Virus record (IMG/VR): IMGVR_UViG_3300032245_001746
Location: 1 to 64,000 of that record
DNA: 64,000 nucleotides
Strand: one strand, 5' to 3'
Made by a program: the position numbers and the translations under genes. This document shows positions 1-64,000 of this stretch, in pieces. Numbering within the stretch: position 1 is the stretch's first letter; the number at the start of each line of letters is the position of its first letter. The notes below the pieces were generated by a model, which did not search any database, was not told the DNA's origin, and saw only the letters and a program-made list of their open reading frames with translations.

Positions 1-230
1 ATAGAATCACCAGATAATATTAAACTACCAGAAGGGGTGAAATTCTCATTAAATGGAGGGACATAATCAGTTCCAAGAACATAAATTGAATTTTGGTATA
101 AATTTAAATTTATAGGTTGTTGTTCAACTGCTCCAAGAACATAAATTGAATTTTGATATAAAGTTAAGTTTATAGGTTGTTGTTCAACTGCTCCAAGGAC
201 AGAAACTGAATTTTGATATACATTTATCAT
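1..230 (-). CDS. Partial (runs off window) putative virion structural protein with 20-aa tandem repeats
   Basis: ATG at 230 opens MINVYQNSVSVLGAVEQQPINLTLYQNSIYVLGAVEQQPINLNLYQNSIYVLGT..., open to position 1; AATAAATA motif 4 nt upstream; absent from ORF track. Confidence 0.7.
   Translation of the reverse strand, partial: MINVYQNSVSVLGAVEQQPINLTLYQNSIYVLGAVEQQPINLNLYQNSIYVLGTDYVPPFNENFTPSGSLILSGDS
73..219. repeat. 60-bp tandem repeat (~2.5 copies) in coding sequence
   Basis: ccaagaacataaattgaatttt...tataggttgttgttcaactgct recurs at 60-nt period. Confidence 0.9.
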
Positions 231-298
231 AAATTATTTATTAAATTTTTAATAAATTTTAAATTTAATCATGTTTAGCACACGAAAATAAATAATTT

Positions 299-667
299 TT
301 ATAAAAATCCTATTCTTAAAGAAATTAAAACCTGTCCCCCATTTAAATTAATTTCTATTTTTTCAGAAAATGGATATACAAATAACAATATATTGTTTTG
401 AGTTAAATAATATCCAGATATTGTATCTTCTTCATTAATATTAAAAGTTACATCTGGGTATATAATAATATTATTTTCAATGGTCCAATTAGAAGTTCCT
501 AATAATAGTGGAGAATAACCTTCAGAATTACATTCAATTAAATCTTCAAGCAACGGATTATCTGGAATGGATTCATTTGTGTATAAATGCAAAACGTTAT
601 TGTAAGAATATTGTTTACCAACAATATTCTTTAACATTAATTCCTTTCCAGATTCTGCTATCACCAT
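299..667 (-). CDS. Hypothetical protein, possibly tail/structural
   Basis: 122-aa beta-rich ORF (LHLYTN...GYSP...W...FN...GYY) resembling small phage structural proteins. Confidence 0.45.
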   Translation of the reverse strand: MVIAESGKELMLKNIVGKQYSYNNVLHLYTNESIPDNPLLEDLIECNSEGYSPLLLGTSNWTIENNIIIYPDVTFNINEEDTISGYYLTQNNILLFVYPFSEKIEINLNGGQVLISLRIGFL

Positions 668-672
668 AAATA

Positions 673-1371
673 TTAACTTTCTTCATCTAAATTTTTTAAC
701 AATTTGGATATAATTGGATTTCTAACAACACAAGTAGTATCAAATTCAAGTATTGAAATTCCAGGAACATTTTGCAACTTATTCATTACTTCTTTTAATG
801 AACTTTTGTTATATGGCAAGTCACTCTGGGTCGGATCTCCGTTAATGATCATTTTAGAATTGGTTCCAATTCTAGTTAAAAATAATTTCATTTGTGTCAT
901 TGTTGTATTTTGAGCTTCATCTAAAATACAAATTGCATTATCAAATGTACGACCTCTCAAATATGCCAATGGAGCTATTTCTATTGATTTATCAATCATT
1001 TCTCTTTGTGGATTATTTGAACCAACTAACTTGTTTATAGAATCATATAAAGGCATCATATAAGGATTAACTTTTTCTTGAAAATCGCCTGGCAAAAAAC
1101 CTAAATGTTCACCTGACTCAACTATTGGTCTAGTTAAAATAATCTTATTTTTATTTTTAGATAATATTTCATTAATAGCAAAAGCCATTGCTAAATAAGT
1201 TTTTCCACAACCTGCTATTCCAGACATAAAAAGAATATCATGTTGTTCAAATGCAGACCAAGCTAATTTTTGAGAAGAATTTTTAAATTCCACATGAAAT
1301 CTACTATTTCCAGATACTTTTGATTTTGATTTTACGACACCAACATCTTTTTTAGATTTATTGTTTCTCAT
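673..1371 (-). CDS. phoH: PhoH-family ATPase
   Basis: GIAGCGKT Walker A, RPIVESGEHLGFLPG, LAYLRGRTF, DEAQN, GDPTQSDL. Confidence 0.95.
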   Translation of the reverse strand: MRNNKSKKDVGVVKSKSKVSGNSRFHVEFKNSSQKLAWSAFEQHDILFMSGIAGCGKTYLAMAFAINEILSKNKNKIILTRPIVESGEHLGFLPGDFQEKVNPYMMPLYDSINKLVGSNNPQREMIDKSIEIAPLAYLRGRTFDNAICILDEAQNTTMTQMKLFLTRIGTNSKMIINGDPTQSDLPYNKSSLKEVMNKLQNVPGISILEFDTTCVVRNPIISKLLKNLDEES

Positions 1372-1479
1372 ATAAATTATTTATGTGCTTGATTAAAAAT
1401 TAAATAAAAATATCTACATAAATATATTTAAAACTTTAGATATTAACTTTATTAATACCTAATAGTAAAGGAAATAATA

Positions 1480-1938
1480 ATGAATGAAATGAATTTTAAA
1501 TTATTTATTGAATCTAATGAATTTGAAAAAGACGTTAAAAAAATGTTAAAACGTTTACCTGCAGATCACTCCAAACTTGTAAAAGGATATAAATTTGAAA
1601 AACAAGATGACAATGTTTTGAAAAATGATCCTAAAAATGTTGGAGAAATTGATGAAAAAAATAAAATTATAAAAATTTCTTCACCTTGGAACTATTCAAG
1701 ATCATTTGTGGCTTTACATGAAGTTGCACATGCGGTATGGAAGTACATTCTAAATGACGAAATGAAAAAATCATGGAATGAATTAGTAAAAAAAGAAAAG
1801 AAAACAAATAAAAATAAAGATGGATTGAAACAAAATTCAGAAGAAATATTTTGTATGATTTATGCACAATTTTATTGTGACAACAAAATGGAAAAATATA
1901 ATTATCCTAATTTAGAAAAATTTGTAAAATCAATTTAA
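1480..1938 (+). CDS. Zincin-like metallopeptidase with capsid-targeting-like N-terminus
   Basis: LHEVAH (HExxH) plus downstream EEIF; N-terminus NFKLFIES. Confidence 0.6.
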   Translation: MNEMNFKLFIESNEFEKDVKKMLKRLPADHSKLVKGYKFEKQDDNVLKNDPKNVGEIDEKNKIIKISSPWNYSRSFVALHEVAHAVWKYILNDEMKKSWNELVKKEKKTNKNKDGLKQNSEEIFCMIYAQFYCDNKMEKYNYPNLEKFVKSI

Positions 1939-1950
1939 AATAAAAATATT

Positions 1951-3279
1951 ATGAAAAATTTAGAATTCAGAAAGTTTTACGTAGAAATGTCGCAACTAAA
2001 CAATCAAAAAGAGTTGTTGAAAGAAATAATATACAATCTTATAAATGGCAACAAATCATTTTTTTCAAAAAAAGGAATTTTAGCTCAAGAAAAAAGTGAT
2101 TATTGGATATTAAATTATTTAAATGGAAACGATAACAAAAACGAATACTCCAAATTAGTAAGAGGACTAGTTGTTAAAAAACCAGATGAAAATTACAACA
2201 ATGATCCTTTAACTTTAATAAATTCATTTCCTTTTACAAGATTTTTCAATAAAAATGAGCCACAAGCAGATCCTGTGGATTTAATAAATTCAGAAATGAT
2301 TGAAAAATTAGATGGAACTATGGTAGGAATTTTCTTTCCAAATAAAAATCCAAATAATCCAGAATTTCATACAAGAAAAATGTTGTCCACACATGGACCA
2401 GATATGAATTTAAATATGAGAACATTTTCTGGAGAAAATGTAACATATTTAAAAATAATCAAATCTTATGTGAATAAATTAAAGTTTTCTCAAAAAGATG
2501 TTGAAAATACATACGTATTCGAATTCATACATTCAACTTCTAAAGTTGTTACAAAATATACACCTGATCAGTTTGGATTATATTTAATAGGAGGAAGAAA
2601 TTTAATTACACATGAAGAATATTCTGAATCTGATTTAAATAAAATTGCACATGAAATTAATTCTAAACGCCCAAGATTATTTCAAGCAATTGCAGATCAT
2701 AATGAAATTACAAAAATGTTTAAAAAAGCTGCAGAATCAACACCTGATTTTGAGGGATTTATATTTAGAGATAAAAAAACTGGATCTCGCGTTAAAGTGA
2801 AAGATCCAAATTATGTTAAAAAACATCATGTATTAGAAAAAACAAACATAAAATCTTTAATTCCTGTTGTTTTAAACAATGAAGAAAATGAAGTTTTATC
2901 ATATTATCCAGATGTATTACCTAAAATTAAGTTAATTAAAGAAAAAATAAAACAATTCAAAAAAGAATTATTGGAAAAAGTACTTTATTGGAAAGATAAA
3001 AATTTAGATAAATCAACTTTGGCATCCATGTTTTTTGCAAAAAAAACAGGAAATAGATGGGACACAACATCTGAAAAACCAAAATATAAAGAAGAACCAG
3101 AAGTAAGATATTTCATAATGAAACATGTGAACAAATCTAAAGATCAAATCCAAGAAGAAATTAATAAAGAAATCAATACAATGGTATTTGGATTTAACAC
3201 TAATTTTGGAAATATTAAACGATTTATGGAACTCGTTGGAATTGAAGATAATGATGAGCCAACAGAAAGACAAGAATGA
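1951..3279 (+). CDS. T4 Rnl1-like RNA ligase
   Basis: FPFTRFFN, motif I EKLDGT, FEF, FEGFIF, RVKVK nucleotidyltransferase motifs. Confidence 0.85.
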   Translation: MKNLEFRKFYVEMSQLNNQKELLKEIIYNLINGNKSFFSKKGILAQEKSDYWILNYLNGNDNKNEYSKLVRGLVVKKPDENYNNDPLTLINSFPFTRFFNKNEPQADPVDLINSEMIEKLDGTMVGIFFPNKNPNNPEFHTRKMLSTHGPDMNLNMRTFSGENVTYLKIIKSYVNKLKFSQKDVENTYVFEFIHSTSKVVTKYTPDQFGLYLIGGRNLITHEEYSESDLNKIAHEINSKRPRLFQAIADHNEITKMFKKAAESTPDFEGFIFRDKKTGSRVKVKDPNYVKKHHVLEKTNIKSLIPVVLNNEENEVLSYYPDVLPKIKLIKEKIKQFKKELLEKVLYWKDKNLDKSTLASMFFAKKTGNRWDTTSEKPKYKEEPEVRYFIMKHVNKSKDQIQEEINKEINTMVFGFNTNFGNIKRFMELVGIEDNDEPTERQE

Positions 3280-4025
3280 TTTTAATAAAAAATAAAGAAC
3301 AAATTGATGGTATAAGAAAAAGTTGCCAATTAGCAAAATTAACACTAAATTATTTAGAACAATTTTTAGTTGAAGGCAACACTACAGAATTTATAAATCA
3401 AAAAGCCCACGAATTTATATTAAAAAATAATGCAATACCTGCACCTTTGAATTACAAAGGATTTCCAAAATCTATTTGTACTTCAATCAATGAAGTTGTT
3501 TGTCATGGAATTCCATCTGAAAAAGACGTGTTAAAAAATGGGGATATTATCAATATTGATGTTACAACAATATTAAATGGATATTATGGAGATACCAGTA
3601 AAACTTATAAAATAGGAACTTGTTCTTTAATTGCAGAAAAATTATTAAAAGTAACAAAAGAGTGTTTAGATATAGGAATTAAACAAGTTTATCCTGGTAA
3701 TCATTTTGGAAATATTGGTTATAAAATAAGTCAACACGCTGAACAAAATGGATTTTTTGTAGTTTATACTTTTGCTGGACATGGCGTTGGTGTCGAATTT
3801 CATGAAGAACCTATCGTATCTCACGTTTCTAAAAAAAATACTGGTCCAATTATGAAATCAGGAATGGTTTTCACAATTGAACCAATGATATCAGAAGGAA
3901 CCGCAGATTTGTTAATTTGTGAACAAGATGGATGGACAGCTAGAACGGCTGACAATAAATTATCAGCCCAATTTGAACACACCATACTTGTAACTGATTC
4001 TAAACATGAAATATTAACTATATAA
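3276..4025 (+). CDS. map: Methionine aminopeptidase type I
   Basis: CTSINEVVCHGIP, NIDVT, GDTS, GHGVG..FHEEP, FTIEPM, SAQFEHT. Confidence 0.97.
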   Translation: MILIKNKEQIDGIRKSCQLAKLTLNYLEQFLVEGNTTEFINQKAHEFILKNNAIPAPLNYKGFPKSICTSINEVVCHGIPSEKDVLKNGDIINIDVTTILNGYYGDTSKTYKIGTCSLIAEKLLKVTKECLDIGIKQVYPGNHFGNIGYKISQHAEQNGFFVVYTFAGHGVGVEFHEEPIVSHVSKKNTGPIMKSGMVFTIEPMISEGTADLLICEQDGWTARTADNKLSAQFEHTILVTDSKHEILTI

Positions 4026-4761
4026 TTCGCTTAACTGTTTCAGATTGAACTTCTTTTAAAAGTTTTGGTATTTCTATCATAGCTTGTTCAGTCATTTTTT
4101 CAAATACATTTATGTCTAAACTAAAAATTTTATAATGATGTGCTATTTGTCCTTTTAATACCTGTGGTTTATAGCCATAATGTTGTGCTTTTAAAGTCAT
4201 AATAAAATTTTGACCGATCATTGGTAATTTTTCTGGAAAAGGACCACATTCATCAAAACATTCTTTTGTAAACAAAATTAACCATTCTTTAATAAAGTCT
4301 ACTTTTCTATTTTGCATCCAATAACCTTGCATTTCTACACCAACCATTCCAGCTTTAGAAGTTTCACAAGCATTTATTAATAAATCTAACCAAGCTGGAT
4401 TTGTAATAACAACATCACAATGCATGAAAACTAAATATTTAGAATTCTTACTTGCTGCGGAGGCTCCTTTATTTGCAGCAGCCGACCAATACAAGTTTTT
4501 TTCATTTCTTATAACTTTTACTTCACTTTCAATATCCATCAAATAATCTTGACTATCTTGACCAGACGCATTGTCGACAACAATTATTTCATAATTGTTA
4601 TTAAAACTTGTTACTGCTATTGATTGCAAACATATATTTAAATATTCAGGTGTGTCTTTATGAACAATTATTATGGAAATTTGTTCATCTGTACCATTAT
4701 GTAAATTTATACTTAATTCTGGTCTTTCACCATCAAGAGGATTCCAAGGTTGTTCGCTCAT
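4018..4761 (-). CDS. Glycosyltransferase family 2
   Basis: ISIIIV, EIIVVDNAS, AANKG, FMHCD (DxD-like). Confidence 0.85.
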   Translation of the reverse strand: MSEQPWNPLDGERPELSINLHNGTDEQISIIIVHKDTPEYLNICLQSIAVTSFNNNYEIIVVDNASGQDSQDYLMDIESEVKVIRNEKNLYWSAAANKGASAASKNSKYLVFMHCDVVITNPAWLDLLINACETSKAGMVGVEMQGYWMQNRKVDFIKEWLILFTKECFDECGPFPEKLPMIGQNFIMTLKAQHYGYKPQVLKGQIAHHYKIFSLDINVFEKMTEQAMIEIPKLLKEVQSETVKRII

Positions 4762-4762
4762 A

Positions 4763-4990
4763 TTATTCTACTTTCAAATCAAAAATTCCAAGTTCCATAT
4801 AGCACTCTATTTTTTCATTTCCAACATCAATCAACACTGGTGATGTCTTACCATTAATAGAGACGTTATTTTTCATTTCTTCAACAAATAAATTTGCTTT
4901 TTGTCTATCAAAAAAAGCTTTTTCTGGTTTCACAAAAACATATTCTCCACTGATCTGTCTAGCTACACTTATTACTATACTTATTTCCAT
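4763..4990 (-). CDS. Hypothetical protein
   Basis: ORF in coupled minus-strand run. Confidence 0.6.
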   Translation of the reverse strand: MEISIVISVARQISGEYVFVKPEKAFFDRQKANLFVEEMKNNVSINGKTSPVLIDVGNEKIECYMELGIFDLKVE

Positions 4991-5442
4991 TTTACTCCTT
5001 TTAAATAATAAATAGGTTCAAATGTTATTTTTGCTAAAATATCTCTATGTTTTACAGAAACTGGGTTGTATTTACCAACATTAACAACATGTATACAAAG
5101 TTCATTATCTGTGTTGAGATAAGCAGATTGCAAACTTAATCCAAGATTCAAAAAGGCACTATCTAATTCGCATCTTAATTTAAATCCATTTGGAATTTCC
5201 AATTTAACTCCACATTTAAATATTATATTTTGTCTGTGATTAATTAATGTCTCTTGCAAATTATTTTGACTTAATAAAGGACAAATTGCTTTGACTTCTA
5301 TATAACTTTCTAAAACAATAGGTTTATAATCTTCATCTATAATTGTAATTCCAATTTCAGGACATTCCAATCTAAAGACACTATTTAATATTTTCTTTTC
5401 TACAGATTTCTTCTTTACAACTTTTGCTTTCTTTTTAGCCAT
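4981..5442 (-). CDS. Degenerate dUTPase-fold protein
   Basis: CGVKLEIPNGF, ELCIHVVN and VKHRDILAKI echo trimeric dUTPase; catalytic motifs RSG and GxIDxDYxG not visible. Confidence 0.5.
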   Translation of the reverse strand: MAKKKAKVVKKKSVEKKILNSVFRLECPEIGITIIDEDYKPIVLESYIEVKAICPLLSQNNLQETLINHRQNIIFKCGVKLEIPNGFKLRCELDSAFLNLGLSLQSAYLNTDNELCIHVVNVGKYNPVSVKHRDILAKITFEPIYYLKGVKWK

Positions 5443-5674
5443 TATTTTTTCTTTCTATTTTAGATAGATGTGACGAAATATTCTTAAAAAACCTTTCATA
5501 AGTATTTTTAGGTTGTTTTTTTAATAATTCTATTAAGTAAGTTTCAATAAAATCTTGATATGATTTAGATTTTATCAATTCAATTGCTTTTTCTAATGTC
5601 ATAGGATTATGACTTCCAGTTGCAGATTTTTGATTAGGAAAAGACAAATTTAATTTCATTTTATCAATTGACAT
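5435..5674 (-). CDS. Hypothetical protein
   Basis: Coupled ORF. Confidence 0.55.
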   Translation of the reverse strand: MSIDKMKLNLSFPNQKSATGSHNPMTLEKAIELIKSKSYQDFIETYLIELLKKQPKNTYERFFKNISSHLSKIERKNNG

Positions 5675-6008
5675 TTTGTTCCTTGATATTATTTTTAATT
5701 TGACTTAAATCTTCAAAAATTTCATTTTTGAAATCAAACTTTTTTTGTTTTTTAAGCTTAATTATATTTGAAACAGTAATTCCAAATTCAGACTCTTCAG
5801 TGATTAAATCACCACTTAATGAATAAAGCTTTTCATTAAAAAAATCAACAAATATAAATTTATTATATTTAATTTCTTCATGAGTCCATTCAACAAGCAT
5901 TGGTTGTAAATTAAAAATATTAATTGTATTGACATCAGATTCAAAAAAATTAATATTTTCTTTAGGTGCTAGAATCTTTATATCTGCATTATAAAAAAAA
6001 TTGCTCAT
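5664..6008 (-). CDS. Hypothetical protein
   Basis: Coupled ORF. Confidence 0.55.
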   Translation of the reverse strand: MSNFFYNADIKILAPKENINFFESDVNTINIFNLQPMLVEWTHEEIKYNKFIFVDFFNEKLYSLSGDLITEESEFGITVSNIIKLKKQKKFDFKNEIFEDLSQIKNNIKEQNVN

Positions 6009-6037
6009 TAAAAACTTTCCATAATAATATATAAATT

Positions 6038-6409
6038 ATGATAGTTAATAATGAATTAAAATTCAAACAATTTTTTAAAGAAGATTCAAATTTAACAAGC
6101 ATGTTATCACCAAACATCGAAAAGAGTCCAGATATAACGAATGGACCTGATAGATTTGGCGTAGAAAAATTGCGAAGTTTAGTTTTACCAATTGTTACAA
6201 CAACTTCTCAAATTAGATTTATTGATGAAAGCAAATCACCAATTTTAATACAATTAAAAAATGGAACTAAATTGTATTTAAGTTATGATCAATTTAAAAA
6301 ATTGAACAATCCCGAAGTGGGCAAAAATATTACAGTTGAATTTATAAGAAATCCAGAAAATAAAAATAAAAATATTACTTCTAAAATTAATAAAATTACC
6401 ATTCATTAA
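6038..6409 (+). CDS. Hypothetical protein with capsid-targeting-like N-terminus
   Basis: LKFKQFFKED; AATATATA 4 nt upstream of ATG. Confidence 0.6.
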   Translation: MIVNNELKFKQFFKEDSNLTSMLSPNIEKSPDITNGPDRFGVEKLRSLVLPIVTTTSQIRFIDESKSPILIQLKNGTKLYLSYDQFKKLNNPEVGKNITVEFIRNPENKNKNITSKINKITIH

Positions 6410-6642
6410 CGAATTATTTCGTTATAATATTTTTCATTAAAAGAACTGCTTTGTTCCACGTTTTCATCTGATTGATCTAAATTCTCTGGGTCTATACCAG
6501 GAGAATATGGTCCAGGAACATATTCTCTTTTAAGTTTTTGAATTACATTATTAGTAATTTTAGTTTCTAGCACCTTAAATATAGAGCCAATTGCTAGAAC
6601 TGATAAAATCAAAACTATTGGTAAAAAATATTTTTTATTCAT
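6406..6642 (-). CDS. Small membrane-anchored protein
   Basis: N-terminal hydrophobic helix FLPIVLILSVLAIGSIF. Confidence 0.6.
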   Translation of the reverse strand: MNKKYFLPIVLILSVLAIGSIFKVLETKITNNVIQKLKREYVPGPYSPGIDPENLDQSDENVEQSSSFNEKYYNEIIR

Positions 6643-6654
6643 AAATTATTCCTG

Positions 6655-7692
6655 TTAATTAGTTTTTGTTTTAGATTTTAAATCTAAAATAGAATCACAA
6701 GGATATTTATCCTCAAGTTCTTGTAACTCTTTTAATTTATTTAAATATTCCTCATTTAATTCATTATTTAATTTAGCTAATTGTAAATTAATTATTATAT
6801 CCCCAAAAACACCAGTATCATTTGATAAACCTTCTCTTTGAAGTCTTAATTTCATTCCACTATTAACATTTTTAGGTATCATTACATCTAAAGTTCCATT
6901 TAAATTAGGAATTGTAATTTTACCTCCAAAAAATAAAGTAGTGTAATTTACAGGAATTTTACAATGAAGATTTAATCCATCTCGTTCAAAAAAATCATGT
7001 TTTGTAATCTTTATTATAACAATTAAATCACCTCTATAATCTGTGCCTATACTGCCTTTTCCTCCTATAACCATATAGGAATTATCTTCTACACCTTTAG
7101 GAAAATTTAAAGAAATATTTTCATTTTCGCAATCAACACTGCCATTTACACATTTCTTACATTTATCTTGAAATTTACGACCTGTTCCATTGCATTCAAT
7201 ACAATCTGTTCTAATTGTAAATGTTTGATTTTTATTTTGATCATATTTAACATTTATTTTACCAGCACCAGCACATTTATTGCAAACAAAAATCTTTTCC
7301 CAACTTGTTCCATTACAATTATCACAAGGTTTTTTGACTGGAAGAGATATAGTTTTTGAACATCCCGTTGAAACTTCTTCCAAAGTTAATTCTACAACAA
7401 ATTTAACATCTAAACTTTGTCTATATCGTTGACGATTAATCGCCTCATTATATTGAGCAAAAACATCACCAACAGTAGCGTAACCAGAAGATGGATTATC
7501 GTATCTGTTACGTTTGTTTGGATCACTTAAAACGTCATAAGCTTCTATAACATCCTTATGTTTTTCTTCAGCTTGACTGTCATCTTTATTCAAATCTGGA
7601 TGATATTTTTTTGCAAGTTTTTTATAAGCTTTTTTAATATCTTCTTGTGAAGCATCTTTAGAAACTTCTAAAATTGAATAATAATCTTTCAT
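6655..7692 (-). CDS. dnaJ: DnaJ co-chaperone
   Basis: J domain with HPD, CxxCxGxG zinc-finger repeats, C-terminal DnaJ domain. Confidence 0.95.
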
Positions 7693-7711
7693 TAAAACAA
7701 ACCTTAAAAAG

Positions 7712-7741
7712 AATAAGAAGAAGTTTAAACTTCTTCTTATT
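7712..7741 (-). terminator. Perfect 30-bp palindrome, likely intrinsic terminator after groES
   Basis: AATAAGAAGAAGTTT/AAACTTCTTCTTATT followed by T-run on minus strand. Confidence 0.7.
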
Positions 7742-7767
7742 AATATTTTTATAAATAAAAAAAATGA

Positions 7768-8121
7768 CTATTCTTCTACTAAAACACACTTGATCATATC
7801 TGGCAAAATCATATTTAATGATCTTCCATTTTTAGAGAGAATACCATCTACAGGAAAATAAGATCCTGCAACCATCACTCTATCGCCCACCTTGAAACCA
7901 AGATTTGGAGCAACACTAGGTCCAATATCCAAAACATAAGCTTGTTGAGAATCTTTTTTATTTGCTTCATCGGTAAGCAAAACAGATGTGGGAGATAATT
8001 CTACCTCTTTAATTCTTTCAATAAGAACCTGATTATTTGCTGGAACTACAGCAGTAATCATCCTTGGTACATTCATTACAACACTTGTTGGCTCGGTTAC
8101 AACATCTTTATTTTTTTTCAT
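7768..8121 (-). CDS. groES: GroES/gp31-like co-chaperonin
   Basis: PANNQVLIE, VLDIGP, FKVGDRVM, MIKCVL match the Cpn10 pattern. Confidence 0.8.
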   Translation of the reverse strand: MKKNKDVVTEPTSVVMNVPRMITAVVPANNQVLIERIKEVELSPTSVLLTDEANKKDSQQAYVLDIGPSVAPNLGFKVGDRVMVAGSYFPVDGILSKNGRSLNMILPDMIKCVLVEE

Positions 8122-8164
8122 TTTATAATTCTTTCTTAAAAACAGTTTAAATTAAACTAGTATG

Positions 8165-8716
8165 TTACGCTGTTTTTTTTGGAATTAAAACACAATTTAA
8201 ATTATTTCCTTCCAATTTAGGATCAATTTCAACACTAGAAACTTCTGACAAAGCCTCTTTTATTTTTTGTAAAACATTGTATCCTAATTCTTTATGAGCA
8301 TTTTCTCTTTTTTCATATTTCAAATTAAATTTGACTTTTAATCCAGAAGTTAAAAACTTTTTAGCAGCATTAATTTTAACATTAAGATCATGATCTCCAA
8401 TTGAAGGACTTAATCTTATTTCTTTCTCAGATAAAGCTTTTTGGCTTTTATTCTTTTCTTTTTGTTTAATAGATTTTTCATATTTAAACTTACTATAATC
8501 CATTATTTTACAAACAGGAGGATTTGCCATTGGTGATACTTCTACCAAATCTAGATTTTGATCTCTTGCAATTTTTTTTGCTGCATCTGTTGAGAATACG
8601 CCTAAATTTTTATCACCATCTACCAACATAACCTTTGGAACTCTAATCATGTCGTTAATTCTTGTTTTATCTTTTGAATTAAAACTATTTTCATTTTTGA
8701 TAAATTTTTTTAACAT
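8165..8716 (-). CDS. infC: Translation initiation factor IF-3
   Basis: RINDMIR, LDLVEVSPMANPPVCKIMDYSKFKYE, KEIRLSPSIGDHD. Confidence 0.97.
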   Translation of the reverse strand: MLKKFIKNENSFNSKDKTRINDMIRVPKVMLVDGDKNLGVFSTDAAKKIARDQNLDLVEVSPMANPPVCKIMDYSKFKYEKSIKQKEKNKSQKALSEKEIRLSPSIGDHDLNVKINAAKKFLTSGLKVKFNLKYEKRENAHKELGYNVLQKIKEALSEVSSVEIDPKLEGNNLNCVLIPKKTA

Positions 8717-8772
8717 AAATTACTTTTTTTACAATTTCCTTTTTTAAAATTAAAAATTAAACCCAATCAATT

Positions 8773-10089
8773 CTACATTTCTTTTGTAACACTGTTAACC
8801 ACTTTTACAACAAATCCATCACCACAATTTGGAAATCTTCGAACCCATTCAACACCTTCTAAATTTTGAACAGATGGAATTGTATTAATTCCTATATAAA
8901 TTTTAACATTATCTTGTAATTCAGAATTAAATTCTTTTAATTTAATACTGCAAACTCTAGTTTTCGTTTTTGGTGCCGAACTTATATTTATATAAGATAT
9001 TTGATTTATTACACTTTTTATGATTAAAGAATCTGCTTTATCATTAAATTCAATTTTAAAATTATTATCAACAGATCCAGCATGATAGTTTCCAACAATT
9101 TCATCTCGGTATTTAATATAACCTAAAGTTTTTATTTCTGTGCCTGGTTGTGTTGCATTAATTAATGAAATACCATTAGTATCATACACAGAAACAGAAA
9201 CGCTATTATCACCCTGATCCAGTATTGGAATTATACTTATTGATTCGTCCAAATTAATATTTGGTATTATTAATATATTGCCTTCATCATCAGGTGATTC
9301 TACTATTTTAATATCATCAGACTCAGATATAAAGATGTAATCATATAAAGATAAATTAGATTCTACTTCTAAAATAGAATTTTTATAATCAAATTCATAA
9401 CTAGATAATTCTAAATCTTTAGTTACAAAAATTGAATCAGACCCAATATTGTATTGTAAGATAGAATCAAAATTAAAAAACAACTTGCTGTTTTGTGGTA
9501 TTACTTTCATTAATTTAAATTCCATCCAATAACAACCAGATAACATGGTATCATTTTGATTCCAATTATAAATTAAATTTGATTGAATTAATTGATCTTT
9601 TATTACATTTCCAGTAATATTAATTATATCATCATAAACTAATTCAATACCACCAAGACTAGAAATTATTCTGTAAATATAGAATGTCGTACCTTTTTTC
9701 CAAGTATTAGCAGCCGTATTATTTAAACCTCTTAAAACAGTAATTTCTTTTGTGTTTTCGTCAACTGACATAACCTGCATGTATTCTGGCGTTCTAGGAT
9801 GATCAAAAAACAACAAATCACCAATTAACAATTGATTAAATCCTATATCGTTTGCTAATAATATTTTATTTTCTACAGACAAAATTGTTTTTTTTAAAAA
9901 AGATTTTGTCCACATATTAACTTCAACAACAAGATTTGGATCTGTTAAATCCATAATTCCAGAACAATCTTCAACACTAATTCTGACAGCAGGATTAGTG
10001 TCATATCTTTTTATTGTGAAATCAGGCTGTAACGAATCACATTCACTTGTTGAACAATTAGAATTGCAATTATTGTAATAAGACATCAC
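8773..10089 (-). CDS. Putative virion (baseplate/BppU-like) protein with adhesin-repeat-like insert
   Basis: FTIKRYDT.P...YNW...DT...G.YWMEF pattern; internal segment resembling cadherin-like repeats. Confidence 0.5.
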   Translation of the reverse strand: MMSYYNNCNSNCSTSECDSLQPDFTIKRYDTNPAVRISVEDCSGIMDLTDPNLVVEVNMWTKSFLKKTILSVENKILLANDIGFNQLLIGDLLFFDHPRTPEYMQVMSVDENTKEITVLRGLNNTAANTWKKGTTFYIYRIISSLGGIELVYDDIINITGNVIKDQLIQSNLIYNWNQNDTMLSGCYWMEFKLMKVIPQNSKLFFNFDSILQYNIGSDSIFVTKDLELSSYEFDYKNSILEVESNLSLYDYIFISESDDIKIVESPDDEGNILIIPNINLDESISIIPILDQGDNSVSVSVYDTNGISLINATQPGTEIKTLGYIKYRDEIVGNYHAGSVDNNFKIEFNDKADSLIIKSVINQISYINISSAPKTKTRVCSIKLKEFNSELQDNVKIYIGINTIPSVQNLEGVEWVRRFPNCGDGFVVKVVNSVTKEM

Positions 10090-10583
10090 GTTCCTTTAAG
10101 TTTGTTGAAATGTTGTATAATTTCATCAAAATTTTGATTATATTGAATCAATTCAACATTGCCAAGTTCAGCAATTAATTTTGATTTTTCTATCTCTGAC
10201 TCATCTAACAATTTAGAACCAAAACCAGAATAGTATACATTATATATGCCAGATCTAACAATATCTAACATACAACTCTTACAAGGAAACATTGTTACAT
10301 ACATGCTCGATCCAGTTAAATCTTTTCCTTTAGCATGCCAAATAGCATTATCTTCAGCATGATGTACAAAAGAGTATTTATTTGGTCTTGTCCAATCAAC
10401 TAAATCATCTTTTATTTGTTTTGGAACTCCATTATACCCTGAACTAATAGGTTGATTATCATTACTAACAATAATAGCACCAACTTGTGTACTTGGATCT
10501 TTGGATCTCATTGCTGTCATATATGCAAGATACATATAATAATCTTGTTTAGAAATAACATTTCTTGGAGGTGTCATATTCAT
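10086..10583 (-). CDS. dCMP deaminase
   Basis: RSKDPSTQVGA, GYNG, HAEDNA, PCKSC. Confidence 0.93.
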   Translation of the reverse strand: MNMTPPRNVISKQDYYMYLAYMTAMRSKDPSTQVGAIIVSNDNQPISSGYNGVPKQIKDDLVDWTRPNKYSFVHHAEDNAIWHAKGKDLTGSSMYVTMFPCKSCMLDIVRSGIYNVYYSGFGSKLLDESEIEKSKLIAELGNVELIQYNQNFDEIIQHFNKLKGT

Positions 10584-10586
10584 ACT

Positions 10587-11123
10587 TTATTTTAATATAT
10601 TTTCAAAAAGTTTTGCTTGTTCGTGAATTTCTGTAGCAACAACAATGTGCCTGCTTTCATTATACCAACTTTTAACAGAATAAAAAGAATCTTTATTGTT
10701 AGTTAAATGTTTTAAATGAAAAGGAACTTTTGTTTCACAAAAAAGCGTATTTGAAACACAATAATTATTGTTTCCGTTAAATTTTAATCCCATCCTAGCA
10801 ACACATCTTCTAATTGCAATATCATTGTAATGATCACTTTTACCTTTTTGTGTTTTATAATCTAGTCCAGATTCCAAATCTTGATATGAATGAACAAAAA
10901 CATTTTTATTATTTTTTAATAAATCTTTTAAAGAAACGAAATTTTTCATTAAGTGATGATAAAAAGAATCTTCATAAATTTGTAAACCTAATTGTAAAGA
11001 ATACATTTGTTTACCAATATAAAAAACCCAAAACCAATTGCCTTCACCAACTGTTTTATTGACTTTTTCAATAAAAGAATCTCTTTTATTTTTTAAATCT
11101 GATACTTTTATTATATCAATCAT
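10587..11123 (-). CDS. Hypothetical protein
   Basis: 178-aa coupled ORF. Confidence 0.6.
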   Translation of the reverse strand: MIDIIKVSDLKNKRDSFIEKVNKTVGEGNWFWVFYIGKQMYSLQLGLQIYEDSFYHHLMKNFVSLKDLLKNNKNVFVHSYQDLESGLDYKTQKGKSDHYNDIAIRRCVARMGLKFNGNNNYCVSNTLFCETKVPFHLKHLTNNKDSFYSVKSWYNESRHIVVATEIHEQAKLFENILK

Positions 11124-11446
11124 GTTTTTTCTTTATTGTTTTTATTATCTTTCTTTTCTAAAGTTTTATTAGATTTATCATCTTTCTTTTCTAACTTTTC
11201 TTTATTTTTATCCTCTTTTTCATCTTTTTTTTCTGGTTCATCCTGACTTTTTTCTTTTTCATCCTCAAGATCTTTTTTATTTTTTTTAGTTTTATCTTGA
11301 TTTTTTTCTTTATTTTTTTTATCTTTTAAAGAAGACAATTCTTTTTCTAAAGAGTCTAGTTGGTTCAACCAATTATCTAATCGATTTGCATCTAAACTTT
11401 TTGATATTTTTTTATTCTTCCAATCTTTGAGTTTTAATAATTTCAT
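11120..11446 (-). CDS. Highly charged K/E/D-rich protein
   Basis: Probable start MKLLKLKDW at 11446 with GATAAATA 5 nt upstream; low-complexity charged tail. Confidence 0.55.
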   Translation of the reverse strand: MKLLKLKDWKNKKISKSLDANRLDNWLNQLDSLEKELSSLKDKKNKEKNQDKTKKNKKDLEDEKEKSQDEPEKKDEKEDKNKEKLEKKDDKSNKTLEKKDNKNNKEKT

Positions 11447-11768
11447 GATAATATTTATCAACATTGTGTCTTTTTATTTTTAATTTACCTTTTTTTATTT
11501 TTTCCATTTTTTCTAAATCAAAAGTTTTTAAAGCTAATTTGTATTCAATTTCTAATTTTTTACATTTAGATATAATTAATTCTTTTACTCTTTTTCTACA
11601 AAAAAAACCTGTATGCTGTACAAATCTTGTTAAATTACCAAAATTATAGTAATAAACTACAGCAGCTTTAGCCATTTCGGTTCTAAATGCCTTTAAAATA
11701 TATGATTTTTCTTTTGGCAAAATTATATTTTGAAAATCACCAGATATTAATTTTAAATCTTTTTCCAT
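11412..11768 (-). CDS. Hypothetical basic protein
   Basis: 118-aa ORF. Confidence 0.5.
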   Translation of the reverse strand: MEKDLKLISGDFQNIILPKEKSYILKAFRTEMAKAAVVYYYNFGNLTRFVQHTGFFCRKRVKELIISKCKKLEIEYKLALKTFDLEKMEKIKKGKLKIKRHNVDKYYHEIIKTQRLEE

Positions 11769-11832
11769 GTTTTTAATCGATATTAATAAATATTATAACA
11801 ATATATAAATGAATTAAATACAGGAGGTTTTT

Positions 11833-12354
11833 ATGAAAAAAAATATATTTTTGGGTTTATTTTTAATAATATGTGTTGGATGTGGAAGAATATCACCAAT
11901 ATCACCAGAATTAGATCAAAGATTAAATAATACTGATGGTAAAATTGATGAAATTAGAAATAACCAAAATGGATTAATGTTGGAATTAGGAAAAATAAAT
12001 CAACAACAAGAAATTATTGGACGCGATATAGAAAACGCACAAGAAGGAATAATAAATTTAAAAGGATCAAGCAACTCTGGTGTTCAAATATTTTCTGGAG
12101 ATGCTGGATTTTTAATGTTTTTTATAATGATTTTTGCATTCACGTATTCAATTTTACATTATAGAAATAAATTTGTAAAATCTAATAAAGTTTCAGAAAT
12201 ATTAGCTCAACAAATAGCTATAAAAAATGATCTTGAACTAGAACAACAAGTATTTATGTCTGCTTTAAACACAGAAGTAGAAAAAGATGTTTATAAAATA
12301 ATATCAAGACATCAAAATGCAATTAAAGCTTTAAATATTAAAAAAACTACTTAA
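11833..12354 (+). CDS. Lipoprotein with coiled coil and internal TM helix
   Basis: Strong SD AGGAGG; MKKNIFLGLFLIICVGC lipobox; TM FLMFFIMIFAFTYSIL. Confidence 0.7.
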   Translation: MKKNIFLGLFLIICVGCGRISPISPELDQRLNNTDGKIDEIRNNQNGLMLELGKINQQQEIIGRDIENAQEGIINLKGSSNSGVQIFSGDAGFLMFFIMIFAFTYSILHYRNKFVKSNKVSEILAQQIAIKNDLELEQQVFMSALNTEVEKDVYKIISRHQNAIKALNIKKTT

Positions 12355-12607
12355 CATTATATCCTTGAGATATATGTTTTAACACTGGATATCCTTGACA
12401 ATTATCCCCAAGTGGTAATATTTGATTAGGATTAGGTTTTAACTTTTCTTCTTTTACAAGTTTGTCAATTTTAGATTTAAGTTCTTTTTTGTGTTTTAAA
12501 CAATTAAATTGCCCTGGATTATCATCACAGGGCATTAAATATCTACAACATCTTGAACCTTCATGTAAAAGACATATATCTATAACATGTTCTTGAGTTA
12601 ATGACAT
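12347..12607 (-). CDS. Small Cys-containing hypothetical protein
   Basis: C...CCRYL..C...C...GDNCQG. Confidence 0.6.
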   Translation of the reverse strand: MSLTQEHVIDICLLHEGSRCCRYLMPCDDNPGQFNCLKHKKELKSKIDKLVKEEKLKPNPNQILPLGDNCQGYPVLKHISQGYNVK

Positions 12608-12620
12608 TAAAATATTTCTT

Positions 12621-12893
12621 TCAATCTTGAGATTCTAAAGTATTAATTATAACTTGAACTCTTTCAGATAACCATTTTTCCAATTGTTGCTTATCATTTT
12701 TAACATTATTTGGAATTTTTACAATAATTGGAGTAAATTCATCCTCGGAATCTAATAATTGCATGTGTTTTTCAACAACATCTCTTATATACTCCGATGT
12801 AGTCTTGCCAAGTTTTTTAGCACATCCAATAACTTTATTTTTAAATTCCAAATCGGCAGCAACCGACATGTTTTTTATTTTTTTTACAGTCAT
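12621..12893 (-). CDS. Ribbon-helix-helix (CopG-like) DNA-binding protein
   Basis: MSVAADLEFKNKV..AKKLGKTTSEYIRDVV. Confidence 0.55.
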   Translation of the reverse strand: MTVKKIKNMSVAADLEFKNKVIGCAKKLGKTTSEYIRDVVEKHMQLLDSEDEFTPIIVKIPNNVKNDKQQLEKWLSERVQVIINTLESQD

Positions 12894-13165
12894 ACAAAAT
12901 TGTCCTTACAAACATCATAATTTTGTTCTTTAACAACTTTAAAAGATTCTCTAAACTTATTAGCATTAGCTTCTTTAATTTTTCTTCTACGCTTTTCGCC
13001 CTTACTCTCATAAAATTGTTTCTCTTTAAATTTAGTAAGAAGTCCAGAATCGTTTACTGCTTTTTGGAAGCTATGAAGTAATATTTTAAAATTTCTTTCT
13101 CTTTCATCATACGATGCATTTGGATGCAAATGTTTTGCTACTACTTTAATTCTTGTGATCGACAT
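12890..13165 (-). CDS. rpsU: Ribosomal protein bS21 homologue
   Basis: FKILLHSFQKAVNDSGLLTKFKEKQFYESKGEKRRRK matches S21 pattern. Confidence 0.85.
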   Translation of the reverse strand: MSITRIKVVAKHLHPNASYDERERNFKILLHSFQKAVNDSGLLTKFKEKQFYESKGEKRRRKIKEANANKFRESFKVVKEQNYDVCKDNFV

Positions 13166-13176
13166 TAATAATTTCC

Positions 13177-14319
13177 TTAATTAATATTTTTAATTTTAAC
13201 AAATCTAGGTCCAAATTTTTTAACTTTGGCTTTTCTTGCCAATTCATACTTTACAATCTCACTAATTTCAATTGGTGAAGGTAAATTGTCTTTAATAAGA
13301 TCTTTGTCAAGTAATTTGATCTTGCTTACTATAGCCTCAAACAATGATGCATTCCAGTTATTTTTATTCAAATCATTACAAATTGATGAAAATGTATACA
13401 GATTGTCTCGCGGAATATCACTTCCACATAAAATATCAACCTCATATTGTTTAGTATAATTATAAGAAAATCTATCAGAACATAAAATATATGGACACCT
13501 AGCAATTATTGCTAGTCTGGAAATTCCATTAAAAATATCTAAAACCATACCGCAACTTCTTATTGCAGACAAAATGTTTAAAATATCATTATTTTTTATA
13601 AAAATACATTTATCAAAATAATTTAATGATAAATCATAAGTTTTAAAATCCTGATAAATTACAGGAGTAATATTTTCAGAAATTAATTTGTCAATTAAAG
13701 AACTCCAAAATAACTCTGAAATATATTCAAAATGATATCTTCCATTTTTCCACTCTTGAATGTGAGTAGTAGGATGAATGAAAATTTTATTAGGATGCTC
13801 AGACATCTTTTTATTAAAATCATTTCCAAGTATGGAAGAAGACGGAATTGACGGTAAAAACTTTTTAATGTTTTTATAGTTATCAAAAAATTCTTGTCTA
13901 AAACCATTATTATAACAATTATTTAAAACAGAAATATCTAAAATTTCTGGAAAATAATTATTTAAAGCTCGCTTATATCCAGATAATGCTTCAGAAGTAT
14001 TGTTTTGATTCACAGAACTTAAATATATTGATTTTAAATTATTCAAATCAGATATTTCCCAATATTCATCAACATATGGAAATAAACTTTGATTACCATT
14101 CCAAGAACATAATATAAAATATTTACTAGATTTAGATTCTTTTCTAAATCTTTCCATTAATAGACTAGAAACTGGCAAAATGGATTTTAAATCACCAAAA
14201 TAAAACAAAATGGTAACATTAGACATAGTTGTAGGAATATTGTTTTCTATATATTTAACTCTTTTAAACCCACAATTATCAGCAGCTTTCTGTAATATTT
14301 GTTGTACTGTTATTGTCAT
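13177..14319 (-). CDS. GT-B / GT9 (heptosyltransferase)-like protein
   Basis: FGDL..., PYVDEYW, IFIHP..W, LDIFNGISRLAIIARCPYI; paralogue of upstream gene. Confidence 0.55.
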   Translation of the reverse strand: MTITVQQILQKAADNCGFKRVKYIENNIPTTMSNVTILFYFGDLKSILPVSSLLMERFRKESKSSKYFILCSWNGNQSLFPYVDEYWEISDLNNLKSIYLSSVNQNNTSEALSGYKRALNNYFPEILDISVLNNCYNNGFRQEFFDNYKNIKKFLPSIPSSSILGNDFNKKMSEHPNKIFIHPTTHIQEWKNGRYHFEYISELFWSSLIDKLISENITPVIYQDFKTYDLSLNYFDKCIFIKNNDILNILSAIRSCGMVLDIFNGISRLAIIARCPYILCSDRFSYNYTKQYEVDILCGSDIPRDNLYTFSSICNDLNKNNWNASLFEAIVSKIKLLDKDLIKDNLPSPIEISEIVKYELARKAKVKKFGPRFVKIKNIN

Positions 14320-15487
14320 TTTTATTTCCAATTCTTGAATCATTTATGTTTTTTAAATAAAGTGAAGCATCATTAGTATCCAATAAACCAAAAATTTCTT
14401 TAAAATTATCATTTTTTAATTCATCTATAGCCTGATTTACTAATTCAATAGCTTCATTTTGATTGTTTAATACATTAAGATAGTGAGAGATAACAAGTTT
14501 TTTATTTCCAGTTGTTGTTAGATTCAATCTATATCCTTCTTGTCCAGCACCCCAAATTTGATCTGGAGATTCAAACAATATGTAAGGCACCTCCATAATC
14601 GCTGACAATCTAGATGATGCTGTCCAAAATTGAATAGTAAATTCTAATTGTTTTATTATCGCTAGTGTGTATTCTAAATTTCTAGATCTAGGATCTCTAG
14701 AAAAATCAACAATATAATCTACAGGACACTTTAATGTAGATTGTTCTTCGCCTAACCATATAGGATTATAACCAAGATTTTTTAAGTTTTCTATTAATTT
14801 AATATAGAATTCTGATGGTAGATTTCTTCCGTAGCACTGTCTGTTTCTCGCAAATATTCCAACAGGATTGTTTTTCAACAATAATTTTGCATCATTCATA
14901 ACATGTGATGATGGAGACGGTATTTTTGTTGCAATTTTTTTATAATATGAAACGTCAGAATAAATAGATTTATTTAAAAAATTAGAATTGCATTTTGGAC
15001 ATTGGTCAGATTTAGTAATTGTGCTCCATGTATGTTTACAATTTTTGCAATTAGAATAAATATAATAATTACCCATATTTTTAGTAGTAATTATTTTAGA
15101 ATAATTAGCAATATTTTTTTCTAATATTTTTATGTTTTTAGAAACATTATGAAATGCCCTAGCATATTCCCTAAGCCACATCAATTCTGGTTTTAATTCC
15201 CAAAATTCATCAACTAAATGCTTGTAAAGATATTCTCTACCATACCAGCCCAAAACTATAAAATATTTATTTGGATTTTGTTTTTTTATTATATCTATAG
15301 AATATAAAACACCCAATATTTCGCAACCAAATTCACTAAAACAACTTATGTAAACTATATCTTTATCTGGTGGTTTGTCGATATTACTAAATTTAAATAT
15401 ATTAAATTTAATATTATCAATATATGGTTCTTGTTTTATTTCAACTTTATTACCTGGATTATAAAATTTAGCTTTTAATAACTTCAT
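14279..15487 (-). CDS. GT-B / GT9-like protein with Zn ribbon
   Basis: EFGCE, LVDEFW, CKNC..CPKC, RNLPSEFYIKLI, TASSRLSAIMEVPYI. Confidence 0.55.
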   Translation of the reverse strand: MKLLKAKFYNPGNKVEIKQEPYIDNIKFNIFKFSNIDKPPDKDIVYISCFSEFGCEILGVLYSIDIIKKQNPNKYFIVLGWYGREYLYKHLVDEFWELKPELMWLREYARAFHNVSKNIKILEKNIANYSKIITTKNMGNYYIYSNCKNCKHTWSTITKSDQCPKCNSNFLNKSIYSDVSYYKKIATKIPSPSSHVMNDAKLLLKNNPVGIFARNRQCYGRNLPSEFYIKLIENLKNLGYNPIWLGEEQSTLKCPVDYIVDFSRDPRSRNLEYTLAIIKQLEFTIQFWTASSRLSAIMEVPYILFESPDQIWGAGQEGYRLNLTTTGNKKLVISHYLNVLNNQNEAIELVNQAIDELKNDNFKEIFGLLDTNDASLYLKNINDSRIGNKNDNNSTTNITESC

Positions 15488-15502
15488 AACCTAATTAAGT
15501 AA

Positions 15503-16585
15503 TTATTTTCTTGCTATTCTCAAAATTCTTTTCTTTTCTTTCAAATTAAGTAATTCCCAAGTTTCTTTTTTAACATCATCATCTTCCTCTTCATCAAAAG
15601 ATGATCCAGCTAAAGAATACCTGTATGCACCACAACCTAGTTTTCCGCCTCCGTTTCCGTATTTACCAGCTAACTCCTTACATAAGGTTGGAACCATTAC
15701 AGATGCATTCCTGCTTCTAACACAACCTTCTATTCTATCACCATCAACAATAGCAAATGCAACAGCAGTATTAACATCTTCCCAAGATATCATATTGTCA
15801 GCCATATCTGCAATCATATCTCTATGTCTTGATGGAATAATACCTAAACCAACAATTCCTAAACCTTCAGAAATTTCTGCTTTCTCAACAGCAGCAGCTT
15901 TGTGTTCAATCCAAAATTTAGGTCGTTCAAAATTAATTATTTTTTTCAAATTAACTGGATGCCTATAATCGAACATTTGTGCCCAAGCTAAAAATTCATG
16001 CTCCGTAGCATCGTCAGACATTAAAGACTCAGTATCAGTACTAATTCCTACCATTATAGCTGTTGCAACTTTAATGTCATGATCATTATCATCAGAAAAA
16101 CTCAAGTTAAAATTAGAAATTAAATTAAATATAGTACCACAACAACTTCCAGCTTTTAAATTAATGAATAATCCATTAAACCCACCATTAGGTATTTCTT
16201 TATGATGATCAATAACTAGATCAAAATCAACTTTATTTCCATTTAATCCAGCATTTGCTGGAACTGTATCGACTAAAATATTAAAATCATTATTTGACGG
16301 AATATATTCTTTAACATGATGTAAATTTGGATCTAATAAATTTACCATTGCTATATTTTGTGGATGCGATATTGTTTTATCATAATACGATATCGTTTCA
16401 ACAGAAGGGTAAAGTTTTGAAATCATCCACTCAACAGCCATCATGGAACCAATCGCATCTGGATCTGGATAATTATGTGTGAAAATTACCACTCTTGGTG
16501 GTTTATCACTATTAAATTTTTGATTAAATAATTCTTTTAAATTAATAAAATATTGCGGTTTATTACCCGACGTGTCTTCTTCCAT
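15503..16585 (-). CDS. DHH/DHHA1 phosphoesterase (NrnA-like)
   Basis: HNYPDPDAIGS, LVD, IDHH, TDT, GGG. Confidence 0.9.
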   Translation of the reverse strand: MEEDTSGNKPQYFINLKELFNQKFNSDKPPRVVIFTHNYPDPDAIGSMMAVEWMISKLYPSVETISYYDKTISHPQNIAMVNLLDPNLHHVKEYIPSNNDFNILVDTVPANAGLNGNKVDFDLVIDHHKEIPNGGFNGLFINLKAGSCCGTIFNLISNFNLSFSDDNDHDIKVATAIMVGISTDTESLMSDDATEHEFLAWAQMFDYRHPVNLKKIINFERPKFWIEHKAAAVEKAEISEGLGIVGLGIIPSRHRDMIADMADNMISWEDVNTAVAFAIVDGDRIEGCVRSRNASVMVPTLCKELAGKYGNGGGKLGCGAYRYSLAGSSFDEEEDDDVKKETWELLNLKEKKRILRIARK

Positions 16586-16596
16586 TTTAAAACGCC

Positions 16597-17046
16597 CTAA
16601 TTATAAATTAAATTTTTTTGTCTAAGCCACTCGCTCAGATCGACTTGAATATTGGTATTATTACTATCTTTTGTAGTAATGTAAATCTGAACTTTCCAGT
16701 AATTGTCATATTTATTTTTTAATATTATTTTAGGATTACTGCAATTTGCAAGTAAATTGATCACTTGTTTTTCAGAACCCTTAACTGATTCGACATCAAG
16801 AAATGCATGAATGTTTCTGCCATCTTTTAAAATGACTTCAAATTCATGTCCTTTAATAACATTAAATTTTAAAACATCCAAAGGATTTTTCATTTCAATT
16901 AATGCATTTGAAATAGGATCAGATTCATAATGAATTTTTATTCTATGTGAAAATAAATATACGAAAACAGAAAATGTTATCGTAATTAAAAATAAAAATA
17001 AAAATAAATCTTGTTTTTTCATTTTAAATATTAATTGGTGCTGCAA
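16597..17046 (-). CDS. Membrane-anchored protein, possible SNase-like OB fold
   Basis: N-terminal TM; VIKGHEFEV and DLSEWLRQKNL echo thermonuclease fold without catalytic motif. Confidence 0.4.
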   Translation of the reverse strand: MQHQLIFKMKKQDLFLFLFLITITFSVFVYLFSHRIKIHYESDPISNALIEMKNPLDVLKFNVIKGHEFEVILKDGRNIHAFLDVESVKGSEKQVINLLANCSNPKIILKNKYDNYWKVQIYITTKDSNNTNIQVDLSEWLRQKNLIYN

Positions 17047-17554
17047 CTACTGTGTCTTTTAGTTGAACAAATTCATCTAACCAAATTCCATAATGTTTAA
17101 TATTTTTAGATAACACATCTAAATCTAGCGGAGCAACTCTCCATTTAGGATTACCTTCTTCATCTAATTTTATCACATTTGTATACTTGATTCTTCCCAA
17201 ATCATCTTTTACTTTTATCTTTTTCTTTCCTTCTATTACGACTTCTGGTTCATACTCTACCTCACAACGACACAAATGTAAATCTAACAAAGCTTCTTGT
17301 TGTGAAGCATTTAACATGTCATTCCAAACATCTGAACAAAGAATAATAGAAAAATCAAATTTTGGAGTTTGCCAAATTTTATTAAAATCTGAAAATTTGC
17401 CAACCTTTCCCCAATTAAATCGATCTTTAACAAAAGGTTTTGATTCATCAAATGCAACAGCAAATGTTGCATCTTTCAAATGAGGATGATATTTTGTTTT
17501 AACTTGCTCCACAACGTCAAAAACATTTGTTGTAGATTTCCAAACTATAGACAT
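17024..17554 (-). CDS. Phage putative-metallopeptidase family protein, degenerate
   Basis: HPHL..A..A, GKV, FSIIL..DVW..L...QQEALLDLHLCRC (HExxH lost). Confidence 0.55.
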   Translation of the reverse strand: MSIVWKSTTNVFDVVEQVKTKYHPHLKDATFAVAFDESKPFVKDRFNWGKVGKFSDFNKIWQTPKFDFSIILCSDVWNDMLNASQQEALLDLHLCRCEVEYEPEVVIEGKKKIKVKDDLGRIKYTNVIKLDEEGNPKWRVAPLDLDVLSKNIKHYGIWLDEFVQLKDTVVAAPINI

Positions 17555-17594
17555 AAAATTTCCTTTTTAAAGTGTTCATAACACTGTACGTGAA

Positions 17595-18143
17595 TCAAGA
17601 TTGGTTTGGCATAGTTTGTGTCATTTTATCACTCAATTCATTAACCTTCTTTTGAAGTGTTTCAATTTTTTTTGATATATCTTCTGGCTTTTCTCCCAAA
17701 GATTCTTTACTTGCAAGTTTTATTTTTAATTCTTCAATTTCAGATTTTAATTTTGCAAGTTCGTCAATATCTTCATCTGTATATGTTAAATCTAATGATC
17801 TTACGTTTGTTGGATCTTGATCCATGCCCACAGATGATGGTTTAATAGGATTTGGCGACATTGTTAATGCCTTCATTAAATTCTTAACAGATTGATCAAC
17901 TTCTTCATTAGTTAATTTATTATTCAAATAATCATCAAATGCGTTTTGATCCCCATTAAATCCTAATGATAATTTCCAAATATCTTCCCAATATTTTTCA
18001 TCACATTTTGACGTATTATTTTTTTGTACAGATTCAGTAACAAACAATAATTCATCATCTGCTCTTTCTTCTTTCTTGAAAGCATCAGTTTTTAACGCAT
18101 CATTCCATTGATTCAACCATGTTTGAAATATTTCTTCACTCAT
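17595..18143 (-). CDS. Acidic coiled-coil protein, possible head core component
   Basis: C-terminal coiled coil; CATATATA motif upstream; start taken at MSEEIF. Confidence 0.5.
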   Translation of the reverse strand: MSEEIFQTWLNQWNDALKTDAFKKEERADDELLFVTESVQKNNTSKCDEKYWEDIWKLSLGFNGDQNAFDDYLNNKLTNEEVDQSVKNLMKALTMSPNPIKPSSVGMDQDPTNVRSLDLTYTDEDIDELAKLKSEIEELKIKLASKESLGEKPEDISKKIETLQKKVNELSDKMTQTMPNQS

Positions 18144-18210
18144 AATATTGTTTTGAGAAAACTCAATCCTTATATAAAATATCAATTATATATGTTGTTT
18201 TTATACATTT

Positions 18211-18618
18211 TTAGCTTAAAATTGTTCCATTTAAAATATTAGCACAAGACCAGTGCGGATCATTGTGAGGAATATATTCTTTATTGGTATAAAAACTCAT
18301 TTGAAATGTATATTTATAAGGTTTTTCAAAAACTTCTTCCAATTCCATGCCAGATTTTAAATCATTAATAATGCTAATTGGCAATTTAACACTATCTTCT
18401 TCTGTTGCAAGAAATACTTTTTTAGCAAATTGCGTTGCAGCAATTGCTGCACCATCTGTCATTAAAATAGAAACAAATCTTTGTTTGTCGATTCCATTTA
18501 ACAATTCAGCTATAGCGGTATATACCGCTATAACCTGACCTTTTTTTGGTTCATGTAATCTAATATCAAAAAAACAATCATCAAAATTTGATTCGTTTAT
18601 AATTAATTCATTATCCAT
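18211..18618 (-). CDS. Hypothetical protein
   Basis: 135-aa ORF. Confidence 0.6.
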   Translation of the reverse strand: MDNELIINESNFDDCFFDIRLHEPKKGQVIAVYTAIAELLNGIDKQRFVSILMTDGAAIAATQFAKKVFLATEEDSVKLPISIINDLKSGMELEEVFEKPYKYTFQMSFYTNKEYIPHNDPHWSCANILNGTILS

Positions 18619-18626
18619 TTGACTTC

Positions 18627-21260
18627 CTATATTACAATTAATTCTGGTTTCTTTTTAGGCTTAACAACATCCATAAAAGGACGCTTCATTACTAATAATC
18701 TAGTATCATCTTCTTTTTTTTCTGGAATTTCTTTCCATCTAATAGCTTTAGGAGGACTGTCAAATGTATAATTCTTAAAAGGAGGTTCTGGTTTCTTTAA
18801 CCTTATTTTAAGGAAATTACCTTTTCTAATATCAGACTCCCAATATTCTAAATCAGAAGCAAATCTTTGATAATCGACATCCCAAAAAGTTACTTTAAAT
18901 TTAAAAGAATCGGAATCCTCCATAGTAACCTCATAATATACAGTACCTTTAGCAGATTCTTTACGCTTTGGTTTTTCTATAACCTGCGCTTCAACCATAG
19001 AAATACAAATATTATCTTTAGAATCAAAATCAGAAATGGTAAATCCACCAGAATAATCTGGACTTGAGTCCATCAAATGATTCCAACTAAATCCATAACA
19101 AGAAGATTCTGCGACTTGTACTGGTTCATTAAACAATTTTTGCAAATCTTCATCAATTTCTACTTGAATATCAAATTCATCTAATGACAACAAAGAATCT
19201 TGCTCATTTTTAAGAACATTGCTTTCTTTGGATTTTTTATATTTCTTCAATAACTTCCAAGTTTCATGTATTATATCTTTTTGTTCGTTTGAATCAATAA
19301 TTTCTTCACGAAACTTAAAATCATTAAATGATTTAAATGAAGTTTCATCAAAATTTTCAAATTTATCAAAAAATAATTCTGAGAATTCATCTTCAAAAGA
19401 AACTTTCAATTCCAAAATTAATTTAGAAACACTTTTAGCATATCGATCATTTCTTGACGAAATCTTTTTTTGCTCTTCTTTAAAGTATTCATAATATGAA
19501 TATAATTTAGTTCTGTCTGCGTCTTTAAATAATCCAAGAGAAATTAAAGGTTTTAAAACCTTTGCATCTGTACCGAATCGACTTAAAAAATCAACAAATG
19601 AAGAATATGGTTGATTTTCAACAATTCTTTGTGCCACTTCTTCTCCTATTCCTTTTATATTAGAAAATCCAATATAAATTTCATCATCAACAATAGAAAA
19701 ATTATCTTTAGACTTATTCAAATCTAAAGGTTTAATTTTTACATTCATACTTTCAGCTTCTCTTCTATATTCTTTTATTTTAACATCATCTTTTACAGAT
19801 TTTAATATTCCAACAAAAAAATCTAATGGATAATGTGCTTTTAAATATAAAAGGCGAGCAGACAAAATTGTGTAACAAACAGCATGACTTGAATTAAATC
19901 CATATTCGGCAAAAGCTTCTATTTGAGTCCACAATTCTTCAACTTGTTCTTTTGTCCAAGCTAAAACTTTTTGTCCATTTTCAATAAACATATCTTTATA
20001 TTTTTGAAATACTTTAACTTTCTTTTTGGAAATTGCTTTTCTTATTATTTCACAATGCATTTCTGGAATTCCGCCAACAACATTCAATATTTTTAATGTT
20101 TGCTCCTGAAAACACATAACACCATAAGTTTTTTTCAAAATTGGCTCTAATACTGGATGCAATTCATAATATTCTCTTCCCTTTTTTCTTTCAATAAAAC
20201 GTTCATCCATTTTCATAGATAATGGACCTGGACGGTAAATAGACGAATAAATTACCAAATCATAAAAAATATCAACACCACCCTTTTTAACCATTTCTCT
20301 AATACCATCAGAGTCAAACTGAAATATGCATTTTAATCTACCTTGATTCGCTAAATTTAATGCTTTCAAATCAGTAATATAAGCATCTTCATTAGACCAG
20401 TCTGGACAGTTTTCATAAGCACAAATAGAACTTATTCCCAATCTTTGTTTGACAGATTTAGTTATTTGAGCCAACTGTGTTAGATTAGATAATCTTAACG
20501 TATCTATCTTAATAAGACCCAAAGGTCCCAAATCAGTTCCTAATAATCCTTCACCAAAAGCAGAAACATATTTATCACTTTCTGTTTTAACGAACGGAAC
20601 TATATTGTCAATTCTTTGATTTGAGATAATCAAGCCACCAGCATGAGTGCCAACTGTTTTGTTTCTGTTAATTATTCTTCTTACTACATCTGCAACTTCT
20701 GGATTTTCTTCGCAATATTTGCGTAAGTCTGGATATTCCTCAATTGCTTTATCTAAAGATAAAACTTTTCCATCTTCATCTTTAAGACCAATTTTTGTAG
20801 TTATATTTAATATTTCATTACGATCTTTATCGTAAACCCTTGCAGCATCTAAAAATGATGATTTAATCTTAAATGTTCCATATGTTCCAATTGCACATAC
20901 ATTATCTTCACCAAACGTTTTTGGTGCCCAAACATTTCTTATGTAATCACATACTTCATCCTGAAAGTCCGTATCAATATCAGGAAATTCGCCCTGAACC
21001 ATTCGTGGCTCAATATTTATGTCAAAATTATCAACCATACCTAAAAGGTAAGTTATCAACAAATTATTTTCATTATTTTCAAACTTATCGCCATTTTTAA
21101 ATAATTCAAAAATATAATCAAATTCCATTTGATTATCAATTTGTTTGATTTCGTATAAAAGTCGGTCTTGATGTTTTTTATCTTCATTTAATCCAAGTTG
21201 CTTTAATTTTAAATAACAAGCACTTATTATCTCTTTTTTTGGATCAACAGAAACACTCAT
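18627..21260 (-). CDS. dnaE: DNA polymerase III alpha, C-terminal (catalytic Asp, fingers, HhH, OB) subunit of split DnaE
   Basis: PDIDTDF, HAGG, KIDTL, IFQF, YRPGP, QEQ, AEYGFNSSHA, HhH IKGIG; no PHP domain. Confidence 0.93.
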   Translation of the reverse strand: MSVSVDPKKEIISACYLKLKQLGLNEDKKHQDRLLYEIKQIDNQMEFDYIFELFKNGDKFENNENNLLITYLLGMVDNFDINIEPRMVQGEFPDIDTDFQDEVCDYIRNVWAPKTFGEDNVCAIGTYGTFKIKSSFLDAARVYDKDRNEILNITTKIGLKDEDGKVLSLDKAIEEYPDLRKYCEENPEVADVVRRIINRNKTVGTHAGGLIISNQRIDNIVPFVKTESDKYVSAFGEGLLGTDLGPLGLIKIDTLRLSNLTQLAQITKSVKQRLGISSICAYENCPDWSNEDAYITDLKALNLANQGRLKCIFQFDSDGIREMVKKGGVDIFYDLVIYSSIYRPGPLSMKMDERFIERKKGREYYELHPVLEPILKKTYGVMCFQEQTLKILNVVGGIPEMHCEIIRKAISKKKVKVFQKYKDMFIENGQKVLAWTKEQVEELWTQIEAFAEYGFNSSHAVCYTILSARLLYLKAHYPLDFFVGILKSVKDDVKIKEYRREAESMNVKIKPLDLNKSKDNFSIVDDEIYIGFSNIKGIGEEVAQRIVENQPYSSFVDFLSRFGTDAKVLKPLISLGLFKDADRTKLYSYYEYFKEEQKKISSRNDRYAKSVSKLILELKVSFEDEFSELFFDKFENFDETSFKSFNDFKFREEIIDSNEQKDIIHETWKLLKKYKKSKESNVLKNEQDSLLSLDEFDIQVEIDEDLQKLFNEPVQVAESSCYGFSWNHLMDSSPDYSGGFTISDFDSKDNICISMVEAQVIEKPKRKESAKGTVYYEVTMEDSDSFKFKVTFWDVDYQRFASDLEYWESDIRKGNFLKIRLKKPEPPFKNYTFDSPPKAIRWKEIPEKKEDDTRLLVMKRPFMDVVKPKKKPELIVI

Positions 21261-21763
21261 TTTAAATCAACTTTCTTCAAAGAAAAACCCATAGCCAAAA
21301 ACAGATTGTACAAATATTTGCCAGAAAGTAAAGTTATTCCTTTTGAAGTTTTTTCACTATTTCCAGCTACATTTAATATTTTAATATTATTTGTTGTAAT
21401 CCAATTAATTACTTTATCTGTTTTTATTGGATCATTTAAATCAACATCAATATATGGCTTATTATAATAATTAATTGCTTTTAATGTACAAATTTCGCCA
21501 GCAGAATTTTTATGTGTAAAAATTCTTAAAGTACCATCAGCATCTTTCACATTACAATAAGTTCTTGGAGAATAACTAACTGATTTATGTTCCTTTGCAT
21601 TATATGTTATTGCATATTCTGGTCTGGGTCCATCTAACGTCTTAAATCCTTTTGGCATTGTGCCGCCAACTTCAACACCAAAACGATATGCAACAAATAT
21701 AGCTGAAATATCCACCCCATTTTGGAATCCAGATATCAACCGTTTAATCATTTTTAATCTCAC
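21257..21763 (-). CDS. cpYpsA/'putative molybdenum carrier' SLOG protein
   Basis: ISGFQNGVD, GGTMPKG, RTYCNV.DADGT, LNVAGN. Confidence 0.8.
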   Translation of the reverse strand: MRLKMIKRLISGFQNGVDISAIFVAYRFGVEVGGTMPKGFKTLDGPRPEYAITYNAKEHKSVSYSPRTYCNVKDADGTLRIFTHKNSAGEICTLKAINYYNKPYIDVDLNDPIKTDKVINWITTNNIKILNVAGNSEKTSKGITLLSGKYLYNLFLAMGFSLKKVDLK

Positions 21764-24230
21764 AATTTTTGATCTTGGTCATTTTAACAACTGTTTCTCC
21801 AACATCAAGTTTTACAATTTTAACTCCAGTTGTAGTACGTCCAGTTTCTCTAATATCTTCAGAATCTATTCTAATGCATTTTCCTGAAGAAGTCATAACC
21901 AAAATAGAATCACCTTTAGCTATATCAGACGCCCCTATTATGTTTCCATTTTTCTGAAGAGTATTCTTTTTAATTACAGAATATCCCTTAACATTTCTAT
22001 TAGATAATGATTTATATTCATCAGATTTTGTTTTCTTACCAAAACCACCAGATGTAATAACTAAAATATCTGGGACTTCCGTTTTATCTAAAGTAAATAC
22101 TTGAGCTACTTCATCTGAAGGGTCTAATTTTAGAGCCTTACTTCCTCTAGTTATTCTGCCTTGTGTTGGCACAATTTTTTCAGAATATCTAACAGATTGA
22201 CCACATGAAGTTACAATAAAAACATCTCTCTTTCCATCTGTAATACAGGCAAATTTAACTTCATCTTTATCATTTAAAGTAATTGCTGTTAATCCAGAAT
22301 TCTTTCTTGTAGTATCGTATTCTGATATTTCTGTCTTTTTAATTATACCATTTTTAGTAACTATAGTCAAATAACCTTTTTGCTTAATATCTTTTAAACT
22401 AATCATGTTGGTAACTAATTCACCAGTATTTAATTGCAACAAATTACTTACATGAGTACCCTTGGCTGTTTTACTAGTAATTGGTAATTGATAAGCCTTT
22501 CTTTGATAAACCAAACCATGATTAGTGAAAAATAAAATTAAATTTTTACTATTAGCCTCAAATATCTCAAACATATTTTCAGCAGCTTCCGGCTTATTTA
22601 CACCTAAAGAACCCACGCCACCACGATTTTGAATTCTATATTGTTCTGCTGGTACAGATTTTACATATCCATCACCAGTTAAAGATATTATCAACTGTTC
22701 ATTTTTAACCAAATCTTCATCATTAATTTCTTGTGCAACTTCTTCAATTGAAGTTAATCTATTGTCTCCATGTTTTTTAACTATTTCTTCTTGTTGAGAA
22801 ATAATAAAATTATTCATTTCATCTTTAGATGATAAAACTTTTTGAAGCCATTTAGATCTATCAACTAAATTTGTTCTTTCTTTTTCAAGATTAGCACCTT
22901 CTAATTTTGTTATTTGTTTCAACGTAATAGCTAAAACAGCTTTTGCTTGTTCAGATGATGAAACATATTTTTTACTTATAAGCTGATTTTCAGCATCTTC
23001 TGGATTATCTGAATCCATTATTAATTTAACAACTTTTTCAATTTTGTTAAGAATGCCTATCAATCCATCAAGAATATGAATTCTTGCAGAAGCTTTTTTG
23101 TATTCAGCATTAAATCTATTAGTTAGTACAATAACTCTATGATCTACAAAAGCTTTCACCAATTGAATTATATTAGCTTCAGGAACCACTTTGCCATCAA
23201 TTAATACAGTTGAATTGACTGATATAGATTTTCTTAAACAAGTCTGTTTTAACAGAATATTTAAAACTAATTCTGCATTGCCGTTTTTAGCAATATCAAT
23301 TACAATGTTGACACCAGTTTTTTTAGAAGAAAGATTTTTTAAATCTGAAATTCCAGAAATTTTATCTGTTTCTACTAAATTCTTAATTTCATTACAAAAT
23401 TGATCTGGACTTGTTTGATATGGAAGTTCGCTAATTATAATTTTAGACCCAGACTTGTCTTTTAATATATCATATTTACCTTCAAGTTTTATACTTCCTC
23501 TTCCAGTCTTATAATAATCCAAAACTCCATCTTGACCCAATAATTTCCCACCTGTTGGAAAATCTGGTCCTGGCATCAATTTAATTATTTTTTCATAAGA
23601 AACATTTGGATTTTTTATGTATTCTTTTACTACAGAAACAACTTCTTTTAAATTATGAGGCAACATTTTTGTTGCCCAACCAACAGCAATTCCTTCACAA
23701 CCATTTACCAACAAGTTTGGAATTAACGTTGGCAATATTGTAGGCTCTTCCATTTTTTCATTATAATTTGGAACAAAAGGAACAGCATCTTTACTGATTT
23801 CTTCAAGTAACAATTCTCCATATTTAGATAATTTAGCTTCAGTATAACGTTGTGCCGCACATGCATCACCATCAATATTCCCAAAATTACCCTGTCCTGT
23901 TAAAAGAGGATATCTTAAAACCCATGATTGAACCAATCTACATAGTGTGGGATAAACAACCATATCACCATGAGGATGGTAATTTCCTGAACAAAAACCA
24001 GTTATTTTAGCACATTTTTCTGTAGCGGAATTTGGATATAAATTCAATTCATGCATTGAATATAAAACTCTTCTTTGAGATGGTTTTAATCCATCTCTAG
24101 CATCAGGCAATGCTCTATCCTCAAGAGACATAAATGCATATTTTGTGAATCTGTTGTCTAAAACTAAAGCTAACTCTTCAGTGTTTAAATACTGATCTTG
24201 TTTAATATTTTTACTATCTTTTATTTTCAT
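21744..24230 (-). CDS. gyrA: DNA gyrase subunit A
   Basis: RALPDARDGLKP, YHPHGD, AAQRYTE, GPDFPTGG, GyrA-box QNRGGVG, beta-pinwheel repeats. Confidence 0.96.
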   Translation of the reverse strand: MKIKDSKNIKQDQYLNTEELALVLDNRFTKYAFMSLEDRALPDARDGLKPSQRRVLYSMHELNLYPNSATEKCAKITGFCSGNYHPHGDMVVYPTLCRLVQSWVLRYPLLTGQGNFGNIDGDACAAQRYTEAKLSKYGELLLEEISKDAVPFVPNYNEKMEEPTILPTLIPNLLVNGCEGIAVGWATKMLPHNLKEVVSVVKEYIKNPNVSYEKIIKLMPGPDFPTGGKLLGQDGVLDYYKTGRGSIKLEGKYDILKDKSGSKIIISELPYQTSPDQFCNEIKNLVETDKISGISDLKNLSSKKTGVNIVIDIAKNGNAELVLNILLKQTCLRKSISVNSTVLIDGKVVPEANIIQLVKAFVDHRVIVLTNRFNAEYKKASARIHILDGLIGILNKIEKVVKLIMDSDNPEDAENQLISKKYVSSSEQAKAVLAITLKQITKLEGANLEKERTNLVDRSKWLQKVLSSKDEMNNFIISQQEEIVKKHGDNRLTSIEEVAQEINDEDLVKNEQLIISLTGDGYVKSVPAEQYRIQNRGGVGSLGVNKPEAAENMFEIFEANSKNLILFFTNHGLVYQRKAYQLPITSKTAKGTHVSNLLQLNTGELVTNMISLKDIKQKGYLTIVTKNGIIKKTEISEYDTTRKNSGLTAITLNDKDEVKFACITDGKRDVFIVTSCGQSVRYSEKIVPTQGRITRGSKALKLDPSDEVAQVFTLDKTEVPDILVITSGGFGKKTKSDEYKSLSNRNVKGYSVIKKNTLQKNGNIIGASDIAKGDSILVMTSSGKCIRIDSEDIRETGRTTTGVKIVKLDVGETVVKMTKIKNCEIKND

Positions 24231-24231
24231 T

Positions 24232-27200
24232 TTATGCCTTTTTAATTACACTGTTTACTTGATTAATTATATGATCTTTTCTTAATTGTACGTTAGAACC
24301 CATCAATACAGAAACCATTCTTTCTGATTCTGCAAGATCGTTTAACTCTAATTTTATCAATCTTCTGTTTTCAACATTCATTGTTGTGTCAGCCAATTGA
24401 TCAGCATCCATTTCTCCCAAACCTTTAAATCTAACCACTTTCGATTTAGGATTTTGTTTCACTAATAATTGCATTTCTTGATCAGTCCATGCAAATATTC
24501 TACTTTTACCCAAATCAACACAATATAAAGGTGGTTGAGCCAAATATAAATGACCATTAGCAACTAAAGGCTTCATGTATCTGTAAAAGAATGTTAACAA
24601 TAAAGTCGAAATATGACAACCATCATCATCGGCGTCTGCCATTAAAATGATTTTATTATATCTTAATTTTTCAATGTTAAAATCTTCTTTAATTCCAGTT
24701 CCTATTGCTATAATCAATGATTGAATTTCTTTATTTTTTAATAAAGAAGCAATATCTTTCTTTTCAGCATTTATAATTTTACCTCTAATTGGCAAAATTG
24801 CTTGAAATTCTGGATCTCTTCCGTCTTTTCCTGATCCGGCTGCACTATCGCCTTCCACAATAAACAACTCTGAAATTGCAACATTTTCAGTATTACAATC
24901 ATAAAGTTTTCCTGGCATTCTATTAGATTTTCCAAGAAAACCTTTTCTTTTAATTAGGTCAGATTGTTTTTTAGCCGCTGTTCTTGCCTCTTGTGCAATT
25001 AATGCTCGTTCTACAATTTTTTTAACAATAGGTGCGTTTTTATCAAAAAACGAAGTCAGCATATTTGTAGTTAAATTACTTACTACAGTTTCAGCTTCTG
25101 TTGATCCTAATTTTGACTTAGTTTGTGACACAAATTCTGGTCTTGGAAATCTAATACTCACAATTGCAGACAAACCTTCTCTTACATCATCTCCATTTAA
25201 ATTAGGAGCATTTTCCTTTATTAATTTATTATTTCTAGCAAATGTGTTAACAACTCTTGTCAATGCAGTTTTAAAACCAGAAACATGAGTGCCACCATCA
25301 GTAGTTACAATATTATTTACAAAAGATATAATAGATTCGTCATCATCATTAGAATATAATAAAGCTATTTCAACTTGACATTGTTGTCCTGGTCTTGAAG
25401 TCAAATCAGATTTAGCAGAGGCATAAATAGGAGTTGCAGGATAAGTATCCTCTTTTCCTTCAGATAAATATTTTAAATAATCTACTATTCCGCCATCAAA
25501 ACAAAAAGTTTCATTAATTCCAGTTGATTCATTAATAAATGATATTTTTAATCCTTTATTAAGAAATGCCATTTCTTTTAATCTTTTTGTAATGATATTA
25601 TCATTGTATTTTATACCATTTTTAAAAATTTGCTTATCTGCATGCCATTGAATTTTTGTTCCAGTTTGTTTATCTTTCTTATCTAAAGATCTTATTTTTT
25701 GAATTTTACCTTTAGGCTTACCTTCAGAAAAAGATTGTTGCCATAAATATCCATCACGATGAACTTCTGCCACTAATAAATCTGATAAAGCGTTAACACA
25801 AGATGCGCCAACACCATGTAAACCACCAGAAGCGTCATAGCCTGATCCAGAACCACCAAATTTTCCTCCTGCATGAAGTACAGTTAAAACCACTTCTAAA
25901 GCTGATTTCTTTTCTGTTGGATGCATATCAACTGGAATACCTCGACCATTGTCCTCAATAGAAATTGTTTCACCATCTTTTTCTATTTTTATTTTTATTT
26001 CATTACAATGACCTGCCATTGCTTCATCAATTGAATTATGAAGTAAAATGCCTCCGCTGCCACCTACAAAATTTTCATCATCTTCAACTGAAAAGTCATA
26101 AACAAAAGGATGATTTTCACCATCAATTTTTTTGATTGATTTTATTTTTAATGCACCTAAATCGCAATTATTTTCTTTTGCATAATAACATCTGTAAGAT
26201 TTTTCATTTCCAATATACCATTCTACTTTATTTTTATAAAAACTAAAACTTTTTTGTATACTAAGCAACAAGTAAGAAAATTGATTTATTAAAACTTTAC
26301 TTGAAGACGTATATGCAAGTTTTTGTTTTAATTCTATGTTTTTATTTATAAATTGATTAGTTGGATAACCATCACCACTACTCATGGCAAAAACAAGTAA
26401 TTCTCTCTGTCTATCAGAACAATTCCAAATAAAACTAGGAATTGATTTCTTATAACAATTTCTTCCTAACTTGAAATAATCTGTAATCACAGCCACTGCT
26501 TTATTACAATAAACATTATTTGCAGTATCATGTGCTGGTCTAGTGCTTGGATTAAATCCAAAACAATTTTTAATTGTTTTTATAACTTGTTTTAAAAATT
26601 TTAATTCATGAGATCCAACAGATAACACACAATCTAGCATATCTTTGTTTGGTCTATGTCTCACACATCCTTCAGCTAAATAATATCCAACAAATTTAAT
26701 AAAATCATCATTAATATTTAAATATCTATTTATTTTAGATTTTTTGAATCCAATTTTACATTTTTTAGGAACTTTAGATTGTAAACCAAGTTCTACTATA
26801 AGTTTTACAGGAACATAACCAAACCTTTTAAAATTTGAATAATAATTAGAAGGCTTATTTTCTTTAATTAACCAGTCTTTAATTAAAGATCTATTTAATC
26901 TTATAAAATCTGAAATAGATTCAAAATAAACGTTAGAACCTTTATGATTATAAAAAATATCTAAACAATCTAATTCTTCATTGTAATCAACATTGTTTAA
27001 ATCCACTTTACTTGGAACTATCACATATTGACCTTCAATTAAATCTTTTGTTTTGATTGATTTAAATATTGAATCATTACATTTTGTAAATAGCGAATGG
27101 CAATCAGTTACATTTACTTTCAAGTTATTTTGTAATTTGACTTCATATAAATCATGACTTGTTTTGTGTTTGTATAATCTAGTTATTTTCTTCCAATGCA

Positions 27201-27498
27201 TCATTCCTTTTTTTGAAGCAGAATATGCATACATTTCCAGACCAGAAGAGTCAAAACTATTTGCATCTCCAGGAATATATTTGTCAATAATATTTCCTAT
27301 TTCAATTAAATTGAATTTATCATCTTGTTTAATTAAAACAAGCGTATCTGATGTGACAGAATTATCACATATCTCCCATACTAAATGATGTAATCCTTTA
27401 GTATCACTATCTCCAACATACATTCCTGGATTAAATCTTACTGCATCTAGTCCTTCTAAAACTCTAATTTGAGATGCATCATAATTATTTTTTGTCAT
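24232..27498 (-). CDS. gyrB: DNA gyrase subunit B (intein-containing)
   Basis: LEGLDAVR..PGMY, EICDN/SIDE, GRGIP, GGLHGVG, EGDSA, PIRGK, DADDDG, RFKGLGEM. Confidence 0.96.
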   Translation of the reverse strand: MTKNNYDASQIRVLEGLDAVRFNPGMYVGDSDTKGLHHLVWEICDNSVTSDTLVLIKQDDKFNLIEIGNIIDKYIPGDANSFDSSGLEMYAYSASKKGMMHWKKITRLYKHKTSHDLYEVKLQNNLKVNVTDCHSLFTKCNDSIFKSIKTKDLIEGQYVIVPSKVDLNNVDYNEELDCLDIFYNHKGSNVYFESISDFIRLNRSLIKDWLIKENKPSNYYSNFKRFGYVPVKLIVELGLQSKVPKKCKIGFKKSKINRYLNINDDFIKFVGYYLAEGCVRHRPNKDMLDCVLSVGSHELKFLKQVIKTIKNCFGFNPSTRPAHDTANNVYCNKAVAVITDYFKLGRNCYKKSIPSFIWNCSDRQRELLVFAMSSGDGYPTNQFINKNIELKQKLAYTSSSKVLINQFSYLLLSIQKSFSFYKNKVEWYIGNEKSYRCYYAKENNCDLGALKIKSIKKIDGENHPFVYDFSVEDDENFVGGSGGILLHNSIDEAMAGHCNEIKIKIEKDGETISIEDNGRGIPVDMHPTEKKSALEVVLTVLHAGGKFGGSGSGYDASGGLHGVGASCVNALSDLLVAEVHRDGYLWQQSFSEGKPKGKIQKIRSLDKKDKQTGTKIQWHADKQIFKNGIKYNDNIITKRLKEMAFLNKGLKISFINESTGINETFCFDGGIVDYLKYLSEGKEDTYPATPIYASAKSDLTSRPGQQCQVEIALLYSNDDDESIISFVNNIVTTDGGTHVSGFKTALTRVVNTFARNNKLIKENAPNLNGDDVREGLSAIVSIRFPRPEFVSQTKSKLGSTEAETVVSNLTTNMLTSFFDKNAPIVKKIVERALIAQEARTAAKKQSDLIKRKGFLGKSNRMPGKLYDCNTENVAISELFIVEGDSAAGSGKDGRDPEFQAILPIRGKIINAEKKDIASLLKNKEIQSLIIAIGTGIKEDFNIEKLRYNKIILMADADDDGCHISTLLLTFFYRYMKPLVANGHLYLAQPPLYCVDLGKSRIFAWTDQEMQLLVKQNPKSKVVRFKGLGEMDADQLADTTMNVENRRLIKLELNDLAESERMVSVLMGSNVQLRKDHIINQVNSVIKKA
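26035..27360 (-). mobile_element. LAGLIDADG intein in GyrB (442 aa)
   Basis: Starts SVTSDT, ends VYDFSV...LLHN before Ser; endonuclease motifs GYYLAEG and MSSGDG. Confidence 0.9.
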
Positions 27499-27977
27499 TA
27501 TTTCTTCCTTCTCAATCTCTTTTTTTTATTTTTAAATAAACATTTAATATAATTACTAATCTTTGAAAAGATACTTTTTTTAACAATTAGTAATGTGGCA
27601 TTTTTGTTTGAACCACAAACATTAATAGCATTAGTTCCGGCGACATCGTAATTAGTCCAAATTCCATTTTTATAAACAACTGTTGGATAATAAAAACCTT
27701 CATCTACATCACAGCCATTATCTCTTACGATAAACACATCTTGATACAAACCTGTGTCTTGTAATTCTTTTGCTATTTTTAAAGCTTTATCTTTGTTCAA
27801 GATTTCATCTTGAAAATATTTGTTCCATTTAAAAAAAATAAATCTTTTTTTAAGAACAAATATTTTTGGAACAATTATACCACATTCGCCATCAGATTTT
27901 TTTCTAGCGTGAATTATATAATGACCTTCTTCTAATGGAAAAGTTTTTATAACTTTGTTCATTAATCTTTTCTCCAA
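27498..27977 (-). CDS. Hypothetical protein
   Basis: Coupled ORF. Confidence 0.55.
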   Translation of the reverse strand: MEKRLMNKVIKTFPLEEGHYIIHARKKSDGECGIIVPKIFVLKKRFIFFKWNKYFQDEILNKDKALKIAKELQDTGLYQDVFIVRDNGCDVDEGFYYPTVVYKNGIWTNYDVAGTNAINVCGSNKNATLLIVKKSIFSKISNYIKCLFKNKKKRLRRKK

Positions 27978-28168
27978 GAGGAATTTTCTCTATCTGGAGT
28001 CCAGCCACCGTATTTCATACCATCAAGAAGTTTCCAACCATTTTTTTTAAATTTAACATTATTAGTCGCTTGTTCGGGAGTTAATTTGTCAAATAAAATA
28101 CATTTGTGCCAATAAAACCAATCTTCATGTTGATGCATAAAATCATAAGGGCAATTTGTCATAAACAA
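27962..28168 (-). CDS. Hypothetical protein
   Basis: Small Trp-rich ORF. Confidence 0.45.
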   Translation of the reverse strand: MFMTNCPYDFMHQHEDWFYWHKCILFDKLTPEQATNNVKFKKNGWKLLDGMKYGGWTPDRENSSWRKD

Positions 28169-28170
28169 TC

Positions 28171-28470
28171 TTAACCATAACTAATATGAAAATCAACATG
28201 TTTTTCTACAGTTTGACCTTTTGGCAACCTTTGTTTACAAGCTGTCCCTGTAAATCCTGGACGTTCACCATCTTCAAAATCAGGAGAATTTGGATATTTT
28301 TCTCTCATTTGTTCAACATCTATATAAAGTTCTTGAGTAAAAGATTTCTTTTTAATAACATCTGCTAACATTTTATCTAATACAGAACCTTTCACATCTA
28401 ATTTGGTACTATCTACATAGTATTTATGAGGTTCATGATCATCATAAAATTCTTCGACTAACACAAACAT
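28171..28470 (-). CDS. Hypothetical protein
   Basis: SD AAGGA upstream. Confidence 0.6.
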   Translation of the reverse strand: MFVLVEEFYDDHEPHKYYVDSTKLDVKGSVLDKMLADVIKKKSFTQELYIDVEQMREKYPNSPDFEDGERPGFTGTACKQRLPKGQTVEKHVDFHISYG

Positions 28471-28534
28471 AATTTTTTCCTTAAATAAAGTTTAATGATA
28501 AATCGAGTTATTTTAAAAATTCTTTAATTGATTT

Positions 28535-28858
28535 CTACAATAAAGTTGATTCAATTGTATTGAATTCATTTTCGTTTTTAAGTTTAATTAAACATTTAAT
28601 TAAAGCATCAATAAAAGATCTTGTTCCATCTTCTTGAGCTATACAAAAATCATTTGATGAAATATAAACACCCCATTGATCTCTTATAAATTCAAATAAT
28701 AAAGTTTCTTCATTGTTTGAATTTAAAAAAATTAAACTAGATCCATTTTCTGGATCTAGTTTAATTTCAATTTTGGGAGATTCATTTGATCCGCAATTAT
28801 CAAATTCAAGCGAATATACTGTTTGTAAATTTTGATTTACCATAAAAACAAATTTCAT
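28535..28858 (-). CDS. Hypothetical protein
   Basis: 107-aa ORF. Confidence 0.5.
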   Translation of the reverse strand: MKFVFMVNQNLQTVYSLEFDNCGSNESPKIEIKLDPENGSSLIFLNSNNEETLLFEFIRDQWGVYISSNDFCIAQEDGTRSFIDALIKCLIKLKNENEFNTIESTLL

Positions 28859-28882
28859 TAAAAAGTATTTAACATATTTATA

Positions 28883-29653
28883 TTAACATAAATATCCAGC
28901 TCTAAATACATATTCAGAATGAGAATATTGTACAAGACTATATGGCATTAAAATAGGTTTTGAAAAAATTGTTTTTGGATATCTTCCAAAGATGTATTTT
29001 TGTACGTTACAATCTGATATTATCAGATCAATATCATTTAAAACAGAACTTGAAATCTTATCAAGTAAAACTTGAGGAATTATAATATAATCAAAATGTA
29101 ATTTTGGATTAATTTTATTATCAATAAAATATTCTAATGAAAAATTAGATTTATTAAAATTATCTAATATATTAAAAATTAATATATCTAATTGTTTAGC
29201 TATTTGGTGTGAAACGTTTGGTTCCGAACATTTAAAAGCAAACGTTAAAATTGGAATTCCTATTGCATCAAAAATGTCAAATTTATTATAAAAAAAACAT
29301 AAAGATGCTGGACTTATTGCTGGTTGTATAGCTATACATTTTCTTAATGAACACTTCAACCAAGATTCTTTCATTAAAGATAACAAATTGTTTTTATCAT
29401 AAAATCCACATCTATCACAATAATTGTCACAATTATTTAATAAAATTGAAAGTGTTGTTCTATCTTGTTCTGATATATCATTTAAAAAATGAGTTTTTGA
29501 CCATTTTTCAACAATTTTATCAATTTCATATTTAATGTTAGAAAAATCTTCCAAAGAATTCTGTCTATCAATCATTAACTCTTCATTAGAAGATGAAAAA
29601 TCAAGTAATTCTTCACCCAATAAATTTTTATTTAAATCATCTGACTCTTTCAT
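28883..29653 (-). CDS. Truncated/divergent gp23 major-capsid-protein paralogue
   Basis: VEKWSKTHFL..., ILLNN and IAIQPAISPASLCFFY resemble gp23 KW...LLENQ and VQPM..P.GL.F motifs. Confidence 0.55.
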   Translation of the reverse strand: MKESDDLNKNLLGEELLDFSSSNEELMIDRQNSLEDFSNIKYEIDKIVEKWSKTHFLNDISEQDRTTLSILLNNCDNYCDRCGFYDKNNLLSLMKESWLKCSLRKCIAIQPAISPASLCFFYNKFDIFDAIGIPILTFAFKCSEPNVSHQIAKQLDILIFNILDNFNKSNFSLEYFIDNKINPKLHFDYIIIPQVLLDKISSSVLNDIDLIISDCNVQKYIFGRYPKTIFSKPILMPYSLVQYSHSEYVFRAGYLC

Positions 29654-29678
29654 AAATTGCTTTCATTAAAATTAAGAG

Positions 29679-30043
29679 TGGATACGGCGAGAGTTGAACT
29701 CGCGTCTAACATAAAATAACTGAAAAAATACTACATGTTTATTCAATTTTTAATTTAATTAAAATTTAATTAATTGACAAAATAAAATTTTAACGATCAA
29801 ATTTAAAATAAACTTGAAAATTTCAACTAATCTTAACTTAAATCTCGTTGAATAATTTAAGTGCAATCAAATTTTACGAAAGATTTTTTGACGCTATTGA
29901 TTTCGCTTCTCAAATCTTGACTGACTAAGCAGCCAAACGAACAGTTTCGCCATTTACGGCTTGATCAATTTTTAAGTAGCCATTGATCAACTACTACATG
30001 CGTTTTGCAATTAATATTATGATATCGAATGCCCAACGTACCC
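29679..30043 (-). ncRNA. ssrA: tmRNA (365 nt), tag peptide (A)GETVRLAA
   Basis: 5' GGGTACG pairs with 3' CGTATCC-A (G3-U wobble); T-arm GCGAG-TTCAACT-CTCGC; PK1-like GTAG/CTAC and TTGATCAA pairing; tag ORF 29951-29925 ending GCT GCT TAG. Confidence 0.93.
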
Positions 30044-30162
30044 ATAATTATAACACAACACTATATATTACCATCATTTGATTTCTTGTAAAGCTATTTT
30101 TACAATTATCAACAAAAAAACAAGTCAAATTTACCAAAGATGGAACTTTTTAAAACAATATA

Positions 30163-30660
30163 TTAATATCTGGAATAATCGTACGCTTTAAATTTTCCAC
30201 TTTTAGTTGAACCAACTTGACAACAATCATATTCATTAGCCCAATCTGGCAGATCTTTGTAAGGATGATCTATATTCAATTTTTCCATGATAATAATTGG
30301 AATTCTTGTTTTATTTAAAAAAAACATTTTGCAATTTGCATGTTGCATATTATTTCTTGAATTATATTCATCTTCATTTGAAGCCATTCCTGTTTCACAA
30401 CTTGGAACTTTAATCACAACATTTCTGTTCTTATTGATAAAAGTACACCTGTGTCTGCCGCATTCTGGATATTTGCCAAATCCAAATTTCATTAAAAACT
30501 CTGTACACTTTGGAAGAAAAACATTTTGCCAAAAACCTTGATCTTCAAATTTATATTTAGAATAAATTCCATTATTTAATTCATTAAATAAAAATTCATC
30601 TAACTCTTGAATTGAATTTGCTAACGATTCATTAATCATATATAAACTAAAATTTAACAT
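30163..30660 (-). CDS. Minimal protein-kinase-fold protein with capsid-targeting-like N-terminus
   Basis: GRHRCTF...VIKVP...NEDE...IIME...DCCQVG...AYDY; start MLNFSLYMINES. Confidence 0.5.
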   Translation of the reverse strand: MLNFSLYMINESLANSIQELDEFLFNELNNGIYSKYKFEDQGFWQNVFLPKCTEFLMKFGFGKYPECGRHRCTFINKNRNVVIKVPSCETGMASNEDEYNSRNNMQHANCKMFFLNKTRIPIIIMEKLNIDHPYKDLPDWANEYDCCQVGSTKSGKFKAYDYSRY

Positions 30661-30771
30661 AATTATAATTATATATTCAAACAAACAAAATCATTAAATA
30701 AAATATAGAAAAATTCAAAGCAATTTAAAATTTTATAAAGATTAAACATAAATATAAAAAAGGAGTTTTTT

Positions 30772-30942
30772 ATGAAAATAAATAATAATAACAAAAAATT
30801 ATTAGGTGTATGTTCTGGAATTGCTAATTCCTTTAATGTTGACCCAATAATTACTAGAATTATTTTTTTAATAAGCATGTTTTTATCATTTGGAACAGCT
30901 TCACTAGTTTATTTAATTTTATGGATTTTAATGGAAAAATAA
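30772..30942 (+). CDS. pspC: PspC-domain membrane protein (56 aa, missed by ORF track)
   Basis: KKLLGVCSGIANSFNVDPIITRIIF...YLILWILM; SD AAGGAG; CATAAATA upstream. Confidence 0.9.
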   Translation: MKINNNNKKLLGVCSGIANSFNVDPIITRIIFLISMFLSFGTASLVYLILWILMEK

Positions 30943-30958
30943 CCCAATAAAGGAAAAT

Positions 30959-31909
30959 ATGTTTAAAAAATTTAAATCTTTCTTAGAAGAAAAAGAAAAA
31001 TCATTAGTTGGTGATGTAAAAACAAAATTGGTCGCAGATTACGAAGGACCAGAAGAAAAATATCCACCATCAAATGGCAAAAAAGAAAAAGTAGCACCAT
31101 ATAAAACTCCAACATCAAGTGTTGATCCTAATAAAAAAGAAAAAGGATTAGCTGATTTAGGAGATGGCGATTTAGTGTATGAACCAGATATTCATGGAGA
31201 AAAAGAAAAAAACTTAGGTAATTATCCTAAATCTAAAAATGAAGCATTCATTGAAAAAACTTCAAAACTAGACAATAAAACATTTATTGAAATGATGCTT
31301 AAAAAGAATAAAAAAAATAAAAGTTTAATGGAAGGTCCAAAAAATCCAAACAACAAATTTGAAGTAATTAAATTCGTTGCAGACCTTGCAGCTAAAGATA
31401 AAACATGTGTTGAAAACTTTATTCATGATTCTAAAAGAAGCGGATCTTTAAAAGGTTTACTTGAATATGCATTAAATTTAACAGAAACATATGAAATATT
31501 AGCTGAATTATTTCAAGATAAAACACAAGGAAACTCCAGATTTAATCGATTAGAAAGAGCTTTAGAACAAGTTGGATTGCCACAACATAAATCATCAGAT
31601 TTAGAACTTAACAAAAAATCAAGTATGGATGACATGGACGACGATGATATGTCTCCAGATGATGATATGGATGGTATGGACATGGATGATGAAGATATGG
31701 ACGACGATATGTCATCAGATGAAGACATGGATGATATGGATATGGATGATGAAGATATGGACGACGATATGTCATCAGATGAAGATATGGATGATATGGA
31801 CATGGATGATGATATGTCACCAGATAAACATCCAAATAAAATGAAATCACATGATGATATGGGAGTTGGAATGCTTAAAAAGAATCCTTTTTCTAAAGGA
31901 TTTAAATAA
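30959..31909 (+). CDS. Putative internal head protein with Asp/Met-rich repeats
   Basis: MFKKFKSFLEE N-terminus; MDDEDMDDDMSSDED repeats. Confidence 0.65.
   Translation: MFKKFKSFLEEKEKSLVGDVKTKLVADYEGPEEKYPPSNGKKEKVAPYKTPTSSVDPNKKEKGLADLGDGDLVYEPDIHGEKEKNLGNYPKSKNEAFIEKTSKLDNKTFIEMMLKKNKKNKSLMEGPKNPNNKFEVIKFVADLAAKDKTCVENFIHDSKRSGSLKGLLEYALNLTETYEILAELFQDKTQGNSRFNRLERALEQVGLPQHKSSDLELNKKSSMDDMDDDDMSPDDDMDGMDMDDEDMDDDMSSDEDMDDMDMDDEDMDDDMSSDEDMDDMDMDDDMSPDKHPNKMKSHDDMGVGMLKKNPFSKGFK
31625..31822 (+). repeat. 60-bp tandem repeat (~3 copies) encoding D/M-rich 20-mer
   Basis: atggatgatgaagatatggacgacgatatgtcatcagatgaaga... at 60-nt period. Confidence 0.9.
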
Positions 31910-32780
31910 TTTTTCTTAATTCATATCTAATAAATGGTCCAGATCTACTGCCTTCTCTTGGAGAAGACAAGGTATACAAATTATTATAAGATCCATTATC
32001 ATCTTTTAAAGGAATATATTTATAAACAAAGTCTAAGGTGCCTGCCTTAGACTTTGTTGGCGTTAACATCCAAGCGTGTTTTATTTCTTTGGAACTTAAT
32101 TTACCAATATGTGCAAATTCTGAGAAAGGAATTGCATCTGGCATATCTTGATGACTTTTCACATTATCTCTTGATATTGCAATTACAATAGAAGGTTTTT
32201 TAATAGATGTTTGAAATTGCATTGGAGCAAAACCATTAGCATAATATTCTGCTGTTTCTGCAGAGCCATAGAAAGTTAAATCATTTTGAATATCTCCCAA
32301 ATTATAATCATTTCTGCTTTGAATAAATCCATTTTTTCTTATGAATTGCCATTCTTCATAAGACATTCCTCGATAAACCAAATTTGGATCTTGTGGAATT
32401 TCTTTAACAGCATCTTTTGGAGATTTATGCAAATAATAACCTGTTTTACCGCCATTGTGTTTTAAATCTAAATGATAAAAATCCCCATTTGGATCAGCCA
32501 TTTCTGGCTTTCTAAATAACTTTGGTTTATTTTGAAAAGAAAAAATAATTTCACTATATCCAGAATGTATTTTCTTCAAAAAAATATCATATCTGTCTCT
32601 AAAATTAGTAAATTCATTTCCATAATATTGGTGAAAAGATTTTCTAACAAATTGTTTTAATTCATCTGAATTAACATTTTTAACAGGTCTCATTCCTGGA
32701 CCTACAACTAAAGGAAATTCTTTTATATCATTATTAATGTAAATAGATTCAGAAAATAACCAATCTTTAAAATTAAACAT
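31902..32780 (-). CDS. Putative ADP-ribosyltransferase-fold protein with capsid-targeting-like N-terminus
   Basis: VYRGMS, LTFY...AEYYA, SEF; MFNFKDWLFSES. Confidence 0.45.
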   Translation of the reverse strand: MFNFKDWLFSESIYINNDIKEFPLVVGPGMRPVKNVNSDELKQFVRKSFHQYYGNEFTNFRDRYDIFLKKIHSGYSEIIFSFQNKPKLFRKPEMADPNGDFYHLDLKHNGGKTGYYLHKSPKDAVKEIPQDPNLVYRGMSYEEWQFIRKNGFIQSRNDYNLGDIQNDLTFYGSAETAEYYANGFAPMQFQTSIKKPSIVIAISRDNVKSHQDMPDAIPFSEFAHIGKLSSKEIKHAWMLTPTKSKAGTLDFVYKYIPLKDDNGSYNNLYTLSSPREGSRSGPFIRYELRKII

Positions 32781-32784
32781 ACAA

Positions 32785-33057
32785 TTATTTATGTTTAATT
32801 AATTTGTTTAATTTGATATTTTCATCAAAATAAATAGTAATTGATCCTTTATATTTAGTCTCATATGGAGCACCTTCAAAACGCTCTAGATGAACTACAT
32901 TATCAAATTCATCTGTAATATAAAAACCATAAAACAAAAAACTTGAATAAAAAACAAATTTATTTTTTCCAAATTTCAATTTATTACAAAAACTATATGG
33001 ATTATTAATATCAGAATAAAGATTAATTTTATAATTTTGGTTCATGAAAATGGACAC
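32785..33057 (-). CDS. Hypothetical protein
   Basis: 90-aa ORF. Confidence 0.5.
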   Translation of the reverse strand: MSIFMNQNYKINLYSDINNPYSFCNKLKFGKNKFVFYSSFLFYGFYITDEFDNVVHLERFEGAPYETKYKGSITIYFDENIKLNKLIKHK

Positions 33058-35666
33058 TCCTCTGTTGATCCATTTTTTATAATATCAATATTTGCACTAA
33101 GTTTTTTAATTGGATCTGAAGAAAATCTAATTTTCATAGATTTACCACCACGTGCAGGACTTAAAAATCTAGAAAACAATAAATCATGTTTTATAGGATC
33201 AACATCAATTAAACCTAAAGCATAAGCTACTAAACTACCTCCAATAGAATTATGTACTAAAAAACTACTAGTTAAATAATTATGATTATCCTCTATTTCT
33301 AGATCATAAACAAATTTTGGACCTTTAATCTCTTTAATAGATTTAATTCTCAACATCAAACCATCTTTTGTTGATCTCCACACATATTTTTTATTACAAT
33401 TTTTTGAACATCCTATTCTAACATCTAATGGACAATATAGAACATATGATGGAGAAATATTTTTATAATCTTCTCTCAAATCTGTTCTTGTATATTTTTT
33501 AATAGAACATGGCAAACCTATTCTTAATAATAAAAATCTAATTTGCTCTGCTAGTTTATATGAAACAGTTTCAAATTTTGCTTTACCCTCATCTTCATAG
33601 CCATCTGCTAAAAAATATCCACGTAAATATGATTCCACAATGGATACGGGTGCATTTAATATGCAATCAGGAACATATTTACTGTGAGATGTATGTTCAT
33701 ATTCTGGATGTAGTTCGTCAAACAATTTCCTCAAATAAGGAGAGGAAAAAATTGTTTGTATTAAACTTTTATTTTTAGATAAATATTCTTTACAATTAAA
33801 ATTGTAATTTTTCATTAATGAACAAACTTCATTTATGTGTTTTCTAATTAGAGAATTATCACAAAATCCAACCTTTAAAGATCCATCAGAATTAGTCCAA
33901 CCATCACCAACAAAAACTCCCAATATAAATGCCCAATCTTCATTAAGACTCCAAATTCTATTATTTTTTATAGAAGTTTTTCCACCTTTGGAATTAAAAG
34001 TACTTACAACAAAGTTATCATCAAATGATAATTCGCTACCATTTTTAGATTTTCCTTTTGAAAATTTTGATAAATCCACCGTGTAATTTTCAACAACCTC
34101 TACTTTAGGAAAAGGCACAAAACACCAATCTCCAACAGACAATTCCTGTGCTTGAAACCAATCCAAATCTTGAGTAGGTTCTATCCAACATTTTCTAGAT
34201 TTTTTTGTAGAGTCAGACCATTTATCCCAATTTTTGGGTCTTTTTGATTTTTCAGCATATATTTTATGGTCTAAAGTTAACGTAACGCCAACTTCATCTC
34301 CATAATATGTCCTGATTTTTCTAACATTTTCATTAAATGGATACTTCATTGTTTTTAAAACTTTTTTAACAGTTCCATCAACAGTCCATATTTTATCACC
34401 AACTTTAATATTTTTTAATATATTTGTACTTCCATTTTTTAAACGAATTGGAGTATTATGTTTCAAACAGCCCCTGCCTGGTCCGACAGCCTCTGAGCCA
34501 TCGCCCCATCCTAATATTAGTGGAGAAACTCTTCTAGCTTCATCAGTAATCATTTTTTGAACTAAAAAGTAAGAACAAAAACCTTTTTCTTTAATCAACT
34601 CATATTCTTCTTTAATTCTATTGAAGTACTGTTTAGTTTTTGGTATTTTTTTAAATTCAAAACCTTGTTTTATTGCATCTAACAACTTCTGATCATCGTT
34701 TTCAAATGATGGAAATTTAATTGTTCTATCTATTTGAAATTCAACGCCTTTTGCCAATTCACAAATTTTAACAGTATTTTGTTTTGCTTGTTTAAAGATA
34801 TCATAATCCATTACGTCTTGATAATCAGACAACCATTTTTCATTTATTTCTTCTTCAGATTTCATCCAAAGATTTTGATCTTGTATTTCAAATACATCTC
34901 CATCTTCAACAAGTTTTTGTTCAACTTGTTTCATTGTTTTACCCATTTGCATCATCATCATGATAGACTGCATTTTCATATCTTCTTTAAGACAGACGTG
35001 ACAATCATTTGTAATGATAAGTGGTAAACCATATCTTTCTGCTGCTTTCATAATAAAAACATCATATGGTTTTTGTTTTTTAAAATCCAACAACATCATT
35101 TCCAAATAAAATTTATCGTGAAACATATTTTTGTATATTTCAACCATTTTAAATCCAGCTTCTTCGCCACCTTTATCGAAAGCTTGTCCTATTTCGCTAT
35201 TATAGCAACATGATGTAAATATAATTCCTTCTTTGTGTTCTACCAATTGTTGTCTATTAACTCTCGGTTTATAATAAAATCCTTTTTTATATCCAAGAGT
35301 AGATAATTTTACTAAATTTGAATAACCTGTAACGTTGTAAGCAATACCTAATAAATGATATGATTTTTTAAAAAATGGTTTTTGATCTTCAGACATATCT
35401 TTATAAAACAAAGAACTTTCACCATGTTTTAATTCTGTTTGAAGCGGATTAACATATAATTCACAAGCAAAAATTGGACTAATTTTATTATCTTCACATG
35501 TTTTAATTTGTCTTGGGACTGCACCCATAACACCATGATCTGAAATAGTTAAAAATTTTTGATTAATTTGCTTTGCTCTTGCTGCATATTCGTCTGGCAA
35601 GCCATAACCATCAAGAAGACTAAAATGACTATGTAAATGTAAATGTTCAAAACCAGTTATTTCCAC
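33042..35666 (-). CDS. dnaE: DNA polymerase III alpha, N-terminal PHP + partial palm subunit of split DnaE (intein-containing)
   Basis: HLHSHFSLLDG, SDHG, KPR, NDCH; GPGRG/S, GSLVAYALG, LLFSRFLSPAR; ends before PDID. Confidence 0.93.
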   Translation of the reverse strand: MEITGFEHLHLHSHFSLLDGYGLPDEYAARAKQINQKFLTISDHGVMGAVPRQIKTCEDNKISPIFACELYVNPLQTELKHGESSLFYKDMSEDQKPFFKKSYHLLGIAYNVTGYSNLVKLSTLGYKKGFYYKPRVNRQQLVEHKEGIIFTSCCYNSEIGQAFDKGGEEAGFKMVEIYKNMFHDKFYLEMMLLDFKKQKPYDVFIMKAAERYGLPLIITNDCHVCLKEDMKMQSIMMMMQMGKTMKQVEQKLVEDGDVFEIQDQNLWMKSEEEINEKWLSDYQDVMDYDIFKQAKQNTVKICELAKGVEFQIDRTIKFPSFENDDQKLLDAIKQGFEFKKIPKTKQYFNRIKEEYELIKEKGFCSYFLVQKMITDEARRVSPLILGWGDGSEAVGPGRGCLKHNTPIRLKNGSTNILKNIKVGDKIWTVDGTVKKVLKTMKYPFNENVRKIRTYYGDEVGVTLTLDHKIYAEKSKRPKNWDKWSDSTKKSRKCWIEPTQDLDWFQAQELSVGDWCFVPFPKVEVVENYTVDLSKFSKGKSKNGSELSFDDNFVVSTFNSKGGKTSIKNNRIWSLNEDWAFILGVFVGDGWTNSDGSLKVGFCDNSLIRKHINEVCSLMKNYNFNCKEYLSKNKSLIQTIFSSPYLRKLFDELHPEYEHTSHSKYVPDCILNAPVSIVESYLRGYFLADGYEDEGKAKFETVSYKLAEQIRFLLLRIGLPCSIKKYTRTDLREDYKNISPSYVLYCPLDVRIGCSKNCNKKYVWRSTKDGLMLRIKSIKEIKGPKFVYDLEIEDNHNYLTSSFLVHNSIGGSLVAYALGLIDVDPIKHDLLFSRFLSPARGGKSMKIRFSSDPIKKLSANIDIIKNGSTEECPFS
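33249..34469 (-). mobile_element. LAGLIDADG intein in DnaE-N (407 aa)
   Basis: GRG|CLKH...TLDH...VYDLEI...VHN|S; GVFVGDG and RGYFLADG. Confidence 0.92.
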
Positions 35667-35685
35667 TTTGTTCTTTCTTTAAAAA

Positions 35686-35874
35686 TCATTTAACAGAATT
35701 AAATTCTACCGTCAAATCCTTCGCCTTTGAATCTAGTTCTTCAAGTTCTTTTTTCAAATTTTTCATATATTCTTGTGCTTCTTCTTGTTTTTGTTTTTTA
35801 ATTAAAAATATTTCTTCAATTTTTTTAGAATAAACCAAAAACTCATTTGACAAAACTTTATTAATATCTAACAT
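35686..35874 (-). CDS. Small coiled-coil protein
   Basis: 62-aa ORF between clpP and dnaE-N. Confidence 0.55.
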   Translation of the reverse strand: MLDINKVLSNEFLVYSKKIEEIFLIKKQKQEEAQEYMKNLKKELEELDSKAKDLTVEFNSVK

Positions 35875-35883
35875 AAAAACCTT

Positions 35884-36579
35884 TCATAAATCAATATTGT
35901 ATTTTTCTACAGCCATAACTTCTTCAAAAGTATTATAATTATCGACTCCAAGTATAGCATCACACAATCCATATTCTTGAGCATCTTGTGATGTCATGTA
36001 CCAATCTGATTTTTCTCTAAGTTTTCGATCAAAGAAAGATTTAATCTTTCCTTCTGACATCTTTCTGTCAACAAAATATTGACCAACCTTAGCTCGTTTA
36101 GCAAAAATTTCAATCATTCTTTTTTTCAAACATTCAACGGAATGATCAATTGATGATTTAGCAGCAGTTATAGAACCATAATGACCAGCATTTCCATAAT
36201 GCATCATAAATTCACAATCTTTCATCATAACTCTATAATCTGCTGATTGCAAAATCACACCACTCATAGAACTAGCTTGCGCATAAGATATTATTGTAAT
36301 AGGACATTTACAAAATCTGATTGAATTAAAAATTGCCATTCCATCAGCCCAATTGCCGCCTATTGAATGCATATGAACAAGAATAGGATTTGAATTTTGT
36401 CTTGATAAAATATTAAGATTTTTAATAAATGAAGTTGCCATCTTGTATTCAACACCAGCTTCATTTATTCCTTCTTCATATTCCAAACTATGAAGATAAA
36501 TTTCTCTGTTGTGGTAATTAATACCATATTGATGAATATCACTAACTAATTGAGCCAATTCTGTTCTTCTTCTTGACAT
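35884..36579 (-). CDS. clpP: ClpP-like serine protease
   Basis: MHSIGG, ASSMS (Ser), MMH (His), DWYMT..DA.EYGLCD (Asp). Confidence 0.88.
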   Translation of the reverse strand: MSRRRTELAQLVSDIHQYGINYHNREIYLHSLEYEEGINEAGVEYKMATSFIKNLNILSRQNSNPILVHMHSIGGNWADGMAIFNSIRFCKCPITIISYAQASSMSGVILQSADYRVMMKDCEFMMHYGNAGHYGSITAAKSSIDHSVECLKKRMIEIFAKRAKVGQYFVDRKMSEGKIKSFFDRKLREKSDWYMTSQDAQEYGLCDAILGVDNYNTFEEVMAVEKYNIDL

Positions 36580-36617
36580 AAAATTGCTACCTTTTTAATG
36601 ATATTTATCATTACAAA

Positions 36618-36788
36618 TTACAATAATTCAGCTTTTTTAATAGAAAAATCAACTACTTCTGAATCTTCATACTCTTTTTTTAAAATTATACCTAATTCAG
36701 ATAAAATAAAGGCTAATCTTTCTAAGGATTCAAAAATATCTTCATCTTTAAAAATAGTAATTTTTTTAATTTCTTTCATTTTCATCAT
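36618..36788 (-). CDS. Small hypothetical protein (56 aa, missed by ORF track)
   Basis: MMKMKEIKKITIFKDEDIFESLERLAFILSELGIILKKEYEDSEVVDFSIKKAELL fills the spoVR-clpP gap. Confidence 0.5.
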   Translation of the reverse strand: MMKMKEIKKITIFKDEDIFESLERLAFILSELGIILKKEYEDSEVVDFSIKKAELL

Positions 36789-38367
36789 ATTGCTCTCTAG
36801 TTAATAACTCAACAGATCCATCTTCAGAACCAAAACAAACATAAATTAACTCTTCACCAGATTTATTTTTAGTGGACAAATATACATTGTTTTTCCAAAA
36901 ATAATATAGAGATTGTAAAACTGGTTCTAAATAAGATTCATACAATTCTCGACCATCAAACTTGTGTTCTAAATAAAGATAACCTTTACCTTTATAATTT
37001 GGATCAACCAATTCAATTTCAGGAAGTCCTCCATTCATATATTTTAACATCAAACCTTTTTTAATATCCAAAAAATTTCTATCTTCTAATTTAACATCTC
37101 CATTTGGCTGTCTTTTCCAATTAAAAAATTCATGTTTTTCACAAAATTCAGGAGTGAAATATTTTAATATCGCTATAAAATCATTAGTTTCTTTTCTAAC
37201 TTCAAATATTTTTTCCTTACCTAAATTAAGATTTAAATCCCAATTTAATTTTTTATTTAAATCCGTACAATTTTCGTATTCAGGACCGAATCTGCCTTTA
37301 TTCCATCGTTCTTCTATATCTAGAAACAAACTAAATCCAAGTTTATAAGGATTAGTAGAATATTTTCCTCCCAATACGCCCATTTTATGTTTAGCGTATT
37401 CTATAATTGAATTTTTATTTTCTCCATGACCTAATGCTGCCAGACCTTCTTTGCACATTATGTGATAATCAATATATGAAGCCCATCCTTCATTCATCAT
37501 TTTAGTCGAACGTTGTGGAGCAAAATAAATACTTTCTTGATATAACATTGCAATAATATCTTGTTGCCAAGGTTTTAATGGAGCATTATCTCTTATAAAT
37601 GGCATTACATCTTTAGTAGGACTATCAAATATTTCTAATTCTTTAGCTAATTCTTCGCGATGAATTTCTTCATTTTGTTTATCAATCCAAGTTTTGTTGT
37701 TGATATAAGGTTCCATGTAATCATGTGTCTCATCTACATGAAGTCTTTTTGGATGTTTCCATTTTCTAACATCTTTAACAATATGTTCTTTTATAACCTT
37801 ACTGCTCCATGCTTTAGATGGATCAATTAATGTTGCAATTCTCAAACAATGATCTATAAACTCTGTTACTTTTTCTCTACCCCATCTTGAAGAATATTTT
37901 CTTATCCTTGTTCCATGATTAGCCAATTGATTAATCATATTCAATGAGGTTTTTTCAAAAAATACATTATTTTTGAAAAAATCATTATGACCTAAAGCAT
38001 GTGCAATAACTGTTACGTTATCTAAAATGGTATTAGAATTTAAACAATAAAGATAGCAAGGTGATGTGTTAATTACCATTTCATAAATTCTGTGAGCACC
38101 GTATTCATATCCCCTTTGCAATTCCTCATATTCCATTCCCCATTGCCAATGAGGATATCTAACTGGAAATCCACCATATGCCGCTACTTCTGATATTTCA
38201 TCATAACTAAGCATTTGAATAACAGTTGGATAAAAATCCAATCCAAAATCTTTACATTTTTGAAAAATAGTTGGAATCAATTTTTTTAAATCATCTGGTA
38301 TTTGAACTCCAGGAGTAGTGGAATCTCCTGGAAGCATTGATAGACCATGAAAAAATTTACTTGACAT
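36766..38367 (-). CDS. spoVR: SpoVR/YcgB family protein
   Basis: GFPVRYPHW, IYEMVIN, AHALGHNDFFKNN, YFAPQRSTKMMNEGWAS, NPYKLG. Confidence 0.95.
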   Translation of the reverse strand: MSSKFFHGLSMLPGDSTTPGVQIPDDLKKLIPTIFQKCKDFGLDFYPTVIQMLSYDEISEVAAYGGFPVRYPHWQWGMEYEELQRGYEYGAHRIYEMVINTSPCYLYCLNSNTILDNVTVIAHALGHNDFFKNNVFFEKTSLNMINQLANHGTRIRKYSSRWGREKVTEFIDHCLRIATLIDPSKAWSSKVIKEHIVKDVRKWKHPKRLHVDETHDYMEPYINNKTWIDKQNEEIHREELAKELEIFDSPTKDVMPFIRDNAPLKPWQQDIIAMLYQESIYFAPQRSTKMMNEGWASYIDYHIMCKEGLAALGHGENKNSIIEYAKHKMGVLGGKYSTNPYKLGFSLFLDIEERWNKGRFGPEYENCTDLNKKLNWDLNLNLGKEKIFEVRKETNDFIAILKYFTPEFCEKHEFFNWKRQPNGDVKLEDRNFLDIKKGLMLKYMNGGLPEIELVDPNYKGKGYLYLEHKFDGRELYESYLEPVLQSLYYFWKNNVYLSTKNKSGEELIYVCFGSEDGSVELLTREQYDENERN

Positions 38368-38392
38368 TATATTTATTTCCTTTTTATTTATA

Positions 38393-39595
38393 TTAAAGAG
38401 ACCCAACGCCGAAAGGTTTAGATGGACTATTATTAGCACCAAGTAAATCTAAAATTGCATTTTTGACCTGCTTGTCTCTTTCCTCTTGAGAAAGAGTATT
38501 ATACCAATTATTGGATTCTCCAACTGCGGTTGTTTTTATATTTTTTGTACCTTTAAGGTTAGTATCAACATATTCTTTTAACGAATTGTTATACGCAGAC
38601 ATGATCTGTGTGATACCAATAAAATTAACTACATTATCAGGAAAACTTTCTTTTATAACCTTTACAAATTCAGAATTATCATTGAAATCATTTTCTCCAT
38701 CTGTAAAATAAAATATATAAAAATTCCACTTATTAATTGGAAATCTAGTTTCTAATTGAGATGATATTAATTTTAAAGCACTTGAACAAATTGTTCCACC
38801 ACCATATCGATATTTATAAAATTTATTTTCATCAACCTCTGATGCTACTGTATCATGCCAAACATAACAACGCTCAACACGTTCATAAAACCTTTTAATC
38901 CATATGTCAATCCACCAAGCAATATCAGAAACTATATCGCATTTATATTGATCCATAGATCCAGATCCATCTCTTGCAAAAAACACAACAGCATTAGATG
39001 AAGGTTTTTTAATTACCTTATACTGTCTGTATCTTTTGTCTTGATTAATTGGAGTAATCATTTTAACAGGAACGGAAAAACCTGGAGGCGTCCAAAGTTT
39101 ATTAATATCTCCTGTCGCAGATTGTCTTTTCATAGCTTGCATCATTGTTCTGCGATTATGTCTTAATGATTCTGGACCTAATAAAGATATACTGTTATAT
39201 TTTATTTTTTCTTCTTGTAAGACATCATTTTGTCTAGGTTTTAATGGAGGAAGTCGCAATTCATTTTCCATAAATTGTAGAACTTCTTCTAAATCCAAAT
39301 TAATTTCTACACCTTCACCTTCCTCTTGACCAGCTTGACCTGCTCCTTGACCTTGTTTAGGACCTTTCTTTAAAATATCACCATCTTTTCCTTGACCTCT
39401 TCCAACACCTTTATTGTTATCACCATATACAATATGTGGAATATCCATTTTAGGAATAGTAATAGGAACTCTTTTACCATTTGGTCGAGTTCTAAAAATA
39501 GTGCCATTATTAACAAATTTCTTTAAAGCTTTTCTTATTTTACCACTATAAACATCTCTAAAATGTTTATGATCTTCTTCTATTCTATTTGGCAT
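38393..39595 (-). CDS. yeaH: YeaH/YhbH (DUF444) vWA-domain protein
   Basis: G-rich linker, DGSGSM MIDAS, GGGTICSSA, TDGEN. Confidence 0.92.
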   Translation of the reverse strand: MPNRIEEDHKHFRDVYSGKIRKALKKFVNNGTIFRTRPNGKRVPITIPKMDIPHIVYGDNNKGVGRGQGKDGDILKKGPKQGQGAGQAGQEEGEGVEINLDLEEVLQFMENELRLPPLKPRQNDVLQEEKIKYNSISLLGPESLRHNRRTMMQAMKRQSATGDINKLWTPPGFSVPVKMITPINQDKRYRQYKVIKKPSSNAVVFFARDGSGSMDQYKCDIVSDIAWWIDIWIKRFYERVERCYVWHDTVASEVDENKFYKYRYGGGTICSSALKLISSQLETRFPINKWNFYIFYFTDGENDFNDNSEFVKVIKESFPDNVVNFIGITQIMSAYNNSLKEYVDTNLKGTKNIKTTAVGESNNWYNTLSQEERDKQVKNAILDLLGANNSPSKPFGVGSL

Positions 39596-39627
39596 TAAAA
39601 TTTTTCCTTAAACAAAAATATTAAGAA

Positions 39628-39661
39628 AAATAGCCATAACAATTAATTGTTATGGCTATTT
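39628..39661 (-). terminator. Perfect 34-bp palindrome between prkA and yeaH
   Basis: AAATAGCCATAACAATT/AATTGTTATGGCTATTT with T-run on minus strand. Confidence 0.7.
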
Positions 39662-39685
39662 AGCATTATCAAAAACACTTAACAA

Positions 39686-41773
39686 TTAATCTTCAACAGA
39701 ATCGCCACGAGCGAACAAAGAACTAACATAATTTAAAACATCTTCTGCCGATTTATCGTTATAACCAAAATTTTTAATTAATCTTTGCTTAATAGCATCA
39801 ATTTTTTCTTGTATTGTTGGATCAACCACAGTAGCACCACTAGAATTTAAAGCACTCAATTTAATGTGATCTTTAGTATCCTCAAACAATTTAGCCTCTA
39901 AAGCTTTTTTCAATTCTGGGTCTGAATCCCATTTAAATTCAAGTCCTTTAACCTTCTGTGCTCCAATGAATGTAGCAACACTTCTTCTGTAATCATCTGC
40001 ACCTGTTTCTGGAACATTTATCTTTTCCTCAATAGACCTCATTAATTTTTCATCTGGTTCTTGTTCACGTCCTGTATAAGGATTAACTATTTTGGTTTTA
40101 TAAATATAAGCAACAACGTTATCAATATAATTGGTACATAATCTAACAATTGCTTCTTCATCTCCAACAAGTGCTTTTTGAACTTCATTTTTCAAAATAT
40201 CACTTAATTCTTTAAGAGCCAATTCAGCACATGTTATGTAATTAGAAACATCTTCTTTATTAAGAAGAGCAGAATTACTCAATCCTTCTTTAATTTCATT
40301 AAGAACCATGAATGGATTAATATAATCATGATGACTACTTAGACAATTTGATATTTTATCTTGAGCAAATCTAACAGATACTCCCTTATCCATTCCTTCA
40401 CCTTCATATTTATCTCTTAGTTCCTTAACTCTATCTTCAGTGTAACCTGGAAGGAATTTGCCATCATAAAGTTTAACTTTATCAACAAGACTTAAATTTG
40501 GTTCTTTTCCATCTTTAAGTCTTGTTAAAATTAACCAAAATGCAACAATTTCTATTGTGTGAGGGGCAATGTGTTGATTTACTTTGTTTGGAGCATAATC
40601 CTGCATTAACACCTTGATTTCATCACTTAATTTCAAAAGATACGGAACGTCAATTTTAACAGTTCTGTCTCTCAAAGCTTCCATTGTTTGATCGTCTTTA
40701 AGTTTCTTAAACTCTGGCATATTTGAATGTCCAATTATCGCTTCATCAATAGAAACTTGAGAAAACTTTTTAGGCTTTATACTTCTTTCTTGAGAAGCAC
40801 CAAGTAAATCGTACAAAAATGCTTTATCTAATTTAAGCATTTCAATAAATTCACAAAATCCTCTATTTGCTACACAAAACTCTCCATCAAAATTAAACGC
40901 TCTAGGATCTGAGTCTACTCCAAAATGAGGCAACTTACTATAATTGATATCTCCAGTTAATTCAGTAGCATCTTGATTTTTTTCATCTTTTGGTTGAAAA
41001 GTTGCGATTCCAACACGATCAGCTTCAGAGTGAACTTTTCTTATAACCTTTATATGAGTATCAATTACTTTCTTCCAATCACCAGAATATCTCTTTAATA
41101 GCTCAGACATAAATTTTTTACATCTTGGATTCAACTCTCCATCAACACGAATAGGATAAACTGCACTTTTGTTAATTCCATTTTTAACAGATTGTTCTAC
41201 GAAAATAGAATTAATTCTTGAAAGAACATTATGTCTCATTTCTAATGGTATAAGTTTTATTGGATCATCATTCATAGGACACTCATCTTCTTCAGATGTA
41301 TAAAGATCTGAAGGGAGATTGACCCATTTATAAGTGTACCAAGCACCATCTTCTGTTCTTGAATATTCTTCCAAACCTTTCTTTAATAATCTGCATATTG
41401 TTGATTTAGAAGAACCTACTGGTCCGTGTAGGAGTAATATTCTTTTTTCTGTACCGTGACATCCAGCCGCACCGCGAATAAATTTAACAATAGCATCTAA
41501 CGTTTCATCTAAACCAAAAATTGGAATATTAGGATCATCAAAAAAGTTATAATGAGTATAAGTTTTACGATAAATCTTTATAGGCTTTGTTCCTTTTGAC
41601 AAAATCATATCGTATAATCTTTGATACGCTGTTCTACATAGACGTGGATTTTGCTCAACTTTTTGCAAATATTCATCAAAACTAATTATTTCATTATAAG
41701 ATAAATATTTATTTCTATCAAACAAACTTGACAACCAATTTAAATCAATCGTTTTTTCATCTATTTCTGACAT
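39686..41773 (-). CDS. prkA: PrkA/YeaG AAA+ protein
   Basis: LLHGPVGSSKS, KDEKNQD, SDPRAFNFDGE, ANRG..EFIE, EALRDR. Confidence 0.96.
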   Translation of the reverse strand: MSEIDEKTIDLNWLSSLFDRNKYLSYNEIISFDEYLQKVEQNPRLCRTAYQRLYDMILSKGTKPIKIYRKTYTHYNFFDDPNIPIFGLDETLDAIVKFIRGAAGCHGTEKRILLLHGPVGSSKSTICRLLKKGLEEYSRTEDGAWYTYKWVNLPSDLYTSEEDECPMNDDPIKLIPLEMRHNVLSRINSIFVEQSVKNGINKSAVYPIRVDGELNPRCKKFMSELLKRYSGDWKKVIDTHIKVIRKVHSEADRVGIATFQPKDEKNQDATELTGDINYSKLPHFGVDSDPRAFNFDGEFCVANRGFCEFIEMLKLDKAFLYDLLGASQERSIKPKKFSQVSIDEAIIGHSNMPEFKKLKDDQTMEALRDRTVKIDVPYLLKLSDEIKVLMQDYAPNKVNQHIAPHTIEIVAFWLILTRLKDGKEPNLSLVDKVKLYDGKFLPGYTEDRVKELRDKYEGEGMDKGVSVRFAQDKISNCLSSHHDYINPFMVLNEIKEGLSNSALLNKEDVSNYITCAELALKELSDILKNEVQKALVGDEEAIVRLCTNYIDNVVAYIYKTKIVNPYTGREQEPDEKLMRSIEEKINVPETGADDYRRSVATFIGAQKVKGLEFKWDSDPELKKALEAKLFEDTKDHIKLSALNSSGATVVDPTIQEKIDAIKQRLIKNFGYNDKSAEDVLNYVSSLFARGDSVED

Positions 41774-41842
41774 GTATGTTTTCCTTAAATTTAGTATTTT
41801 TGATCACTATTAAAGTGTATGCAAAACAAAACAACAATCAAC

Positions 41843-41877
41843 AAAAAAAAGAGAAGATTTTATTCTTCTCTTTTTTT
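41843..41877. terminator. Intrinsic terminator (possibly bidirectional)
   Basis: aaaaaaaagagaag-attttatt-cttctcttttttt. Confidence 0.75.
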
Positions 41878-42211
41878 ATTTTACTTCTCCAAAATATTTA
41901 CCACTAGAAATATCATCCATTTCTTTGTAAGCTTTTTTACCTTTTAACAACTTTTCACCTTCTTCTCTTTGTTTTTTTACATTTTTTAAATTAGATTTAA
42001 ATCTATAATCATGTCCATTAGACTCACTAACCCATTTATCAGTTCCAACAGGCTGATTAAATTTATAAGAAGTAGAAGATATTAATTTTTCCTTCTTTTT
42101 AGAATTACATTTTGGACAAACAACATCTTTATATTTATCTGTTGGATCATATTTTACAAAATCTGTATATATTTCTTCACATTCTTTACATTTAAAATCA
42201 AAATTTGGCAC
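41876..42211 (-). CDS. FmdB-family zinc-ribbon protein
   Basis: MPNFDFKCKEC...CPKC...KLIS. Confidence 0.85.
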   Translation of the reverse strand: MPNFDFKCKECEEIYTDFVKYDPTDKYKDVVCPKCNSKKKEKLISSTSYKFNQPVGTDKWVSESNGHDYRFKSNLKNVKKQREEGEKLLKGKKAYKEMDDISSGKYFGEVK

Positions 42212-42472
42212 CTAAACTCCCTTGTCTGTATTTATAATGTTTTTTAATATTTGATAACTTCTATTAATTATTTTTAATTTAGACATGTGACTTCTAAATC
42301 TCCAAAAAAAAGATTTTTCTAAAATCTTTACAGTTAAAAATAACAATCTTCTATCAGATTCTTGTTCTATTTTATAAAATTCAATGTTAATTTTAGACAT
42401 TGCATTTTCATAATCTTGTTCTTCTTTATACAAGTCTATATCTTCTGTATCATCTGATTCAAATCGTTTCAT
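42212..42472 (-). CDS. Hypothetical protein
   Basis: Coupled ORF. Confidence 0.55.
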   Translation of the reverse strand: MKRFESDDTEDIDLYKEEQDYENAMSKINIEFYKIEQESDRRLLFLTVKILEKSFFWRFRSHMSKLKIINRSYQILKNIINTDKGV

Positions 42473-42988
42473 TCACATTCCTCTTATCATTTTAAACAAA
42501 ATTGATGCACTTTTAGCTAAACTTAATACTTTATGTTCGTTCAATGTCATATTATCAGAATAACATTCATTTATATTTTCAAAAATATTTTTATTTTTTA
42601 AAATCCATTCAGGTCCAATAAAATTACCACATTTATTGTAATAATTTACAAAAGAACAATCTTCATCTGAATTTGTTGGATAAATATCTAAAGTTTCTTT
42701 TAAAACATCAATACATGCAATTTCTGGTGTGATTTCTAATATTTTAGTATTTTTACATATATTTTCTGTAGAATATTTATCTTTATATTGTATAAATGGA
42801 ATTTTACATTTATAAACCCAAGAAAATAAAGATTTAGTTGTATACATTCCTCTTTTACATAAAACACACATTTTTGCATCAGGCAAATTGGTTCTTATTG
42901 AATACCAAGACAAAAACGACATCCAATCATGATGATTTACATATTCACATTTAATTAATATTAATAGGTTTTTACCATATTCATTCAT
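42473..42988 (-). CDS. Hypothetical protein
   Basis: Coupled ORF. Confidence 0.55.
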   Translation of the reverse strand: MNEYGKNLLILIKCEYVNHHDWMSFLSWYSIRTNLPDAKMCVLCKRGMYTTKSLFSWVYKCKIPFIQYKDKYSTENICKNTKILEITPEIACIDVLKETLDIYPTNSDEDCSFVNYYNKCGNFIGPEWILKNKNIFENINECYSDNMTLNEHKVLSLAKSASILFKMIRGM

Positions 42989-43173
42989 AAAGAAATTTCT
43001 TTCGAATCAATAATAAAATACTGATTATAATTTGGTATGTTTAAATATTCAATATAACTCAAACAAATATCTAACATTTGTTTTGCAATTTCTATATTTT
43101 GCGTACACCAAATTCCAGTTTTTGGAAAAGATAAATAATTATTGGATATAGTATTTAATATATAATAATTCAT
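42985..43173 (-). CDS. Hypothetical protein
   Basis: Coupled ORF. Confidence 0.45.
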   Translation of the reverse strand: MNYYILNTISNNYLSFPKTGIWCTQNIEIAKQMLDICLSYIEYLNIPNYNQYFIIDSKEISL

Positions 43174-43331
43174 ATTATAGGCTTGCTTTTAAGATTCTTA
43201 ATTAAAGTAGTTTTAGTTTTTGGTTTTTTAAAACTATTTAATGGTTTTTCTGGAAGCCAGAAGTGTTGTCCTGCACGCCCAGGTTTATTGAGTCCAAATG
43301 ACTCGAAATAATCCTTAAAATTCAATTGCAT
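43173..43331 (-). CDS. Small basic protein with capsid-targeting-like N-terminus (52 aa, missed by ORF track)
   Basis: MQLNFKDYFESFGLNKPGRAGQHFWLPEKPLNSFKKPKTKTTLIKNLKSKPI; TAATG coupling at both ends. Confidence 0.7.
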
Positions 43332-43591
43332 TAAACTGGGTCCTTATCATCATCTGATACTGGCATTAATGCTCCCAACTTATTTAATGGAACATTGGGA
43401 TTTTTAACAACAGATTGTTTTGCAGCAACTACAGGATTTTGTCCCTTTTTAATTGCTGTAGCGGCAGCAGTTTTTGCAGCAGTTGCTGCGGCAGCCAAAA
43501 CCGGATTTGATGCAATCTGTTTTTGTGTATTTTGTTGATTACCTGGAGCCATCATATCTTCCAGCCAATTTTTGAAATATAAATTTTCCAT
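43331..43591 (-). CDS. Ala-rich protein with capsid-targeting-like N-terminus
   Basis: Start MENLYFKNWLED at 43591; AATATATA 5 nt upstream. Confidence 0.65.
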   Translation of the reverse strand: MENLYFKNWLEDMMAPGNQQNTQKQIASNPVLAAAATAAKTAAATAIKKGQNPVVAAKQSVVKNPNVPLNKLGALMPVSDDDKDPV

Positions 43592-43620
43592 AAATTTATA
43601 TATTAATAAATGTAAAAAAA

Positions 43621-43887
43621 TTATTTCCAATATTCTATATCATCTATCCAATAATGTAAAATATTTCCTTTTGTTGAATAATATTTTCTATCTATTTTTA
43701 TTTTGCCAGAATGAATAAGTCTGTGATGGTTAGCACAAACCGTCAAGCTGTTAAATTCTGTGTATTCTCCACCGTCTTCTCCAGGAATAATTCTATGCAC
43801 ATCTAATAAATCATAATTATCTTCATCACAAAAAAAACATTTTTTATCAAAGTGTTTTTTTGCCTTTTTGTCAACTTTTCTTTTCAT
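43621..43887 (-). CDS. Small HNH endonuclease
   Basis: CFFC, DVHRI..G..GG.Y..N, CANHH..IH. Confidence 0.85.
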   Translation of the reverse strand: MKRKVDKKAKKHFDKKCFFCDEDNYDLLDVHRIIPGEDGGEYTEFNSLTVCANHHRLIHSGKIKIDRKYYSTKGNILHYWIDDIEYWK

Positions 43888-43891
43888 AAAT

Positions 43892-45247
43892 CTAAATGAG
43901 ATTTAATTGTTTTAATTTTTCTGTAGTTGATACACATTCTTGAAAATTAAATATAATTACTTCAGCATATTCTTTTCCAACAACATCTTCTGGATGGTAG
44001 TCCCCACCTTTTACTATCTTTTTAGGTTTTATTTTTTTAATTATTTCTAAAGGAGTATCTTCTTCAAACCAAGTAACATAATCAACAAATTCCAAAGAAG
44101 AAACAATCTTCATTCTATCTTCTAATGAATAAATAGGTCTTTTTTCACCTTTAAGTCTTTTAACAGAATTATCTGAATTAAGAGCAACAACTAGTTTTTC
44201 ACCTTGTTTTTTTGCAAACTTTAAGCATTCTATATGTGCAGGCGTAAGACCCGCATCGAAACAACCATTTGTGAACACTAAATCGTTTGAATTAAACTCA
44301 AAATCAGAATTAACTATTTTTGCATTGCAATTATCATGATGTTTCTTTAAATCATTCAAATCAATAGCATATCCATTAAGTTTTTGAACATATATACTGC
44401 TGGCAAAGAAGGCTATTTCAATAGATTCTTGAATACTCAAATTTAAAGATTGACATATAGAAATAAATGAAATAAAACAATCTCCAGCACCTACAACACT
44501 TTGAACATTTATCGTGTTTTTTGGAACATATTCTCCATATTCATCATATGTTTTATAATACACTCCCTTACCTTCATTTGTTATAATACATACTTTACAA
44601 TTTGTTTCTTTCATCAAAATGTCACATTGTTTCTTCCAATCCTTTGTGCCTGTCATCAAAATAGCTTCTTTGTAATTAGGTTTAAAAATGGTACAACCAT
44701 ACCATTTAGATGCAGGTCCTAATTTAGGATCAACAATTGTTATAATATCTTCACAATTACTTAATATAGATTTTATATATTCCTCGTCAAATAACCCCTT
44801 ATTATAATCAGATAAAACTAAAACATTTGATTCTTGTTTTAATTCATTAAAATAATCTAATAAAACATTACGAACATCAAAAAGTTGTTCCTCATTTAAT
44901 TTATAATTTTCAAATTCATCATCAATTCTGGCAACTTGATTATTTCCACAATAATATCTACTTTTAACTGGAATTTTTGCATTATAATTTCCATGATGTT
45001 CTTCAACTGAAATAAAATAAGCATTTATGAATCTTTCTATTTGTTCATACACTTTGGCAGCACCACCAGAAGTTTTAATTGGCTTTTTTCCATTTAATTT
45101 AATTATAGGAATTGGACATTCTGGTGAAATCCTAGTCATTTCACATTGATAATGTTCATCAATTATGTTATCTCCAAAAACAATAATTTTGTTATTTTTA
45201 TAGCAATTATATTCCAGTAATTTTATAAATTTTTCAATTATATTCAT
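43892..45247 (-). CDS. hldE: Bifunctional heptose kinase / nucleotidyltransferase (HldE/RfaE)
   Basis: GD.IIDE, RISPE.P.P, SDYNKG, VDPK, KPN, GAGD; TNGCFD, LNSDNSVKRLKG..RP, KGGDY. Confidence 0.9.
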   Translation of the reverse strand: MNIIEKFIKLLEYNCYKNNKIIVFGDNIIDEHYQCEMTRISPECPIPIIKLNGKKPIKTSGGAAKVYEQIERFINAYFISVEEHHGNYNAKIPVKSRYYCGNNQVARIDDEFENYKLNEEQLFDVRNVLLDYFNELKQESNVLVLSDYNKGLFDEEYIKSILSNCEDIITIVDPKLGPASKWYGCTIFKPNYKEAILMTGTKDWKKQCDILMKETNCKVCIITNEGKGVYYKTYDEYGEYVPKNTINVQSVVGAGDCFISFISICQSLNLSIQESIEIAFFASSIYVQKLNGYAIDLNDLKKHHDNCNAKIVNSDFEFNSNDLVFTNGCFDAGLTPAHIECLKFAKKQGEKLVVALNSDNSVKRLKGEKRPIYSLEDRMKIVSSLEFVDYVTWFEEDTPLEIIKKIKPKKIVKGGDYHPEDVVGKEYAEVIIFNFQECVSTTEKLKQLNLI

Positions 45248-45264
45248 AAAATGAATATAGTAAT

Positions 45265-45272
45265 TATAAATA
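45265..45272 (+). promoter_or_regulatory. T4-like late promoter TATAAATA
   Basis: Exact T4 late consensus 4 nt before ATG; similar motifs precede other late-type genes. Confidence 0.55.
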
Positions 45273-45276
45273 ATAT

Positions 45277-46029
45277 ATGGAATTTAATTTCAAAAAATAT
45301 TTTTTAAACGAAATGCCAATTGATAATTTAAAATTAATTGGTAAATGGGGAAATAATGATCCTTTAAGGAGATTTACTAAAATTGATGCTGGAATCTTAA
45401 CTAGTCCTAAAGGAGTGGAAAAAATAAAACAAAAATGGTCAAGAACAGAATATAATTTCAATTTATATTTTGTTCGAGAAAAAAATGCTTGGAAAGAATC
45501 GTTCGTTGGAGAAGTTAACATAGAATATGTTAAACAAAAATTAAATTTAGAATTACCTGAATTAAATGATGATTCAATAACTATAATTTATACCAATAAT
45601 ATTGGTCAAGAAAAACAACCATTAACTGGCTGGACATTAGCACATAGATTTTCTCACGCACTTGTAAGAAATGAATTTTATAAAAATAATTATGTTAAAG
45701 AATTAACAAGATTAATTAATGAATTAAAAGAAGATTTTGGATTAAAATTTTTCAAAGAAATAGATTATTATTATAATCTAGGAACTATGAAATCATGTAG
45801 AGAAAGAAATTTAGCTACACCATTAGAATTTCAACATGAATTGTTTGCACAATTTATAATTAACGGAAAAATAAATTTCAACAAATATGAAAATTGGAAA
45901 TTTGTTAATAAATCAGACAAAGCCTTCAATTCTGAAATCAATCAATTTTTAGAAATAAAAGAAAGAGATTTTGATTATCAAATCAGTTCGGTACTGGGGA
46001 CTTTGCATAATAAAATATTTATTGTTTAA
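45277..46029 (+). CDS. Zincin-like protein with capsid-targeting-like N-terminus
   Basis: MEFNFKKYFLNEM; LAHRFSH...HELFAQ; TATAAATA 4 nt upstream. Confidence 0.55.
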   Translation: MEFNFKKYFLNEMPIDNLKLIGKWGNNDPLRRFTKIDAGILTSPKGVEKIKQKWSRTEYNFNLYFVREKNAWKESFVGEVNIEYVKQKLNLELPELNDDSITIIYTNNIGQEKQPLTGWTLAHRFSHALVRNEFYKNNYVKELTRLINELKEDFGLKFFKEIDYYYNLGTMKSCRERNLATPLEFQHELFAQFIINGKINFNKYENWKFVNKSDKAFNSEINQFLEIKERDFDYQISSVLGTLHNKIFIV

Positions 46030-46169
46030 TATTATATTTGCTTTGCTAATCTAGGAAATGTTAATTGTTTTATTTTATTCTTTCATCTGTATTACAAGTA
46101 TTTTTAACCATTAATTAATCCACCTAAAATTAATTAGATTCTATTAATAATTTTTGAATTAAATCTATA

Positions 46170-47204
46170 TTAGAATCCAAAAATTTGATTATGTGTTCTG
46201 TTAACTTTAATAAAAGTTACATTATCATATATTTCCATTAAATTAGATGAATTTGTATAAGTACAAGCACTTCTTAATCCACCAAGAATATCACTAACAA
46301 TATTTTGTAATTTTCCTTTATATGGAAGTTCAACAACTTTACCTTCAGAAGCTCTATAATTAGAAACCCCTCCACAATGTTTATTCATTGCTTCTTTAGA
46401 AGACATCCCGTAAAATTTAAATTTGTTTTTTCTTCCATAATCATCATAAGACCAATCTCCTTCACATTCATCACAACCTGCAAACATGCCACCAATCATT
46501 GTCATATCTGCGCCTGCACCGAAGGCTTTAGCTATATCGCCAGCACATGTTATTCCACCATCAGAACATAACTTCATATCGTAAACTATACACTCTTTTG
46601 CAGCTTCTATTATGCAACTTAACTGAGGAACTCCAACACCAGTTTTAATTCTAGTTGTACAAACGCTGCCGCCGCCTATTCCAAATTTTAATATATTTAC
46701 ACCTAATTTTTTAAAATCTGAAACAATTTCTGGAGTCGCTACATTTCCAACCATAAGTGTACAATCTGGTTGTATATCTTTAACTAATTTAATTACATTT
46801 TTAACTAAAGGAGTATAAGCATTAGCTACATCTAAACAAATATTTGGAACAGACACTTGACTACAAACATTTTTTAACTTATCAAAATCAGCTTTTTGAA
46901 CTCCTATAGAATAAAATATTAATTTTTTCTCTTGATCATTTAACGAATTGTAAAAATCTACATATTGCTTCTCTTCATAATGTTTAATCAAACAAGTCAT
47001 CATATTATGTTTAATTAACTCTCTGGCTATAGAAAAAGTACCAACTCCATCCATATTTGAAGCTATAATTGGTATACATTTTCCGTGCGTTTCGGTAAAT
47101 GAGTTTTTAAATAAATCAACTTCAGATCTTGAATTAAGATTAGAGATTGTAGGACGGATTAATACATCTGAAAAATCCAAATAATTATTTTCTAATATCT
47201 TCAT
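46170..47204 (-). CDS. guaC: GMP reductase
   Basis: LDFSDVLIRP, SRSEV, ASNMDGVG, DVANAY, GIGGGSVCTTR, FYGMSS, YRASEGK; start reassigned to MKILEN. Confidence 0.93.
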   Translation of the reverse strand: MKILENNYLDFSDVLIRPTISNLNSRSEVDLFKNSFTETHGKCIPIIASNMDGVGTFSIARELIKHNMMTCLIKHYEEKQYVDFYNSLNDQEKKLIFYSIGVQKADFDKLKNVCSQVSVPNICLDVANAYTPLVKNVIKLVKDIQPDCTLMVGNVATPEIVSDFKKLGVNILKFGIGGGSVCTTRIKTGVGVPQLSCIIEAAKECIVYDMKLCSDGGITCAGDIAKAFGAGADMTMIGGMFAGCDECEGDWSYDDYGRKNKFKFYGMSSKEAMNKHCGGVSNYRASEGKVVELPYKGKLQNIVSDILGGLRSACTYTNSSNLMEIYDNVTFIKVNRTHNQIFGF

Positions 47205-47217
47205 AAATTTAAAATTT

Positions 47218-47748
47218 CTAATAACAAACAGTATTAACAACTTTGGCAGCATCTTGTAAATTAAACACTTTAAATCCAACACATTCATTAATCATAGGAT
47301 GATCATAAATATCATTGTCTTGATTAATAATAGCAACTACTGGTTTGACTAAAGATTTAGCCCAAGCTATCTCCATAACTGTACCAATAGATATTTTATC
47401 TCCAGTTAAATTTGCTACTATACAAGAACAATTTAAAACATCATTGTAATCCCTTGTAATTACAGCTTTAGAATTGCAAATTACTTTTGTAAATGAATCA
47501 GATTTTTCTATAAATGAATCATTTATAACAGAACCTTTTAATGCATCTTTATTTCTCATGGGAGATAAAAAATTATATCTTGATTTAATAAAATCAAAAT
47601 CAGTTTTACTATCTTTAATAAATCTTTGTTCAGAAACAACCACATTAATAAATTCAAATATAAACTTGTTTCTCCAGTTCACAGATTCACTATAATCTAT
47701 ATTTGTTATTGGACCAGCTAAATAAATTGAATAACTCATAATTTTCAT
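47218..47748 (-). CDS. Nucleoside 2-deoxyribosyltransferase / dNMP N-glycosidase-like
   Basis: IYLAGPI, RD..DV, SIGTVMEIAWA..KP. Confidence 0.85.
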   Translation of the reverse strand: MKIMSYSIYLAGPITNIDYSESVNWRNKFIFEFINVVVSEQRFIKDSKTDFDFIKSRYNFLSPMRNKDALKGSVINDSFIEKSDSFTKVICNSKAVITRDYNDVLNCSCIVANLTGDKISIGTVMEIAWAKSLVKPVVAIINQDNDIYDHPMINECVGFKVFNLQDAAKVVNTVCY

Positions 47749-48206
47749 TTCTTTAATAAAGTATAAAATAAAAAATTTCCATAATTATCCGAAGATAATT
47801 CTTCCCATTGATCAATATCAAAATTTGGGAAAAAAGTATCACATTCATGAGCTTTATTAAAATATGAAATATACATTTTTTTCACCAAGTTTAATTCTAA
47901 AGCTTTTTTGTAAATCTGTGCTCCACCTATAATAATAGCATTATTTCCAGATTTATGACAAGCTTCTTCAAGAGAAGAAGATATAAAACAATCATCAGAA
48001 CTTTTCATTGTAGTAGAAACTACAATGTTACAACGATTTTTAAGTGGTTTTTTAGGTAAAGATTCCCAAGTATTTCTTCCCATAATTATATTTGAATTCT
48101 TTGTTTTTTCAACAAATAATGACATGTCTTTAGAATCACGCCAAGGCAAAAAATTGTTTTTTCCAATTCCTTTATTTATATCATATGCTACTATAAGTGA
48201 AATCAT
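47745..48206 (-). CDS. folA: Dihydrofolate reductase
   Basis: GIGKNNFLPW, MGRNTWESLPKKPLKNR, IIGGAQIY, CDTFFP. Confidence 0.96.
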   Translation of the reverse strand: MISLIVAYDINKGIGKNNFLPWRDSKDMSLFVEKTKNSNIIMGRNTWESLPKKPLKNRCNIVVSTTMKSSDDCFISSSLEEACHKSGNNAIIIGGAQIYKKALELNLVKKMYISYFNKAHECDTFFPNFDIDQWEELSSDNYGNFLFYTLLKK

Positions 48207-48240
48207 ACTGCAACTTTCTGTTTTTAAATCTAATTTATTT

Positions 48241-49629
48241 TTAGATCATACCACCTAAAAATTCATTAGATTCTATTTTCAAATAATCTCTTATCTGTTG
48301 TCTAAGATTAGTATACTTTAAAACAATCTTAGGTGGATCAGAAATTTCAATTTTTTCTCCATTTAAAAACTTTTCAATGATAGATTCAATTCTTGAAAAT
48401 TCCCAAAATGGAATTATAAGCAATGGTATTTGATTGTTTTTACAATAATCAATTTTAACTTGATCTCTTTCAATACAATTTAATAAATTTTTATGACCAA
48501 AAAAATCTTTTTTTGAACCAAAAGAACCAGGGCGATAATGTTGCATTCCATGATATTCAATGAAAGAATCATTTACTTGAAAATCATATCTTTTATTTCC
48601 TATTTCTTTAATTGTAACTTCCATATTATATTGAATTTCTCTTAAATCAAATATCTGACATATTTTGATTTCACCTTTTGATCTTGGCTTACATTTATCA
48701 CACCTACATCCTTGTTTAAAATCACAAAAATTTGTTTCAGATTTATTTCCACAACTACAAACATAACATATAGATGTATGATTGTTAACATATTCGTTAG
48801 ATAATAGTTTACACCCTTGATCTTTAAAGTATTGCTTTACTTCTTCAAATGGTGTTTTTAAAACTGTTTTAATTTTTTCAATTCCACATTGTTTGCATCT
48901 TCTTCCATTTTTAAAACTATTAAAATTTATTTTAGATTTATTTCCACAACTACAAATATAATCTAATAAATTATGAGCATTAATATATTCATTAGATAAT
49001 AATTCACATCCTTTATCTTCAAAATATTGTTTTACTTCTTCAAATGATGTTTTCTGAGATTCTTGCGATTTTTTATTTCCACACTGTTTACACCTATTCC
49101 CATTTTTGTAATTATTAAAATTTATTTTTGATTTATTTCCGCAATTACAAACATAATCCATTAAAGTACTATTGTTAGTATATTCGGTAGATAATAATTT
49201 ACATCCTTGATCTTTAAAATATTGCTTTACATAATCATATTTAAGACGTTCAGATCCACCACATTTACTGCATCTGTATCCACTTTTAAAATTGTTAAGA
49301 CTTATTTTTGATTTATTTCCGCAATTACAAATATAATTCATTAAAGTACTATTGTTGGTGTATTCGGTAGATAATAATTCACATCCTTGATCTTTAAAAT
49401 ATTGCTTTACCTCTTCAAATGGTAGTTTTTTAGATTTTTTACATTTTTCACATTTATTTCCAATTTTGGTTCCATATTTATAATTATGTAAACTTATTTT
49501 TGATTTATTTCCACAACTACAAACATAGTCCAACAAATTATGAGCATTAATATATTCAGTAGATAATAATTCACATCCTTGATCTTTAAAATATTGTTTT
49601 ACATAATCATAACTAAGTTTTTTCATCAT
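48241..49629 (-). mobile_element. Free-standing homing endonuclease: five Zn-binding repeats plus Vsr/DUF559-like nuclease
   Basis: VKQYFKDQGC.LLS.EY.N....Y.C.CG repeated 5x; SKGE, RYDF, IEYHGMQHY, RD..K..YC..N.I.L..I. Confidence 0.8.
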
Positions 49630-49728
49630 AAACTCCAAAAATATAAAATCTTATATTTATATAAGATAGAATTTATTTTTATTTAATTTGTTTTAAATGT
49701 AATTTACATTATTTTAAAAATATTTATG

Positions 49729-50661
49729 TCACACTGCAACTGGAATTTCTAACTTAGGACCACACTTATAATCACTCAACACAAAGTCGTTCAATTTATA
49801 AGAGTAAATATCCTCTGCTTTATTGATTGTTAAATTTGGACAATCGTAAGAAGGCAATGAAAGATATTCTTCCATAGCAGGAATTTGATCCCAATAAATA
49901 TGAGAGTCAACAGTATAGTGAACAAACTCTGTTGCTTTATATCCAGTTTGTTGTGCAAGCATCATTGTTAATGCGGAATAAAACTGTATATTCGCTGGAA
50001 CTCCAATTGGAAAATCTGCTGATCTTTGGGTTAATGATCCAGTCATTTCGCCATTATCATCAATTGAAATCTGAAATGAATAATGACAACATGGAAGTTT
50101 CATCTTACTTACTTCTTTAGGGTTCCATAAAGAAAATAATATTCTTCTACAAGATGAATCTTCTTTGATTCTATTAACCATAAAGTCTAATTGATCAAAT
50201 CCTCCCGAACCATATTGATTTTTATTATATGTAGAGTTAAGATCTTCTCCACAAGGATCAAATGATACTTCATTAGTAAATTCTTTACCACCAATTCCAT
50301 TTCCGTAATATCCGCCAAAATGTCGAAGCTGAAATCCGTAAACGGGACCGAAAACTTTTTCAGCGTATCCATGTTTCTTTTCAAATTCAGGATCAACCCA
50401 AGGGTCCCAAATTTTGGCACCAAGTGCGTTTAAATCATTATTATTAGTAGAACCAGATATAAACCAAAGCAATTCTGCCCAAATAGATTTTGGCCAAATT
50501 TTTCTTTTAGTTACAAGTGGAAATGATTGTGTTAAATCATATCTACTTAAAATGCCAGGTAAAAATTTAGTTTTAATTCCTGTTCTCTTATTAGACTTTT
50601 CTTTGCCTTTTTTTAACAATAATTCTAAAGCTTCATCATATGGTTGAATTGCGTATGACAT
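49729..50661 (-). CDS. thyA: Thymidylate synthase
   Basis: RTG, FPLVTKR, ELLWFISG, GPVYGFQ.R, LPCCH, QRSAD..GVPAN, DSHIY. Confidence 0.95.
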   Translation of the reverse strand: MSYAIQPYDEALELLLKKGKEKSNKRTGIKTKFLPGILSRYDLTQSFPLVTKRKIWPKSIWAELLWFISGSTNNNDLNALGAKIWDPWVDPEFEKKHGYAEKVFGPVYGFQLRHFGGYYGNGIGGKEFTNEVSFDPCGEDLNSTYNKNQYGSGGFDQLDFMVNRIKEDSSCRRILFSLWNPKEVSKMKLPCCHYSFQISIDDNGEMTGSLTQRSADFPIGVPANIQFYSALTMMLAQQTGYKATEFVHYTVDSHIYWDQIPAMEEYLSLPSYDCPNLTINKAEDIYSYKLNDFVLSDYKCGPKLEIPVAV

Positions 50662-50736
50662 AATATCTTTCTTTAATAAATTCAAATCATACAACTTTAA
50701 CCAAAACTTCAATCAAGATCAACATTTTTTTATTGG

Positions 50737-50874
50737 TTACTTCTTTTTATCAAGTTTTTTCTTCTTGAATTTAATTAATTCAGTTGATAACGGCATTGCA
50801 AAATTTGCAACACATGAAGTTGATGTCATTTCTTCTAGCCATTTTTTAAATGATTTTAATTTTATTTTATTCAT
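50737..50874 (-). CDS. Small basic protein with capsid-targeting-like N-terminus (45 aa, missed by ORF track)
   Basis: MNKIKLKSFKKWLEEMTSTSCVANFAMPLSTELIKFKKKKLDKKK; TAATG coupling. Confidence 0.7.
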   Translation of the reverse strand: MNKIKLKSFKKWLEEMTSTSCVANFAMPLSTELIKFKKKKLDKKK

Positions 50875-51281
50875 TACATCATACCCGGAAGCATACCTTG
50901 AGTGTTACCACCCATTCCTCTTGTTAACATAGAATTTAACTTACTTATAGGAACAAATATTTTTTTATCTGAAACAGTATTAGATGGTGTTCTAAGATTA
51001 CCATCTGTTCCTTTATGGAATTTTTTTTGCACCATACCACCATCTATATTAAATGGTGTAATATAAGCGCCTTTCACATCTCCTCTTGCATCTTTTACAA
51101 ATTGGTTTATTAAATAATTAACACCATTAAAATGAAAATTTCCCATTTTCATTTCAGGCGACCAATTTGGAATTTTCTCTAATGCAGAAGGATCAATACC
51201 GAGTTCGTCCTGCAAAGAAGACATATAATTTGCCTTTTTTTCATAAGATTCCATAAAATCTTTAAATGATAATAATTCCAT
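50874..51281 (-). CDS. Hypothetical protein with capsid-targeting-like N-terminus
   Basis: MELLSFKDFMES. Confidence 0.65.
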   Translation of the reverse strand: MELLSFKDFMESYEKKANYMSSLQDELGIDPSALEKIPNWSPEMKMGNFHFNGVNYLINQFVKDARGDVKGAYITPFNIDGGMVQKKFHKGTDGNLRTPSNTVSDKKIFVPISKLNSMLTRGMGGNTQGMLPGMM

Positions 51282-51288
51282 AGTGCAA

Positions 51289-51308
51289 TATATAGTTTAT
51301 TATAAATA
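51289..51308. promoter_or_regulatory. Back-to-back late-promoter-like motifs
   Basis: ACTATATA (minus, 51289-51296) and TATAAATA (plus, 51301-51308) in divergent intergenic region. Confidence 0.45.
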
Positions 51309-51329
51309 TTTTTATTCAGGAAATAAGAA

Positions 51330-51665
51330 ATGAATACTTTTGATATTATTTCAATTTGGAGAGAACAATTAAACAAAGAAAATATACAAAAAATAAAAAG
51401 TTTAATCCAAAATGAATTAAATTTATTTTTTTCTTTTGAAAAAGAGATATATGGTGCAGATGAAGATGCAAGATTGGTATTTGCTAAATTAAAAATTCCT
51501 GATGAAGATTATGATATATCATGGGATGAAGCGGCATCATTTGTAGGATTTAATATAACAAGAGGTTTAAAAGAAGATAATATACCAAAACGAATGTTTT
51601 ACAAAAAAGATATTAAAAACATTAAAATAATTAACTTAGAAGAAGTTGAAAAGCTATTAAAATGA
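51330..51665 (+). CDS. Hypothetical protein
   Basis: SD AGGA; 111 aa. Confidence 0.6.
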   Translation: MNTFDIISIWREQLNKENIQKIKSLIQNELNLFFSFEKEIYGADEDARLVFAKLKIPDEDYDISWDEAASFVGFNITRGLKEDNIPKRMFYKKDIKNIKIINLEEVEKLLK

Positions 51666-51675
51666 AAAGGCAAAA

Positions 51676-52335
51676 ATGTTTCAAGATGAAAATAAAAACA
51701 AAAGAAAATTCACATGTTTTGTTTGTGGTAGAGTTTTTACTGAATTCGAAGAATTTAAAAATCATATAATTGAAAAACATGAAGAAGGAAGAGATTACGT
51801 TATATGTCCACTAGAAAGATGCAAAACGCCTGTCAGGGATATAAAAATGCATTTCAAAGTGAAACATCCGAGTGAAAAGATTCCAGAAAAAGGACAATCA
51901 AAAGCATTAATTTGGCGGGATGTGAAATCCAATGGAGAAGTTAAAACAAGAAAGCCAAAATTTAGAGAAGGATGGTATCATTCAACAAAAATGAATCAAT
52001 CGTTTTTTTATAGATCAGGATATGAGGCAAAAGTTTTTGAACTATTAGATTCTTGGAATGGCGTGTTAGCATACACAGTAGAAGAATTTAAAATTCCATA
52101 TATTTTTGAAGGAAAACAACACGAATATATTCCAGACATATTTGTTGCGTACACCGATGGAAGCAAAGAGGTTTGGGAAATCAAGCCAGCAACACAAACC
52201 TCTTTAGAAAAAAATAAAGCTAAATGGCATTTTGCTGAAAATGCTTGTAAAGAGCGAAATTGGGTTTTTAGAGTTATAACAGAAAAAGAAATAGAAAAAC
52301 TTAAAAAAACAGTTAGAGACCAATATCTACAATAA
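51676..52335 (+). CDS. TnsA-like endonuclease (T4 gp4 head-completion-like) with N-terminal C2H2 fingers
   Basis: CFVC...H...H, CPLERC...H...H; YRSGYE, YIPDIF, EIKP, AKW. Confidence 0.8.
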   Translation: MFQDENKNKRKFTCFVCGRVFTEFEEFKNHIIEKHEEGRDYVICPLERCKTPVRDIKMHFKVKHPSEKIPEKGQSKALIWRDVKSNGEVKTRKPKFREGWYHSTKMNQSFFYRSGYEAKVFELLDSWNGVLAYTVEEFKIPYIFEGKQHEYIPDIFVAYTDGSKEVWEIKPATQTSLEKNKAKWHFAENACKERNWVFRVITEKEIEKLKKTVRDQYLQ

Positions 52336-52336
52336 T

Positions 52337-52645
52337 TTAATTATCTTTGAAAACAATCCATTCATGATAAAATGGACTTTTTTGTTTTAAAAAATTAGGT
52401 TTTTGATCATAAGGATGTTCAAGTTTTCCATACCATTCATATCCAACTTCATTCCACCAATTTTGCCATTCTTTAATGTTGTTCAATAATCTATTTAACA
52501 ATAAATCAGTTTGTTCTTTGTTTAATTCAACAAATATATCATCTTGATTTTGATCTATTGTTACAATAAAGTTTCCATTATTACATGTGGAAACAGAATA
52601 AGTATTGTTAAAATTTTCTTGAAAGAAACTTTTCATGTATTGCAT
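52337..52645 (-). CDS. Hypothetical protein
   Basis: 102-aa ORF. Confidence 0.55.
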   Translation of the reverse strand: MQYMKSFFQENFNNTYSVSTCNNGNFIVTIDQNQDDIFVELNKEQTDLLLNRLLNNIKEWQNWWNEVGYEWYGKLEHPYDQKPNFLKQKSPFYHEWIVFKDN

Positions 52646-53037
52646 ATTCCATAAAGTGAAGCTGGTCCGTTTGGATCAACTTTTTGTGTAGTTAATCTAT
52701 AACTATCGGAGTCAAAATGTTGAGTAGATGTTTCTATAATAACACAATCTTCTAAAGCAACCATTTGATGAATCAAACCTGGTCTTACATGATAAGCATC
52801 ACCACTATTCATTTCTATTTGTTTAATTATTGTAGAATCACTTTCCGCATAGTTAAATAACATTTTGCCCGAAAAAAGAAATAAGACCTCGTCCTTTAAT
52901 TTGTGAAAATGACATGAACAAAAATGATCTTTTTTAATATTTAAAATTTTACCACAATATTTTTCATTATTACAAATCCATAATTCATTTCCCCAAGATT
53001 TATCTACATAAACCATATTATCTTTATTTAAGAACAT
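52633..53037 (-). CDS. Cupin-fold sugar isomerase-like protein
   Basis: KSWGNELW..N.EKYCGK, CHFH..KDE, H....E.ST.H.DSDSYR. Confidence 0.8.
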   Translation of the reverse strand: MFLNKDNMVYVDKSWGNELWICNNEKYCGKILNIKKDHFCSCHFHKLKDEVLFLFSGKMLFNYAESDSTIIKQIEMNSGDAYHVRPGLIHQMVALEDCVIIETSTQHFDSDSYRLTTQKVDPNGPASLYGICNT

Positions 53038-53684
53038 GCTCCCTCCCCAAATTTAGAAACTAAAAATGGAAACAATTCATTGTTTATTCTTTCATACAAT
53101 TCTTCTTCTGTACCATCGTTTTGTAAGAAATAATCCACATCATAAATATTGCTAGGCATATTTTCTATGTATCTTGCTGTCATTAAATGATTTTGAATAG
53201 ATCCAAAAAACAAATTTTGTTTACAAAAATCCACTAAAACTTTAATTTCAGATTCAGACTTATGAGGATCATCATTCTCCCAACCAGGTCTCCAAACAAT
53301 AATATTAACTCCACCCATTTCTTTTACTCTTTTTAATTCTGTATTATATCTACCATCTGATATTATCAATGGCATAGGGTTCTTTCTGTAGCATTTATTA
53401 ACCCAAATATTGGGATCAATATCTCTACAACCATCTCCAATAAATTTCAGAGCATTTCTTACTGGCATTTGCCAGTTTTCAGGTGGGGTTGGATCAACTT
53501 TAAATTTTTCAATAAAATCTAAATCAACATCTTTAAGATCACATAAAGTTTTTTTAACCTCTAATGCAAAAGATCCTCTATTCCAACTTTTAAGCAAATT
53601 ATCTTTTAAATAATTAGCACTTGTATCTTTTCCAGACCTAGCTTGACCAGCAAAACATATTACATTACTCATTATCATCCTCAC
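53028..53684 (-). CDS. Deoxynucleoside monophosphate kinase
   Basis: GQARSGKDT, SFA..VK, R..L..G, ISDGRY..E, H.SE. Confidence 0.85.
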   Translation of the reverse strand: MRMIMSNVICFAGQARSGKDTSANYLKDNLLKSWNRGSFALEVKKTLCDLKDVDLDFIEKFKVDPTPPENWQMPVRNALKFIGDGCRDIDPNIWVNKCYRKNPMPLIISDGRYNTELKRVKEMGGVNIIVWRPGWENDDPHKSESEIKVLVDFCKQNLFFGSIQNHLMTARYIENMPSNIYDVDYFLQNDGTEEELYERINNELFPFLVSKFGEGACS

Positions 53685-54885
53685 CTTCTATTTCAGATAT
53701 CATCTCAAACACTTTAAAGTTATTCAAATACTTATTCGCAAAACATATTAAATCATTATTGGTTACACTGATTTCAGTGTCAAAGTTTGAATTTTTCTTC
53801 ATTGATTCAAAATCTTGATTATACACAAATTTATTAGTCATGTAATCAGAAGTTATCTCTGATCTATCTTTTAGCAAGGCAACATTATAAAGATATTGAT
53901 TTTTAGCTAATTCTAAAACAAAATCATCAAATCCGGTAATTTTAATTTGATTAAATAAATCATTTAATGATTGTTCTAAAATTTGAATTTTTTTACTTGA
54001 TGTAAGAGTAGATAAAAACATGTATGAATTTTTAGAGTCTTTCAAAGATTCTAAAGAAACTCTATAACACAAACCTAAATCATCTCTTATGTTATCATAT
54101 AAAATTTGCTGTAGACATGCTTTAAAAATAGATCCAATTTTTTTAGAATCATCTGATGGATGAATCCAATCAAGCAAAATAGCATATGAACTTTGATTAA
54201 ACTTCTTTGTTGTAGTGCTAAACTTACAGTTATCATGTTGATTAATACAAACTGTTTGTGTATCCACCTCTGTCAAGTTATGTTCTATTAAATCTACCTT
54301 TTTCACCAATTCATCAAAATCTAAATTTCCAGAAATTACCAAACATATATTGTTTAATGTATAATTTCTGTTTCTAAATTCCAAAATTTTATCTAAACTA
54401 AATTTAGAAATATTTTCTGGGTCGCTGATTATATCATGCATTTCTTCTTTAAATGCATTTTTAAAAACAAATTCTGAAAAGCAAGAAGTTTGTGAGTTAT
54501 TATACATATAATATTCCTCAAGAACAACTTCTTTTTCTTTATCGATTTCTTCTTGAGGAAAAGTTGAATTAAAAACACAATCTGTTAATAGATCAAAACA
54601 AACATCAAAATTTGATTTTACACAATCAAAATAATATGAAGTGTAAAAATACCAAGTTTCAGCATTAAACTGTCCGTAGGTCGCAAGAAGTCTTGAAATT
54701 TCTTTTTTATTTTTAGTTTTAGTACCTTGAAAATGCATATGTTCTAAAAAATGTGCAATTCCATATTCATCTAATGTTTCTGATGATGAGCCAGCCTTAA
54801 AAACAAAACTCATACTTACAAAATTTGAATCATTTTTATAAAATACAATTGGAATTTTACCTTTTTCAATTCTATAATGATACAT
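53665..54885 (-). CDS. M16 (pitrilysin-like) zinc peptidase
   Basis: GIAHFLEHM.FQGT, NA.T, EKEVVLEE, IRDDLGLCY. Confidence 0.9.
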   Translation of the reverse strand: MYHYRIEKGKIPIVFYKNDSNFVSMSFVFKAGSSSETLDEYGIAHFLEHMHFQGTKTKNKKEISRLLATYGQFNAETWYFYTSYYFDCVKSNFDVCFDLLTDCVFNSTFPQEEIDKEKEVVLEEYYMYNNSQTSCFSEFVFKNAFKEEMHDIISDPENISKFSLDKILEFRNRNYTLNNICLVISGNLDFDELVKKVDLIEHNLTEVDTQTVCINQHDNCKFSTTTKKFNQSSYAILLDWIHPSDDSKKIGSIFKACLQQILYDNIRDDLGLCYRVSLESLKDSKNSYMFLSTLTSSKKIQILEQSLNDLFNQIKITGFDDFVLELAKNQYLYNVALLKDRSEITSDYMTNKFVYNQDFESMKKNSNFDTEISVTNNDLICFANKYLNNFKVFEMISEIEGEDDNE

Positions 54886-54919
54886 AAAGGTTCCTTAATA
54901 AGGTTTTAAAATTTATTCT

Positions 54920-55201
54920 ATGAAATTTACTAAAAAAAAGAACGATGAAGTTGAGAAGATTTGTAAAAATTGTCTTTTGTATGATATTAAAAATAAATAC
55001 TGTACCGTGATTGTACTTCATGAAGGAAAAAAAATAAATTTACCTACTGATCCTGGTGATTCTTGCATCTTTGAAGATGATGAAGTAAAACAAGTAAAAA
55101 TATGGGTAGAAGACGAAAAAGGCAAAAAAACAGATAAAAATGGTGTTGTAAAAATAGAATATCCTTCTGGATTTTTTGGAGAGGAAACAAATATTGAATG
55201 A
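54920..55201 (+). CDS. Hypothetical Cys-motif protein
   Basis: CKNC...C...C. Confidence 0.55.
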   Translation: MKFTKKKNDEVEKICKNCLLYDIKNKYCTVIVLHEGKKINLPTDPGDSCIFEDDEVKQVKIWVEDEKGKKTDKNGVVKIEYPSGFFGEETNIE

Positions 55202-56040
55202 AAAACTTTTACTTAAAATCATCAAAAAATCAAATTTTTATTTCACATTATCCTTTGAATAACATTCAAGTTGATGAAAATGATATAATAATATTATTAT
55301 GCAACAAATCAATAAAAACACAAGAATTAATTCAATTTAAAAAAAATTTTAATTTTTATAAACAATGTTTAATATTATGTAATACACCAGAAGAAAAAAA
55401 TATTTGTGATAAACAAAAAATATATTCATCATTCATTAATAAAAATTGTTTTATTGATGAATCTATATTCAATATAAAAGAAAATATAAACAAAGAATAT
55501 GATGGAATTTATGCAACTTCAATAAAAGAAAGAAAACGATTACATTTATTAAATGATATACCAAAAATTGCTGTTTTAAAAAATTTTAACCAAGAAGAAC
55601 ATAAACATTTAAATATAGAAAATTTAAATATTATAAACAATTCAATTATAAACAAAGAAGAAATTTGTGAGTATTATAATAAAGCATTATTTGGATGTAT
55701 TTTTTCTATTCAAGATTGTTCATCATCAGTTTCATGTGAATACATGTTGTGTGGATTACCAGTGTTAACAACAAGATCTTCTGGAGGGCGTAGTATATGG
55801 TATAATAAATATAATCATATATTGATAGAACCAAATCAAAATTCTTTAAAAGAAGCTATTAATTTATGTAAAGAAAGAATACAAAAAGGAATATTTAATT
55901 CAGAGTTAATAAGAAGAAATCAAATAAAACTAATGCTTAATTTCAGATTGAAATTCAATAAATTAATCTCTCAATTAACCAATCTAGAATTAGAAGAATG
56001 TATTGACACGTTTAATGAAAATTTCAAATTGCTTCAGTGA
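55198..56040 (+). CDS. Glycosyltransferase family 4-like
   Basis: RKRLHLL, EICEYYNKA, EYMLCGLPVLTTRSSGG. Confidence 0.7.
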   Translation: MKNFYLKSSKNQIFISHYPLNNIQVDENDIIILLCNKSIKTQELIQFKKNFNFYKQCLILCNTPEEKNICDKQKIYSSFINKNCFIDESIFNIKENINKEYDGIYATSIKERKRLHLLNDIPKIAVLKNFNQEEHKHLNIENLNIINNSIINKEEICEYYNKALFGCIFSIQDCSSSVSCEYMLCGLPVLTTRSSGGRSIWYNKYNHILIEPNQNSLKEAINLCKERIQKGIFNSELIRRNQIKLMLNFRLKFNKLISQLTNLELEECIDTFNENFKLLQ

Positions 56041-57121
56041 TATTCCATGAAATTACTCTATAAGGACCAGATTGAGGTGGACAATTATACCAATCACAAT
56101 CTGTTTGATTTGGCAAATTAGAACTAGCAGAAATTGGATCACAAGTTACATTGTCCATTCGAACACACCCTTCTTCTAAATCTAGATTTGGATATGTTGA
56201 CCAACAAAAACTAGTACAAGTGTCTGGATCTACCACATTAATTATAAATGTCCAAATTCCACCATTACAACATAATGAAGCATCTACAGTGTATTGTTTT
56301 GGAGTTTCACATTCTTCGCAATTCGTAGTATAAGAACCTTCCCAACACATTGCGTTTCTAGTTAAAACAATATCATTAATTTCACCACTACAATTATCTG
56401 TTAAATTTAAAATCAATGTTTCTGGAAATGGGTTTGTACAACCAGGATCTGCTTCTTCACACCTAACATCGTTACAGCATTGACATTCTGGATCTGTATT
56501 GGGTCCACCAAATACAGGTTCTGTTTGGACAAAAGCGTTAGAACAATCACAATATTCTTCAAATACAACACCATCATTACAAATTGTTGGACCAAACTGA
56601 AATAGATCATTACAATCTGTTGGATAAAATATCCAATGCATATTGGCACTTTCAGCAGCATTAGTTTCAACAGTTCTAGCATCTATAACTAAAACCAAAT
56701 CACCAGTTGAAGTACAAAAAAGCAACCATGAAACTTCTAATGGTACTGTGAATATACCACAATCATACACTCCCAAATTATGTAATTGCCAACCACTTGC
56801 AGTGCAAGTAGAATCACTTAGTAAGTCTGCAACCTCTGCTGGGACTCTGTCGTTGGGGAAATTATTTAATCTAGGAACATAAACTCTTGAATTAAATTGT
56901 GTACAATTACACTCTAAACTAGCTACACCAGTAATTTGTATCCATAATCCATCTAAACAAGGACAACAATCGCAAGTTTTACAACAATTACAACAAGATG
57001 CAAAATAATCATTACAACTAGCAGTGTCAGCTAAAGCAGTCACTTTTGCATTTAAAGAAGTTAACAACCTGTTTTTAACATTATTTTTTAATTTCAATTT
57101 AATTGAATTAGCAGTTGACAT
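56024..57121 (-). CDS. Cysteine-rich acidic protein, putative virion component
   Basis: 35 Cys in 365 aa; AATAAATA 4 nt upstream of ATG. Confidence 0.65.
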   Translation of the reverse strand: MSTANSIKLKLKNNVKNRLLTSLNAKVTALADTASCNDYFASCCNCCKTCDCCPCLDGLWIQITGVASLECNCTQFNSRVYVPRLNNFPNDRVPAEVADLLSDSTCTASGWQLHNLGVYDCGIFTVPLEVSWLLFCTSTGDLVLVIDARTVETNAAESANMHWIFYPTDCNDLFQFGPTICNDGVVFEEYCDCSNAFVQTEPVFGGPNTDPECQCCNDVRCEEADPGCTNPFPETLILNLTDNCSGEINDIVLTRNAMCWEGSYTTNCEECETPKQYTVDASLCCNGGIWTFIINVVDPDTCTSFCWSTYPNLDLEEGCVRMDNVTCDPISASSNLPNQTDCDWYNCPPQSGPYRVISWNITEAI

Positions 57122-57155
57122 GAATTATTTATTAATGTCAACTGCTAAAAAAAGA

Positions 57156-59192
57156 CTATTCTAGTAATAAATTCTTTTGAGCTTCTCTCACTATTTCTTG
57201 AACTTTTTCTTCTTTAAAGTTTAATGCAGATTTTAATATATCTCTTTTATTAACAATATCATTCAATGTTCTAAATCCAAGCGACCAAAGTCTTTCTGCT
57301 CTCACTTTGCCAATATCTGGGAGATTTACAAAATGTAATAATTCTGATTTTACTCCATAAATCACTCTTGATTGTAAATCTCTAAAAAATCCTGATTTAT
57401 TCCATTTACAACCAAAAGAATCAATAGCTTGCAATACTTGTATTAATCTTGGAAAATCCCATTGATACATTCGCATTGTTGTAGCAACAGAACCAGGATT
57501 TAATCCATTCATTGCACAATAATATGCATATCCTCCTTTTATAGCTGTTTCCAATATTACATCTTTACCAAATAAATTACTTATTCGATTTTGATATGCA
57601 TAAATATCTTCTTTTTCAGCTTTACTTACAATTCCCATTTTAATACTATCAATATTTCCAAGTGCGATAGAAACCCATAAATCATCATTCTCATTTCCAG
57701 ATTTAAATAAAGCCATAAAATTCTTTCTTAAATCTGCAACATCAAATGGAGAATAATAAAACATGCTGGATACCATCCCAACTGAAGTAACTTTATAAAT
57801 TCCATCTTCCTCTTTTATTGCACCACATTTAATCAACAAATCAACTGTGGAATTTAATATTGAATCATTCAAACCTTTCGATTGGTAATTTGCTAAAGTT
57901 CTTGAATACCAATTTTTAATATCATCTTTAGTTTTAATTCTATTATGATGAATTTCACTTACAATATGAAAAGCCAAAGTTTTATAATGCCCACCAATAT
58001 TGTCTAATAATTTAGAATCAATATTCTGTGGATTTTGTAATCTAGCTCTGTGTTTATCTGCTTTGCTTTCTGGAAGCAGAATATATACATCTCCTCTTGG
58101 ATCAAATCCAGGTCTTCCAGCACGACCAGCCATTTGCCATATATCATATGTTTCAACTTCAGACATACCTCGGTGCATTCCAAGAATAATAACTCTACGT
58201 GCTGGTAGATTGCATCCCCATGCAATAGTTGATGTTGCTATCAAATATTGCAAACCATCTTTACCTTTATCTTTAAATGAAGATTCTAATTTTTCTCTTT
58301 GTTCTTTAGTCAAATCAGCACTATGGAATAGTGCTTCCATACCTCTTTTTTTCATTTCTGTTTTTAATAATTCACCTGTTCTTTTCGTATGAACAAATAT
58401 TAAAAACTTATCATCTTCATTATCTTCCATAATTTCTAAAGCTTTAGAAATCTTCTCTAATTCTTGATCCTCATATTTACCAGTATCAAAATAAGTTTCA
58501 TAATGTACACCAAGAGGACAAGGTCTGAATTTAGATAATAATAAATAAGTATCTTTATCTGATAAAGATTTAGAGACCCATTCTGCAATTTCATCAACAT
58601 TAGGCATTGTAGCAGACAACAAAACTATTCTTATATCTTTATTAATTTTTGTCAAATTCATTAAACCAACTTCTAAATGGTCTCCACGACCAGGAACAGT
58701 TAAAAGATGTGCTTCATCTACTATACAAATTTTAGCTTGTATTAAGAAATCATTCTTTTCTGATTCCATATTTCTACATCTTGAATTTAGCATTTCTGAT
58801 GTTAAAATAATAATATCTGCATTTTTTAATTCTTCCTGTCTATCTGCAGTCAGTCTATAATCTCCAGTACAGATAGAAATATTTAAATCTGAAAAATGAT
58901 GACCTTCTTTAGTCCAATCATCATATTTTTCTTTTGCTAACGCTTTCATTGGTGCTAAATAAAGTATTTTACCACCTTTTTCTCTAATTTGAGATGCAGC
59001 AAGCATTTCAGATGAAACAGTTTTTCCAGACGAAGTACTTGAAGCTATTACAGCGTTACAATCTTGATTATAAAAATCAAAAATTCTACTTTGCACAGGA
59101 TTAAAGTGTTGAAATGGAAACTTAGCATAATTTGGATATTGCTTAGATTCGACTAGATCATTTTGATCAGAAACTTTAAATAAATTACCCAT
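57156..59192 (-). CDS. Ski2/Hel308-like SF2 helicase
   Basis: FNPVQ, TSSGKT, PMKALA, DEAH, SAT, TSTIAWGCNLPA, QMAGRAGRPGFD, C-terminal HhH IGKVRA. Confidence 0.9.
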   Translation of the reverse strand: MGNLFKVSDQNDLVESKQYPNYAKFPFQHFNPVQSRIFDFYNQDCNAVIASSTSSGKTVSSEMLAASQIREKGGKILYLAPMKALAKEKYDDWTKEGHHFSDLNISICTGDYRLTADRQEELKNADIIILTSEMLNSRCRNMESEKNDFLIQAKICIVDEAHLLTVPGRGDHLEVGLMNLTKINKDIRIVLLSATMPNVDEIAEWVSKSLSDKDTYLLLSKFRPCPLGVHYETYFDTGKYEDQELEKISKALEIMEDNEDDKFLIFVHTKRTGELLKTEMKKRGMEALFHSADLTKEQREKLESSFKDKGKDGLQYLIATSTIAWGCNLPARRVIILGMHRGMSEVETYDIWQMAGRAGRPGFDPRGDVYILLPESKADKHRARLQNPQNIDSKLLDNIGGHYKTLAFHIVSEIHHNRIKTKDDIKNWYSRTLANYQSKGLNDSILNSTVDLLIKCGAIKEEDGIYKVTSVGMVSSMFYYSPFDVADLRKNFMALFKSGNENDDLWVSIALGNIDSIKMGIVSKAEKEDIYAYQNRISNLFGKDVILETAIKGGYAYYCAMNGLNPGSVATTMRMYQWDFPRLIQVLQAIDSFGCKWNKSGFFRDLQSRVIYGVKSELLHFVNLPDIGKVRAERLWSLGFRTLNDIVNKRDILKSALNFKEEKVQEIVREAQKNLLLE

Positions 59193-59208
59193 AAAAATTC
59201 CTTATAAA

Positions 59209-59243
59209 CAACAAAAGATAGGATCTTAATCCTATCTTTTGTT
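59209..59243 (-). terminator. Intrinsic terminator hairpin
   Basis: aacaaaagataggat-ctta-atcctatcttttgtt. Confidence 0.75.
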
Positions 59244-59265
59244 AAAAATTGTTAAAATTACAAAA

Positions 59266-59511
59266 TTATTTGTTTCTTGTTTGATATTCAATTTTTACAA
59301 ATTCACCAAGTCTATCAATCATATCAAAAAATTCATCAGAATTTTTAGCAGATTCAAATAATCTATCTACTTCTTTATTTTGAGAAACAAAATTTGAAAT
59401 ATCTGCTCTGTCTCCGCAAAGTAATTCTTTTGATCTTGAATACAAATAACCTAAATCTTCATCATTTAATCTTGATGAAAACTCTTTTAATAAAGAATCA
59501 TAATTCTTCAT
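59266..59511 (-). CDS. Hypothetical protein
   Basis: 81-aa ORF. Confidence 0.6.
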   Translation of the reverse strand: MKNYDSLLKEFSSRLNDEDLGYLYSRSKELLCGDRADISNFVSQNKEVDRLFESAKNSDEFFDMIDRLGEFVKIEYQTRNK

Positions 59512-59523
59512 ATTTAAACTCCT

Positions 59524-59769
59524 ATGAAACTAGATAAAAACAAATTAGAAACAACACTTATTTCTAACTGGACTTCTTTTATTAACGCAAAAGAAATAAT
59601 TAACTTTATAAGCAACCATCTAAATGTAAAAATTACATTTGTAACAATTTCAAAATTTGAATTAACAAATTTAGGTTTTATATTATGGGTAGATTACAAA
59701 AATGATCAAACCTATGGGTTTGTAGAAATTTTAATAGATTTAAACTGTGATTTATTTATATTACAGTAA
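59524..59769 (+). CDS. Hypothetical protein
   Basis: 81-aa ORF. Confidence 0.5.
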   Translation: MKLDKNKLETTLISNWTSFINAKEIINFISNHLNVKITFVTISKFELTNLGFILWVDYKNDQTYGFVEILIDLNCDLFILQ

Positions 59770-60058
59770 ATGATCTTCTTTTTGCTCCATTGATCAAATC
59801 AGATCTATCTTCTAATATTATTCTACCATTATCATCATTAAATTTCAAGCCAAAATTATAAGAATCAATTGAAACTTCTCTATCTTTTTGAATTGCAGTA
59901 AGAGAACAATAATCTTCTTCAATTGATAAAGCACCATTTTTGTTTTCTTTAACAATTCCTATTTCTAAAGACATACCATCTGGTAAATTTAAATTTATGC
60001 TACCTTCTTCTAACAAATAAGAAATTAAAAGATGTTGAATTTTATCTTTTTTTGTCAT
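59756..60058 (-). CDS. Hypothetical protein
   Basis: SD-like AAAGG upstream; 100 aa. Confidence 0.6.
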   Translation of the reverse strand: MTKKDKIQHLLISYLLEEGSINLNLPDGMSLEIGIVKENKNGALSIEEDYCSLTAIQKDREVSIDSYNFGLKFNDDNGRIILEDRSDLINGAKRRSFTVI

Positions 60059-60126
60059 GATATGCCTTTCAATTTTAAATTGATAATTAAGATTATATAT
60101 CTGTTATTAATCAACAAAATTAAAAA

Positions 60127-60570
60127 TTAATATCGAATTATAGGTATAATGTGAATATATGAAAAATCATCATAAGTACACACTTCATATTTATTTTTAA
60201 AATATGTAGCAATAGGCTTGCCTTCATGATCTAATGATACGGACCATATATAAATTTTTCTAAATTCATCAACTAATTCATATAAAAATAATTCATGTTG
60301 ACCTAAAAACTTTTTAGCCAATTTGCACAATAAATTAAACGGAAGAAATGTATGATTTTCAGCAGAAATACTTAAAGTTTCATTAATAACAGAACCATTT
60401 CTTCTTCTGTTAAACTTTAAATTTAAAGAATAACCATCTATTTCAACTATTCTTCCATTTAAAATATCACCTTGTGATATAAATTCTGGTGATATTGAGT
60501 CATTAGCAATTTTTATATCTTCTATTAATGAATCCAAACTAATTTTTTTATTGTCTATCATGTGATTCAT
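60127..60570 (-). CDS. Hypothetical protein
   Basis: SD AAGG; 147 aa. Confidence 0.6.
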   Translation of the reverse strand: MNHMIDNKKISLDSLIEDIKIANDSISPEFISQGDILNGRIVEIDGYSLNLKFNRRRNGSVINETLSISAENHTFLPFNLLCKLAKKFLGQHELFLYELVDEFRKIYIWSVSLDHEGKPIATYFKNKYEVCTYDDFSYIHIIPIIRY

Positions 60571-60732
60571 CTACCTTAAATTAGTAATAATAATTTTTTA
60601 CTTCTAACATTTTACTTAATATAAACCACTAATGTAAATTAGTGGTTTATTTGGATGTAACCCAACCTATTTGTAATTATATATTGTTAATATAAAATGT
60701 TTTAATAATATTATAGTAAATAAATTTTAATA

Positions 60733-60768
60733 AAAACAACGCAATTAATAGAGATTGCGTTGTTTTTT
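60733..60768 (-). terminator. Intrinsic terminator after recA
   Basis: aaaaacaacgcaat...attgcgttgttttt. Confidence 0.75.
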
Positions 60769-60771
60769 CAT

Positions 60772-63108
60772 TTATTCCTCTAACTCATTAATAAATTCTG
60801 GTGTTTCAACTTCTTCTTCATCACCATTTTCATTAACAACTTTTTCTACAATTGTATTACCTGTAGCTAAATTCACAGCATTAGTGTGAATCAACATATA
60901 TGATTCTACTTCTTCTTTTGTAGAAAGATCAATCAATTTTGGATTATCCAATAAAACTTGCAAAGGTACATCATTTCTGGTCAATGATGCTTTGAAATTA
61001 TAATTCTCTGATGACGCAAATGCTGGTTTAACTGTATAATTACCTTTAGATGATAAAACTACTCGTTCGCATGCAACTAAAATAGAAAGAAGACCGCCTA
61101 AAGGATTTATTCCATGTTCGAAAAACAATTGTACTCCTTCAGTACCAATTCCAGGTGGACAATTTCTGCTCTTTTTGTTTTTAAATTTTAAATTAACACC
61201 TAAAGGCATACCATTTTTATTTTCAATTGATTTACCAATTGAAGTTCTTAACCTACATGATGCATAAAACTCTAATGATTTGCCACCACCAGCATTAGTT
61301 TCTGGTGAATTGTGAACAATAGCTCCATCAACAATATAAGAATGATTTCCTTCTACAGTAATATCAAATTTTTTCTTACTAATTGTAGGAGGTTTTTCAT
61401 AAATATCAATAATTTCAGAAGGAACTGCTTTATAACAAAAACATCCATCTGGCTCTGAAATTTCATAAGAAAAATTATTTCTAAATGAATTTTGTAATTT
61501 ATAATTCATACTTGGATGAATATATGGTGCAATAATTTCATGTAATTTTTTAGTATTTTCACTATTAAATTTTAATCCTTTATCAAATTCTTGACAATCA
61601 AGATCAAATTTTTGTTTTAACATTTCCTTTAATTGTGTACGATTATTATATTTAACACAATAAATAACAGATTGTCCATTACCCCATTTCTCGGCTGATC
61701 TATAACTACCATCATCCATATACCAAATAGCTAATCCTAAAGGAGATAAATTTTTCATAACTTCAAATGGAACACAATAATCTTCTTTATATTTACCAAG
61801 ATCTATTAATTCATACATTGGAATAGTATCGAAACCAATTCTATTATATTTTATATTATCAACGAAAGAATATCCAACCCAAGGATTTAAAATTTCTTCT
61901 TTCCATTGACAATATTCAGTTTGTTCTAAACCATGATCAATACGTAATTGGGCACAAGAATTATTTTCTGGAGTTCGTATTTCTCCATCACCTAAAATCG
62001 AACCATATACAACTTGTTTTTGATCTTCAGATAAGTAATAAGGTTGTGAAACAAGAATATTATCACCAATGTTCAAATCTCTAGCACTTACTTCTTTAGA
62101 AGAAATATTATCCCAAGAATAACCCTTATATTCATCAAAGTTTTTTAAATGTGGAATAAAAATTTGATGATTTGGCGTACAAGCAAATTGTGTTCTACCA
62201 TTTCCTCCACGTTTTCTAACAATAAATTGCAAAAATTTTTCACTTTCTTGTAAATTACCATTATTGTGACATTCAATAATTTTCTTAGGTTCAATATTAC
62301 CATTTTCTGGATTAAAAGACAGAACTTCTAATCCAATCATATTTTGATTAACTATTTTACCAATTTTCATTGTTGAACCATCAGCTAATACAACACGAGA
62401 ATCATATTGAAAACAACCATACAAAACTCCAATTTTACTTCTAATTTGATTAATAATATATAAAGTAGCATTATTTTCATTTATAAATGGATTAATTTTT
62501 CTTAAAAGATCTCCTGCCGCTCTTGCTCTTTCGCCAGGTCTTTCAGACCCAACAGCTTTTAATTGTGCAGCCGTTGGATTTTCAGGCAATCCGATTTCTG
62601 ACCATTCTCTTTCTGTTGGAGAAACCCCAATAGAGTCCCAAACAAAAAGTATTGGTATATCTTTACCATAATGCTTTCTAATAGCATTAGTAGCTGATAT
62701 TATTTTCTTTTCAACTTCTTCTATTGAAATTGGTTCATAAGTAATAAGTCTTGAAGTATTTAAATGTGCAGCTTTTTCTGCAAATTCAGCATTTCCTGCT
62801 CTTTCGCAATCAAGTAATACAGCTATTCCATTTAATCGTTGACAAGACGCTAAACAACAATAACCCAATAAAGACTTACTTGTTGCTGGTGGACCAAAAA
62901 CCTCAGTTATTCTTCCACCCGGAATACCACCAGTCGCAAACCTACCAGAACACATGTAATTTAAAGCTAAATTACCAGTATCAATAAAATAAGGACATTT
63001 TCCAGCAGTATCTAATGTATTAGCCTTAGCAGTTTTAAGTAATTCTGAAAACAGATCATCACTTTTTGAGTCATTTACTTCTTCTTTTTCTTGTTTTCTT
63101 TTAGCCAT
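60772..63108 (-). CDS. recA: RecA/UvsX-like recombinase (intein-containing)
   Basis: IDTG..ALN, GIPGGRITEVFG, D.E, WDSIG, INQIR.KIG, GGKSLEFYAS.R. Confidence 0.92.
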   Translation of the reverse strand: MAKRKQEKEEVNDSKSDDLFSELLKTAKANTLDTAGKCPYFIDTGNLALNYMCSGRFATGGIPGGRITEVFGPPATSKSLLGYCCLASCQRLNGIAVLLDCERAGNAEFAEKAAHLNTSRLITYEPISIEEVEKKIISATNAIRKHYGKDIPILFVWDSIGVSPTEREWSEIGLPENPTAAQLKAVGSERPGERARAAGDLLRKINPFINENNATLYIINQIRSKIGVLYGCFQYDSRVVLADGSTMKIGKIVNQNMIGLEVLSFNPENGNIEPKKIIECHNNGNLQESEKFLQFIVRKRGGNGRTQFACTPNHQIFIPHLKNFDEYKGYSWDNISSKEVSARDLNIGDNILVSQPYYLSEDQKQVVYGSILGDGEIRTPENNSCAQLRIDHGLEQTEYCQWKEEILNPWVGYSFVDNIKYNRIGFDTIPMYELIDLGKYKEDYCVPFEVMKNLSPLGLAIWYMDDGSYRSAEKWGNGQSVIYCVKYNNRTQLKEMLKQKFDLDCQEFDKGLKFNSENTKKLHEIIAPYIHPSMNYKLQNSFRNNFSYEISEPDGCFCYKAVPSEIIDIYEKPPTISKKKFDITVEGNHSYIVDGAIVHNSPETNAGGGKSLEFYASCRLRTSIGKSIENKNGMPLGVNLKFKNKKSRNCPPGIGTEGVQLFFEHGINPLGGLLSILVACERVVLSSKGNYTVKPAFASSENYNFKASLTRNDVPLQVLLDNPKLIDLSTKEEVESYMLIHTNAVNLATGNTIVEKVVNENGDEEEVETPEFINELEE
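61309..62415 (-). mobile_element. LAGLIDADG intein in RecA (369 aa)
   Basis: LYG|CFQY...CTPNH...FDITVEGNHSY..VHN|SPE; GSILGDG and AIWYMDDG. Confidence 0.92.
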
Positions 63109-63142
63109 TTTTTACCTCTTTTTTTAAAAATTTCAAAAAAAA

Positions 63143-63170
63143 TGCTGCACGTACATTTAAACGTGCAGCA
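63143..63170 (-). terminator. Terminator hairpin after ssb
   Basis: tgctgcacgt-acatttaa-acgtgcagca followed by T-run on minus strand. Confidence 0.75.
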
Positions 63171-63193
63171 CTTGAATAAAATATACTACATCA

Positions 63194-64000
63194 TTATGTT
63201 AAATTCTTTAATTGTTCAAAGAATTCATCGCTATCACTAGATTCCACAGCAGAATCAGAAACAGCACTAGAAACAGAATTAACTATAGATTCTGTAGATA
63301 CTGGAGTGGATGAAACATTTGTCTTCGAAACAGAAGATTGCTTGCTTTGGTATTCACTTGGATCAAATGAATTTCCAACATTATCATTAGGAATGACTCC
63401 CAAGTGTTTTTTAAGCTCTGTTTTTAATTCATCTACAGTATGACTCTTTCTTTCAGCTACCAAATCATGAAGAGAAGACATCCAAGTTCTAATTTGTTCT
63501 GGTGTGCCTAATGGTGTTTGGTCTAAAAACTTAGATGAATCATAGTTAGGATATTCATTGTCACCAGACTTCTTAATTGTTTTTATAATCTTAAAATCAC
63601 GTCCAGTTGTAGGATGTGTTACATCTCCATAACCTTTTTCTTGTATTGTTTCATCACCAACAATACCAGTAATAATCATTTTGTATAATGTTTTACCTAC
63701 AGACAAAATCTTAGGTCCAACATTTTCAAGAACAGATCCATCTTCTTGTTTTTCTTGTCTTACTATACAATTGAAATAATATCTTTCAACTGGCTTGATA
63801 TCTCTTGCTTGCTTTTGAAGTTTATCTCTTTCTTCTTTGCTATTTTGTTGTTCAGATGTATTCCATAGCCAATTGTAATATTCACAGATTGGACAAGTTC
63901 CAACATACTTCTTAGCTTTTTTATCAAATTCTTTCAAGCAATGTTTGCTTTTATTATTTACTCTGTGCAATCTTGTTTGCATGAAAAATGGAGATTTTTC
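63194..64000 (-). CDS. gp32-like single-stranded DNA-binding protein (N-terminus outside window)
   Basis: CPICE...LW, RYY.N, G.DF, YPNYD.S.F, acidic tail DSDEFFEQL; frame open to window end. Confidence 0.85.
   Translation of the reverse strand, partial: EKSPFFMQTRLHRVNNKSKHCLKEFDKKAKKYVGTCPICEYYNWLWNTSEQQNSKEERDKLQKQARDIKPVERYYFNCIVRQEKQEDGSVLENVGPKILSVGKTLYKMIITGIVGDETIQEKGYGDVTHPTTGRDFKIIKTIKKSGDNEYPNYDSSKFLDQTPLGTPEQIRTWMSSLHDLVAERKSHTVDELKTELKKHLGVIPNDNVGNSFDPSEYQSKQSSVSKTNVSSTPVSTESIVNSVSSAVSDSAVESSDSDEFFEQLKNLT

What the first reader, a model, noticed from the sequence alone, without database searches (positions are those of the whole stretch)
228..57133. Late-promoter motif only 4-7 nt before ATG: apparent leaderless late mRNAs
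Seen: AATAAATA-ATTT-ATG (230), CATAAATA-ATTTAT-ATG (1371), AATATATA-AATT-ATG (6038), GATAAATA-TTATC-ATG (11446), AATATATA-AATTT-ATG (43591), TATAAATA-ATAT-ATG (45277), ACTATATA-TTGCACT-ATG (51281), AATAAATA-ATTC-ATG (57121). None has a Shine-Dalgarno, whereas many early-type genes have AAGGA. Known: T4 late promoters are TATAAATA with transcription starting a few nt downstream, and IF3 and bS21 influence leadered versus leaderless initiation. Inference: a late programme of leaderless mRNAs served by phage IF3/bS21.
Basis: partly seen in the sequence, partly recalled or inferred. Interest (0 to 1): 0.65.

Follow-up and report, generated by a model that had tools for sequence, protein, structure and literature searches.

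The report
Start-codon-abutting T4-type late promoters
In this huge T4-related phage, a T4-style late-promoter box sits 4-7 bases before the ATG of about 30 genes that lack a ribosome-binding site, so these genes are probably made as leaderless late mRNAs; more than half encode proteins with a T4-like head-targeting tag, but no RNA data could be obtained and the proposed role of the phage's IF3 and bS21 is not supported.

Summary
All eight sites exist. In the 319,857-bp contig, ATAWATA lies 4-7 nt before the first ATG of 26 genes (2-6 expected). ATAWATA-N4-ATG occurs 17 times and opens an ORF of 50 aa or more every time (baseline 16%). These genes lack a Shine-Dalgarno (1/26 against 260/429) and more often head transcription units.

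A 595-kb relative (LR756511.1, GC 42%) replicates it with a modal spacer of 5 (17/19). That places the A of ATG at +1 under T4 late-promoter geometry (TATAAATA at -13..-6). T4 itself has no such gene start.

The phage has T4-type head and tail genes and a sigma-domain-2-only factor. It has no own RNA polymerase, and there is no -35-like conservation upstream of the motif.

Best reading: T4-type late promoters placed to give leaderless or near-leaderless mRNAs.

Over half of these genes encode proteins with a T4 capsid-targeting-like N-terminus, which suggests head-packaged cargo.

The link to phage IF3/bS21 is unsupported. Canonical IF3 and bS21 disfavour leaderless mRNA, both genes are SD-led in a non-late array, and the relative lacks a detectable bS21.

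The parts
228..242 (-). AATAAATA (242..235), 4-nt spacer, then ATG (230..228) of an ORF that runs off the contig start (76 aa or more)
1369..1385 (-). CATAAATA (1385..1378), 6-nt spacer, then ATG (1371..1369) of a PhoH-like gene (673-1371). First gene of its strand run, no SD.
   Evidence: The orthologue in LR756511 is SD-led.
6026..6040 (+). AATATATA (6026-6033), 4-nt spacer, then ATG (6038) of a 123-aa gene with a weaker tag-like N-terminus (MIVNNELKFKQFFKE). A single + gene among - genes.
11444..11459 (-). GATAAATA (11459..11452), 5-nt spacer, then ATG (11446..11444). This ATG is 6 codons inside the longest ORF (11120-11464), so the start assignment is uncertain.
32778..32793 (-). CATAAATA (32793..32786), 5-nt spacer, then ATG of a 292-aa gene (31902-32780) that starts MFNFKDWLFSE.
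43589..43604 (-). AATATATA (43604..43597), 5-nt spacer, then ATG of an 86-aa gene (43331-43591) that starts MENLYFKNWLE
45265..45279 (+). TATAAATA (45265-45272), 4-nt spacer, then ATG of a 250-aa gene (45277-46029) that starts MEFNFKKYFLNE. A single + gene among - genes.
51279..51296 (-). Variant box ACTATATA, 7-nt spacer, then ATG of a 135-aa gene (50874-51281) that starts MELLSFKDFME. Does not match ATAWATA.
57119..57133 (-). AATAAATA (57133..57126), 4-nt spacer, then ATG of a 365-aa gene (56024-57121) of unknown function
38368..38392 (-). Leadered contrast case: TATAAATA (38392..38385), then AAAAGGA (SD), then a second AATAAATA 2 nt before the ATG (38367) of the SpoVR-like gene
8165..8716 (-). 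Phage translation initiation factor IF3, full length (IF3_N plus IF3_C). SD-like upstream, no late box.
12890..13165 (-). Phage ribosomal protein bS21 (34.5 bits, cut-off 27). SD-led (AAGGAAATTATTA-ATG), no late box.

Best explanation
NATAWATA is the late promoter of a very large, distantly T4-related phage. It is a lone extended -10-like box with no -35 element. Host RNA polymerase probably reads it with a phage sigma-domain-2-only factor encoded at contig 121428-121952.

About 30 genes in the 320-kb contig (8-9 in this window) have the box so close to the ATG (mode 4 nt here, 5 nt in the 595-kb relative) that transcription should start on or within about 3 nt of the A of the ATG. That would give leaderless or near-leaderless mRNAs, translated without a Shine-Dalgarno. 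Other late genes, such as the major capsid and the gp15-like gene, carry the same box further upstream with an ordinary SD leader.

More than half of the leaderless-type genes encode proteins that begin with a T4 capsid-targeting-like peptide ending in hydrophobic-x-E. The class is therefore largely a set of head-packaged, probably injected, cargo proteins made during head assembly.

Shown: motif, spacing, lack of SD, replication in relatives, T4-type head genes, the sigma fold, the shared N-terminal peptide.
Inferred: promoter activity, late timing, TSS position, packaging.
For: Enrichment and spacing:
- 26 genes at spacer 4-7 against 2-6 expected, and ATAWATA-N4-ATG opens a long ORF 17/17 times.
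- SD-like triplets are mutually exclusive with the motif: 1/26 against 260/429, p 3e-9.
- A divergent upstream neighbour is more common: 12/26 against 102/429, p 0.018.
- ATATATA and ATAAATA are the two most intergenic-enriched of 56 same-composition heptamers.

Promoter-like architecture:
- There is no -35-like conservation upstream of the motif, and the spacer is AT-rich. This is as described for T4 late promoters (PMC2988020).
- Cyanomyoviruses use NATAAATA as their late promoter (PMC2984593).
- T4 places TATAAATA at -13..-6. The N5 mode of LR756511.1 (17/19; relaxed core 29/34) therefore puts the A of ATG at +1.
- Two divergent gene pairs have only 32-35 bp between their ATGs, each ATG with its own box.

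Phage background:
- T4-type MCP, prohead protease, portal, terminase, sheath, tube, gp13, gp15 and gp25 are present.
- No multisubunit RNAP was found.
- A 174-aa factor has only sigma region 2. Its model (pLDDT 82) matches sigma domain 2 at Z 8.7 and T4 gp55 (7d7c_F) at Z 7.5, rmsd 3.1 A over 93 residues.
- The sigma gene is syntenic with the tail tube and sheath genes in relatives.

Conservation and association:
- The Acb1-like orthologue in L044 keeps AATAAATA-N5-ATG with a different spacer and flank.
- Targeting-tag association: 15/26 against 33/423 (p 1e-9) here, and 13/21 against 43/1007 (p 1e-12) in LR756511.1.

Precedent: most transcripts of Thermus phages Lalka27a and YS40 are leaderless (bioRxiv 10.64898/2026.04.20.719267).
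Against:
- Under strict T4 geometry, the N4 mode of this phage would put +1 on the T of ATG. Initiation would have to occur one base closer than in T4.
- No gp55, gp33 or gp45 homologue was found by sequence. The sigma fold match to gp55 is no better than to other sigma-2 domains.
- Several motif genes are not obviously late functions: PhoH-like, a family-25 glycosyltransferase, a GIY-YIG homing endonuclease.
- Only 6 of 26 have orthologues in LR756511.1. There, PhoH is SD-led and another is leadered in L044, so the arrangement is evolutionarily labile.
- The genome record is only about 63% complete.
Confidence: 0.68

Rival explanations
1. The box is a non-SD translation-initiation signal (an AU-rich enhancer or standby site, for example bound by bS1) at a fixed distance from the ATG. 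It would act within longer polycistronic mRNAs. It would not be a promoter, and the mRNAs would not be leaderless.
For: The fixed 4-5-nt spacing and mutual exclusion with SD are what a ribosome-binding element would also show. About half of the motif genes sit inside co-directional arrays with short gaps.
Against: - The sequence equals the late-promoter consensus of T4-related phages.
- The same box also occurs 13-35 nt upstream of SD-led genes, including the capsid and gp15-like genes.
- It is enriched at heads of transcription units and in back-to-back divergent pairs.
- The modal spacing shifts by one nt between the two phages, and spacers of 6-8 nt also occur. That suits TSS selection better than rRNA or protein docking.
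- T4, which has the same box, never uses it at this distance.
Confidence: 0.12
2. The enrichment is a by-product of duplication or recombinational shuffling of one cassette (box plus ATG plus targeting-tag codons), as at the T-even internal-protein loci. It would not be an independent selected spacing.
For: More than half of the genes share the N-terminal peptide. One pair (183528-184292 and 186319-187101) are paralogues. Two divergent pairs are near-palindromic.
Against: - Apart from that pair, the proteins show no BLASTP similarity to each other.
- Spacer sequences and upstream flanks differ.
- 11 of 26 genes have no tag yet keep the spacing (PhoH-like, glycosyltransferase, a 701-aa protein and others).
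- The distance from the ATG to the F-K core of the tag varies by 0-7 residues.
- This account would explain how the arrangement spreads. It does not remove the promoter and leaderless reading.
Confidence: 0.08
3. One reading: a late leaderless programme that depends on, or is favoured by, the phage-encoded IF3 and bS21.
For: Both genes are present and intact in the window. IF3 is also present in the relative that shares the arrangement. Phage bS21 has been proposed to favour late phage mRNAs in other phages (PMC9723584).
Against: - Ribosomes lacking bS21 and uS2 translate leaderless cI mRNA better (PMC10491246).
- Canonical IF3 antagonises 5'-terminal AUG initiation (my own knowledge of work by Moll, Blasi and colleagues; not checked here).
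- The phage IF3 has both canonical domains.
- Both genes are SD-led with no late box, among DnaJ, GroES-like and replication genes.
- LR756511.1 has no detectable bS21.
Confidence: 0.1

Closest known systems
Bacteriophage T4 late promoters (TATAAATA; gp55, gp33, gp45) and the NATAAATA late promoters of T4-like cyanomyoviruses
   Same: - Same 8-bp box, with the first base variable.
- No -35 element and an AT-rich stretch downstream.
- The phage has T4-type head and tail genes and a small factor with only sigma region 2.
- The box is also found upstream of SD-led structural genes.
   Different: - In T4, no gene start lies within 0-11 nt of the box, and late mRNAs have SD leaders. Here about 6% of genes have the ATG 4-7 nt after the box.
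- gp55, gp33 and gp45 are not recognisable by sequence.
- The replicase is a DnaE-type Pol III alpha, not gp43.
Leaderless transcripts of Thermus phages (phiYS40, Lalka27a) and lambda cI from pRM
   Same: The promoter -10 element is placed so that the 5' end is the A or G of the start codon, with no SD. In the Thermus phages this holds for most transcripts, including those from late promoters with a distinct consensus.
   Different: - In those cases the 5' ends were measured. Here they are only inferred.
- In Lalka27a the late -10 box is TAGGGT, not TATAAATA.
- In Thermus, leaderless is the rule. Here it is a minority class beside an SD-led majority (61% of other genes), enriched for tagged cargo genes.
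T4 internal proteins (IPI, IPII, IPIII) with the capsid targeting sequence
   Same: - The N-terminal peptide is nearly the same. T4 ipII and ipIII have MKTYQEFIAE and ipI has MKTFKEF. Here MKTFKEWMFNE and MNFKEWLITE occur; LR756511.1 has MKTFKEFAALKE.
- The peptide ends in hydrophobic-x-E, and a gp21-type protease is present.
- The proteins are otherwise unrelated to each other, as described for T-even internal proteins (PMC3012670).
   Different: - About 40-55 candidates per genome under a loose pattern (which also hits 8 T4 genes), against three internal proteins in T4.
- The set includes large enzymes: a UvrD-like helicase, an Acb1-like phosphoesterase, and kinase-like and polymerase-like proteins.
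- T4 ip genes are SD-led. Here many are leaderless-type.
- Packaging has not been tested.

Membership tests
T4-type (gp55-class) late promoter | 8-bp TATAAATA-like box as the only conserved element; first base variable | tested here: met
   Consensus A/C/T/G-ATA-A/T-ATA. The motif columns carry 1.4-1.7 bits each. T4 tolerates A at -13.
T4-type (gp55-class) late promoter | No -35-like conservation; AT-rich segment just downstream of the box | tested here: met
   At most 0.6 bits at any of the 35 upstream positions. Spacer AT is 0.84 against 0.72 for the genome, and 0.68 against 0.58 in LR756511.1.
T4-type (gp55-class) late promoter | A gp55-type factor (sigma region 2 only, about 180 aa) encoded by the phage | tested here: inconclusive
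   A 174-aa protein at contig 121428-121952 matches Sigma70_r2 at 25-27 bits. The fold matches sigma domain 2 at Z 8.7 and gp55 7d7c_F at Z 7.5. There is no BLASTP or phmmer similarity to T4 gp55.
T4-type (gp55-class) late promoter | gp33 co-activator and gp45 sliding-clamp activator | tested here: not met
   No PF02916 match. No phmmer hit for T4 gp33, gp45, gp44 or gp62. The record is about 63% complete and these proteins diverge fast, so absence is weak evidence.
T4-type (gp55-class) late promoter | Activity late in infection, with transcription starting about 6 nt after the box | not testable with these tools
Leaderless mRNA | -10-type element about 5-7 nt upstream of the start codon | tested here: met
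   Modal spacer is 4 nt here and 5 nt in LR756511.1.
Leaderless mRNA | No Shine-Dalgarno before the start codon | tested here: met
   1/26 against 260/429 here; 1/21 against 636/1007 in LR756511.1.
Leaderless mRNA | Transcript 5' end coincides with the start codon | not testable with these tools
   No RNA reads could be obtained.
T4 capsid-targeted internal proteins | N-terminal targeting peptide of about 10 aa like MKTYQEFIAE or MKTFKEF, ending at a prohead-protease site | tested here: met
   48 candidates by regex here, 56 in LR756511.1 and 8 in T4, the T4 set including ipI, ipII and ipIII. The regex is loose and some hits look spurious. Hydrophobic-x-E is present in 15/15 and 14/15 of the leaderless-type subset.
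T4 capsid-targeted internal proteins | gp21-type prohead protease and gp23-type capsid in the same genome | tested here: met
   PF03420 at 92 bits and PF07068 at 296 bits.
T4 capsid-targeted internal proteins | Protein present, N-terminally processed, in virions | not testable with these tools
   Needs virion proteomics.

The most novel reading that the evidence does not exclude
A clade of huge T4-related phages (this phage, LR756511.1 and relatives) runs a dedicated leaderless late regulon. Its core would be a modular cassette of late-promoter box, ATG and capsid-targeting tag. The cassette would load dozens of unrelated proteins into the head for injection, including an Acb1-like phosphoesterase, a UvrD-like helicase, and kinase-like and polymerase-like enzymes. 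Leaderless initiation, possibly set against the phage's own IF3, would be the way their output is tuned apart from the SD-led bulk structural proteins.
Probability: 0.3. Interest if true: 0.75.

Novelty: new variant of a known kind. Interest (0 to 1): 0.58.

Why it matters
If transcript mapping confirms it, a T4-type late promoter would be shown to double as the whole expression signal of a gene. That would define a second, SD-free translation class inside one phage, which T4 does not have.

It gives a sequence rule (NATAWATA-N4/5-ATG) that fixes true start codons in these poorly annotated huge phages.

It also flags dozens of candidate head-packaged, injected proteins, including anti-defence-like enzymes, for proteomic and functional tests.

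Finally, it bears on why huge phages carry IF3 and bS21.

Tried and rejected
- gp55 by sequence: BLASTP and a six-frame search with T4 gp55 found nothing. PDB phmmer gave only E about 0.6-0.8 to sigma factors. Foldseek gave no hit at E of 0.001 or better. VIA-align gave sigma-2 at Z about 8 and gp55 at Z 7.5, which does not discriminate.
- Phage RNA polymerase: no beta or beta' domains found, so a phiKZ-type own-RNAP explanation was dropped.
- gp45 clamp family PF02916: no match.
- PHROGs and Pfam on motif genes and on leadered-motif genes: mostly no family. The 'late/structural' status of most of them therefore could not be shown by annotation.
- The search for related loci with the 365-aa motif gene found no relative. 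With the MCP it found one 17-kb contig.
- Orthologue conservation in LR756511.1: only 6 of 26 genes have orthologues and only some keep the arrangement.
- Stop-start coupling through the TAA inside ATAAATA was rejected. Only 5 of 26 upstream gaps are 13 nt or less, 12 upstream neighbours are divergent, and the ATATATA form has no stop codon.
- A dinucleotide-shuffle script timed out. Mononucleotide, Markov and offset nulls replaced it.
- The paper on P23-45 (PMC3018760) is not held.


Full report
**What the sequence is**

The window is the first 64 kb of a 319,857-bp IMG/VR virus record (linear, CheckV about 63% complete, GC 28%). The same sigma protein also occurs on a 530,789-bp contig elsewhere. 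My ORF tiling gives 455 genes at 92% coding density.

The phage is a distant member of the T4 superfamily:
- Gp23-type major capsid (296 bits) and gp21-type prohead protease (92 bits).
- phmmer matches to T4 portal, large terminase, sheath, tube, gp13, gp15, gp4, gp25, gp53, gp41, gp32, UvsW and gp47.
- No RNA polymerase beta or beta' domains.

The window itself is a replication and chaperone region, not a structural one. It holds GyrB and GyrA, a Pol III alpha split over two ORFs, RecA, PrkA, SpoVR, DnaJ, a GroES-like protein, dCMP deaminase, IF3 and bS21. Inteins interrupt GyrB, Pol III alpha and RecA.

The closest GenBank record is LR756511.1, an unannotated 595,163-bp uncultured phage (MCP 67% identical, GC 42%).

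All eight sites are present. The one at 51281 is a one-mismatch variant, and one more site, at 32780, was missed.

Genome-wide, the distance from NATAWATA to the first ATG of a gene peaks sharply at 4 nt. There are 15 genes at that offset, against about 1.4 per offset elsewhere.

Twenty-six genes have the core ATAWATA 4-7 nt before the ATG. The expected numbers are:

| Null model | Expected genes at spacer 4-7 |
|---|---|
| Per-gene AT-matched shuffles (maximum 15 in 1000) | 5.5 |
| First-order Markov model | 2.3 |
| Other offsets in the same sequences | 5.8 |

Read from the motif side, ATAWATA-N4-ATG occurs 17 times on both strands, and all 17 open an ORF of 50 aa or more. Only 16% of all ATGs do so. 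ATAAATA at -11..-5 is the commonest heptamer before gene starts, above any Shine-Dalgarno heptamer.

Most genes do use an SD (AAGGA or AGGAG at -13..-8). The motif genes do not: 1/26 against 260/429, p 3e-9.

**It behaves like a promoter**

- Motif genes more often have a divergent upstream neighbour: 12/26 against 102/429, p 0.018.
- ATATATA and ATAAATA are the two most intergenic-enriched of all 56 heptamers of the same composition (43% and 23% intergenic, against a median of 12%). ATATATA is about five-fold depleted overall.
- Nothing is conserved in the 35 nt upstream of the box, and the spacer is more AT-rich than the genome. This is the published description of a T4 late promoter: an 8-bp TATA box about one helical turn upstream of the start, no -35 element, AT-rich downstream (PMC2988020). 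T4-like cyanophages use NATAAATA (PMC2984593).
- The same box also lies 13-35 nt upstream of SD-led genes, including the major capsid and gp15-like genes.
- Two divergent gene pairs (contig 73167/73200 and 174548/174584) have only 32-35 bp between their ATGs, each ATG with its own box 4-7 nt away.

**Geometry and the leaderless inference**

The T4 review numbers the first T of TATAAATA as -13, so the box spans -13..-6. A 5-nt spacer therefore puts the A of ATG at +1.

That is exactly the mode in LR756511.1:

| Spacer | Exact core ATAWATA (ORFs opened / occurrences) | Relaxed core TAWATA |
|---|---|---|
| N4 | 5/5 | 21/23 |
| N5 | 17/19 | 29/34 |
| N6 | 3/3 | 11/15 |

The baseline in LR756511.1 is 23% of ATGs.

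In the present phage the mode is one nt shorter. Initiation would then have to occur one base closer than in T4, or on the A by purine preference. This is an open point.

T4 itself has no gene start within 0-11 nt of the box. The arrangement is therefore not a general T4 trait.

There is measured precedent elsewhere. Most transcripts of Thermus phages Lalka27a and YS40 begin with the A or G of the start codon.

**Transcription factor**

One 174-aa ORF (contig 121428-121952) matches only sigma region 2. It has eight homologues in huge-phage contigs.

It sits next to the tail tube, sheath and gp15 genes in relatives.

Its AlphaFold model (pLDDT 82) aligns to sigma domain 2 of group-1 sigmas at Z 8.0-8.7. 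It aligns to T4 gp55 (7d7c_F) at Z 7.5, rmsd 3.1 A over 93 residues.

In size and architecture it resembles gp55, but membership is not shown. There is no sequence similarity to gp55, and no gp33 or gp45 was found.

**An unexpected association**

Fifteen of the 26 leaderless-type genes encode otherwise unrelated proteins that begin with M-x(0-7)-[FY]-K-x-[WFY]-hydrophobic...E. Examples are MNFKEWLITE, MLEFKKWILNE and MDFKQFFENE.

T4's own internal proteins read MKTYQEFIAE (ipII, ipIII) and MKTFKEF (ipI) in the T4 record. The present phage has MKTFKEWMFNE and LR756511.1 has MKTFKEFAALKE.

The T4 head review describes the internal proteins as diverse defence-countering proteins that share only this capsid targeting sequence (PMC3012670).

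The association with the leaderless-type promoter is strong in both genomes:

| Genome | Tag-like among leaderless-type genes | Tag-like among other genes | p |
|---|---|---|---|
| This phage | 15/26 | 33/423 | 1e-9 |
| LR756511.1 | 13/21 | 43/1007 | 1e-12 |

All but one of the tagged leaderless-type genes carry hydrophobic-x-E within residues 5-18, a form compatible with a gp21-type cleavage site.

Tagged proteins include:
- an Acb1-like 2H phosphoesterase;
- a helicase-sized 853-aa protein whose L044 orthologue has UvrD domains;
- a polynucleotide-kinase-like protein and a polymerase-like protein.

Proteins built into proheads must be made late, so this supports the 'late' label independently. 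Packaging itself is untested.

**Conservation**

In the relative L044 (sigma 63% identical), three orthologous starts could be compared:
- The Acb1-like orthologue keeps AATAAATA-N5-ATG, with a different spacer and flanks.
- The helicase keeps the box at N6 (N8 here).
- A third orthologue is leadered there.

In LR756511.1 only 6 of 26 genes have orthologues, and the PhoH orthologue there is SD-led. The arrangement is a property of a variable gene class and is gained and lost.

**IF3 and bS21**

Both genes are real. IF3 has both canonical domains. Several points speak against the proposed role:
- Both genes are SD-led, carry no late box, and lie among chaperone and replication genes.
- Ribosomes lacking bS21 and uS2 translate leaderless lambda cI mRNA better (PMC10491246).
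- Canonical IF3 disfavours 5'-terminal AUGs. This is my own knowledge and was not checked here.
- LR756511.1 has IF3 (48% identical) but no detectable bS21.

The proposal that these factors serve the leaderless class has no support and runs against the known direction of their effects. That they shift the balance between the two mRNA classes remains possible.

**Verdict**

- Observation: confirmed.
- 'Late promoter abutting the ATG, hence leaderless late mRNAs': the best-supported reading (about 0.68), but inferred without transcript data.
- IF3/bS21 link: not supported.
- Novelty: a new variant of known kinds. It combines a T4-type late promoter with phage leaderless transcription. The added point is that it marks a large set of capsid-targeting-tagged genes.

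Noticed in passing
Window 31902-32780, 43331-43591, 45277-46029, 50874-51281, 1480-1938, 30959-31909, 43170-43331; contig-wide list: About 40-48 proteins begin with a T4 capsid-targeting-like peptide (for example MNFKEWLITE, MKTFKEWMFNE) ending in hydrophobic-x-E, beside a gp21-type protease. LR756511.1 has about 45-56. The count comes from a loose pattern and includes some spurious hits. This suggests an unusually large set of head-packaged, injected proteins.
   Followed up: partly
G000 contig 128712-129236 (-); orthologue at L044:17162-17683 (-): An Acb1-like 2H phosphoesterase (anti-CBASS family, PF23474) carries the targeting-like N-terminus and a conserved AATAAATA-N5-ATG. It may be a pre-packaged anti-defence enzyme.
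   Followed up: partly
G000 contig 73167 (-) / 73200 (+) and 174548 (-) / 174584 (+): These are back-to-back divergent gene pairs with 32-35 bp between their ATGs. Each ATG has its own box, and the second pair is near-palindromic. At 73167 the box-proximal ATG, not the longest-ORF ATG at 73188, is probably the true start (MNNLNFKFWILE).
   Followed up: partly
Window 24232-27498, 33042-35666 with 18627-21260, 60772-63108: Inteins with LAGLIDADG endonuclease domains interrupt GyrB, the N-terminal part of a DnaE-type Pol III alpha (which is split over two separate ORFs), and RecA.
   Followed up: no
Window 36766-41773: A PrkA kinase (39686-41773), a 400-aa ORF (38393-39595) and a SpoVR-like gene (36766-38367) form a cluster. 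This is a bacterial stress or sporulation-type trio, unusual in a phage. The SpoVR-like gene has tandem late boxes around an SD.
   Followed up: no
Window 6655-13165: A translation and chaperone cluster: DnaJ (6655-7692), a GroES-like protein (7768-8121), full-length IF3 (8165-8716), dCMP deaminase (10086-10583) and bS21 (12890-13165). The called IF3 ATG has its SD-like AAAGGAAA unusually far upstream (about 20 nt or more), so its true start may differ.
   Followed up: partly
G000 contig 121428-121952 (+); L044:10001-10516: The sigma-region-2-only factor is conserved in synteny next to the tail tube, sheath, gp15 and T4-baseplate genes in relatives from several metagenomes.
   Followed up: partly
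Whole contig: ATATATA is about five-fold depleted relative to heptamers of the same composition (87 copies against a median of 422), and 43% of its copies are intergenic. This is consistent with selection against spurious late promoters inside genes.
   Followed up: yes
LR756511.1 (L028-L039): In the 42%-GC relative the box is looser at its first base (CTAAATA, CTATATA, CTACATA, TTAAATA) and the modal spacer is 5, not 4. About 60-80 genes there have the leaderless-type layout.
   Followed up: partly
G000 contig 107051-107965 (+): A GIY-YIG homing-endonuclease-like gene also carries CATATATA-N4-ATG. T4 seg and mob genes are likewise often late-expressed.
   Followed up: no

Follow-up and report, generated by a model that had tools for sequence, protein, structure and literature searches.

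Results

Eleven open reading frames of the window, i.e. of the whole 64,000-nucleotide stretch of DNA that was analysed (positions 1-64000 of a 319,857-bp IMG/VR contig from an uncultured phage; ENA scaffold_3, 530,789 bp), begin with variants of one short peptide of the form M-x(1-7)-F-[KR]-x-[WFY]-[LFMI]-x(0-2)-E, which extends across the first 10-15 residues and has a hydrophobic P3 position in every case (Table 1). All eleven N-termini to which an initial annotation had drawn attention were found at the gene starts proposed there, the starts used here being those of our own simple ORF caller. A six-frame scan of the window revealed no additional convincing carriers.

Table 1 Tagged open reading frames (carriers) of the window; genes on the minus strand start at the higher coordinate, and distances are from the end of the box to the ATG.
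Carrier	Coordinates	Strand	Length (aa)	Tag	Tag coordinates	Residues after tag	Leader
1	1480..1938	+	152	MNEMNFKLFIE	1480-1512	SNEF	SD, no box
2	1951..3279	+	442	MKNLEFRKFYVE	1951-1986	MSQL	operon-internal, no box
3	6038..6409	+	123	MIVNNELKFKQFFKE	6038-6082		TATATA box, 4 nt; no SD
4	30163..30660	-	165	MLNFSLYMINE	30628-30660		
5	30959..31909	+	316	MFKKFKSFLE(E)	30959-30988/30991		SD, no box
6	31902..32780	-	292	MFNFKDWLFSE	32748-32780	SIYI	TAAATA box, 5 nt
7	43331..43591	-	86	MENLYFKNWLE	43559-43591	DMMA	TATATA box, 5 nt
8	43170..43331	-	53	MQLNFKDYFE	43302-43331		operon-internal, no box
9	45277..46029	+	250	MEFNFKKYFLNE	45277-45312	MPID	TAAATA box, 4 nt
10	50874..51281	-	135	MELLSFKDFME	51249-51281	SYEK	TATATA box, 7 nt
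11	50737..50874	-	45	MNKIKLKSFKKWLE(E)	50833-50874	MTST	operon-internal, no box

The pattern FK.[FWY].{1,2}E lies within the first 15 residues of 7 of the 89 called ORFs and at none of 18,905 internal positions, and a looser pattern gives 11 N-terminal matches as against 0.9 expected. The strict motif, F[KR].[FWY].{1,3}E, is present in 10 of the 89 ORFs (0.29 expected) and at no internal position. Within-protein shuffling of residues 2-25 never gave more than 3 matches and pooled shuffling never more than 4, in 2000 rounds each, and none of the 82 spurious ORFs that begin with ATG in this AT-rich DNA contains it. A shared N-terminal tag on 11 unrelated proteins of the window is confirmed. As the initial annotation had maintained, the bodies behind the tags are unrelated (an all-against-all BLASTP aligns the N-termini only), and none of the replication and metabolic enzymes identified by Pfam in the window is a carrier.

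The RNA ligase named in that annotation is carrier 2, a member of the Rnl1 family (KxDG motif: EKLDG) with 110 homologues, many of which carry PF09511/PF09414, and with 25% identity to T4 RnlA (E 4e-6). Carrier 1, the first gene of the same operon, contains the HExxH motif HEVAH and resembles ATLF/zincin proteins, its match to Pfam ATLF (E 1.1e-5) being below the curated cut-off; its orthologue in the L144 locus is likewise tagged (MDLDFKYFLE) and is preceded by a TAAATA box. Of the zincins proposed, one is weakly supported and the second is unproven. In the body of carrier 9 an AHRFxHA motif and two Glu residues are invariant, and its AF2 model (pLDDT 91.1; residues 1-8 below 50) gave no significant fold match. 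The kinase-like label is unproven as well, and the ART-like one, given to carrier 6, depends on fold matches. The AF2 model of carrier 6 (pLDDT 91.4) matched pertussis toxin S1 and DarT in Foldseek (probability 0.9/0.72, E>0.09); BFVD matches (E 8e-12 to 1e-3) include Bacillus phage G proteins, a "ParB-like nuclease domain protein" and an RNA 2'-phosphotransferase, and tblastn found a "large polyvalent protein". The same domain recurs within phage polyvalent and head-morphogenesis fusion proteins. An ART-superfamily-like domain in the body of carrier 6 is a weakly supported, fold-level assignment, weak against the PDB.

Small proteins of the family of carrier 4 (GRxR...VIKVP...MEKL) are widespread. 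Carrier 5 is net acidic (79 D+E versus 46 K+R), with a Lys/Glu-rich middle and a tail of about 90 residues made of an Asp/Met/Glu/Ser repeat. Neither carrier 5 nor the body of carrier 3 matched any family in Pfam, PHROG or NCBIfam. Carrier 7 has an Ala-rich body. Within the pairs 7/8 and 10/11, the stop of the first gene and the start of the second share 1 nt. The small basic peptides foreseen among the cargo are carrier 8 (10 K+R, 1 D+E) and carrier 11, the homologue of which in the IMG/VR locus L106 is also tagged.

The tag behaves as a modular add-on at the peptide level, in agreement with the modular label initially proposed. Orthologues of the RNA ligase fall into two sets, those with the tag and those whose first residue is the very Met that follows the tag Glu (E|M junction); one of the latter, with an in-frame stop and an SD upstream of its start, is truly tagless. 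Most members of the carrier-4 body family are devoid of the tag, which among 374 representative homologues occurs on the closest relatives only. The carrier-6 family keeps the tag and its Glu in 16 of 19 members, and E12 of carrier 9 is invariant in 26 orthologues. Synonymous codon choice within the tags follows genome-wide usage. In both AF2 models (for carrier 6, residues 4-10) the tag is modelled as a helix of low confidence, set apart from a body of high confidence.

A T4-ordered portal/protease/capsid head module is located on the same contig as the window (Pfam: Portal_T4; Peptidase_S77, E 3.5e-26; Gp23, E 1.7e-88). It contains the gp21-type protease that the initial annotation had left to be located; this enzyme shares 29% identity with T4 gp21, whose His85 and Ser140 stand opposite its His92 and Ser145 in the alignment. 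The 20 kb with the head module hold four further tagged ORFs, one of them between the portal and the protease block, which brings the carriers of this genome to 15 in 113 kb. On independent IMG/VR contigs, ORFs with box and tag stand beside T4-type portal, capsid, protease or TerL genes. A scaffold candidate (308 aa) has no sequence similarity to T4 gp22. DnaJ, Cpn10 and an M24 aminopeptidase are encoded near the carriers, and the replication machinery is DnaE/gyrase-based, not T4-like.

LR756511.1 is a related metagenomic phage of 595 kb and 42% GC, with a capsid protein 66.7% identical to that of the present genome. In both genomes, the capsid protein and the protease have [FL]LNE at residues 7-10 or 29-32, and the homology of the capsid protein to T4 gp23 begins directly after LNE-52; these sequences look like processing sites. 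A position weight matrix (PWM) learned only from LR756511.1 detects about 41 tagged ORFs among 1130 (about 1 is expected at the threshold) and passes only 12 of 148,658 internal windows. Peptidase_C39, HAD_SAK_1 and tRNA_lig_CPD are among the cargo tagged in this relative. When the PWM was applied to all 277 T4 ORFs, only gp61.1, IPI, 57B, IPII and IPIII passed, the next best score being 7.8 versus a threshold of 10.5. The recovery of the three internal proteins among only five matches supports the T4-like capsid targeting sequence suggested at the outset; as gp61.1 and 57B, which are not known to be packaged, also pass, a PWM match alone does not prove packaging. The T4 capsid targeting sequence (CTS) is MKTYQEFIAE (PMC8442874), in which residues 4 and 7 determine targeting and residues 8 and 10 processing, according to mutagenesis (PMC9026906). 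The most informative columns of the tag, 0 and +3 (4.4 and 3.8 bits), correspond to T4 residues 4 and 7, and +4 and the Glu to residues 8 and 10, thus the conserved columns coincide with the residues defined by mutagenesis.

The box TA[AT]ATA ends 4-5 nt from the ATG in 20 of the 43 tagged ORFs of LR756511.1, and at this distance in carriers 3, 6, 7 and 9 of the window; SD sequences are rarer on tagged ORFs (4/21 versus 484/1109). The operon-internal and the SD-led carriers lack the box and keep the tag. The late-promoter-like motifs reported earlier in front of several carriers do resemble the T4 late box; homologues of T4 gp55, gp33 and gp45 were not detected in LR756511.1, so that "late" is drawn from the similarity of the box.

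Discussion

We propose that the shared N-terminus is a T4-type CTS, as the initial annotation had suggested; all in silico tests agreed with this reading, which is probably correct. The first 10-15 residues would form a short amphipathic stretch with two aromatic residues that attach to the scaffolding core while a T4-type prohead assembles, whereby any tagged protein would be built into the head. The gp21-type prohead protease would then cut after the tag Glu, and the mature cargo (an Rnl1-type RNA ligase, zincin-like and ART-fold proteins, small basic peptides, an acidic repeat protein and others) would remain inside the DNA-filled head, enter the host with the DNA and act before any phage gene is expressed. 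That the proteins are physically packaged, where they are cleaved, that they are injected, that they are made late and that they act as effectors is what we infer from this reading. Points that weigh against it are the number of carriers, far beyond that of T4, and the scaffold candidate, with its lack of similarity to gp22.

The tag might lead to the prohead while most carriers serve as structural or transient parts of its core (scaffold accessories, acidic or basic peptides that balance charge, DNA-condensing proteins; degraded, or retained for head assembly) and not as effectors meant for the next host. We consider this improbable, yet worth weighing: prohead core proteins of T4 and gp24 carry short propeptides cleaved by gp21 (PMC5694885), the long acidic tail of carrier 5 recalls the end of the T4 core protein gp67 (EDSDEDEDDE), carriers 8 and 11 are small basic peptides, and several tagged ORFs lie in the head module or border on it. 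The acidic repeat protein, the Ala-rich protein and the basic peptides may indeed be core or DNA-packing components, not effectors. However, the RNA ligase, the zincin-like and the ART-fold carriers have no obvious role in assembly, nor is such a role suggested by the enzyme-like cargo of LR756511.1, and in T4 the bearers of this very motif, IPI-III, are anti-defence proteins injected as a "first response" (PMC9391042; PMC3012670). A destination or fate other than the capsid is still less probable; the tag would then be an amphipathic helix that binds membranes, a degron for a chaperone or protease, or an inhibitory propeptide unrelated to the capsid. The AF2 models do predict a short amphipathic helix, and the chaperone and aminopeptidase genes are close by; this notwithstanding, no statistical difference separates the motif from the experimentally defined T4 CTS, a search with it picks out the T4 internal proteins, a matching T4-type prohead and protease are encoded in the genome, and in several lineages the tagged genes are grouped with those of the head.

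Two explanations concern nucleotides rather than peptides. The N-terminus could be the by-product of a promoter and initially transcribed region, or of a translation enhancer of leaderless mRNAs, to which the TATA-like box close to the ATG of many carriers and the scarcity of SD sequences would conform. We give this very little credence: the synonymous codons are free, the aromatic column mixes TGG, TTY and TAY, carriers 1, 2, 5, 8 and 11 are tagged without a box, and T4 ipI, ipII and ipIII are SD-led and encode the same peptide. A chance origin from AT-rich codon bias has next to no probability left. The window has 26-29% GC and Phe, Lys, Asn and Glu have AT-rich codons, but the shuffles and the 42%-GC relative, where the enrichment recurs, refute it, as do the missing internal and spurious-ORF matches; tags also occur in contigs of up to 49% GC.

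As a T4-type CTS, the tag shares with its T4 counterpart a length of about 10 residues, aromatics at 0 and +3 followed by a hydrophobic residue and a Glu, unrelated bodies, and the presence of a gp21-family protease and a Gp23/portal module in one genome, and a model built from a huge phage retrieves the T4 internal proteins. The differences are that the first aromatic residue is Phe here (Tyr in IPII and IPIII, Phe in IPI), that 1-8 residues precede the motif and the Glu stands at +5 to +7, that many genes have a box 4-5 nt from the ATG and no SD, whereas the T4 ip genes are SD-led, and that the cargo includes sizeable enzymes, in a phage with DnaE/gyrase-based replication. The ADP-ribosyltransferase Alt of T4 is a head-packaged protein that gp21 trims and that is injected; carrier 6 similarly combines an ART-superfamily-like domain with a propeptide-like N-terminal tag ending in Glu. 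The N-terminus of Alt (MELITE) does not match the tag PWM (score -2.7), and a phmmer search of LR756511.1 with Alt found no sequence similarity. Encapsulin cargo-loading peptides are a further case in which unrelated cargo enters an HK97-fold shell by means of no more than a short peptide at one terminus; their sequence is unrelated to that of the tags, they are usually C-terminal and not cleaved, and neither DNA nor injection is involved.

In the giant phages phiKZ, 201phi2-1 and SPN3US, many head-internal proteins are targeted by N-terminal propeptides that are removed after Glu by a gp21-related protease (PMC5694885; PMC9026906). Those propeptides mostly exceed 100 residues and have an S/A/G-x-E site, whereas the tags described here, of T4 length (10-15 residues), have a recognisable motif in common and a hydrophobic residue at P3. 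Phage polyvalent proteins and head-morphogenesis fusion proteins deliver enzymatic counter-defence domains together with the DNA (Iyer et al. 2017, cited in PMC7824862). The carrier-6 domain is common to both systems; polyvalent proteins unite many domains in one giant polypeptide, while here separate small genes each have their own address tag.

The CTS system of T4 is already known, with three proven proteins; here it is greatly expanded in number: the 64 kb of the window contain 11 carriers, 113 kb of the genome 15, and LR756511.1 (595 kb) about 41. Given these tags and the T4-type head and protease genes, a large and diverse set of proteins is probably carried into the host by this phage.

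An N-terminal tag shared by unrelated proteins

The initial annotation had described a short N-terminal peptide, with the consensus F-K-x-[FWY]-x(1-2)-E, on eleven otherwise unrelated proteins, and all eleven N-termini were found at the start codons proposed for them, five on the plus and six on the minus strand. Among the 89 ORFs of at least 40 aa obtained by a simple ORF call, the pattern FK.[FWY].{1,2}E occurs seven times within the first 15 residues and at none of 18,905 internal positions, while a looser tag pattern gives 11 N-terminal matches (0.9 expected). The motif starts at residues 4-9 in 11/11 carriers and has no internal occurrences. All-against-all BLASTP of the carriers aligns the N-termini only, in line with the claim of unrelated bodies. 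The tag is absent from the replication genes, as had been noted, and likewise from the terminase, portal and capsid protein genes. In 113 kb read of this genome 15 of about 150 ORFs are tagged; the 10 kb beyond the portal and the 9 kb to the right of the window hold no further carriers.

One rival explanation is the AT-biased composition of the DNA, since the window has a GC content of 26-29%. Shuffling residues 2-25 within proteins or pooled predicts 0.29-0.30 occurrences of F[KR].[FWY].{1,3}E against 10 observed, with maxima of 3 and 4 in 2000 within-protein and 2000 pooled shuffles, respectively, and the motif occurs in 0/82 spurious ATG ORFs of the same AT-rich DNA. The motif thus exceeds the AT-biased expectation, and it is also enriched in LR756511.1, a 595-kb metagenomic phage of 42% GC, where a strict pattern finds 22 N-termini (about 2 expected). 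A constraint on the DNA rather than on the peptide was weighed through the synonymous codons within the tags (TTT/TTC, AAA/AAG, CAA/CAG, AAT/AAC); their choice equals genome-wide usage, hence it is the peptide and not the DNA that is under selection.

Distribution and conservation of the tag in relatives

LR756511.1, the closest GenBank phage record, was used to build a weight matrix of 12 columns, seeded on its strict-pattern ORFs and then iterated, with a threshold at which internal windows predict about one false N-terminal match. By this matrix 41/1130 of its ORFs are tagged, and 12/148,658 internal windows pass. The consensus is M-[KL]-[TNS]-F-[RK]-[QED]-[WFY]-[LFMVI]-E, in which the most informative columns after Met are column 0 (Phe in 43/43 tags, 4.4 bits) and column +3 (W/F/Y in 41/43, 3.8 bits); column +4 is L, F, V, I or M.

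Since carrier 6 lacks a homologue in LR756511.1, its orthologues were compared through metagenomic proteins. The 19 homologues share 35-67% identity, and 16 keep the tag in the form M-x-x-F-[KR]-x-[WF]-hydrophobic-x-x-E, with the Glu invariant in all tagged orthologues; two distant high-GC members are without it. A 430-kb relative of 42% GC (locus L008) has six tagged ORFs within 20 kb, and IMG/VR contigs with tagged ORFs preceded by the promoter-like box described below range from 25 to 49% GC and up to 458 kb, several of these ORFs adjoining T4-type portal, capsid, protease or TerL genes. In the cultured T4-headed jumbo phage CM1 (319 kb) just three ORFs pass the matrix threshold, hence the expansion of the tag is no general property of jumbo phages.

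Equivalence with the capsid targeting sequence of T4

The capsid targeting sequence (CTS) of T4, MKTYQEFIAE (PMC8442874), is removed by gp21 and is enough to package foreign proteins (PMC8442874; PMC3012670; PMC5694885). Amber-suppressor mutagenesis in T4 assigned targeting to CTS residues 4 and 7 and processing to residues 8 and 10 (PMC9026906); the former map to tag columns 0 and +3, the latter to column +4 and the Glu. When the 277 ORFs of the entire T4 genome were scored with the matrix learned solely from LR756511.1, exactly five exceeded the threshold of 10.5 (about 0.4 expected by chance; next-best ORF 7.8): gp61.1 (MKTFKEFIKE), IPI (MKTFKEFTST), 57B (MMEFKDFSTG), IPII and IPIII (MKTYQEFIAE). 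All three proven T4 CTS carriers, IPI-III, are thus retrieved, which, with the match between T4 determinants and tag columns, favours the proposed T4-like CTS reading. In each of the 11 window carriers a Glu follows the first Phe at a distance of 5-7 residues, its P3 residue is hydrophobic, and the residue after the Glu is S, M, D, E or K.

The other two matches are observations on T4 itself: gp61.1, MKTFKEFIKEDMV, and 57B, MMEFKDFSTGLY, whose gene adjoins ipI, score as CTS carriers together with IPI-III. To our knowledge neither is known as a packaged protein.

A T4-type head module and prohead protease in the same genome

If the tag is a CTS, a gp21-like protease would be expected in this genome, and locating it was among the checks proposed at the outset. 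An IMG/VR scan for box, ATG and F-K-x-W, followed by protein look-up, led to a further locus of the window's contig (L126; see table) that holds a head module in T4 gene order: Portal_T4 with an intein, a 600-aa ORF, the prohead protease, a 308-aa ORF and the Gp23 capsid protein (E 1.7e-88). The protease belongs to Peptidase_S77, shares 29% identity with T4 gp21 (BLASTP, E 1e-20) and aligns GELDHP/GELNHP and GISSRG/GVSSRG, the T4 segments holding His85 and Ser140. No similarity of the 308-aa ORF, at the gp22 position, to T4 gp22 was detected; its gene position makes it a candidate scaffold or tag-binding partner. Four more tagged ORFs lie in the 20 kb of this locus, one beginning MNFKIWIE, two paralogues beginning MNFKEWLI, and one beginning MLTFKDYLKKE that sits between the portal and the protease block. 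In LR756511.1, T4 gp20, gp21, gp23, gp17, gp13, gp4 and gp25 all have homologues, and none was detected for gp43, gp45, gp55 or gp33.

The head proteins carry putative cleavage sites of their own. The capsid protein begins MSGNNVFLNE/A in the window's genome and MSANAKFLNE/A in LR756511.1, the protease has GFLNE/M at residues 28-32 and LLNE/F at residues 7-10, respectively, and the likeness to mature T4 gp23 starts directly after LNE-52. These sites would fit a T4-like hydrophobic-x-Glu specificity. The feature is, as far as sequence comparison can tell, a member of the T4 CTS/internal-protein system, residing in huge phages with a T4 head and non-T4 replication genes, and the system is roughly ten-fold larger here in absolute number. 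The CTS concept has been established since 1996; our literature search found no paper linking it to huge phages.

The huge phage carrying the window

By exact-protein look-ups the window corresponds to about positions 83,103-147,102 of a 530,789-bp ENA scaffold, and it is positions 1-64000 of the 319,857-bp contig IMGVR_UViG_3300032245_001746; it therefore belongs to a huge phage that is uncultured. Searched by megablast, 22 kb had no counterpart in the phage collection. The genes are densely packed, the majority on the minus strand. Pfam identifies a DnaE polymerase (two ORFs), GyrA, GyrB and RecA (the latter two intein-interrupted), a PrkA/DUF444/SpoVR operon and a bifunctional sugar kinase/nucleotidyltransferase, and precomputed annotations add PhoH, DnaJ, Cpn10, IF3, dCMP deaminase and an M24 aminopeptidase.

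The DnaE-type polymerase is divided between two ORFs about 12 kb apart, the one with the PHP domain, a LAGLIDADG intein and the beginning of the pol III alpha domain, the other with the remainder (NTPase, finger, HHH), and could be a split or trans-spliced replicase. The GyrB and RecA inteins have homing-endonuclease domains, as has the intein of the T4-type portal of the same phage. The phage encodes the complete PrkA/DUF444 (YeaH)/SpoVR operon, a bacterial trio associated with stress and sporulation. A T4-type gp32 single-strand-binding protein (PF08804), a DnaB helicase and a DNA_pol_A fragment adjoin the DnaE/gyrase replication genes, thus the replication toolkit is a mosaic of T4-like and bacterial-like parts.

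Coordinates of the tagged genes and of other features discussed
Feature	Location	Strand	Remarks
Carrier 1	window, start 1480		zincin-like
Carrier 2	window 1951-3279		RNA ligase
Carrier 3	window, start 6038
Carrier 4	window, start 30660
Carrier 5	window 30959-31909	+	acidic repeat
Carrier 6	window 31902-32780	-	ART-like
Carrier 7	window, start 43591		paired with carrier 8
Carrier 8	window, start 43331		53 aa
Carrier 9	window, start 45277
Carrier 10	window, start 51281		paired with carrier 11
Carrier 11	window, start 50874		45 aa
M24 methionine aminopeptidase	window 3276-4025	+	directly follows the tagged zincin/RNA-ligase operon
DnaJ, Cpn10, IF3	window 6655-8716	-
DnaE-type polymerase, first ORF	window 33042-35666	-	intein
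DnaE-type polymerase, second ORF	window 18627-21260	-
GyrB and RecA	window 24232-27498; 60772-63108	-	inteins
PrkA/DUF444/SpoVR operon	window 36766-41773	-
gp32-type/DnaB/DNA_pol_A set	L153:8947-9915; L153:2273-3562		the former directly right of the window
Head module (L126)	scaffold 259,421-280,203		T4 gene order
T4-type portal	L126:18225-20735	-	intein
Prohead protease	L126:15227-15946	-	Peptidase_S77, E 3.5e-26, 92 bits (cut-off 27)
103-aa acidic ORF	L152:2423-2734		near terminase
T4 gene 61.1	NC_000866: 18966-19130	-
T4 gene 57B	NC_000866: 73952-74410	-	adjoins ipI

A promoter-like box at the tagged start codons

The sequence TA[AT]ATA is similar to the T4 late TATAAATA. It ends 4-5 nt ahead of the ATG in 20/43 tagged ORFs of LR756511.1 and in 21/1087 of the others, and 4-8 nt ahead of it in 27/43 tagged ORFs. 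For the association of the box with the tag, Fisher p = 7e-8. Shine-Dalgarno (SD) sequences are rare in the tagged ORFs of this phage (4/21 vs 484/1109). In the window the box stands at 4-5 nt for carriers 3, 6, 7 and 9, carriers 1 and 5 are preceded by an SD, and carriers 2, 8 and 11 are operon-internal. The T4 late box spans -13 to -6 (PMC2988020), therefore a spacing of 4-5 nt would put the transcript start at or beside the ATG, an arrangement which would yield leaderless mRNA. Similar boxes precede the head genes too, at 20-30 nt and together with an SD.

The late-promoter-like character claimed for these motifs stands in so far as the box resembles that of T4 late genes; a late function is weakened by the failure to detect a gp55, gp33 or gp45 homologue in LR756511.1 and by the box on a few genes unlikely to be late. 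A 159-aa sigma factor beside the window was considered as gp55-like and rejected: sigma regions 2 and 4 are present, and the protein does not resemble gp55. Among the translation and proteostasis genes of the window (M24 methionine aminopeptidase, DnaJ, Cpn10 and IF3), that for IF3 stands out, given the many leaderless-looking starts that the phage seems to use.

Identity of the tagged proteins

Carrier 2 was rightly labelled an RNA ligase, and it belongs to the Rnl1 family: its KxDG motif, EKLDG, aligns with KEDG of T4 RnlA (25% identity over 239 aa, E 4e-6), and most of its 110 homologues carry PF09511; carrier 2 itself has no Pfam match at E<0.01. Searches of the carriers against Pfam, PHROGs and NCBIfam gave nothing apart from a weak ATLF match, PDB sequence searches with carriers 2, 6 and 9 gave no match, and relaxed Pfam searches with alignments A1 and A2 gave noise besides one Tpt1 hint (E 0.02). 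That ATLF similarity, just below the Pfam threshold, belongs to one HExxH protein and lends weak support to one of the suggested zincins; the label of a second zincin for carrier 9, for which a fold search gave no significant match, is unproven.

The ART-like assignment of carrier 6 is tentative and at the level of fold. An ART would be expected to have a catalytic constellation of the R/H-S-E type; the protein has invariant Y136-R137-G138, S155 and E221 and no Pfam match; Foldseek against PDB gives ART-fold matches, to pertussis toxin S1 (probability 0.90) and DarT (0.72), that are not significant (E>0.09, TM <0.4). Against BFVD the domain has significant phage matches (E 8e-12 to 1e-3), including several Bacillus phage G proteins and mycobacteriophage "ParB-like nuclease domain" polyvalent-type proteins, and weaker ones to a "head morphogenesis domain" fusion (E 0.02) and a putative RNA 2'-phosphotransferase (E 0.03).

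Carriers 8 and 11 are small basic peptides, as described. Each is the second gene of an overlapping tagged pair (86+53 aa and 135+45 aa), the end of the first gene reaching 1 nt into the second gene's start codon, and both pairs give the impression of cargo genes coupled in translation. The long tail of carrier 5 is acidic and repetitive; the C-terminal third of the protein is a repeat of about 90 Asp/Met/Glu/Ser residues with DDMD..MSSDEDMDD units, reminiscent of the acidic tail of the T4 prohead core protein gp67. The tagged proteins of LR756511.1 are mostly small (median 129 aa) with few Pfam matches (HAD_SAK_1, tRNA_lig_CPD, Peptidase_C39 and HTH domains), and RNA-repair functions recur in the tagged sets of both genomes.

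The tag as a separable module

Of the 110 RNA-ligase homologues many begin with ...F-[KR]-x-F-L-[VI]-E-M-E-T-T; for many others the annotated start is M-E-T-T. In the DNA of one such locus (L144, 2850-3000) the gene caller overlooked an upstream tagged start, MKVLISPLSFREFLVE running directly into METT, while at L142/L143 METT is preceded by a strong SD and by a stop codon in frame, the mark of a truly untagged orthologue. With tagged and truly untagged orthologues meeting at METT, the tag is an added element whose last residue is precisely the Glu. The public calls of many RNA-ligase orthologues (P0020-P0128) begin at the post-tag Met despite an upstream tagged start; automatic callers seem to overlook tagged starts that have no SD, hence the tag is under-reported in databases. 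Among 26 sequences of the carrier 9 family E12 never changes, not even where Leu or Ile has taken the place of the aromatic part, and in the body family of carrier 4 (374 representatives) the tag is confined to the closest relatives. In AF2 models of carriers 6 and 9 (pLDDT 91) the tag is a short low-confidence helix preceding a confident body.

A Met generally enriched after the tag, as a vestigial start or the start of a second isoform, was rejected, 6 Met in 344 positions being background; Met directly follows the tag only in the RNA ligase and three other window carriers. The exact junction of tagged and untagged RNA-ligase orthologues at Glu/Met supports a further idea, which we put forward tentatively and with some doubt: megaphages of the T4-headed clade may possess a portable cassette, made of the box, an ATG 4-5 nt downstream in leaderless layout and the CTS, that can be grafted before any start codon. 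Should this be so, dozens of enzymes, RNA-repair enzymes and proteases included, would have been turned into pre-made cargo, a half-megabase phage would enter the cell with a multi-enzyme counter-defence kit, and the injected effectors of uncultured phages could be read off their genomes by the tag.

Implications

The observation and the interpretation of the initial annotation both hold up at the level of sequence, with packaging, cleavage after the Glu and delivery as predictions. The T4 CTS is the classic route by which a phage loads proteins for use as soon as infection takes place, and its proven cargoes are anti-defence proteins. The same label, with matching protease and head genes, is present in uncultured phages of 0.3-0.6 Mb, marking about 40 genes in one complete relative (LR756511.1) and 11 in the window. 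The T4 head-assembly paradigm is thereby extended to phages with replication machinery unlike that of T4, and genes 61.1 and 57B are flagged as CTS candidates in the laboratory model itself. The leaderless-looking layout of box and ATG is a separate oddity of gene expression. With a simple sequence rule one can now enumerate the proteins that huge phages beyond the reach of cultivation probably inject; such a list narrows the search for new counter-defence and host-takeover functions, and here it contains RNA-repair enzymes, proteases and an ART-fold protein.

What the first reader, a model, noticed from the sequence alone, without database searches (positions are those of the whole stretch)
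13177..56040. Dispersed heptose/glycan pathway: HldE, tandem GT9-like paralogues, GT4, cupin (plus GT2 at 4018-4761)
Seen: bifunctional HldE and two adjacent paralogues sharing YFIxxxWxG...VDE[FY]WE with GT-B-like C-termini, plus other GTs and a sugar-isomerase-like cupin. Known: HldE makes ADP-heptose, the donor for GT9 heptosyltransferases. Inference: the phage heptosylates virion proteins, DNA or host LPS (receptor masking). GmhA and GmhB are not in this window.
Basis: partly seen in the sequence, partly recalled or inferred. Interest (0 to 1): 0.6.

Follow-up and report, generated by a model that had tools for sequence, protein, structure and literature searches.

The report
Huge-phage heptose kit with cryptic glycosyltransferases
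A huge phage from wastewater and river samples carries a conserved enzyme set for making the activated sugar ADP-heptose, plus a phage-only pair of enzymes shaped like heptose transferases, so it very probably attaches sugars to something, though the target is unknown.

Summary
An HldE-like bifunctional kinase/adenylyltransferase lies at 43892-45247(-), with its catalytic motifs kept. Two adjacent homologous genes lie at 13177-14343 and 14279-15487(-). They match no Pfam or PHROG family. Their predicted structures (pLDDT 91-92) are GT-B folds whose nearest solved relatives are GT9 heptosyltransferases (Z 15-17, against at most 11 for other GT-B enzymes).

The 'dispersed pathway' splits in two. 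The tandem pair, HldE and the GT2 (4018-4761) are syntenic core genes of a huge-phage clade. The pair is adjacent in 61 of 62 related loci, and HldE is present in 26 of 32 related records. The GT4-like gene (2 of 20) and the cupin (9 of 20) are accessory.

Outside the window, the same 320-kb record encodes an HldD-like epimerase and two Pfam-recognised GT9 proteins, one fused to TPR repeats. That strengthens the heptose reading. GmhA and GmhB are absent, also from four near-complete relatives, so the phage needs host-made heptose phosphates.

The pair's donor sugar is not shown. By low-confidence alignment, both proteins lack GT9's D-S/T-G donor motif, and paralogue B has Cys where GT9 has the catalytic Asp. 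The acceptor is unknown; I favour protein over LPS, and DNA is unlikely.

Verdict: a new variant of a known kind, of moderate interest.

The parts
14279..15487 (-). Paralogue B: phage-specific GT-B protein, structurally GT9-like. A Cys4 zinc-ribbon insert lies in the N-terminal domain (residues ~147-166, about 14990-15049).
   Evidence: No Pfam, PHROG or NCBIfam family. 936 homologues, nearly all on huge-phage contigs, typically 48-62% identical. AF2 pLDDT 90.8. Foldseek top hits are 3tov, WaaF, WaaC and TibC. VIA-align gives Z 16.7 for WaaF/3tov, 15 for WaaC and 13.6 for TibC, against at most 11 for other GT-B enzymes. C147, C150, C163 and C166 are invariant.
13177..14343 (-). Paralogue A: homologue of B without the zinc ribbon. 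It lies immediately downstream of B and overlaps its end. The true start is probably the ATG at 14319.
   Evidence: hhalign of A against B profiles gives E 4.7e-13. AF2 pLDDT 92.5. VIA-align gives Z 15.5 for WaaF, 15.2 for 3tov, 12.5 for WaaC and 11.2 for TibC. It follows B in 61 of 62 related loci. Its closest cluster representative has 380 aa. The alternative ATG was seen.
43892..45247 (-). HldE-like bifunctional heptose-7-phosphate kinase (residues ~18-302) and heptose-1-phosphate adenylyltransferase (residues ~318-447).
   Evidence: Family and structure matches are; the best solved relatives are HldC 5x9q (1e-19) and HldA 4e84 (4.5e-11). Alignment with E. coli HldE and 12 phage orthologues keeps the motifs GD..D.Y, RISPE.P, GGAA, SDY.KG, VDPK, KPN, GAGD, FTNG.FD, NSD.S...LKG, VKGGDY and STT. 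(H/T)xGH reads TPAH here. The kinase N-part is about 21 aa shorter than in relatives.
4018..4761 (-). Soluble GT2 (GT-A) glycosyltransferase, a core gene of the clade. Donor and acceptor are unknown.
   Evidence: PF00535 E 7.8e-18. Present at 47-67% identity in 16 of 20 related records and in 4 of 4 near-complete ones. No transmembrane-like segment.
52633..53037 (-). Small cupin, weakly WbuC-like or lyxose-isomerase-like. An accessory gene.
   Evidence: Weak matches. Present in 9 of 20 relatives and 2 of 4 near-complete ones.
55198..56040 (+). Short GT4-like protein; only the C-terminal GT-B half is recognised. An accessory gene.
   Evidence: PF00534 27.3 bits against a cut-off of 26.4. No PDB sequence match. 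Present in 2 of 20 relatives.
12890..13165 (-). Ribosomal protein bS21 homologue directly downstream of the pair. Context only; not shown to belong to the system.
   Evidence: PF01165 E 1.7e-8. It follows paralogue A in 51 of 62 loci.

Best explanation
The window is the first 64 kb of a huge phage, held as a 320-kb fragment with an estimated full size near 500 kb, from wastewater and river samples. This phage clade carries a conserved late branch of the ADP-heptose pathway.

The HldE-like enzyme would phosphorylate heptose 7-phosphate and adenylylate heptose 1-phosphate. An HldD-like epimerase outside the window would convert ADP-D,D-heptose to ADP-L,D-heptose. The first step (GmhA isomerase) and the phosphatase step (GmhB) must come from the host.

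The product would feed several phage GT9-type transferases. These include two that Pfam recognises outside the window, one of them fused to TPR repeats.

The tandem pair 13177-15487 is a deeply diverged, phage-only offshoot of the GT9 fold. It is core, always adjacent, overlapping and probably translationally coupled. It most likely works as a two-subunit cytoplasmic glycosyltransferase acting on a macromolecule. My best guess is heptosylation of protein, by analogy with TibC/AAH.

Shown: gene identities, folds, conservation, synteny, and the absence of GmhA and GmhB. Inferred: enzymatic activity, heptose as the pair's donor, heteromer formation, and protein as acceptor.
For: - HldE motifs are intact.
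- HldE occurs in 18/20 large and 8/12 fragmentary related records, always 15-35 kb from the pair.
- The HldD-like gene scores 213 bits on TIGR02197 against 86 for GalE, and is found in 5/5 genomes searched, near GT9 genes.
- PF01075 genes are present in this genome. They also occur in 14/20 relatives and all 4 near-complete ones, with 2-5 each. Many lie in 450-550-aa frames like the TPR fusion, and one abuts HldE in G011.
- Both paralogues have GT9 structures as nearest neighbours, well separated from other GT-B enzymes. They show weak full-length profile similarity to GT9 (E 6.6e-5 and 4e-4). An ESM-Atlas neighbour cluster is partly PF01075.
- The pair is adjacent in 61/62 loci.
- No transmembrane-like segments were found.
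- The TPR fusion and B's zinc-ribbon insert fit macromolecular acceptors. TibC likewise carries a Cys4 metal finger used in substrate binding (PMC4358343).
Against: - No family member reaches Pfam GT9, and profile searches of the PDB find no glycosyltransferase.
- In low-confidence hhalign alignments, the GT9 D-S/T-G donor motif reads W-T-A in B and F-N-G in A. WaaC's Asp13 position is Cys55 in B.
- Co-occurrence with HldE is weak evidence, because both belong to the clade's syntenic core.
- The complete relative G003 keeps the pair but has lost the HldE kinase domain through a DHFR-HldC fusion.
- HldE and HldD score below NCBIfam equivalog cut-offs. This window's HldE kinase domain is shortened, and its HxGH motif reads TPAH.
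- The host is unknown, so host supply of GmhA and GmhB is unverified.
- No acceptor has been identified.
Confidence: 0.45

Rival explanations
1. Host envelope remodelling. HldE, HldD and the GT9-type enzymes, including the pair, act on the host's lipid A-Kdo core. The effect would be to maintain or alter LPS during a long infection, for example superinfection exclusion by receptor change. This is how such genes are usually read in cyanophages.
For: The characterised LPS members of GT9 (WaaC, WaaF) act on the LPS inner core, and they are the top structural hits. Cyanomyophages S-CAM1, S-CAM3 and S-SSM7 carry HldA/HldC, and S-CAM3 also GmhA, annotated as LPS genes. A wastewater huge-phage paper reads a heptosyltransferase I as an LPS auxiliary gene (PMC10747093).
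Against: Each genome carries several Pfam-level GT9 genes (2-5 in relatives) in addition to the pair, and some are fused to TPR repeats. The pair is a highly conserved core gene set (about 50% identity across the clade), not a host-like moron. B has a zinc ribbon, and the donor and base motifs are altered. The host, and whether its LPS contains heptose, are unknown.
Confidence: 0.22
2. The tandem pair has nothing to do with heptose. It would be a GT-B enzyme pair, or one enzyme plus a non-catalytic partner, that uses another donor. Alternatively it has lost transferase activity altogether. Its co-occurrence with HldE would then only reflect shared membership of the clade's core genome.
For: No Pfam GT9 hit appears in 37 members. 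The D-S/T-G motif is replaced in both proteins, and B has Cys at the catalytic Asp position. The pair lies 15-35 kb from HldE, inside a replication/translation block. G003 keeps the pair without the HldE kinase domain. GT9-fold proteins without known catalysis exist: a chloroplast NDH subunit scores Z 12.6-13.7.
Against: Among GT-B structures the GT9 entries stand clearly apart as nearest neighbours for both proteins. B has about 60 invariant residues, many of them charged or polar, as expected of an enzyme. A keeps an F-G-D motif like WaaC's M-G-D (consensus; pattern match only). The genome invests in an ADP-heptose supply and in other GT9 genes.
Confidence: 0.25
3. The pair modifies the translation apparatus, such as ribosomal protein bS21, another ribosomal or translation factor, or tRNA. 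This would be part of the phage's takeover of host translation.
For: bS21 follows the pair directly in 51/62 loci, together with two conserved small ORFs. The surrounding window encodes IF3, methionine aminopeptidase, DnaJ and Cpn10. From general knowledge rather than any test here, GT-B and GT-A enzymes that glycosylate EF-P (EarP) or tRNA queuosine are known elsewhere.
Against: The whole region is syntenic across the clade, so adjacency carries little functional information. There is no direct evidence for any acceptor, and no similarity to EarP was seen among the structural hits.
Confidence: 0.06
4. DNA glycosylation. The transferases would decorate hydroxymethylated bases of phage DNA, as T4 does, to evade restriction.
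For: T4 alpha- and beta-glucosyltransferases are GT-B enzymes (general knowledge). The window is rich in nucleotide-metabolism genes: dCMP deaminase, DHFR, a TS homologue and a dNMP kinase. HldE sits next to DHFR in relatives.
Against: The TS homologue matches ordinary thymidylate synthases (E 4e-51), and its aligned active-site segment reads Q-R-S-A-D...P-A-N-I against the structure's Q-R-S-A-D...P-F-N-I, keeping the Asn. No hydroxymethylase was identified. T4-type DNA glucosyltransferases are not among the listed structural neighbours.
Confidence: 0.04

Closest known systems
GT9 LPS heptosyltransferases WaaC and WaaF (PDB 2H1H, 1PSW) and Veillonella GT9 (3TOV)
   Same: The two-Rossmann GT-B architecture matches over about 250-270 residues. 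They are the best structural neighbours of both paralogues (Z 15-17 for B, 12-15.5 for A). There is a basic residue pair at the position of the K-(R)-W-P phosphate-binding motif, and the start of the C-terminal domain aligns.
   Different: No Pfam-level sequence similarity. The D-S/T-G donor motif is replaced. B has Cys55 where WaaC has Asp13. B carries a Cys4 zinc-ribbon insert. Both have a ~40-residue N-terminal extension. The pair is tandem, found only on phage-type contigs (a few are filed under archaeal MAG names), and is a core gene set.
BAHT protein O-heptosyltransferases TibC/AAH (PDB 4RAP, 4RB4; PMC4358343)
   Same: A GT9-like GT-B core (Z 13.6 for B, 11.2 for A). It carries a Cys4 metal finger inserted in the catalytic domain, acts in the cytoplasm and takes a protein acceptor. 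This is the model for the mechanism I favour.
   Different: TibC's iron finger is inserted in the C-terminal lobe (Cys339-370). B's ribbon is in the N-terminal half (Cys147-166). No N-terminal beta-barrel or beta-hairpin thumb is evident. Structural similarity is lower than to WaaF. No autotransporter-like acceptor has been identified.
E. coli HldE (RfaE) and Burkholderia HldA/HldC (PDB 4E84, 5X9Q)
   Same: The two-domain order is the same and all kinase and adenylyltransferase motifs align.
   Different: About 28% identity. The score is below the equivalog cut-off (244 against 521 bits). The kinase N-part is shorter. The HxGH motif reads TPAH in this copy, whereas most phage orthologues have H-x-G-H.
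Cyanomyophage heptose genes (S-CAM1, S-CAM3, S-SSM7)
   Same: These phages also encode heptose kinase and adenylyltransferase functions.
   Different: In cyanophages the two domains are separate genes, and S-CAM3 also carries GmhA. Here the domains are fused, GmhA is absent, and the gene is a clade-wide core gene accompanied by HldD and several GT9-type genes.
GtfA/GtfB-type two-protein GT-B glycosyltransferases of streptococci (analogy from general knowledge; not tested here)
   Same: Two adjacent paralogous GT-B genes, one more conserved than the other, acting on a protein.
   Different: A different GT family (GT4-like). No sequence or specific structural match was seen.

Membership tests
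HldE (NCBIfam NF008454; TIGR02198 + TIGR02199) | Fused PfkB-type kinase domain followed by a cytidylyltransferase-like domain | tested here: met
   PF00294 matches residues 183-292 and PF01467 residues 326-421. NF008454 aligns over residues 94-448.
HldE (NCBIfam NF008454; TIGR02198 + TIGR02199) | Score above the curated equivalog cut-off | tested here: not met
   244 bits against 521. Domain I scores 151 against 345 and domain II 143 against 181.5. HldE is still by far the best-scoring family.
HldE (NCBIfam NF008454; TIGR02198 + TIGR02199) | Kinase signature motifs: N-terminal GD..D.Y...RISPE.P, GG, and the GAGD catalytic loop | tested here: met
   Alignment with E. coli HldE and 12 phage orthologues and with HldA 4e84. 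Caveat: a deletion of about 21 residues after the GG motif in this copy.
HldE (NCBIfam NF008454; TIGR02198 + TIGR02199) | Nucleotidyltransferase (H/T)xGH and S-T-T motifs | tested here: inconclusive
   S-T-T is kept. (H/T)xGH reads T-P-A-H, with Gly replaced by Ala. Relatives have H-x-G-H or T-x-G-H.
HldE (NCBIfam NF008454; TIGR02198 + TIGR02199) | [quoted passage not shown] | not testable with these tools
   Needs an enzyme assay or hldE complementation.
Glycosyltransferase family 9 (Pfam PF01075 / CAZy GT9): paralogues A and B | Sequence match to the family model | tested here: not met
   No PF01075 hit at E<=1 in 37 B-family members. No hit for A or B. Only weak hhalign similarity to a 7-sequence GT9 profile: B E 6.6e-5 at 64% probability, A E 4e-4 at 35%.
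Glycosyltransferase family 9 (Pfam PF01075 / CAZy GT9): paralogues A and B | GT-B fold with GT9 structures as nearest neighbours | tested here: met
   For B, WaaF and 3tov give Z 16.7. For A, WaaF gives Z 15.5. Other GT-B families reach at most Z 11 and 10.4.
Glycosyltransferase family 9 (Pfam PF01075 / CAZy GT9): paralogues A and B | Catalytic Asp after the first strand (WaaC Asp13, TibC Asp110) | tested here: inconclusive
   B aligns Cys55 at this position, with invariant Glu52 and Glu56 beside it. A has a nearly invariant F-G-D51 that resembles M-G-D13 by pattern only. The alignments are low-confidence, and no residue-level structural superposition was available.
Glycosyltransferase family 9 (Pfam PF01075 / CAZy GT9): paralogues A and B | D-S/T-G donor-binding motif (WaaC Asp261-Thr262) | tested here: not met
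   hhalign places W288-T289-A290 (B) and F-N-G (A) opposite the D-S-G of WaaF. The alignment is low-confidence.
Glycosyltransferase family 9 (Pfam PF01075 / CAZy GT9): paralogues A and B | Uses ADP-heptose as donor | not testable with these tools
   Needs biochemical assay.
Glycosyltransferase family 2 (PF00535): ORF 4018-4761 | Match above the Pfam gathering score | tested here: met
   65.4 bits against 23.3.
Glycosyltransferase family 4 (PF00534): ORF 55198-56040 | Match above the Pfam gathering score and a complete two-domain GT-B | tested here: inconclusive
   27.3 bits against 26.4, covering only residues 136-223. At 280 aa the protein is short for a GT-B, and there is no PDB sequence match.
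WbuC-family cupin (TIGR04366) / Cupin_2: ORF 52633-53037 | Match above the curated cut-off | tested here: not met
   35.7 against 42; Cupin_2 19 against 27.2; Lyx_isomer 19.3 against 20.8.

The most novel reading that the evidence does not exclude
The tandem GT9-like pair would be a previously undescribed, huge-phage-specific two-subunit glycosyltransferase. It would use phage-made ADP-heptose to heptosylate a component of the gene-expression machinery or of the virion. Candidates include the bS21 encoded directly downstream or other translation factors. If so, protein heptosylation would be a core, clade-defining trait of huge phages rather than an auxiliary LPS function.
Probability: 0.12. 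Interest if true: 0.8.

Novelty: new variant of a known kind. Interest (0 to 1): 0.5.

Why it matters
Phage-encoded heptose genes are usually dismissed as LPS 'auxiliary metabolic genes'. Here HldE, an HldD-like epimerase, several GT9-type genes and a cryptic GT9-fold pair are conserved across a whole clade of 300-600-kb phages. The pair has no family assignment, about 900 homologues and about 50% identity across the clade. Such conservation suggests that glycosylation, possibly protein heptosylation, is central to how these phages replicate. The pair also defines an unannotated protein family that current pipelines label 'hypothetical' or 'Zn-ribbon regulator'. Finding its donor and acceptor would add a new branch to the GT9 fold, and could reveal a phage-specific protein modification.

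Tried and rejected
Heteromer formation is therefore untested.
- Profile searches of PDB sequences with the A and B families found no glycosyltransferase.
- Pfam, NCBIfam and PHROGs gave nothing for A or B. The only hits were zinc-ribbon models and one sub-threshold TIGR04372 hit for B.
- Megablast of 20 kb against GenBank phages found no match.
- A protein search of the same collection found the pair only in LR756511.1, an unannotated 595-kb uncultured phage.
- Host inference from the phage IF3 failed. It is 40-48% identical to IF3 from many phyla.
- The cupin as a stand-in for GmhA was considered and set aside. It is accessory (9/20 relatives) and only weakly WbuC-like.
- DNA glycosylation was set aside because the TS homologue looks canonical.
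- Literature searches found no description of this pair or of a heptose system in huge phages. One wastewater paper notes a heptosyltransferase I as an auxiliary gene.
- Contigs from RNA libraries tile the pair. The tool warns that DNA may be present in such libraries, so this is not counted as proof of transcription.
- The large representative-protein search was not used, because no claim here rests on absence of relatives.

Full report
**What the window is.** The window is the first 64 kb of a single-contig virus record of 319,857 bp. CheckV rates it about 63% complete. GC content is about 27%, and nearly all genes lie on the minus strand. The gene content is typical of the 'huge phages':
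- DNA polymerase III alpha, gyrase A, and gyrase B carrying an intein;
- the PrkA/DUF444/SpoVR stress module and a ClpP homologue;
- ribosomal protein bS21, IF3, DnaJ, Cpn10 and methionine aminopeptidase;
- dCMP deaminase, DHFR, thymidylate synthase and a dNMP kinase.

Near-identical DNA occurs in wastewater and river metagenomes. The only GenBank phage record with the tandem pair is LR756511.1, an unannotated 595-kb uncultured phage.

**Checking the observation.**
- HldE is 43892-45247(-), 451 aa, with a PfkB kinase domain and a cytidylyltransferase-like domain. Its best family is HldE itself (NF008454, E 2.4e-72), at 244 bits, below the equivalog cut-off of 521.
- The paralogues are 13177-14343 (A, 388 aa) and 14279-15487 (B, 402 aa).
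- The GT2 at 4018-4761 is solid.
- The GT4-like ORF at 55198-56040 barely passes Pfam, on its C-terminal half only.
- The 'cupin' is 52633-53037, with only sub-threshold matches to Cupin_2, lyxose isomerase and WbuC-type cupins.
- GmhA and GmhB are absent from the whole 320-kb record.

**The tandem pair.** Neither protein matches any Pfam, NCBIfam or PHROG family. Yet both belong to large, well-conserved families found almost only on huge-phage contigs. B has 936 homologues, typically 48-62% identical. A's homologues are typically 35-60% identical and lie on the same contigs.

Profiles of the two families align over their full length (hhalign E 4.7e-13). They are therefore ancient paralogues. 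B differs by a Cys4 zinc-ribbon insert, with C147, C150, C163 and C166 invariant.

AlphaFold2 models built on 37-sequence alignments are confident (pLDDT 90.8 and 92.5, pTM 0.88 and 0.90). Foldseek and VIA-align place both in the GT-B fold:

| Structure | B (Z) | A (Z) |
|---|---|---|
| WaaF (1PSW) | 16.7 | 15.5 |
| Veillonella GT9 (3TOV) | 16.7 | 15.2 |
| WaaC | ~15 | 12.5 |
| TibC | 13.6 | 11.2 |
| Any other GT-B family | ≤11 | ≤10.4 |

The ESM Atlas agrees. One neighbouring viral cluster is partly PF01075, and the named structural neighbours are GT9 clusters.

Membership of GT9 in the sequence sense is not met. None of 37 B-family members hits PF01075 even at E≤1. PDB profile searches find no glycosyltransferase. 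hhalign against a small GT9 profile (WaaC, WaaF and five phage GT9 proteins) gives only E 6.6e-5 for B and 4e-4 for A.

Those low-confidence alignments suggest three things.
- The phosphate-binding K-(R)-W-P region is matched by R221-N222 in B.
- The D-S/T-G donor motif is replaced by W-T-A in B and F-N-G in A.
- The catalytic Asp of WaaC aligns with the nearly invariant Cys55 of B, which is flanked by invariant Glu52 and Glu56. A keeps an F-G-D motif by pattern.

The donor therefore remains open.

**Conservation and context of the pair.** I fetched 62 related loci from IMG/VR and mapped the window's ORFs onto them. A follows B directly in 61 of 62. bS21 follows A in 51, and two small ORFs follow that in 50-53. 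DNA polymerase III alpha lies upstream in 54.

The pair is therefore a core, syntenic gene pair sitting between replication and translation genes. It is not a dispersed moron. The end of B overlaps the start of A. The likely A start is the ATG at 14319, which suggests translational coupling. No transmembrane-like segments were found in any of the six proteins.

**HldE and the rest of the pathway.** I aligned the window's protein with E. coli HldE and 12 phage orthologues. All kinase and adenylyltransferase motifs are kept, including the RISPE.P stretch shared with the heptose kinase HldA. Two peculiarities of this copy are a deletion of about 21 residues after the GG motif and T-P-A-H in place of H-x-G-H. 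HldE is thus probably active, but this is not proven.

Orthologues occur in 18 of 20 large related records, including all four that are at least 90% complete. They also occur in 8 of 12 fragmentary ones, always 15-35 kb from the pair. In relatives the conserved neighbours of HldE are DHFR and an 88-aa ORF.

Three results from outside the window matter.
1. The same record encodes an HldD-like epimerase at 151591-152496. It scores 213 bits on TIGR02197, with GalE next at 86 bits.
2. It encodes two proteins that Pfam does recognise as GT9. One is a 314-aa protein at 216239-217183. The other is a 509-aa TPR-repeat fusion at 154994-156523.
3. Relatives carry 2-5 such genes each. Fourteen of 20 records have hits, including all four near-complete genomes. 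Many hits lie in 450-550-aa frames, and in one genome a GT9 gene abuts HldE.

GmhA-type SIS domains are absent from this record and from four near-complete relatives. Only weak HAD hits stand in for GmhB.

The phage clade thus encodes steps 2, 4 and 5 of the ADP-L,D-heptose route, plus consumers. It must rely on the host for sedoheptulose-7-phosphate isomerase and the bisphosphate phosphatase.

**The other sugar genes.** The GT2 is also core, found in 16 of 20 relatives at 47-67% identity. Nothing indicates its donor or acceptor. The GT4-like gene (2 of 20) and the cupin (9 of 20) are accessory.

**Most likely mechanism.** Host GmhA makes heptose 7-phosphate. Phage HldE, with a host phosphatase, and phage HldD convert it to ADP-heptose. 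Phage GT9-type enzymes transfer heptose to acceptors.

I favour protein acceptors for four reasons.
- One GT9 is fused to TPR repeats, a protein-binding module.
- B carries a Cys4 ribbon reminiscent of the metal finger TibC uses for substrate binding (PMC4358343).
- The proteins appear soluble.
- The genes are core rather than host-like.

All of this is inference. LPS remodelling is the main rival. So is the possibility that the pair uses a different donor, or is not linked to HldE at all. The complete relative G003 supports that last point. It keeps the pair, but a DHFR-HldC fusion has removed its HldE kinase domain. DNA glycosylation is unlikely because the thymidylate-synthase homologue looks canonical.

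**Comparison with what is known, and novelty.** Heptose kinase and adenylyltransferase genes are already annotated in cyanomyophages. A heptosyltransferase has been noted once as an auxiliary gene in a wastewater huge phage (PMC10747093). The founding huge-phage paper mentions bS21 but neither glycosylation nor heptose.

Two things appear undescribed: the clade-wide conservation of the heptose set, and the cryptic GT9-fold pair. I rate the finding as a new variant of a known kind, of moderate interest.

**Limits.**
- The complex prediction for A+B was unavailable.
- The host could not be inferred.
- Contigs from three wastewater RNA libraries of one study tile the pair at 95-99% identity. This does not prove transcription.
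- No residue-level structural superposition was possible with the tools at hand.

Noticed in passing
L105:2302-3300 (G003:C1, about 211801-212799), a complete 572-kb relative: A single 332-aa ORF fuses an N-terminal DHFR domain (residues 14-154) to the HldC-type adenylyltransferase domain (residues 187-315). The heptose kinase domain that lies between DHFR and HldC in other relatives is gone.
   Followed up: partly
G000:C1:214957-215985 (-), outside the window: An actin-like protein matches Pfam Volactin (E 3e-61). Only one 85-aa ORF separates it from the 314-aa Pfam GT9 gene.
   Followed up: no
window 24232-27498 (-): Gyrase B is interrupted by an intein with a LAGLIDADG-type domain. This explains why phage homologues cover only about 60% of the ORF, in two pieces.
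   Followed up: no
window 36766-41773 (-): A complete PrkA / DUF444 (YeaH-like) / SpoVR (YcgB-like) triad, a bacterial stress or sporulation-associated module. A ClpP homologue lies at 35884-36579.
   Followed up: no
window 12347-12893 (-) and 11412-11768 (-), 18211-18618 (-): Small ORFs of 86-135 aa without any family. They are as strictly syntenic with the GT pair and bS21 as those genes are with each other (49-54 of 62 loci). They are possible partners or substrates.
   Followed up: partly
window 46170-48206 (-) and 48241-49638 (-): Between HldE and thymidylate synthase lie an IMPDH/GMP-reductase-like gene, a nucleoside 2-deoxyribosyltransferase-like gene, DHFR and an HNH homing-endonuclease-like ORF. 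In relatives DHFR abuts HldE directly, so the first two look like insertions.
   Followed up: partly
window 21257-21763 (-): A circularly permuted YpsA-type SLOG domain protein sits between DNA polymerase III alpha and gyrase A. It is conserved in only a few relatives.
   Followed up: no
window 1480-1938 (+): A 152-aa ORF with a weak, sub-threshold match to the ATLF metallopeptidase-like domain (25.7 bits against a cut-off of 27.4). It is probably a small zinc-peptidase-like protein.
   Followed up: no
G005, G018 (one TGA each), G009 (TAA), G007 and G012 (TAG): relatives, matches to window genes: Single in-frame stop codons lie inside otherwise full-length matches to the GT2, cupin, HldE-like and HldD-like genes in some relatives. 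These could be assembly errors, pseudogenes or stop-codon recoding. No alternative code was assumed.
   Followed up: no
window 51676-52335 (+): A C2H2 zinc finger fused to a TnsA-like or endonuclease-I-like nuclease domain.
   Followed up: no
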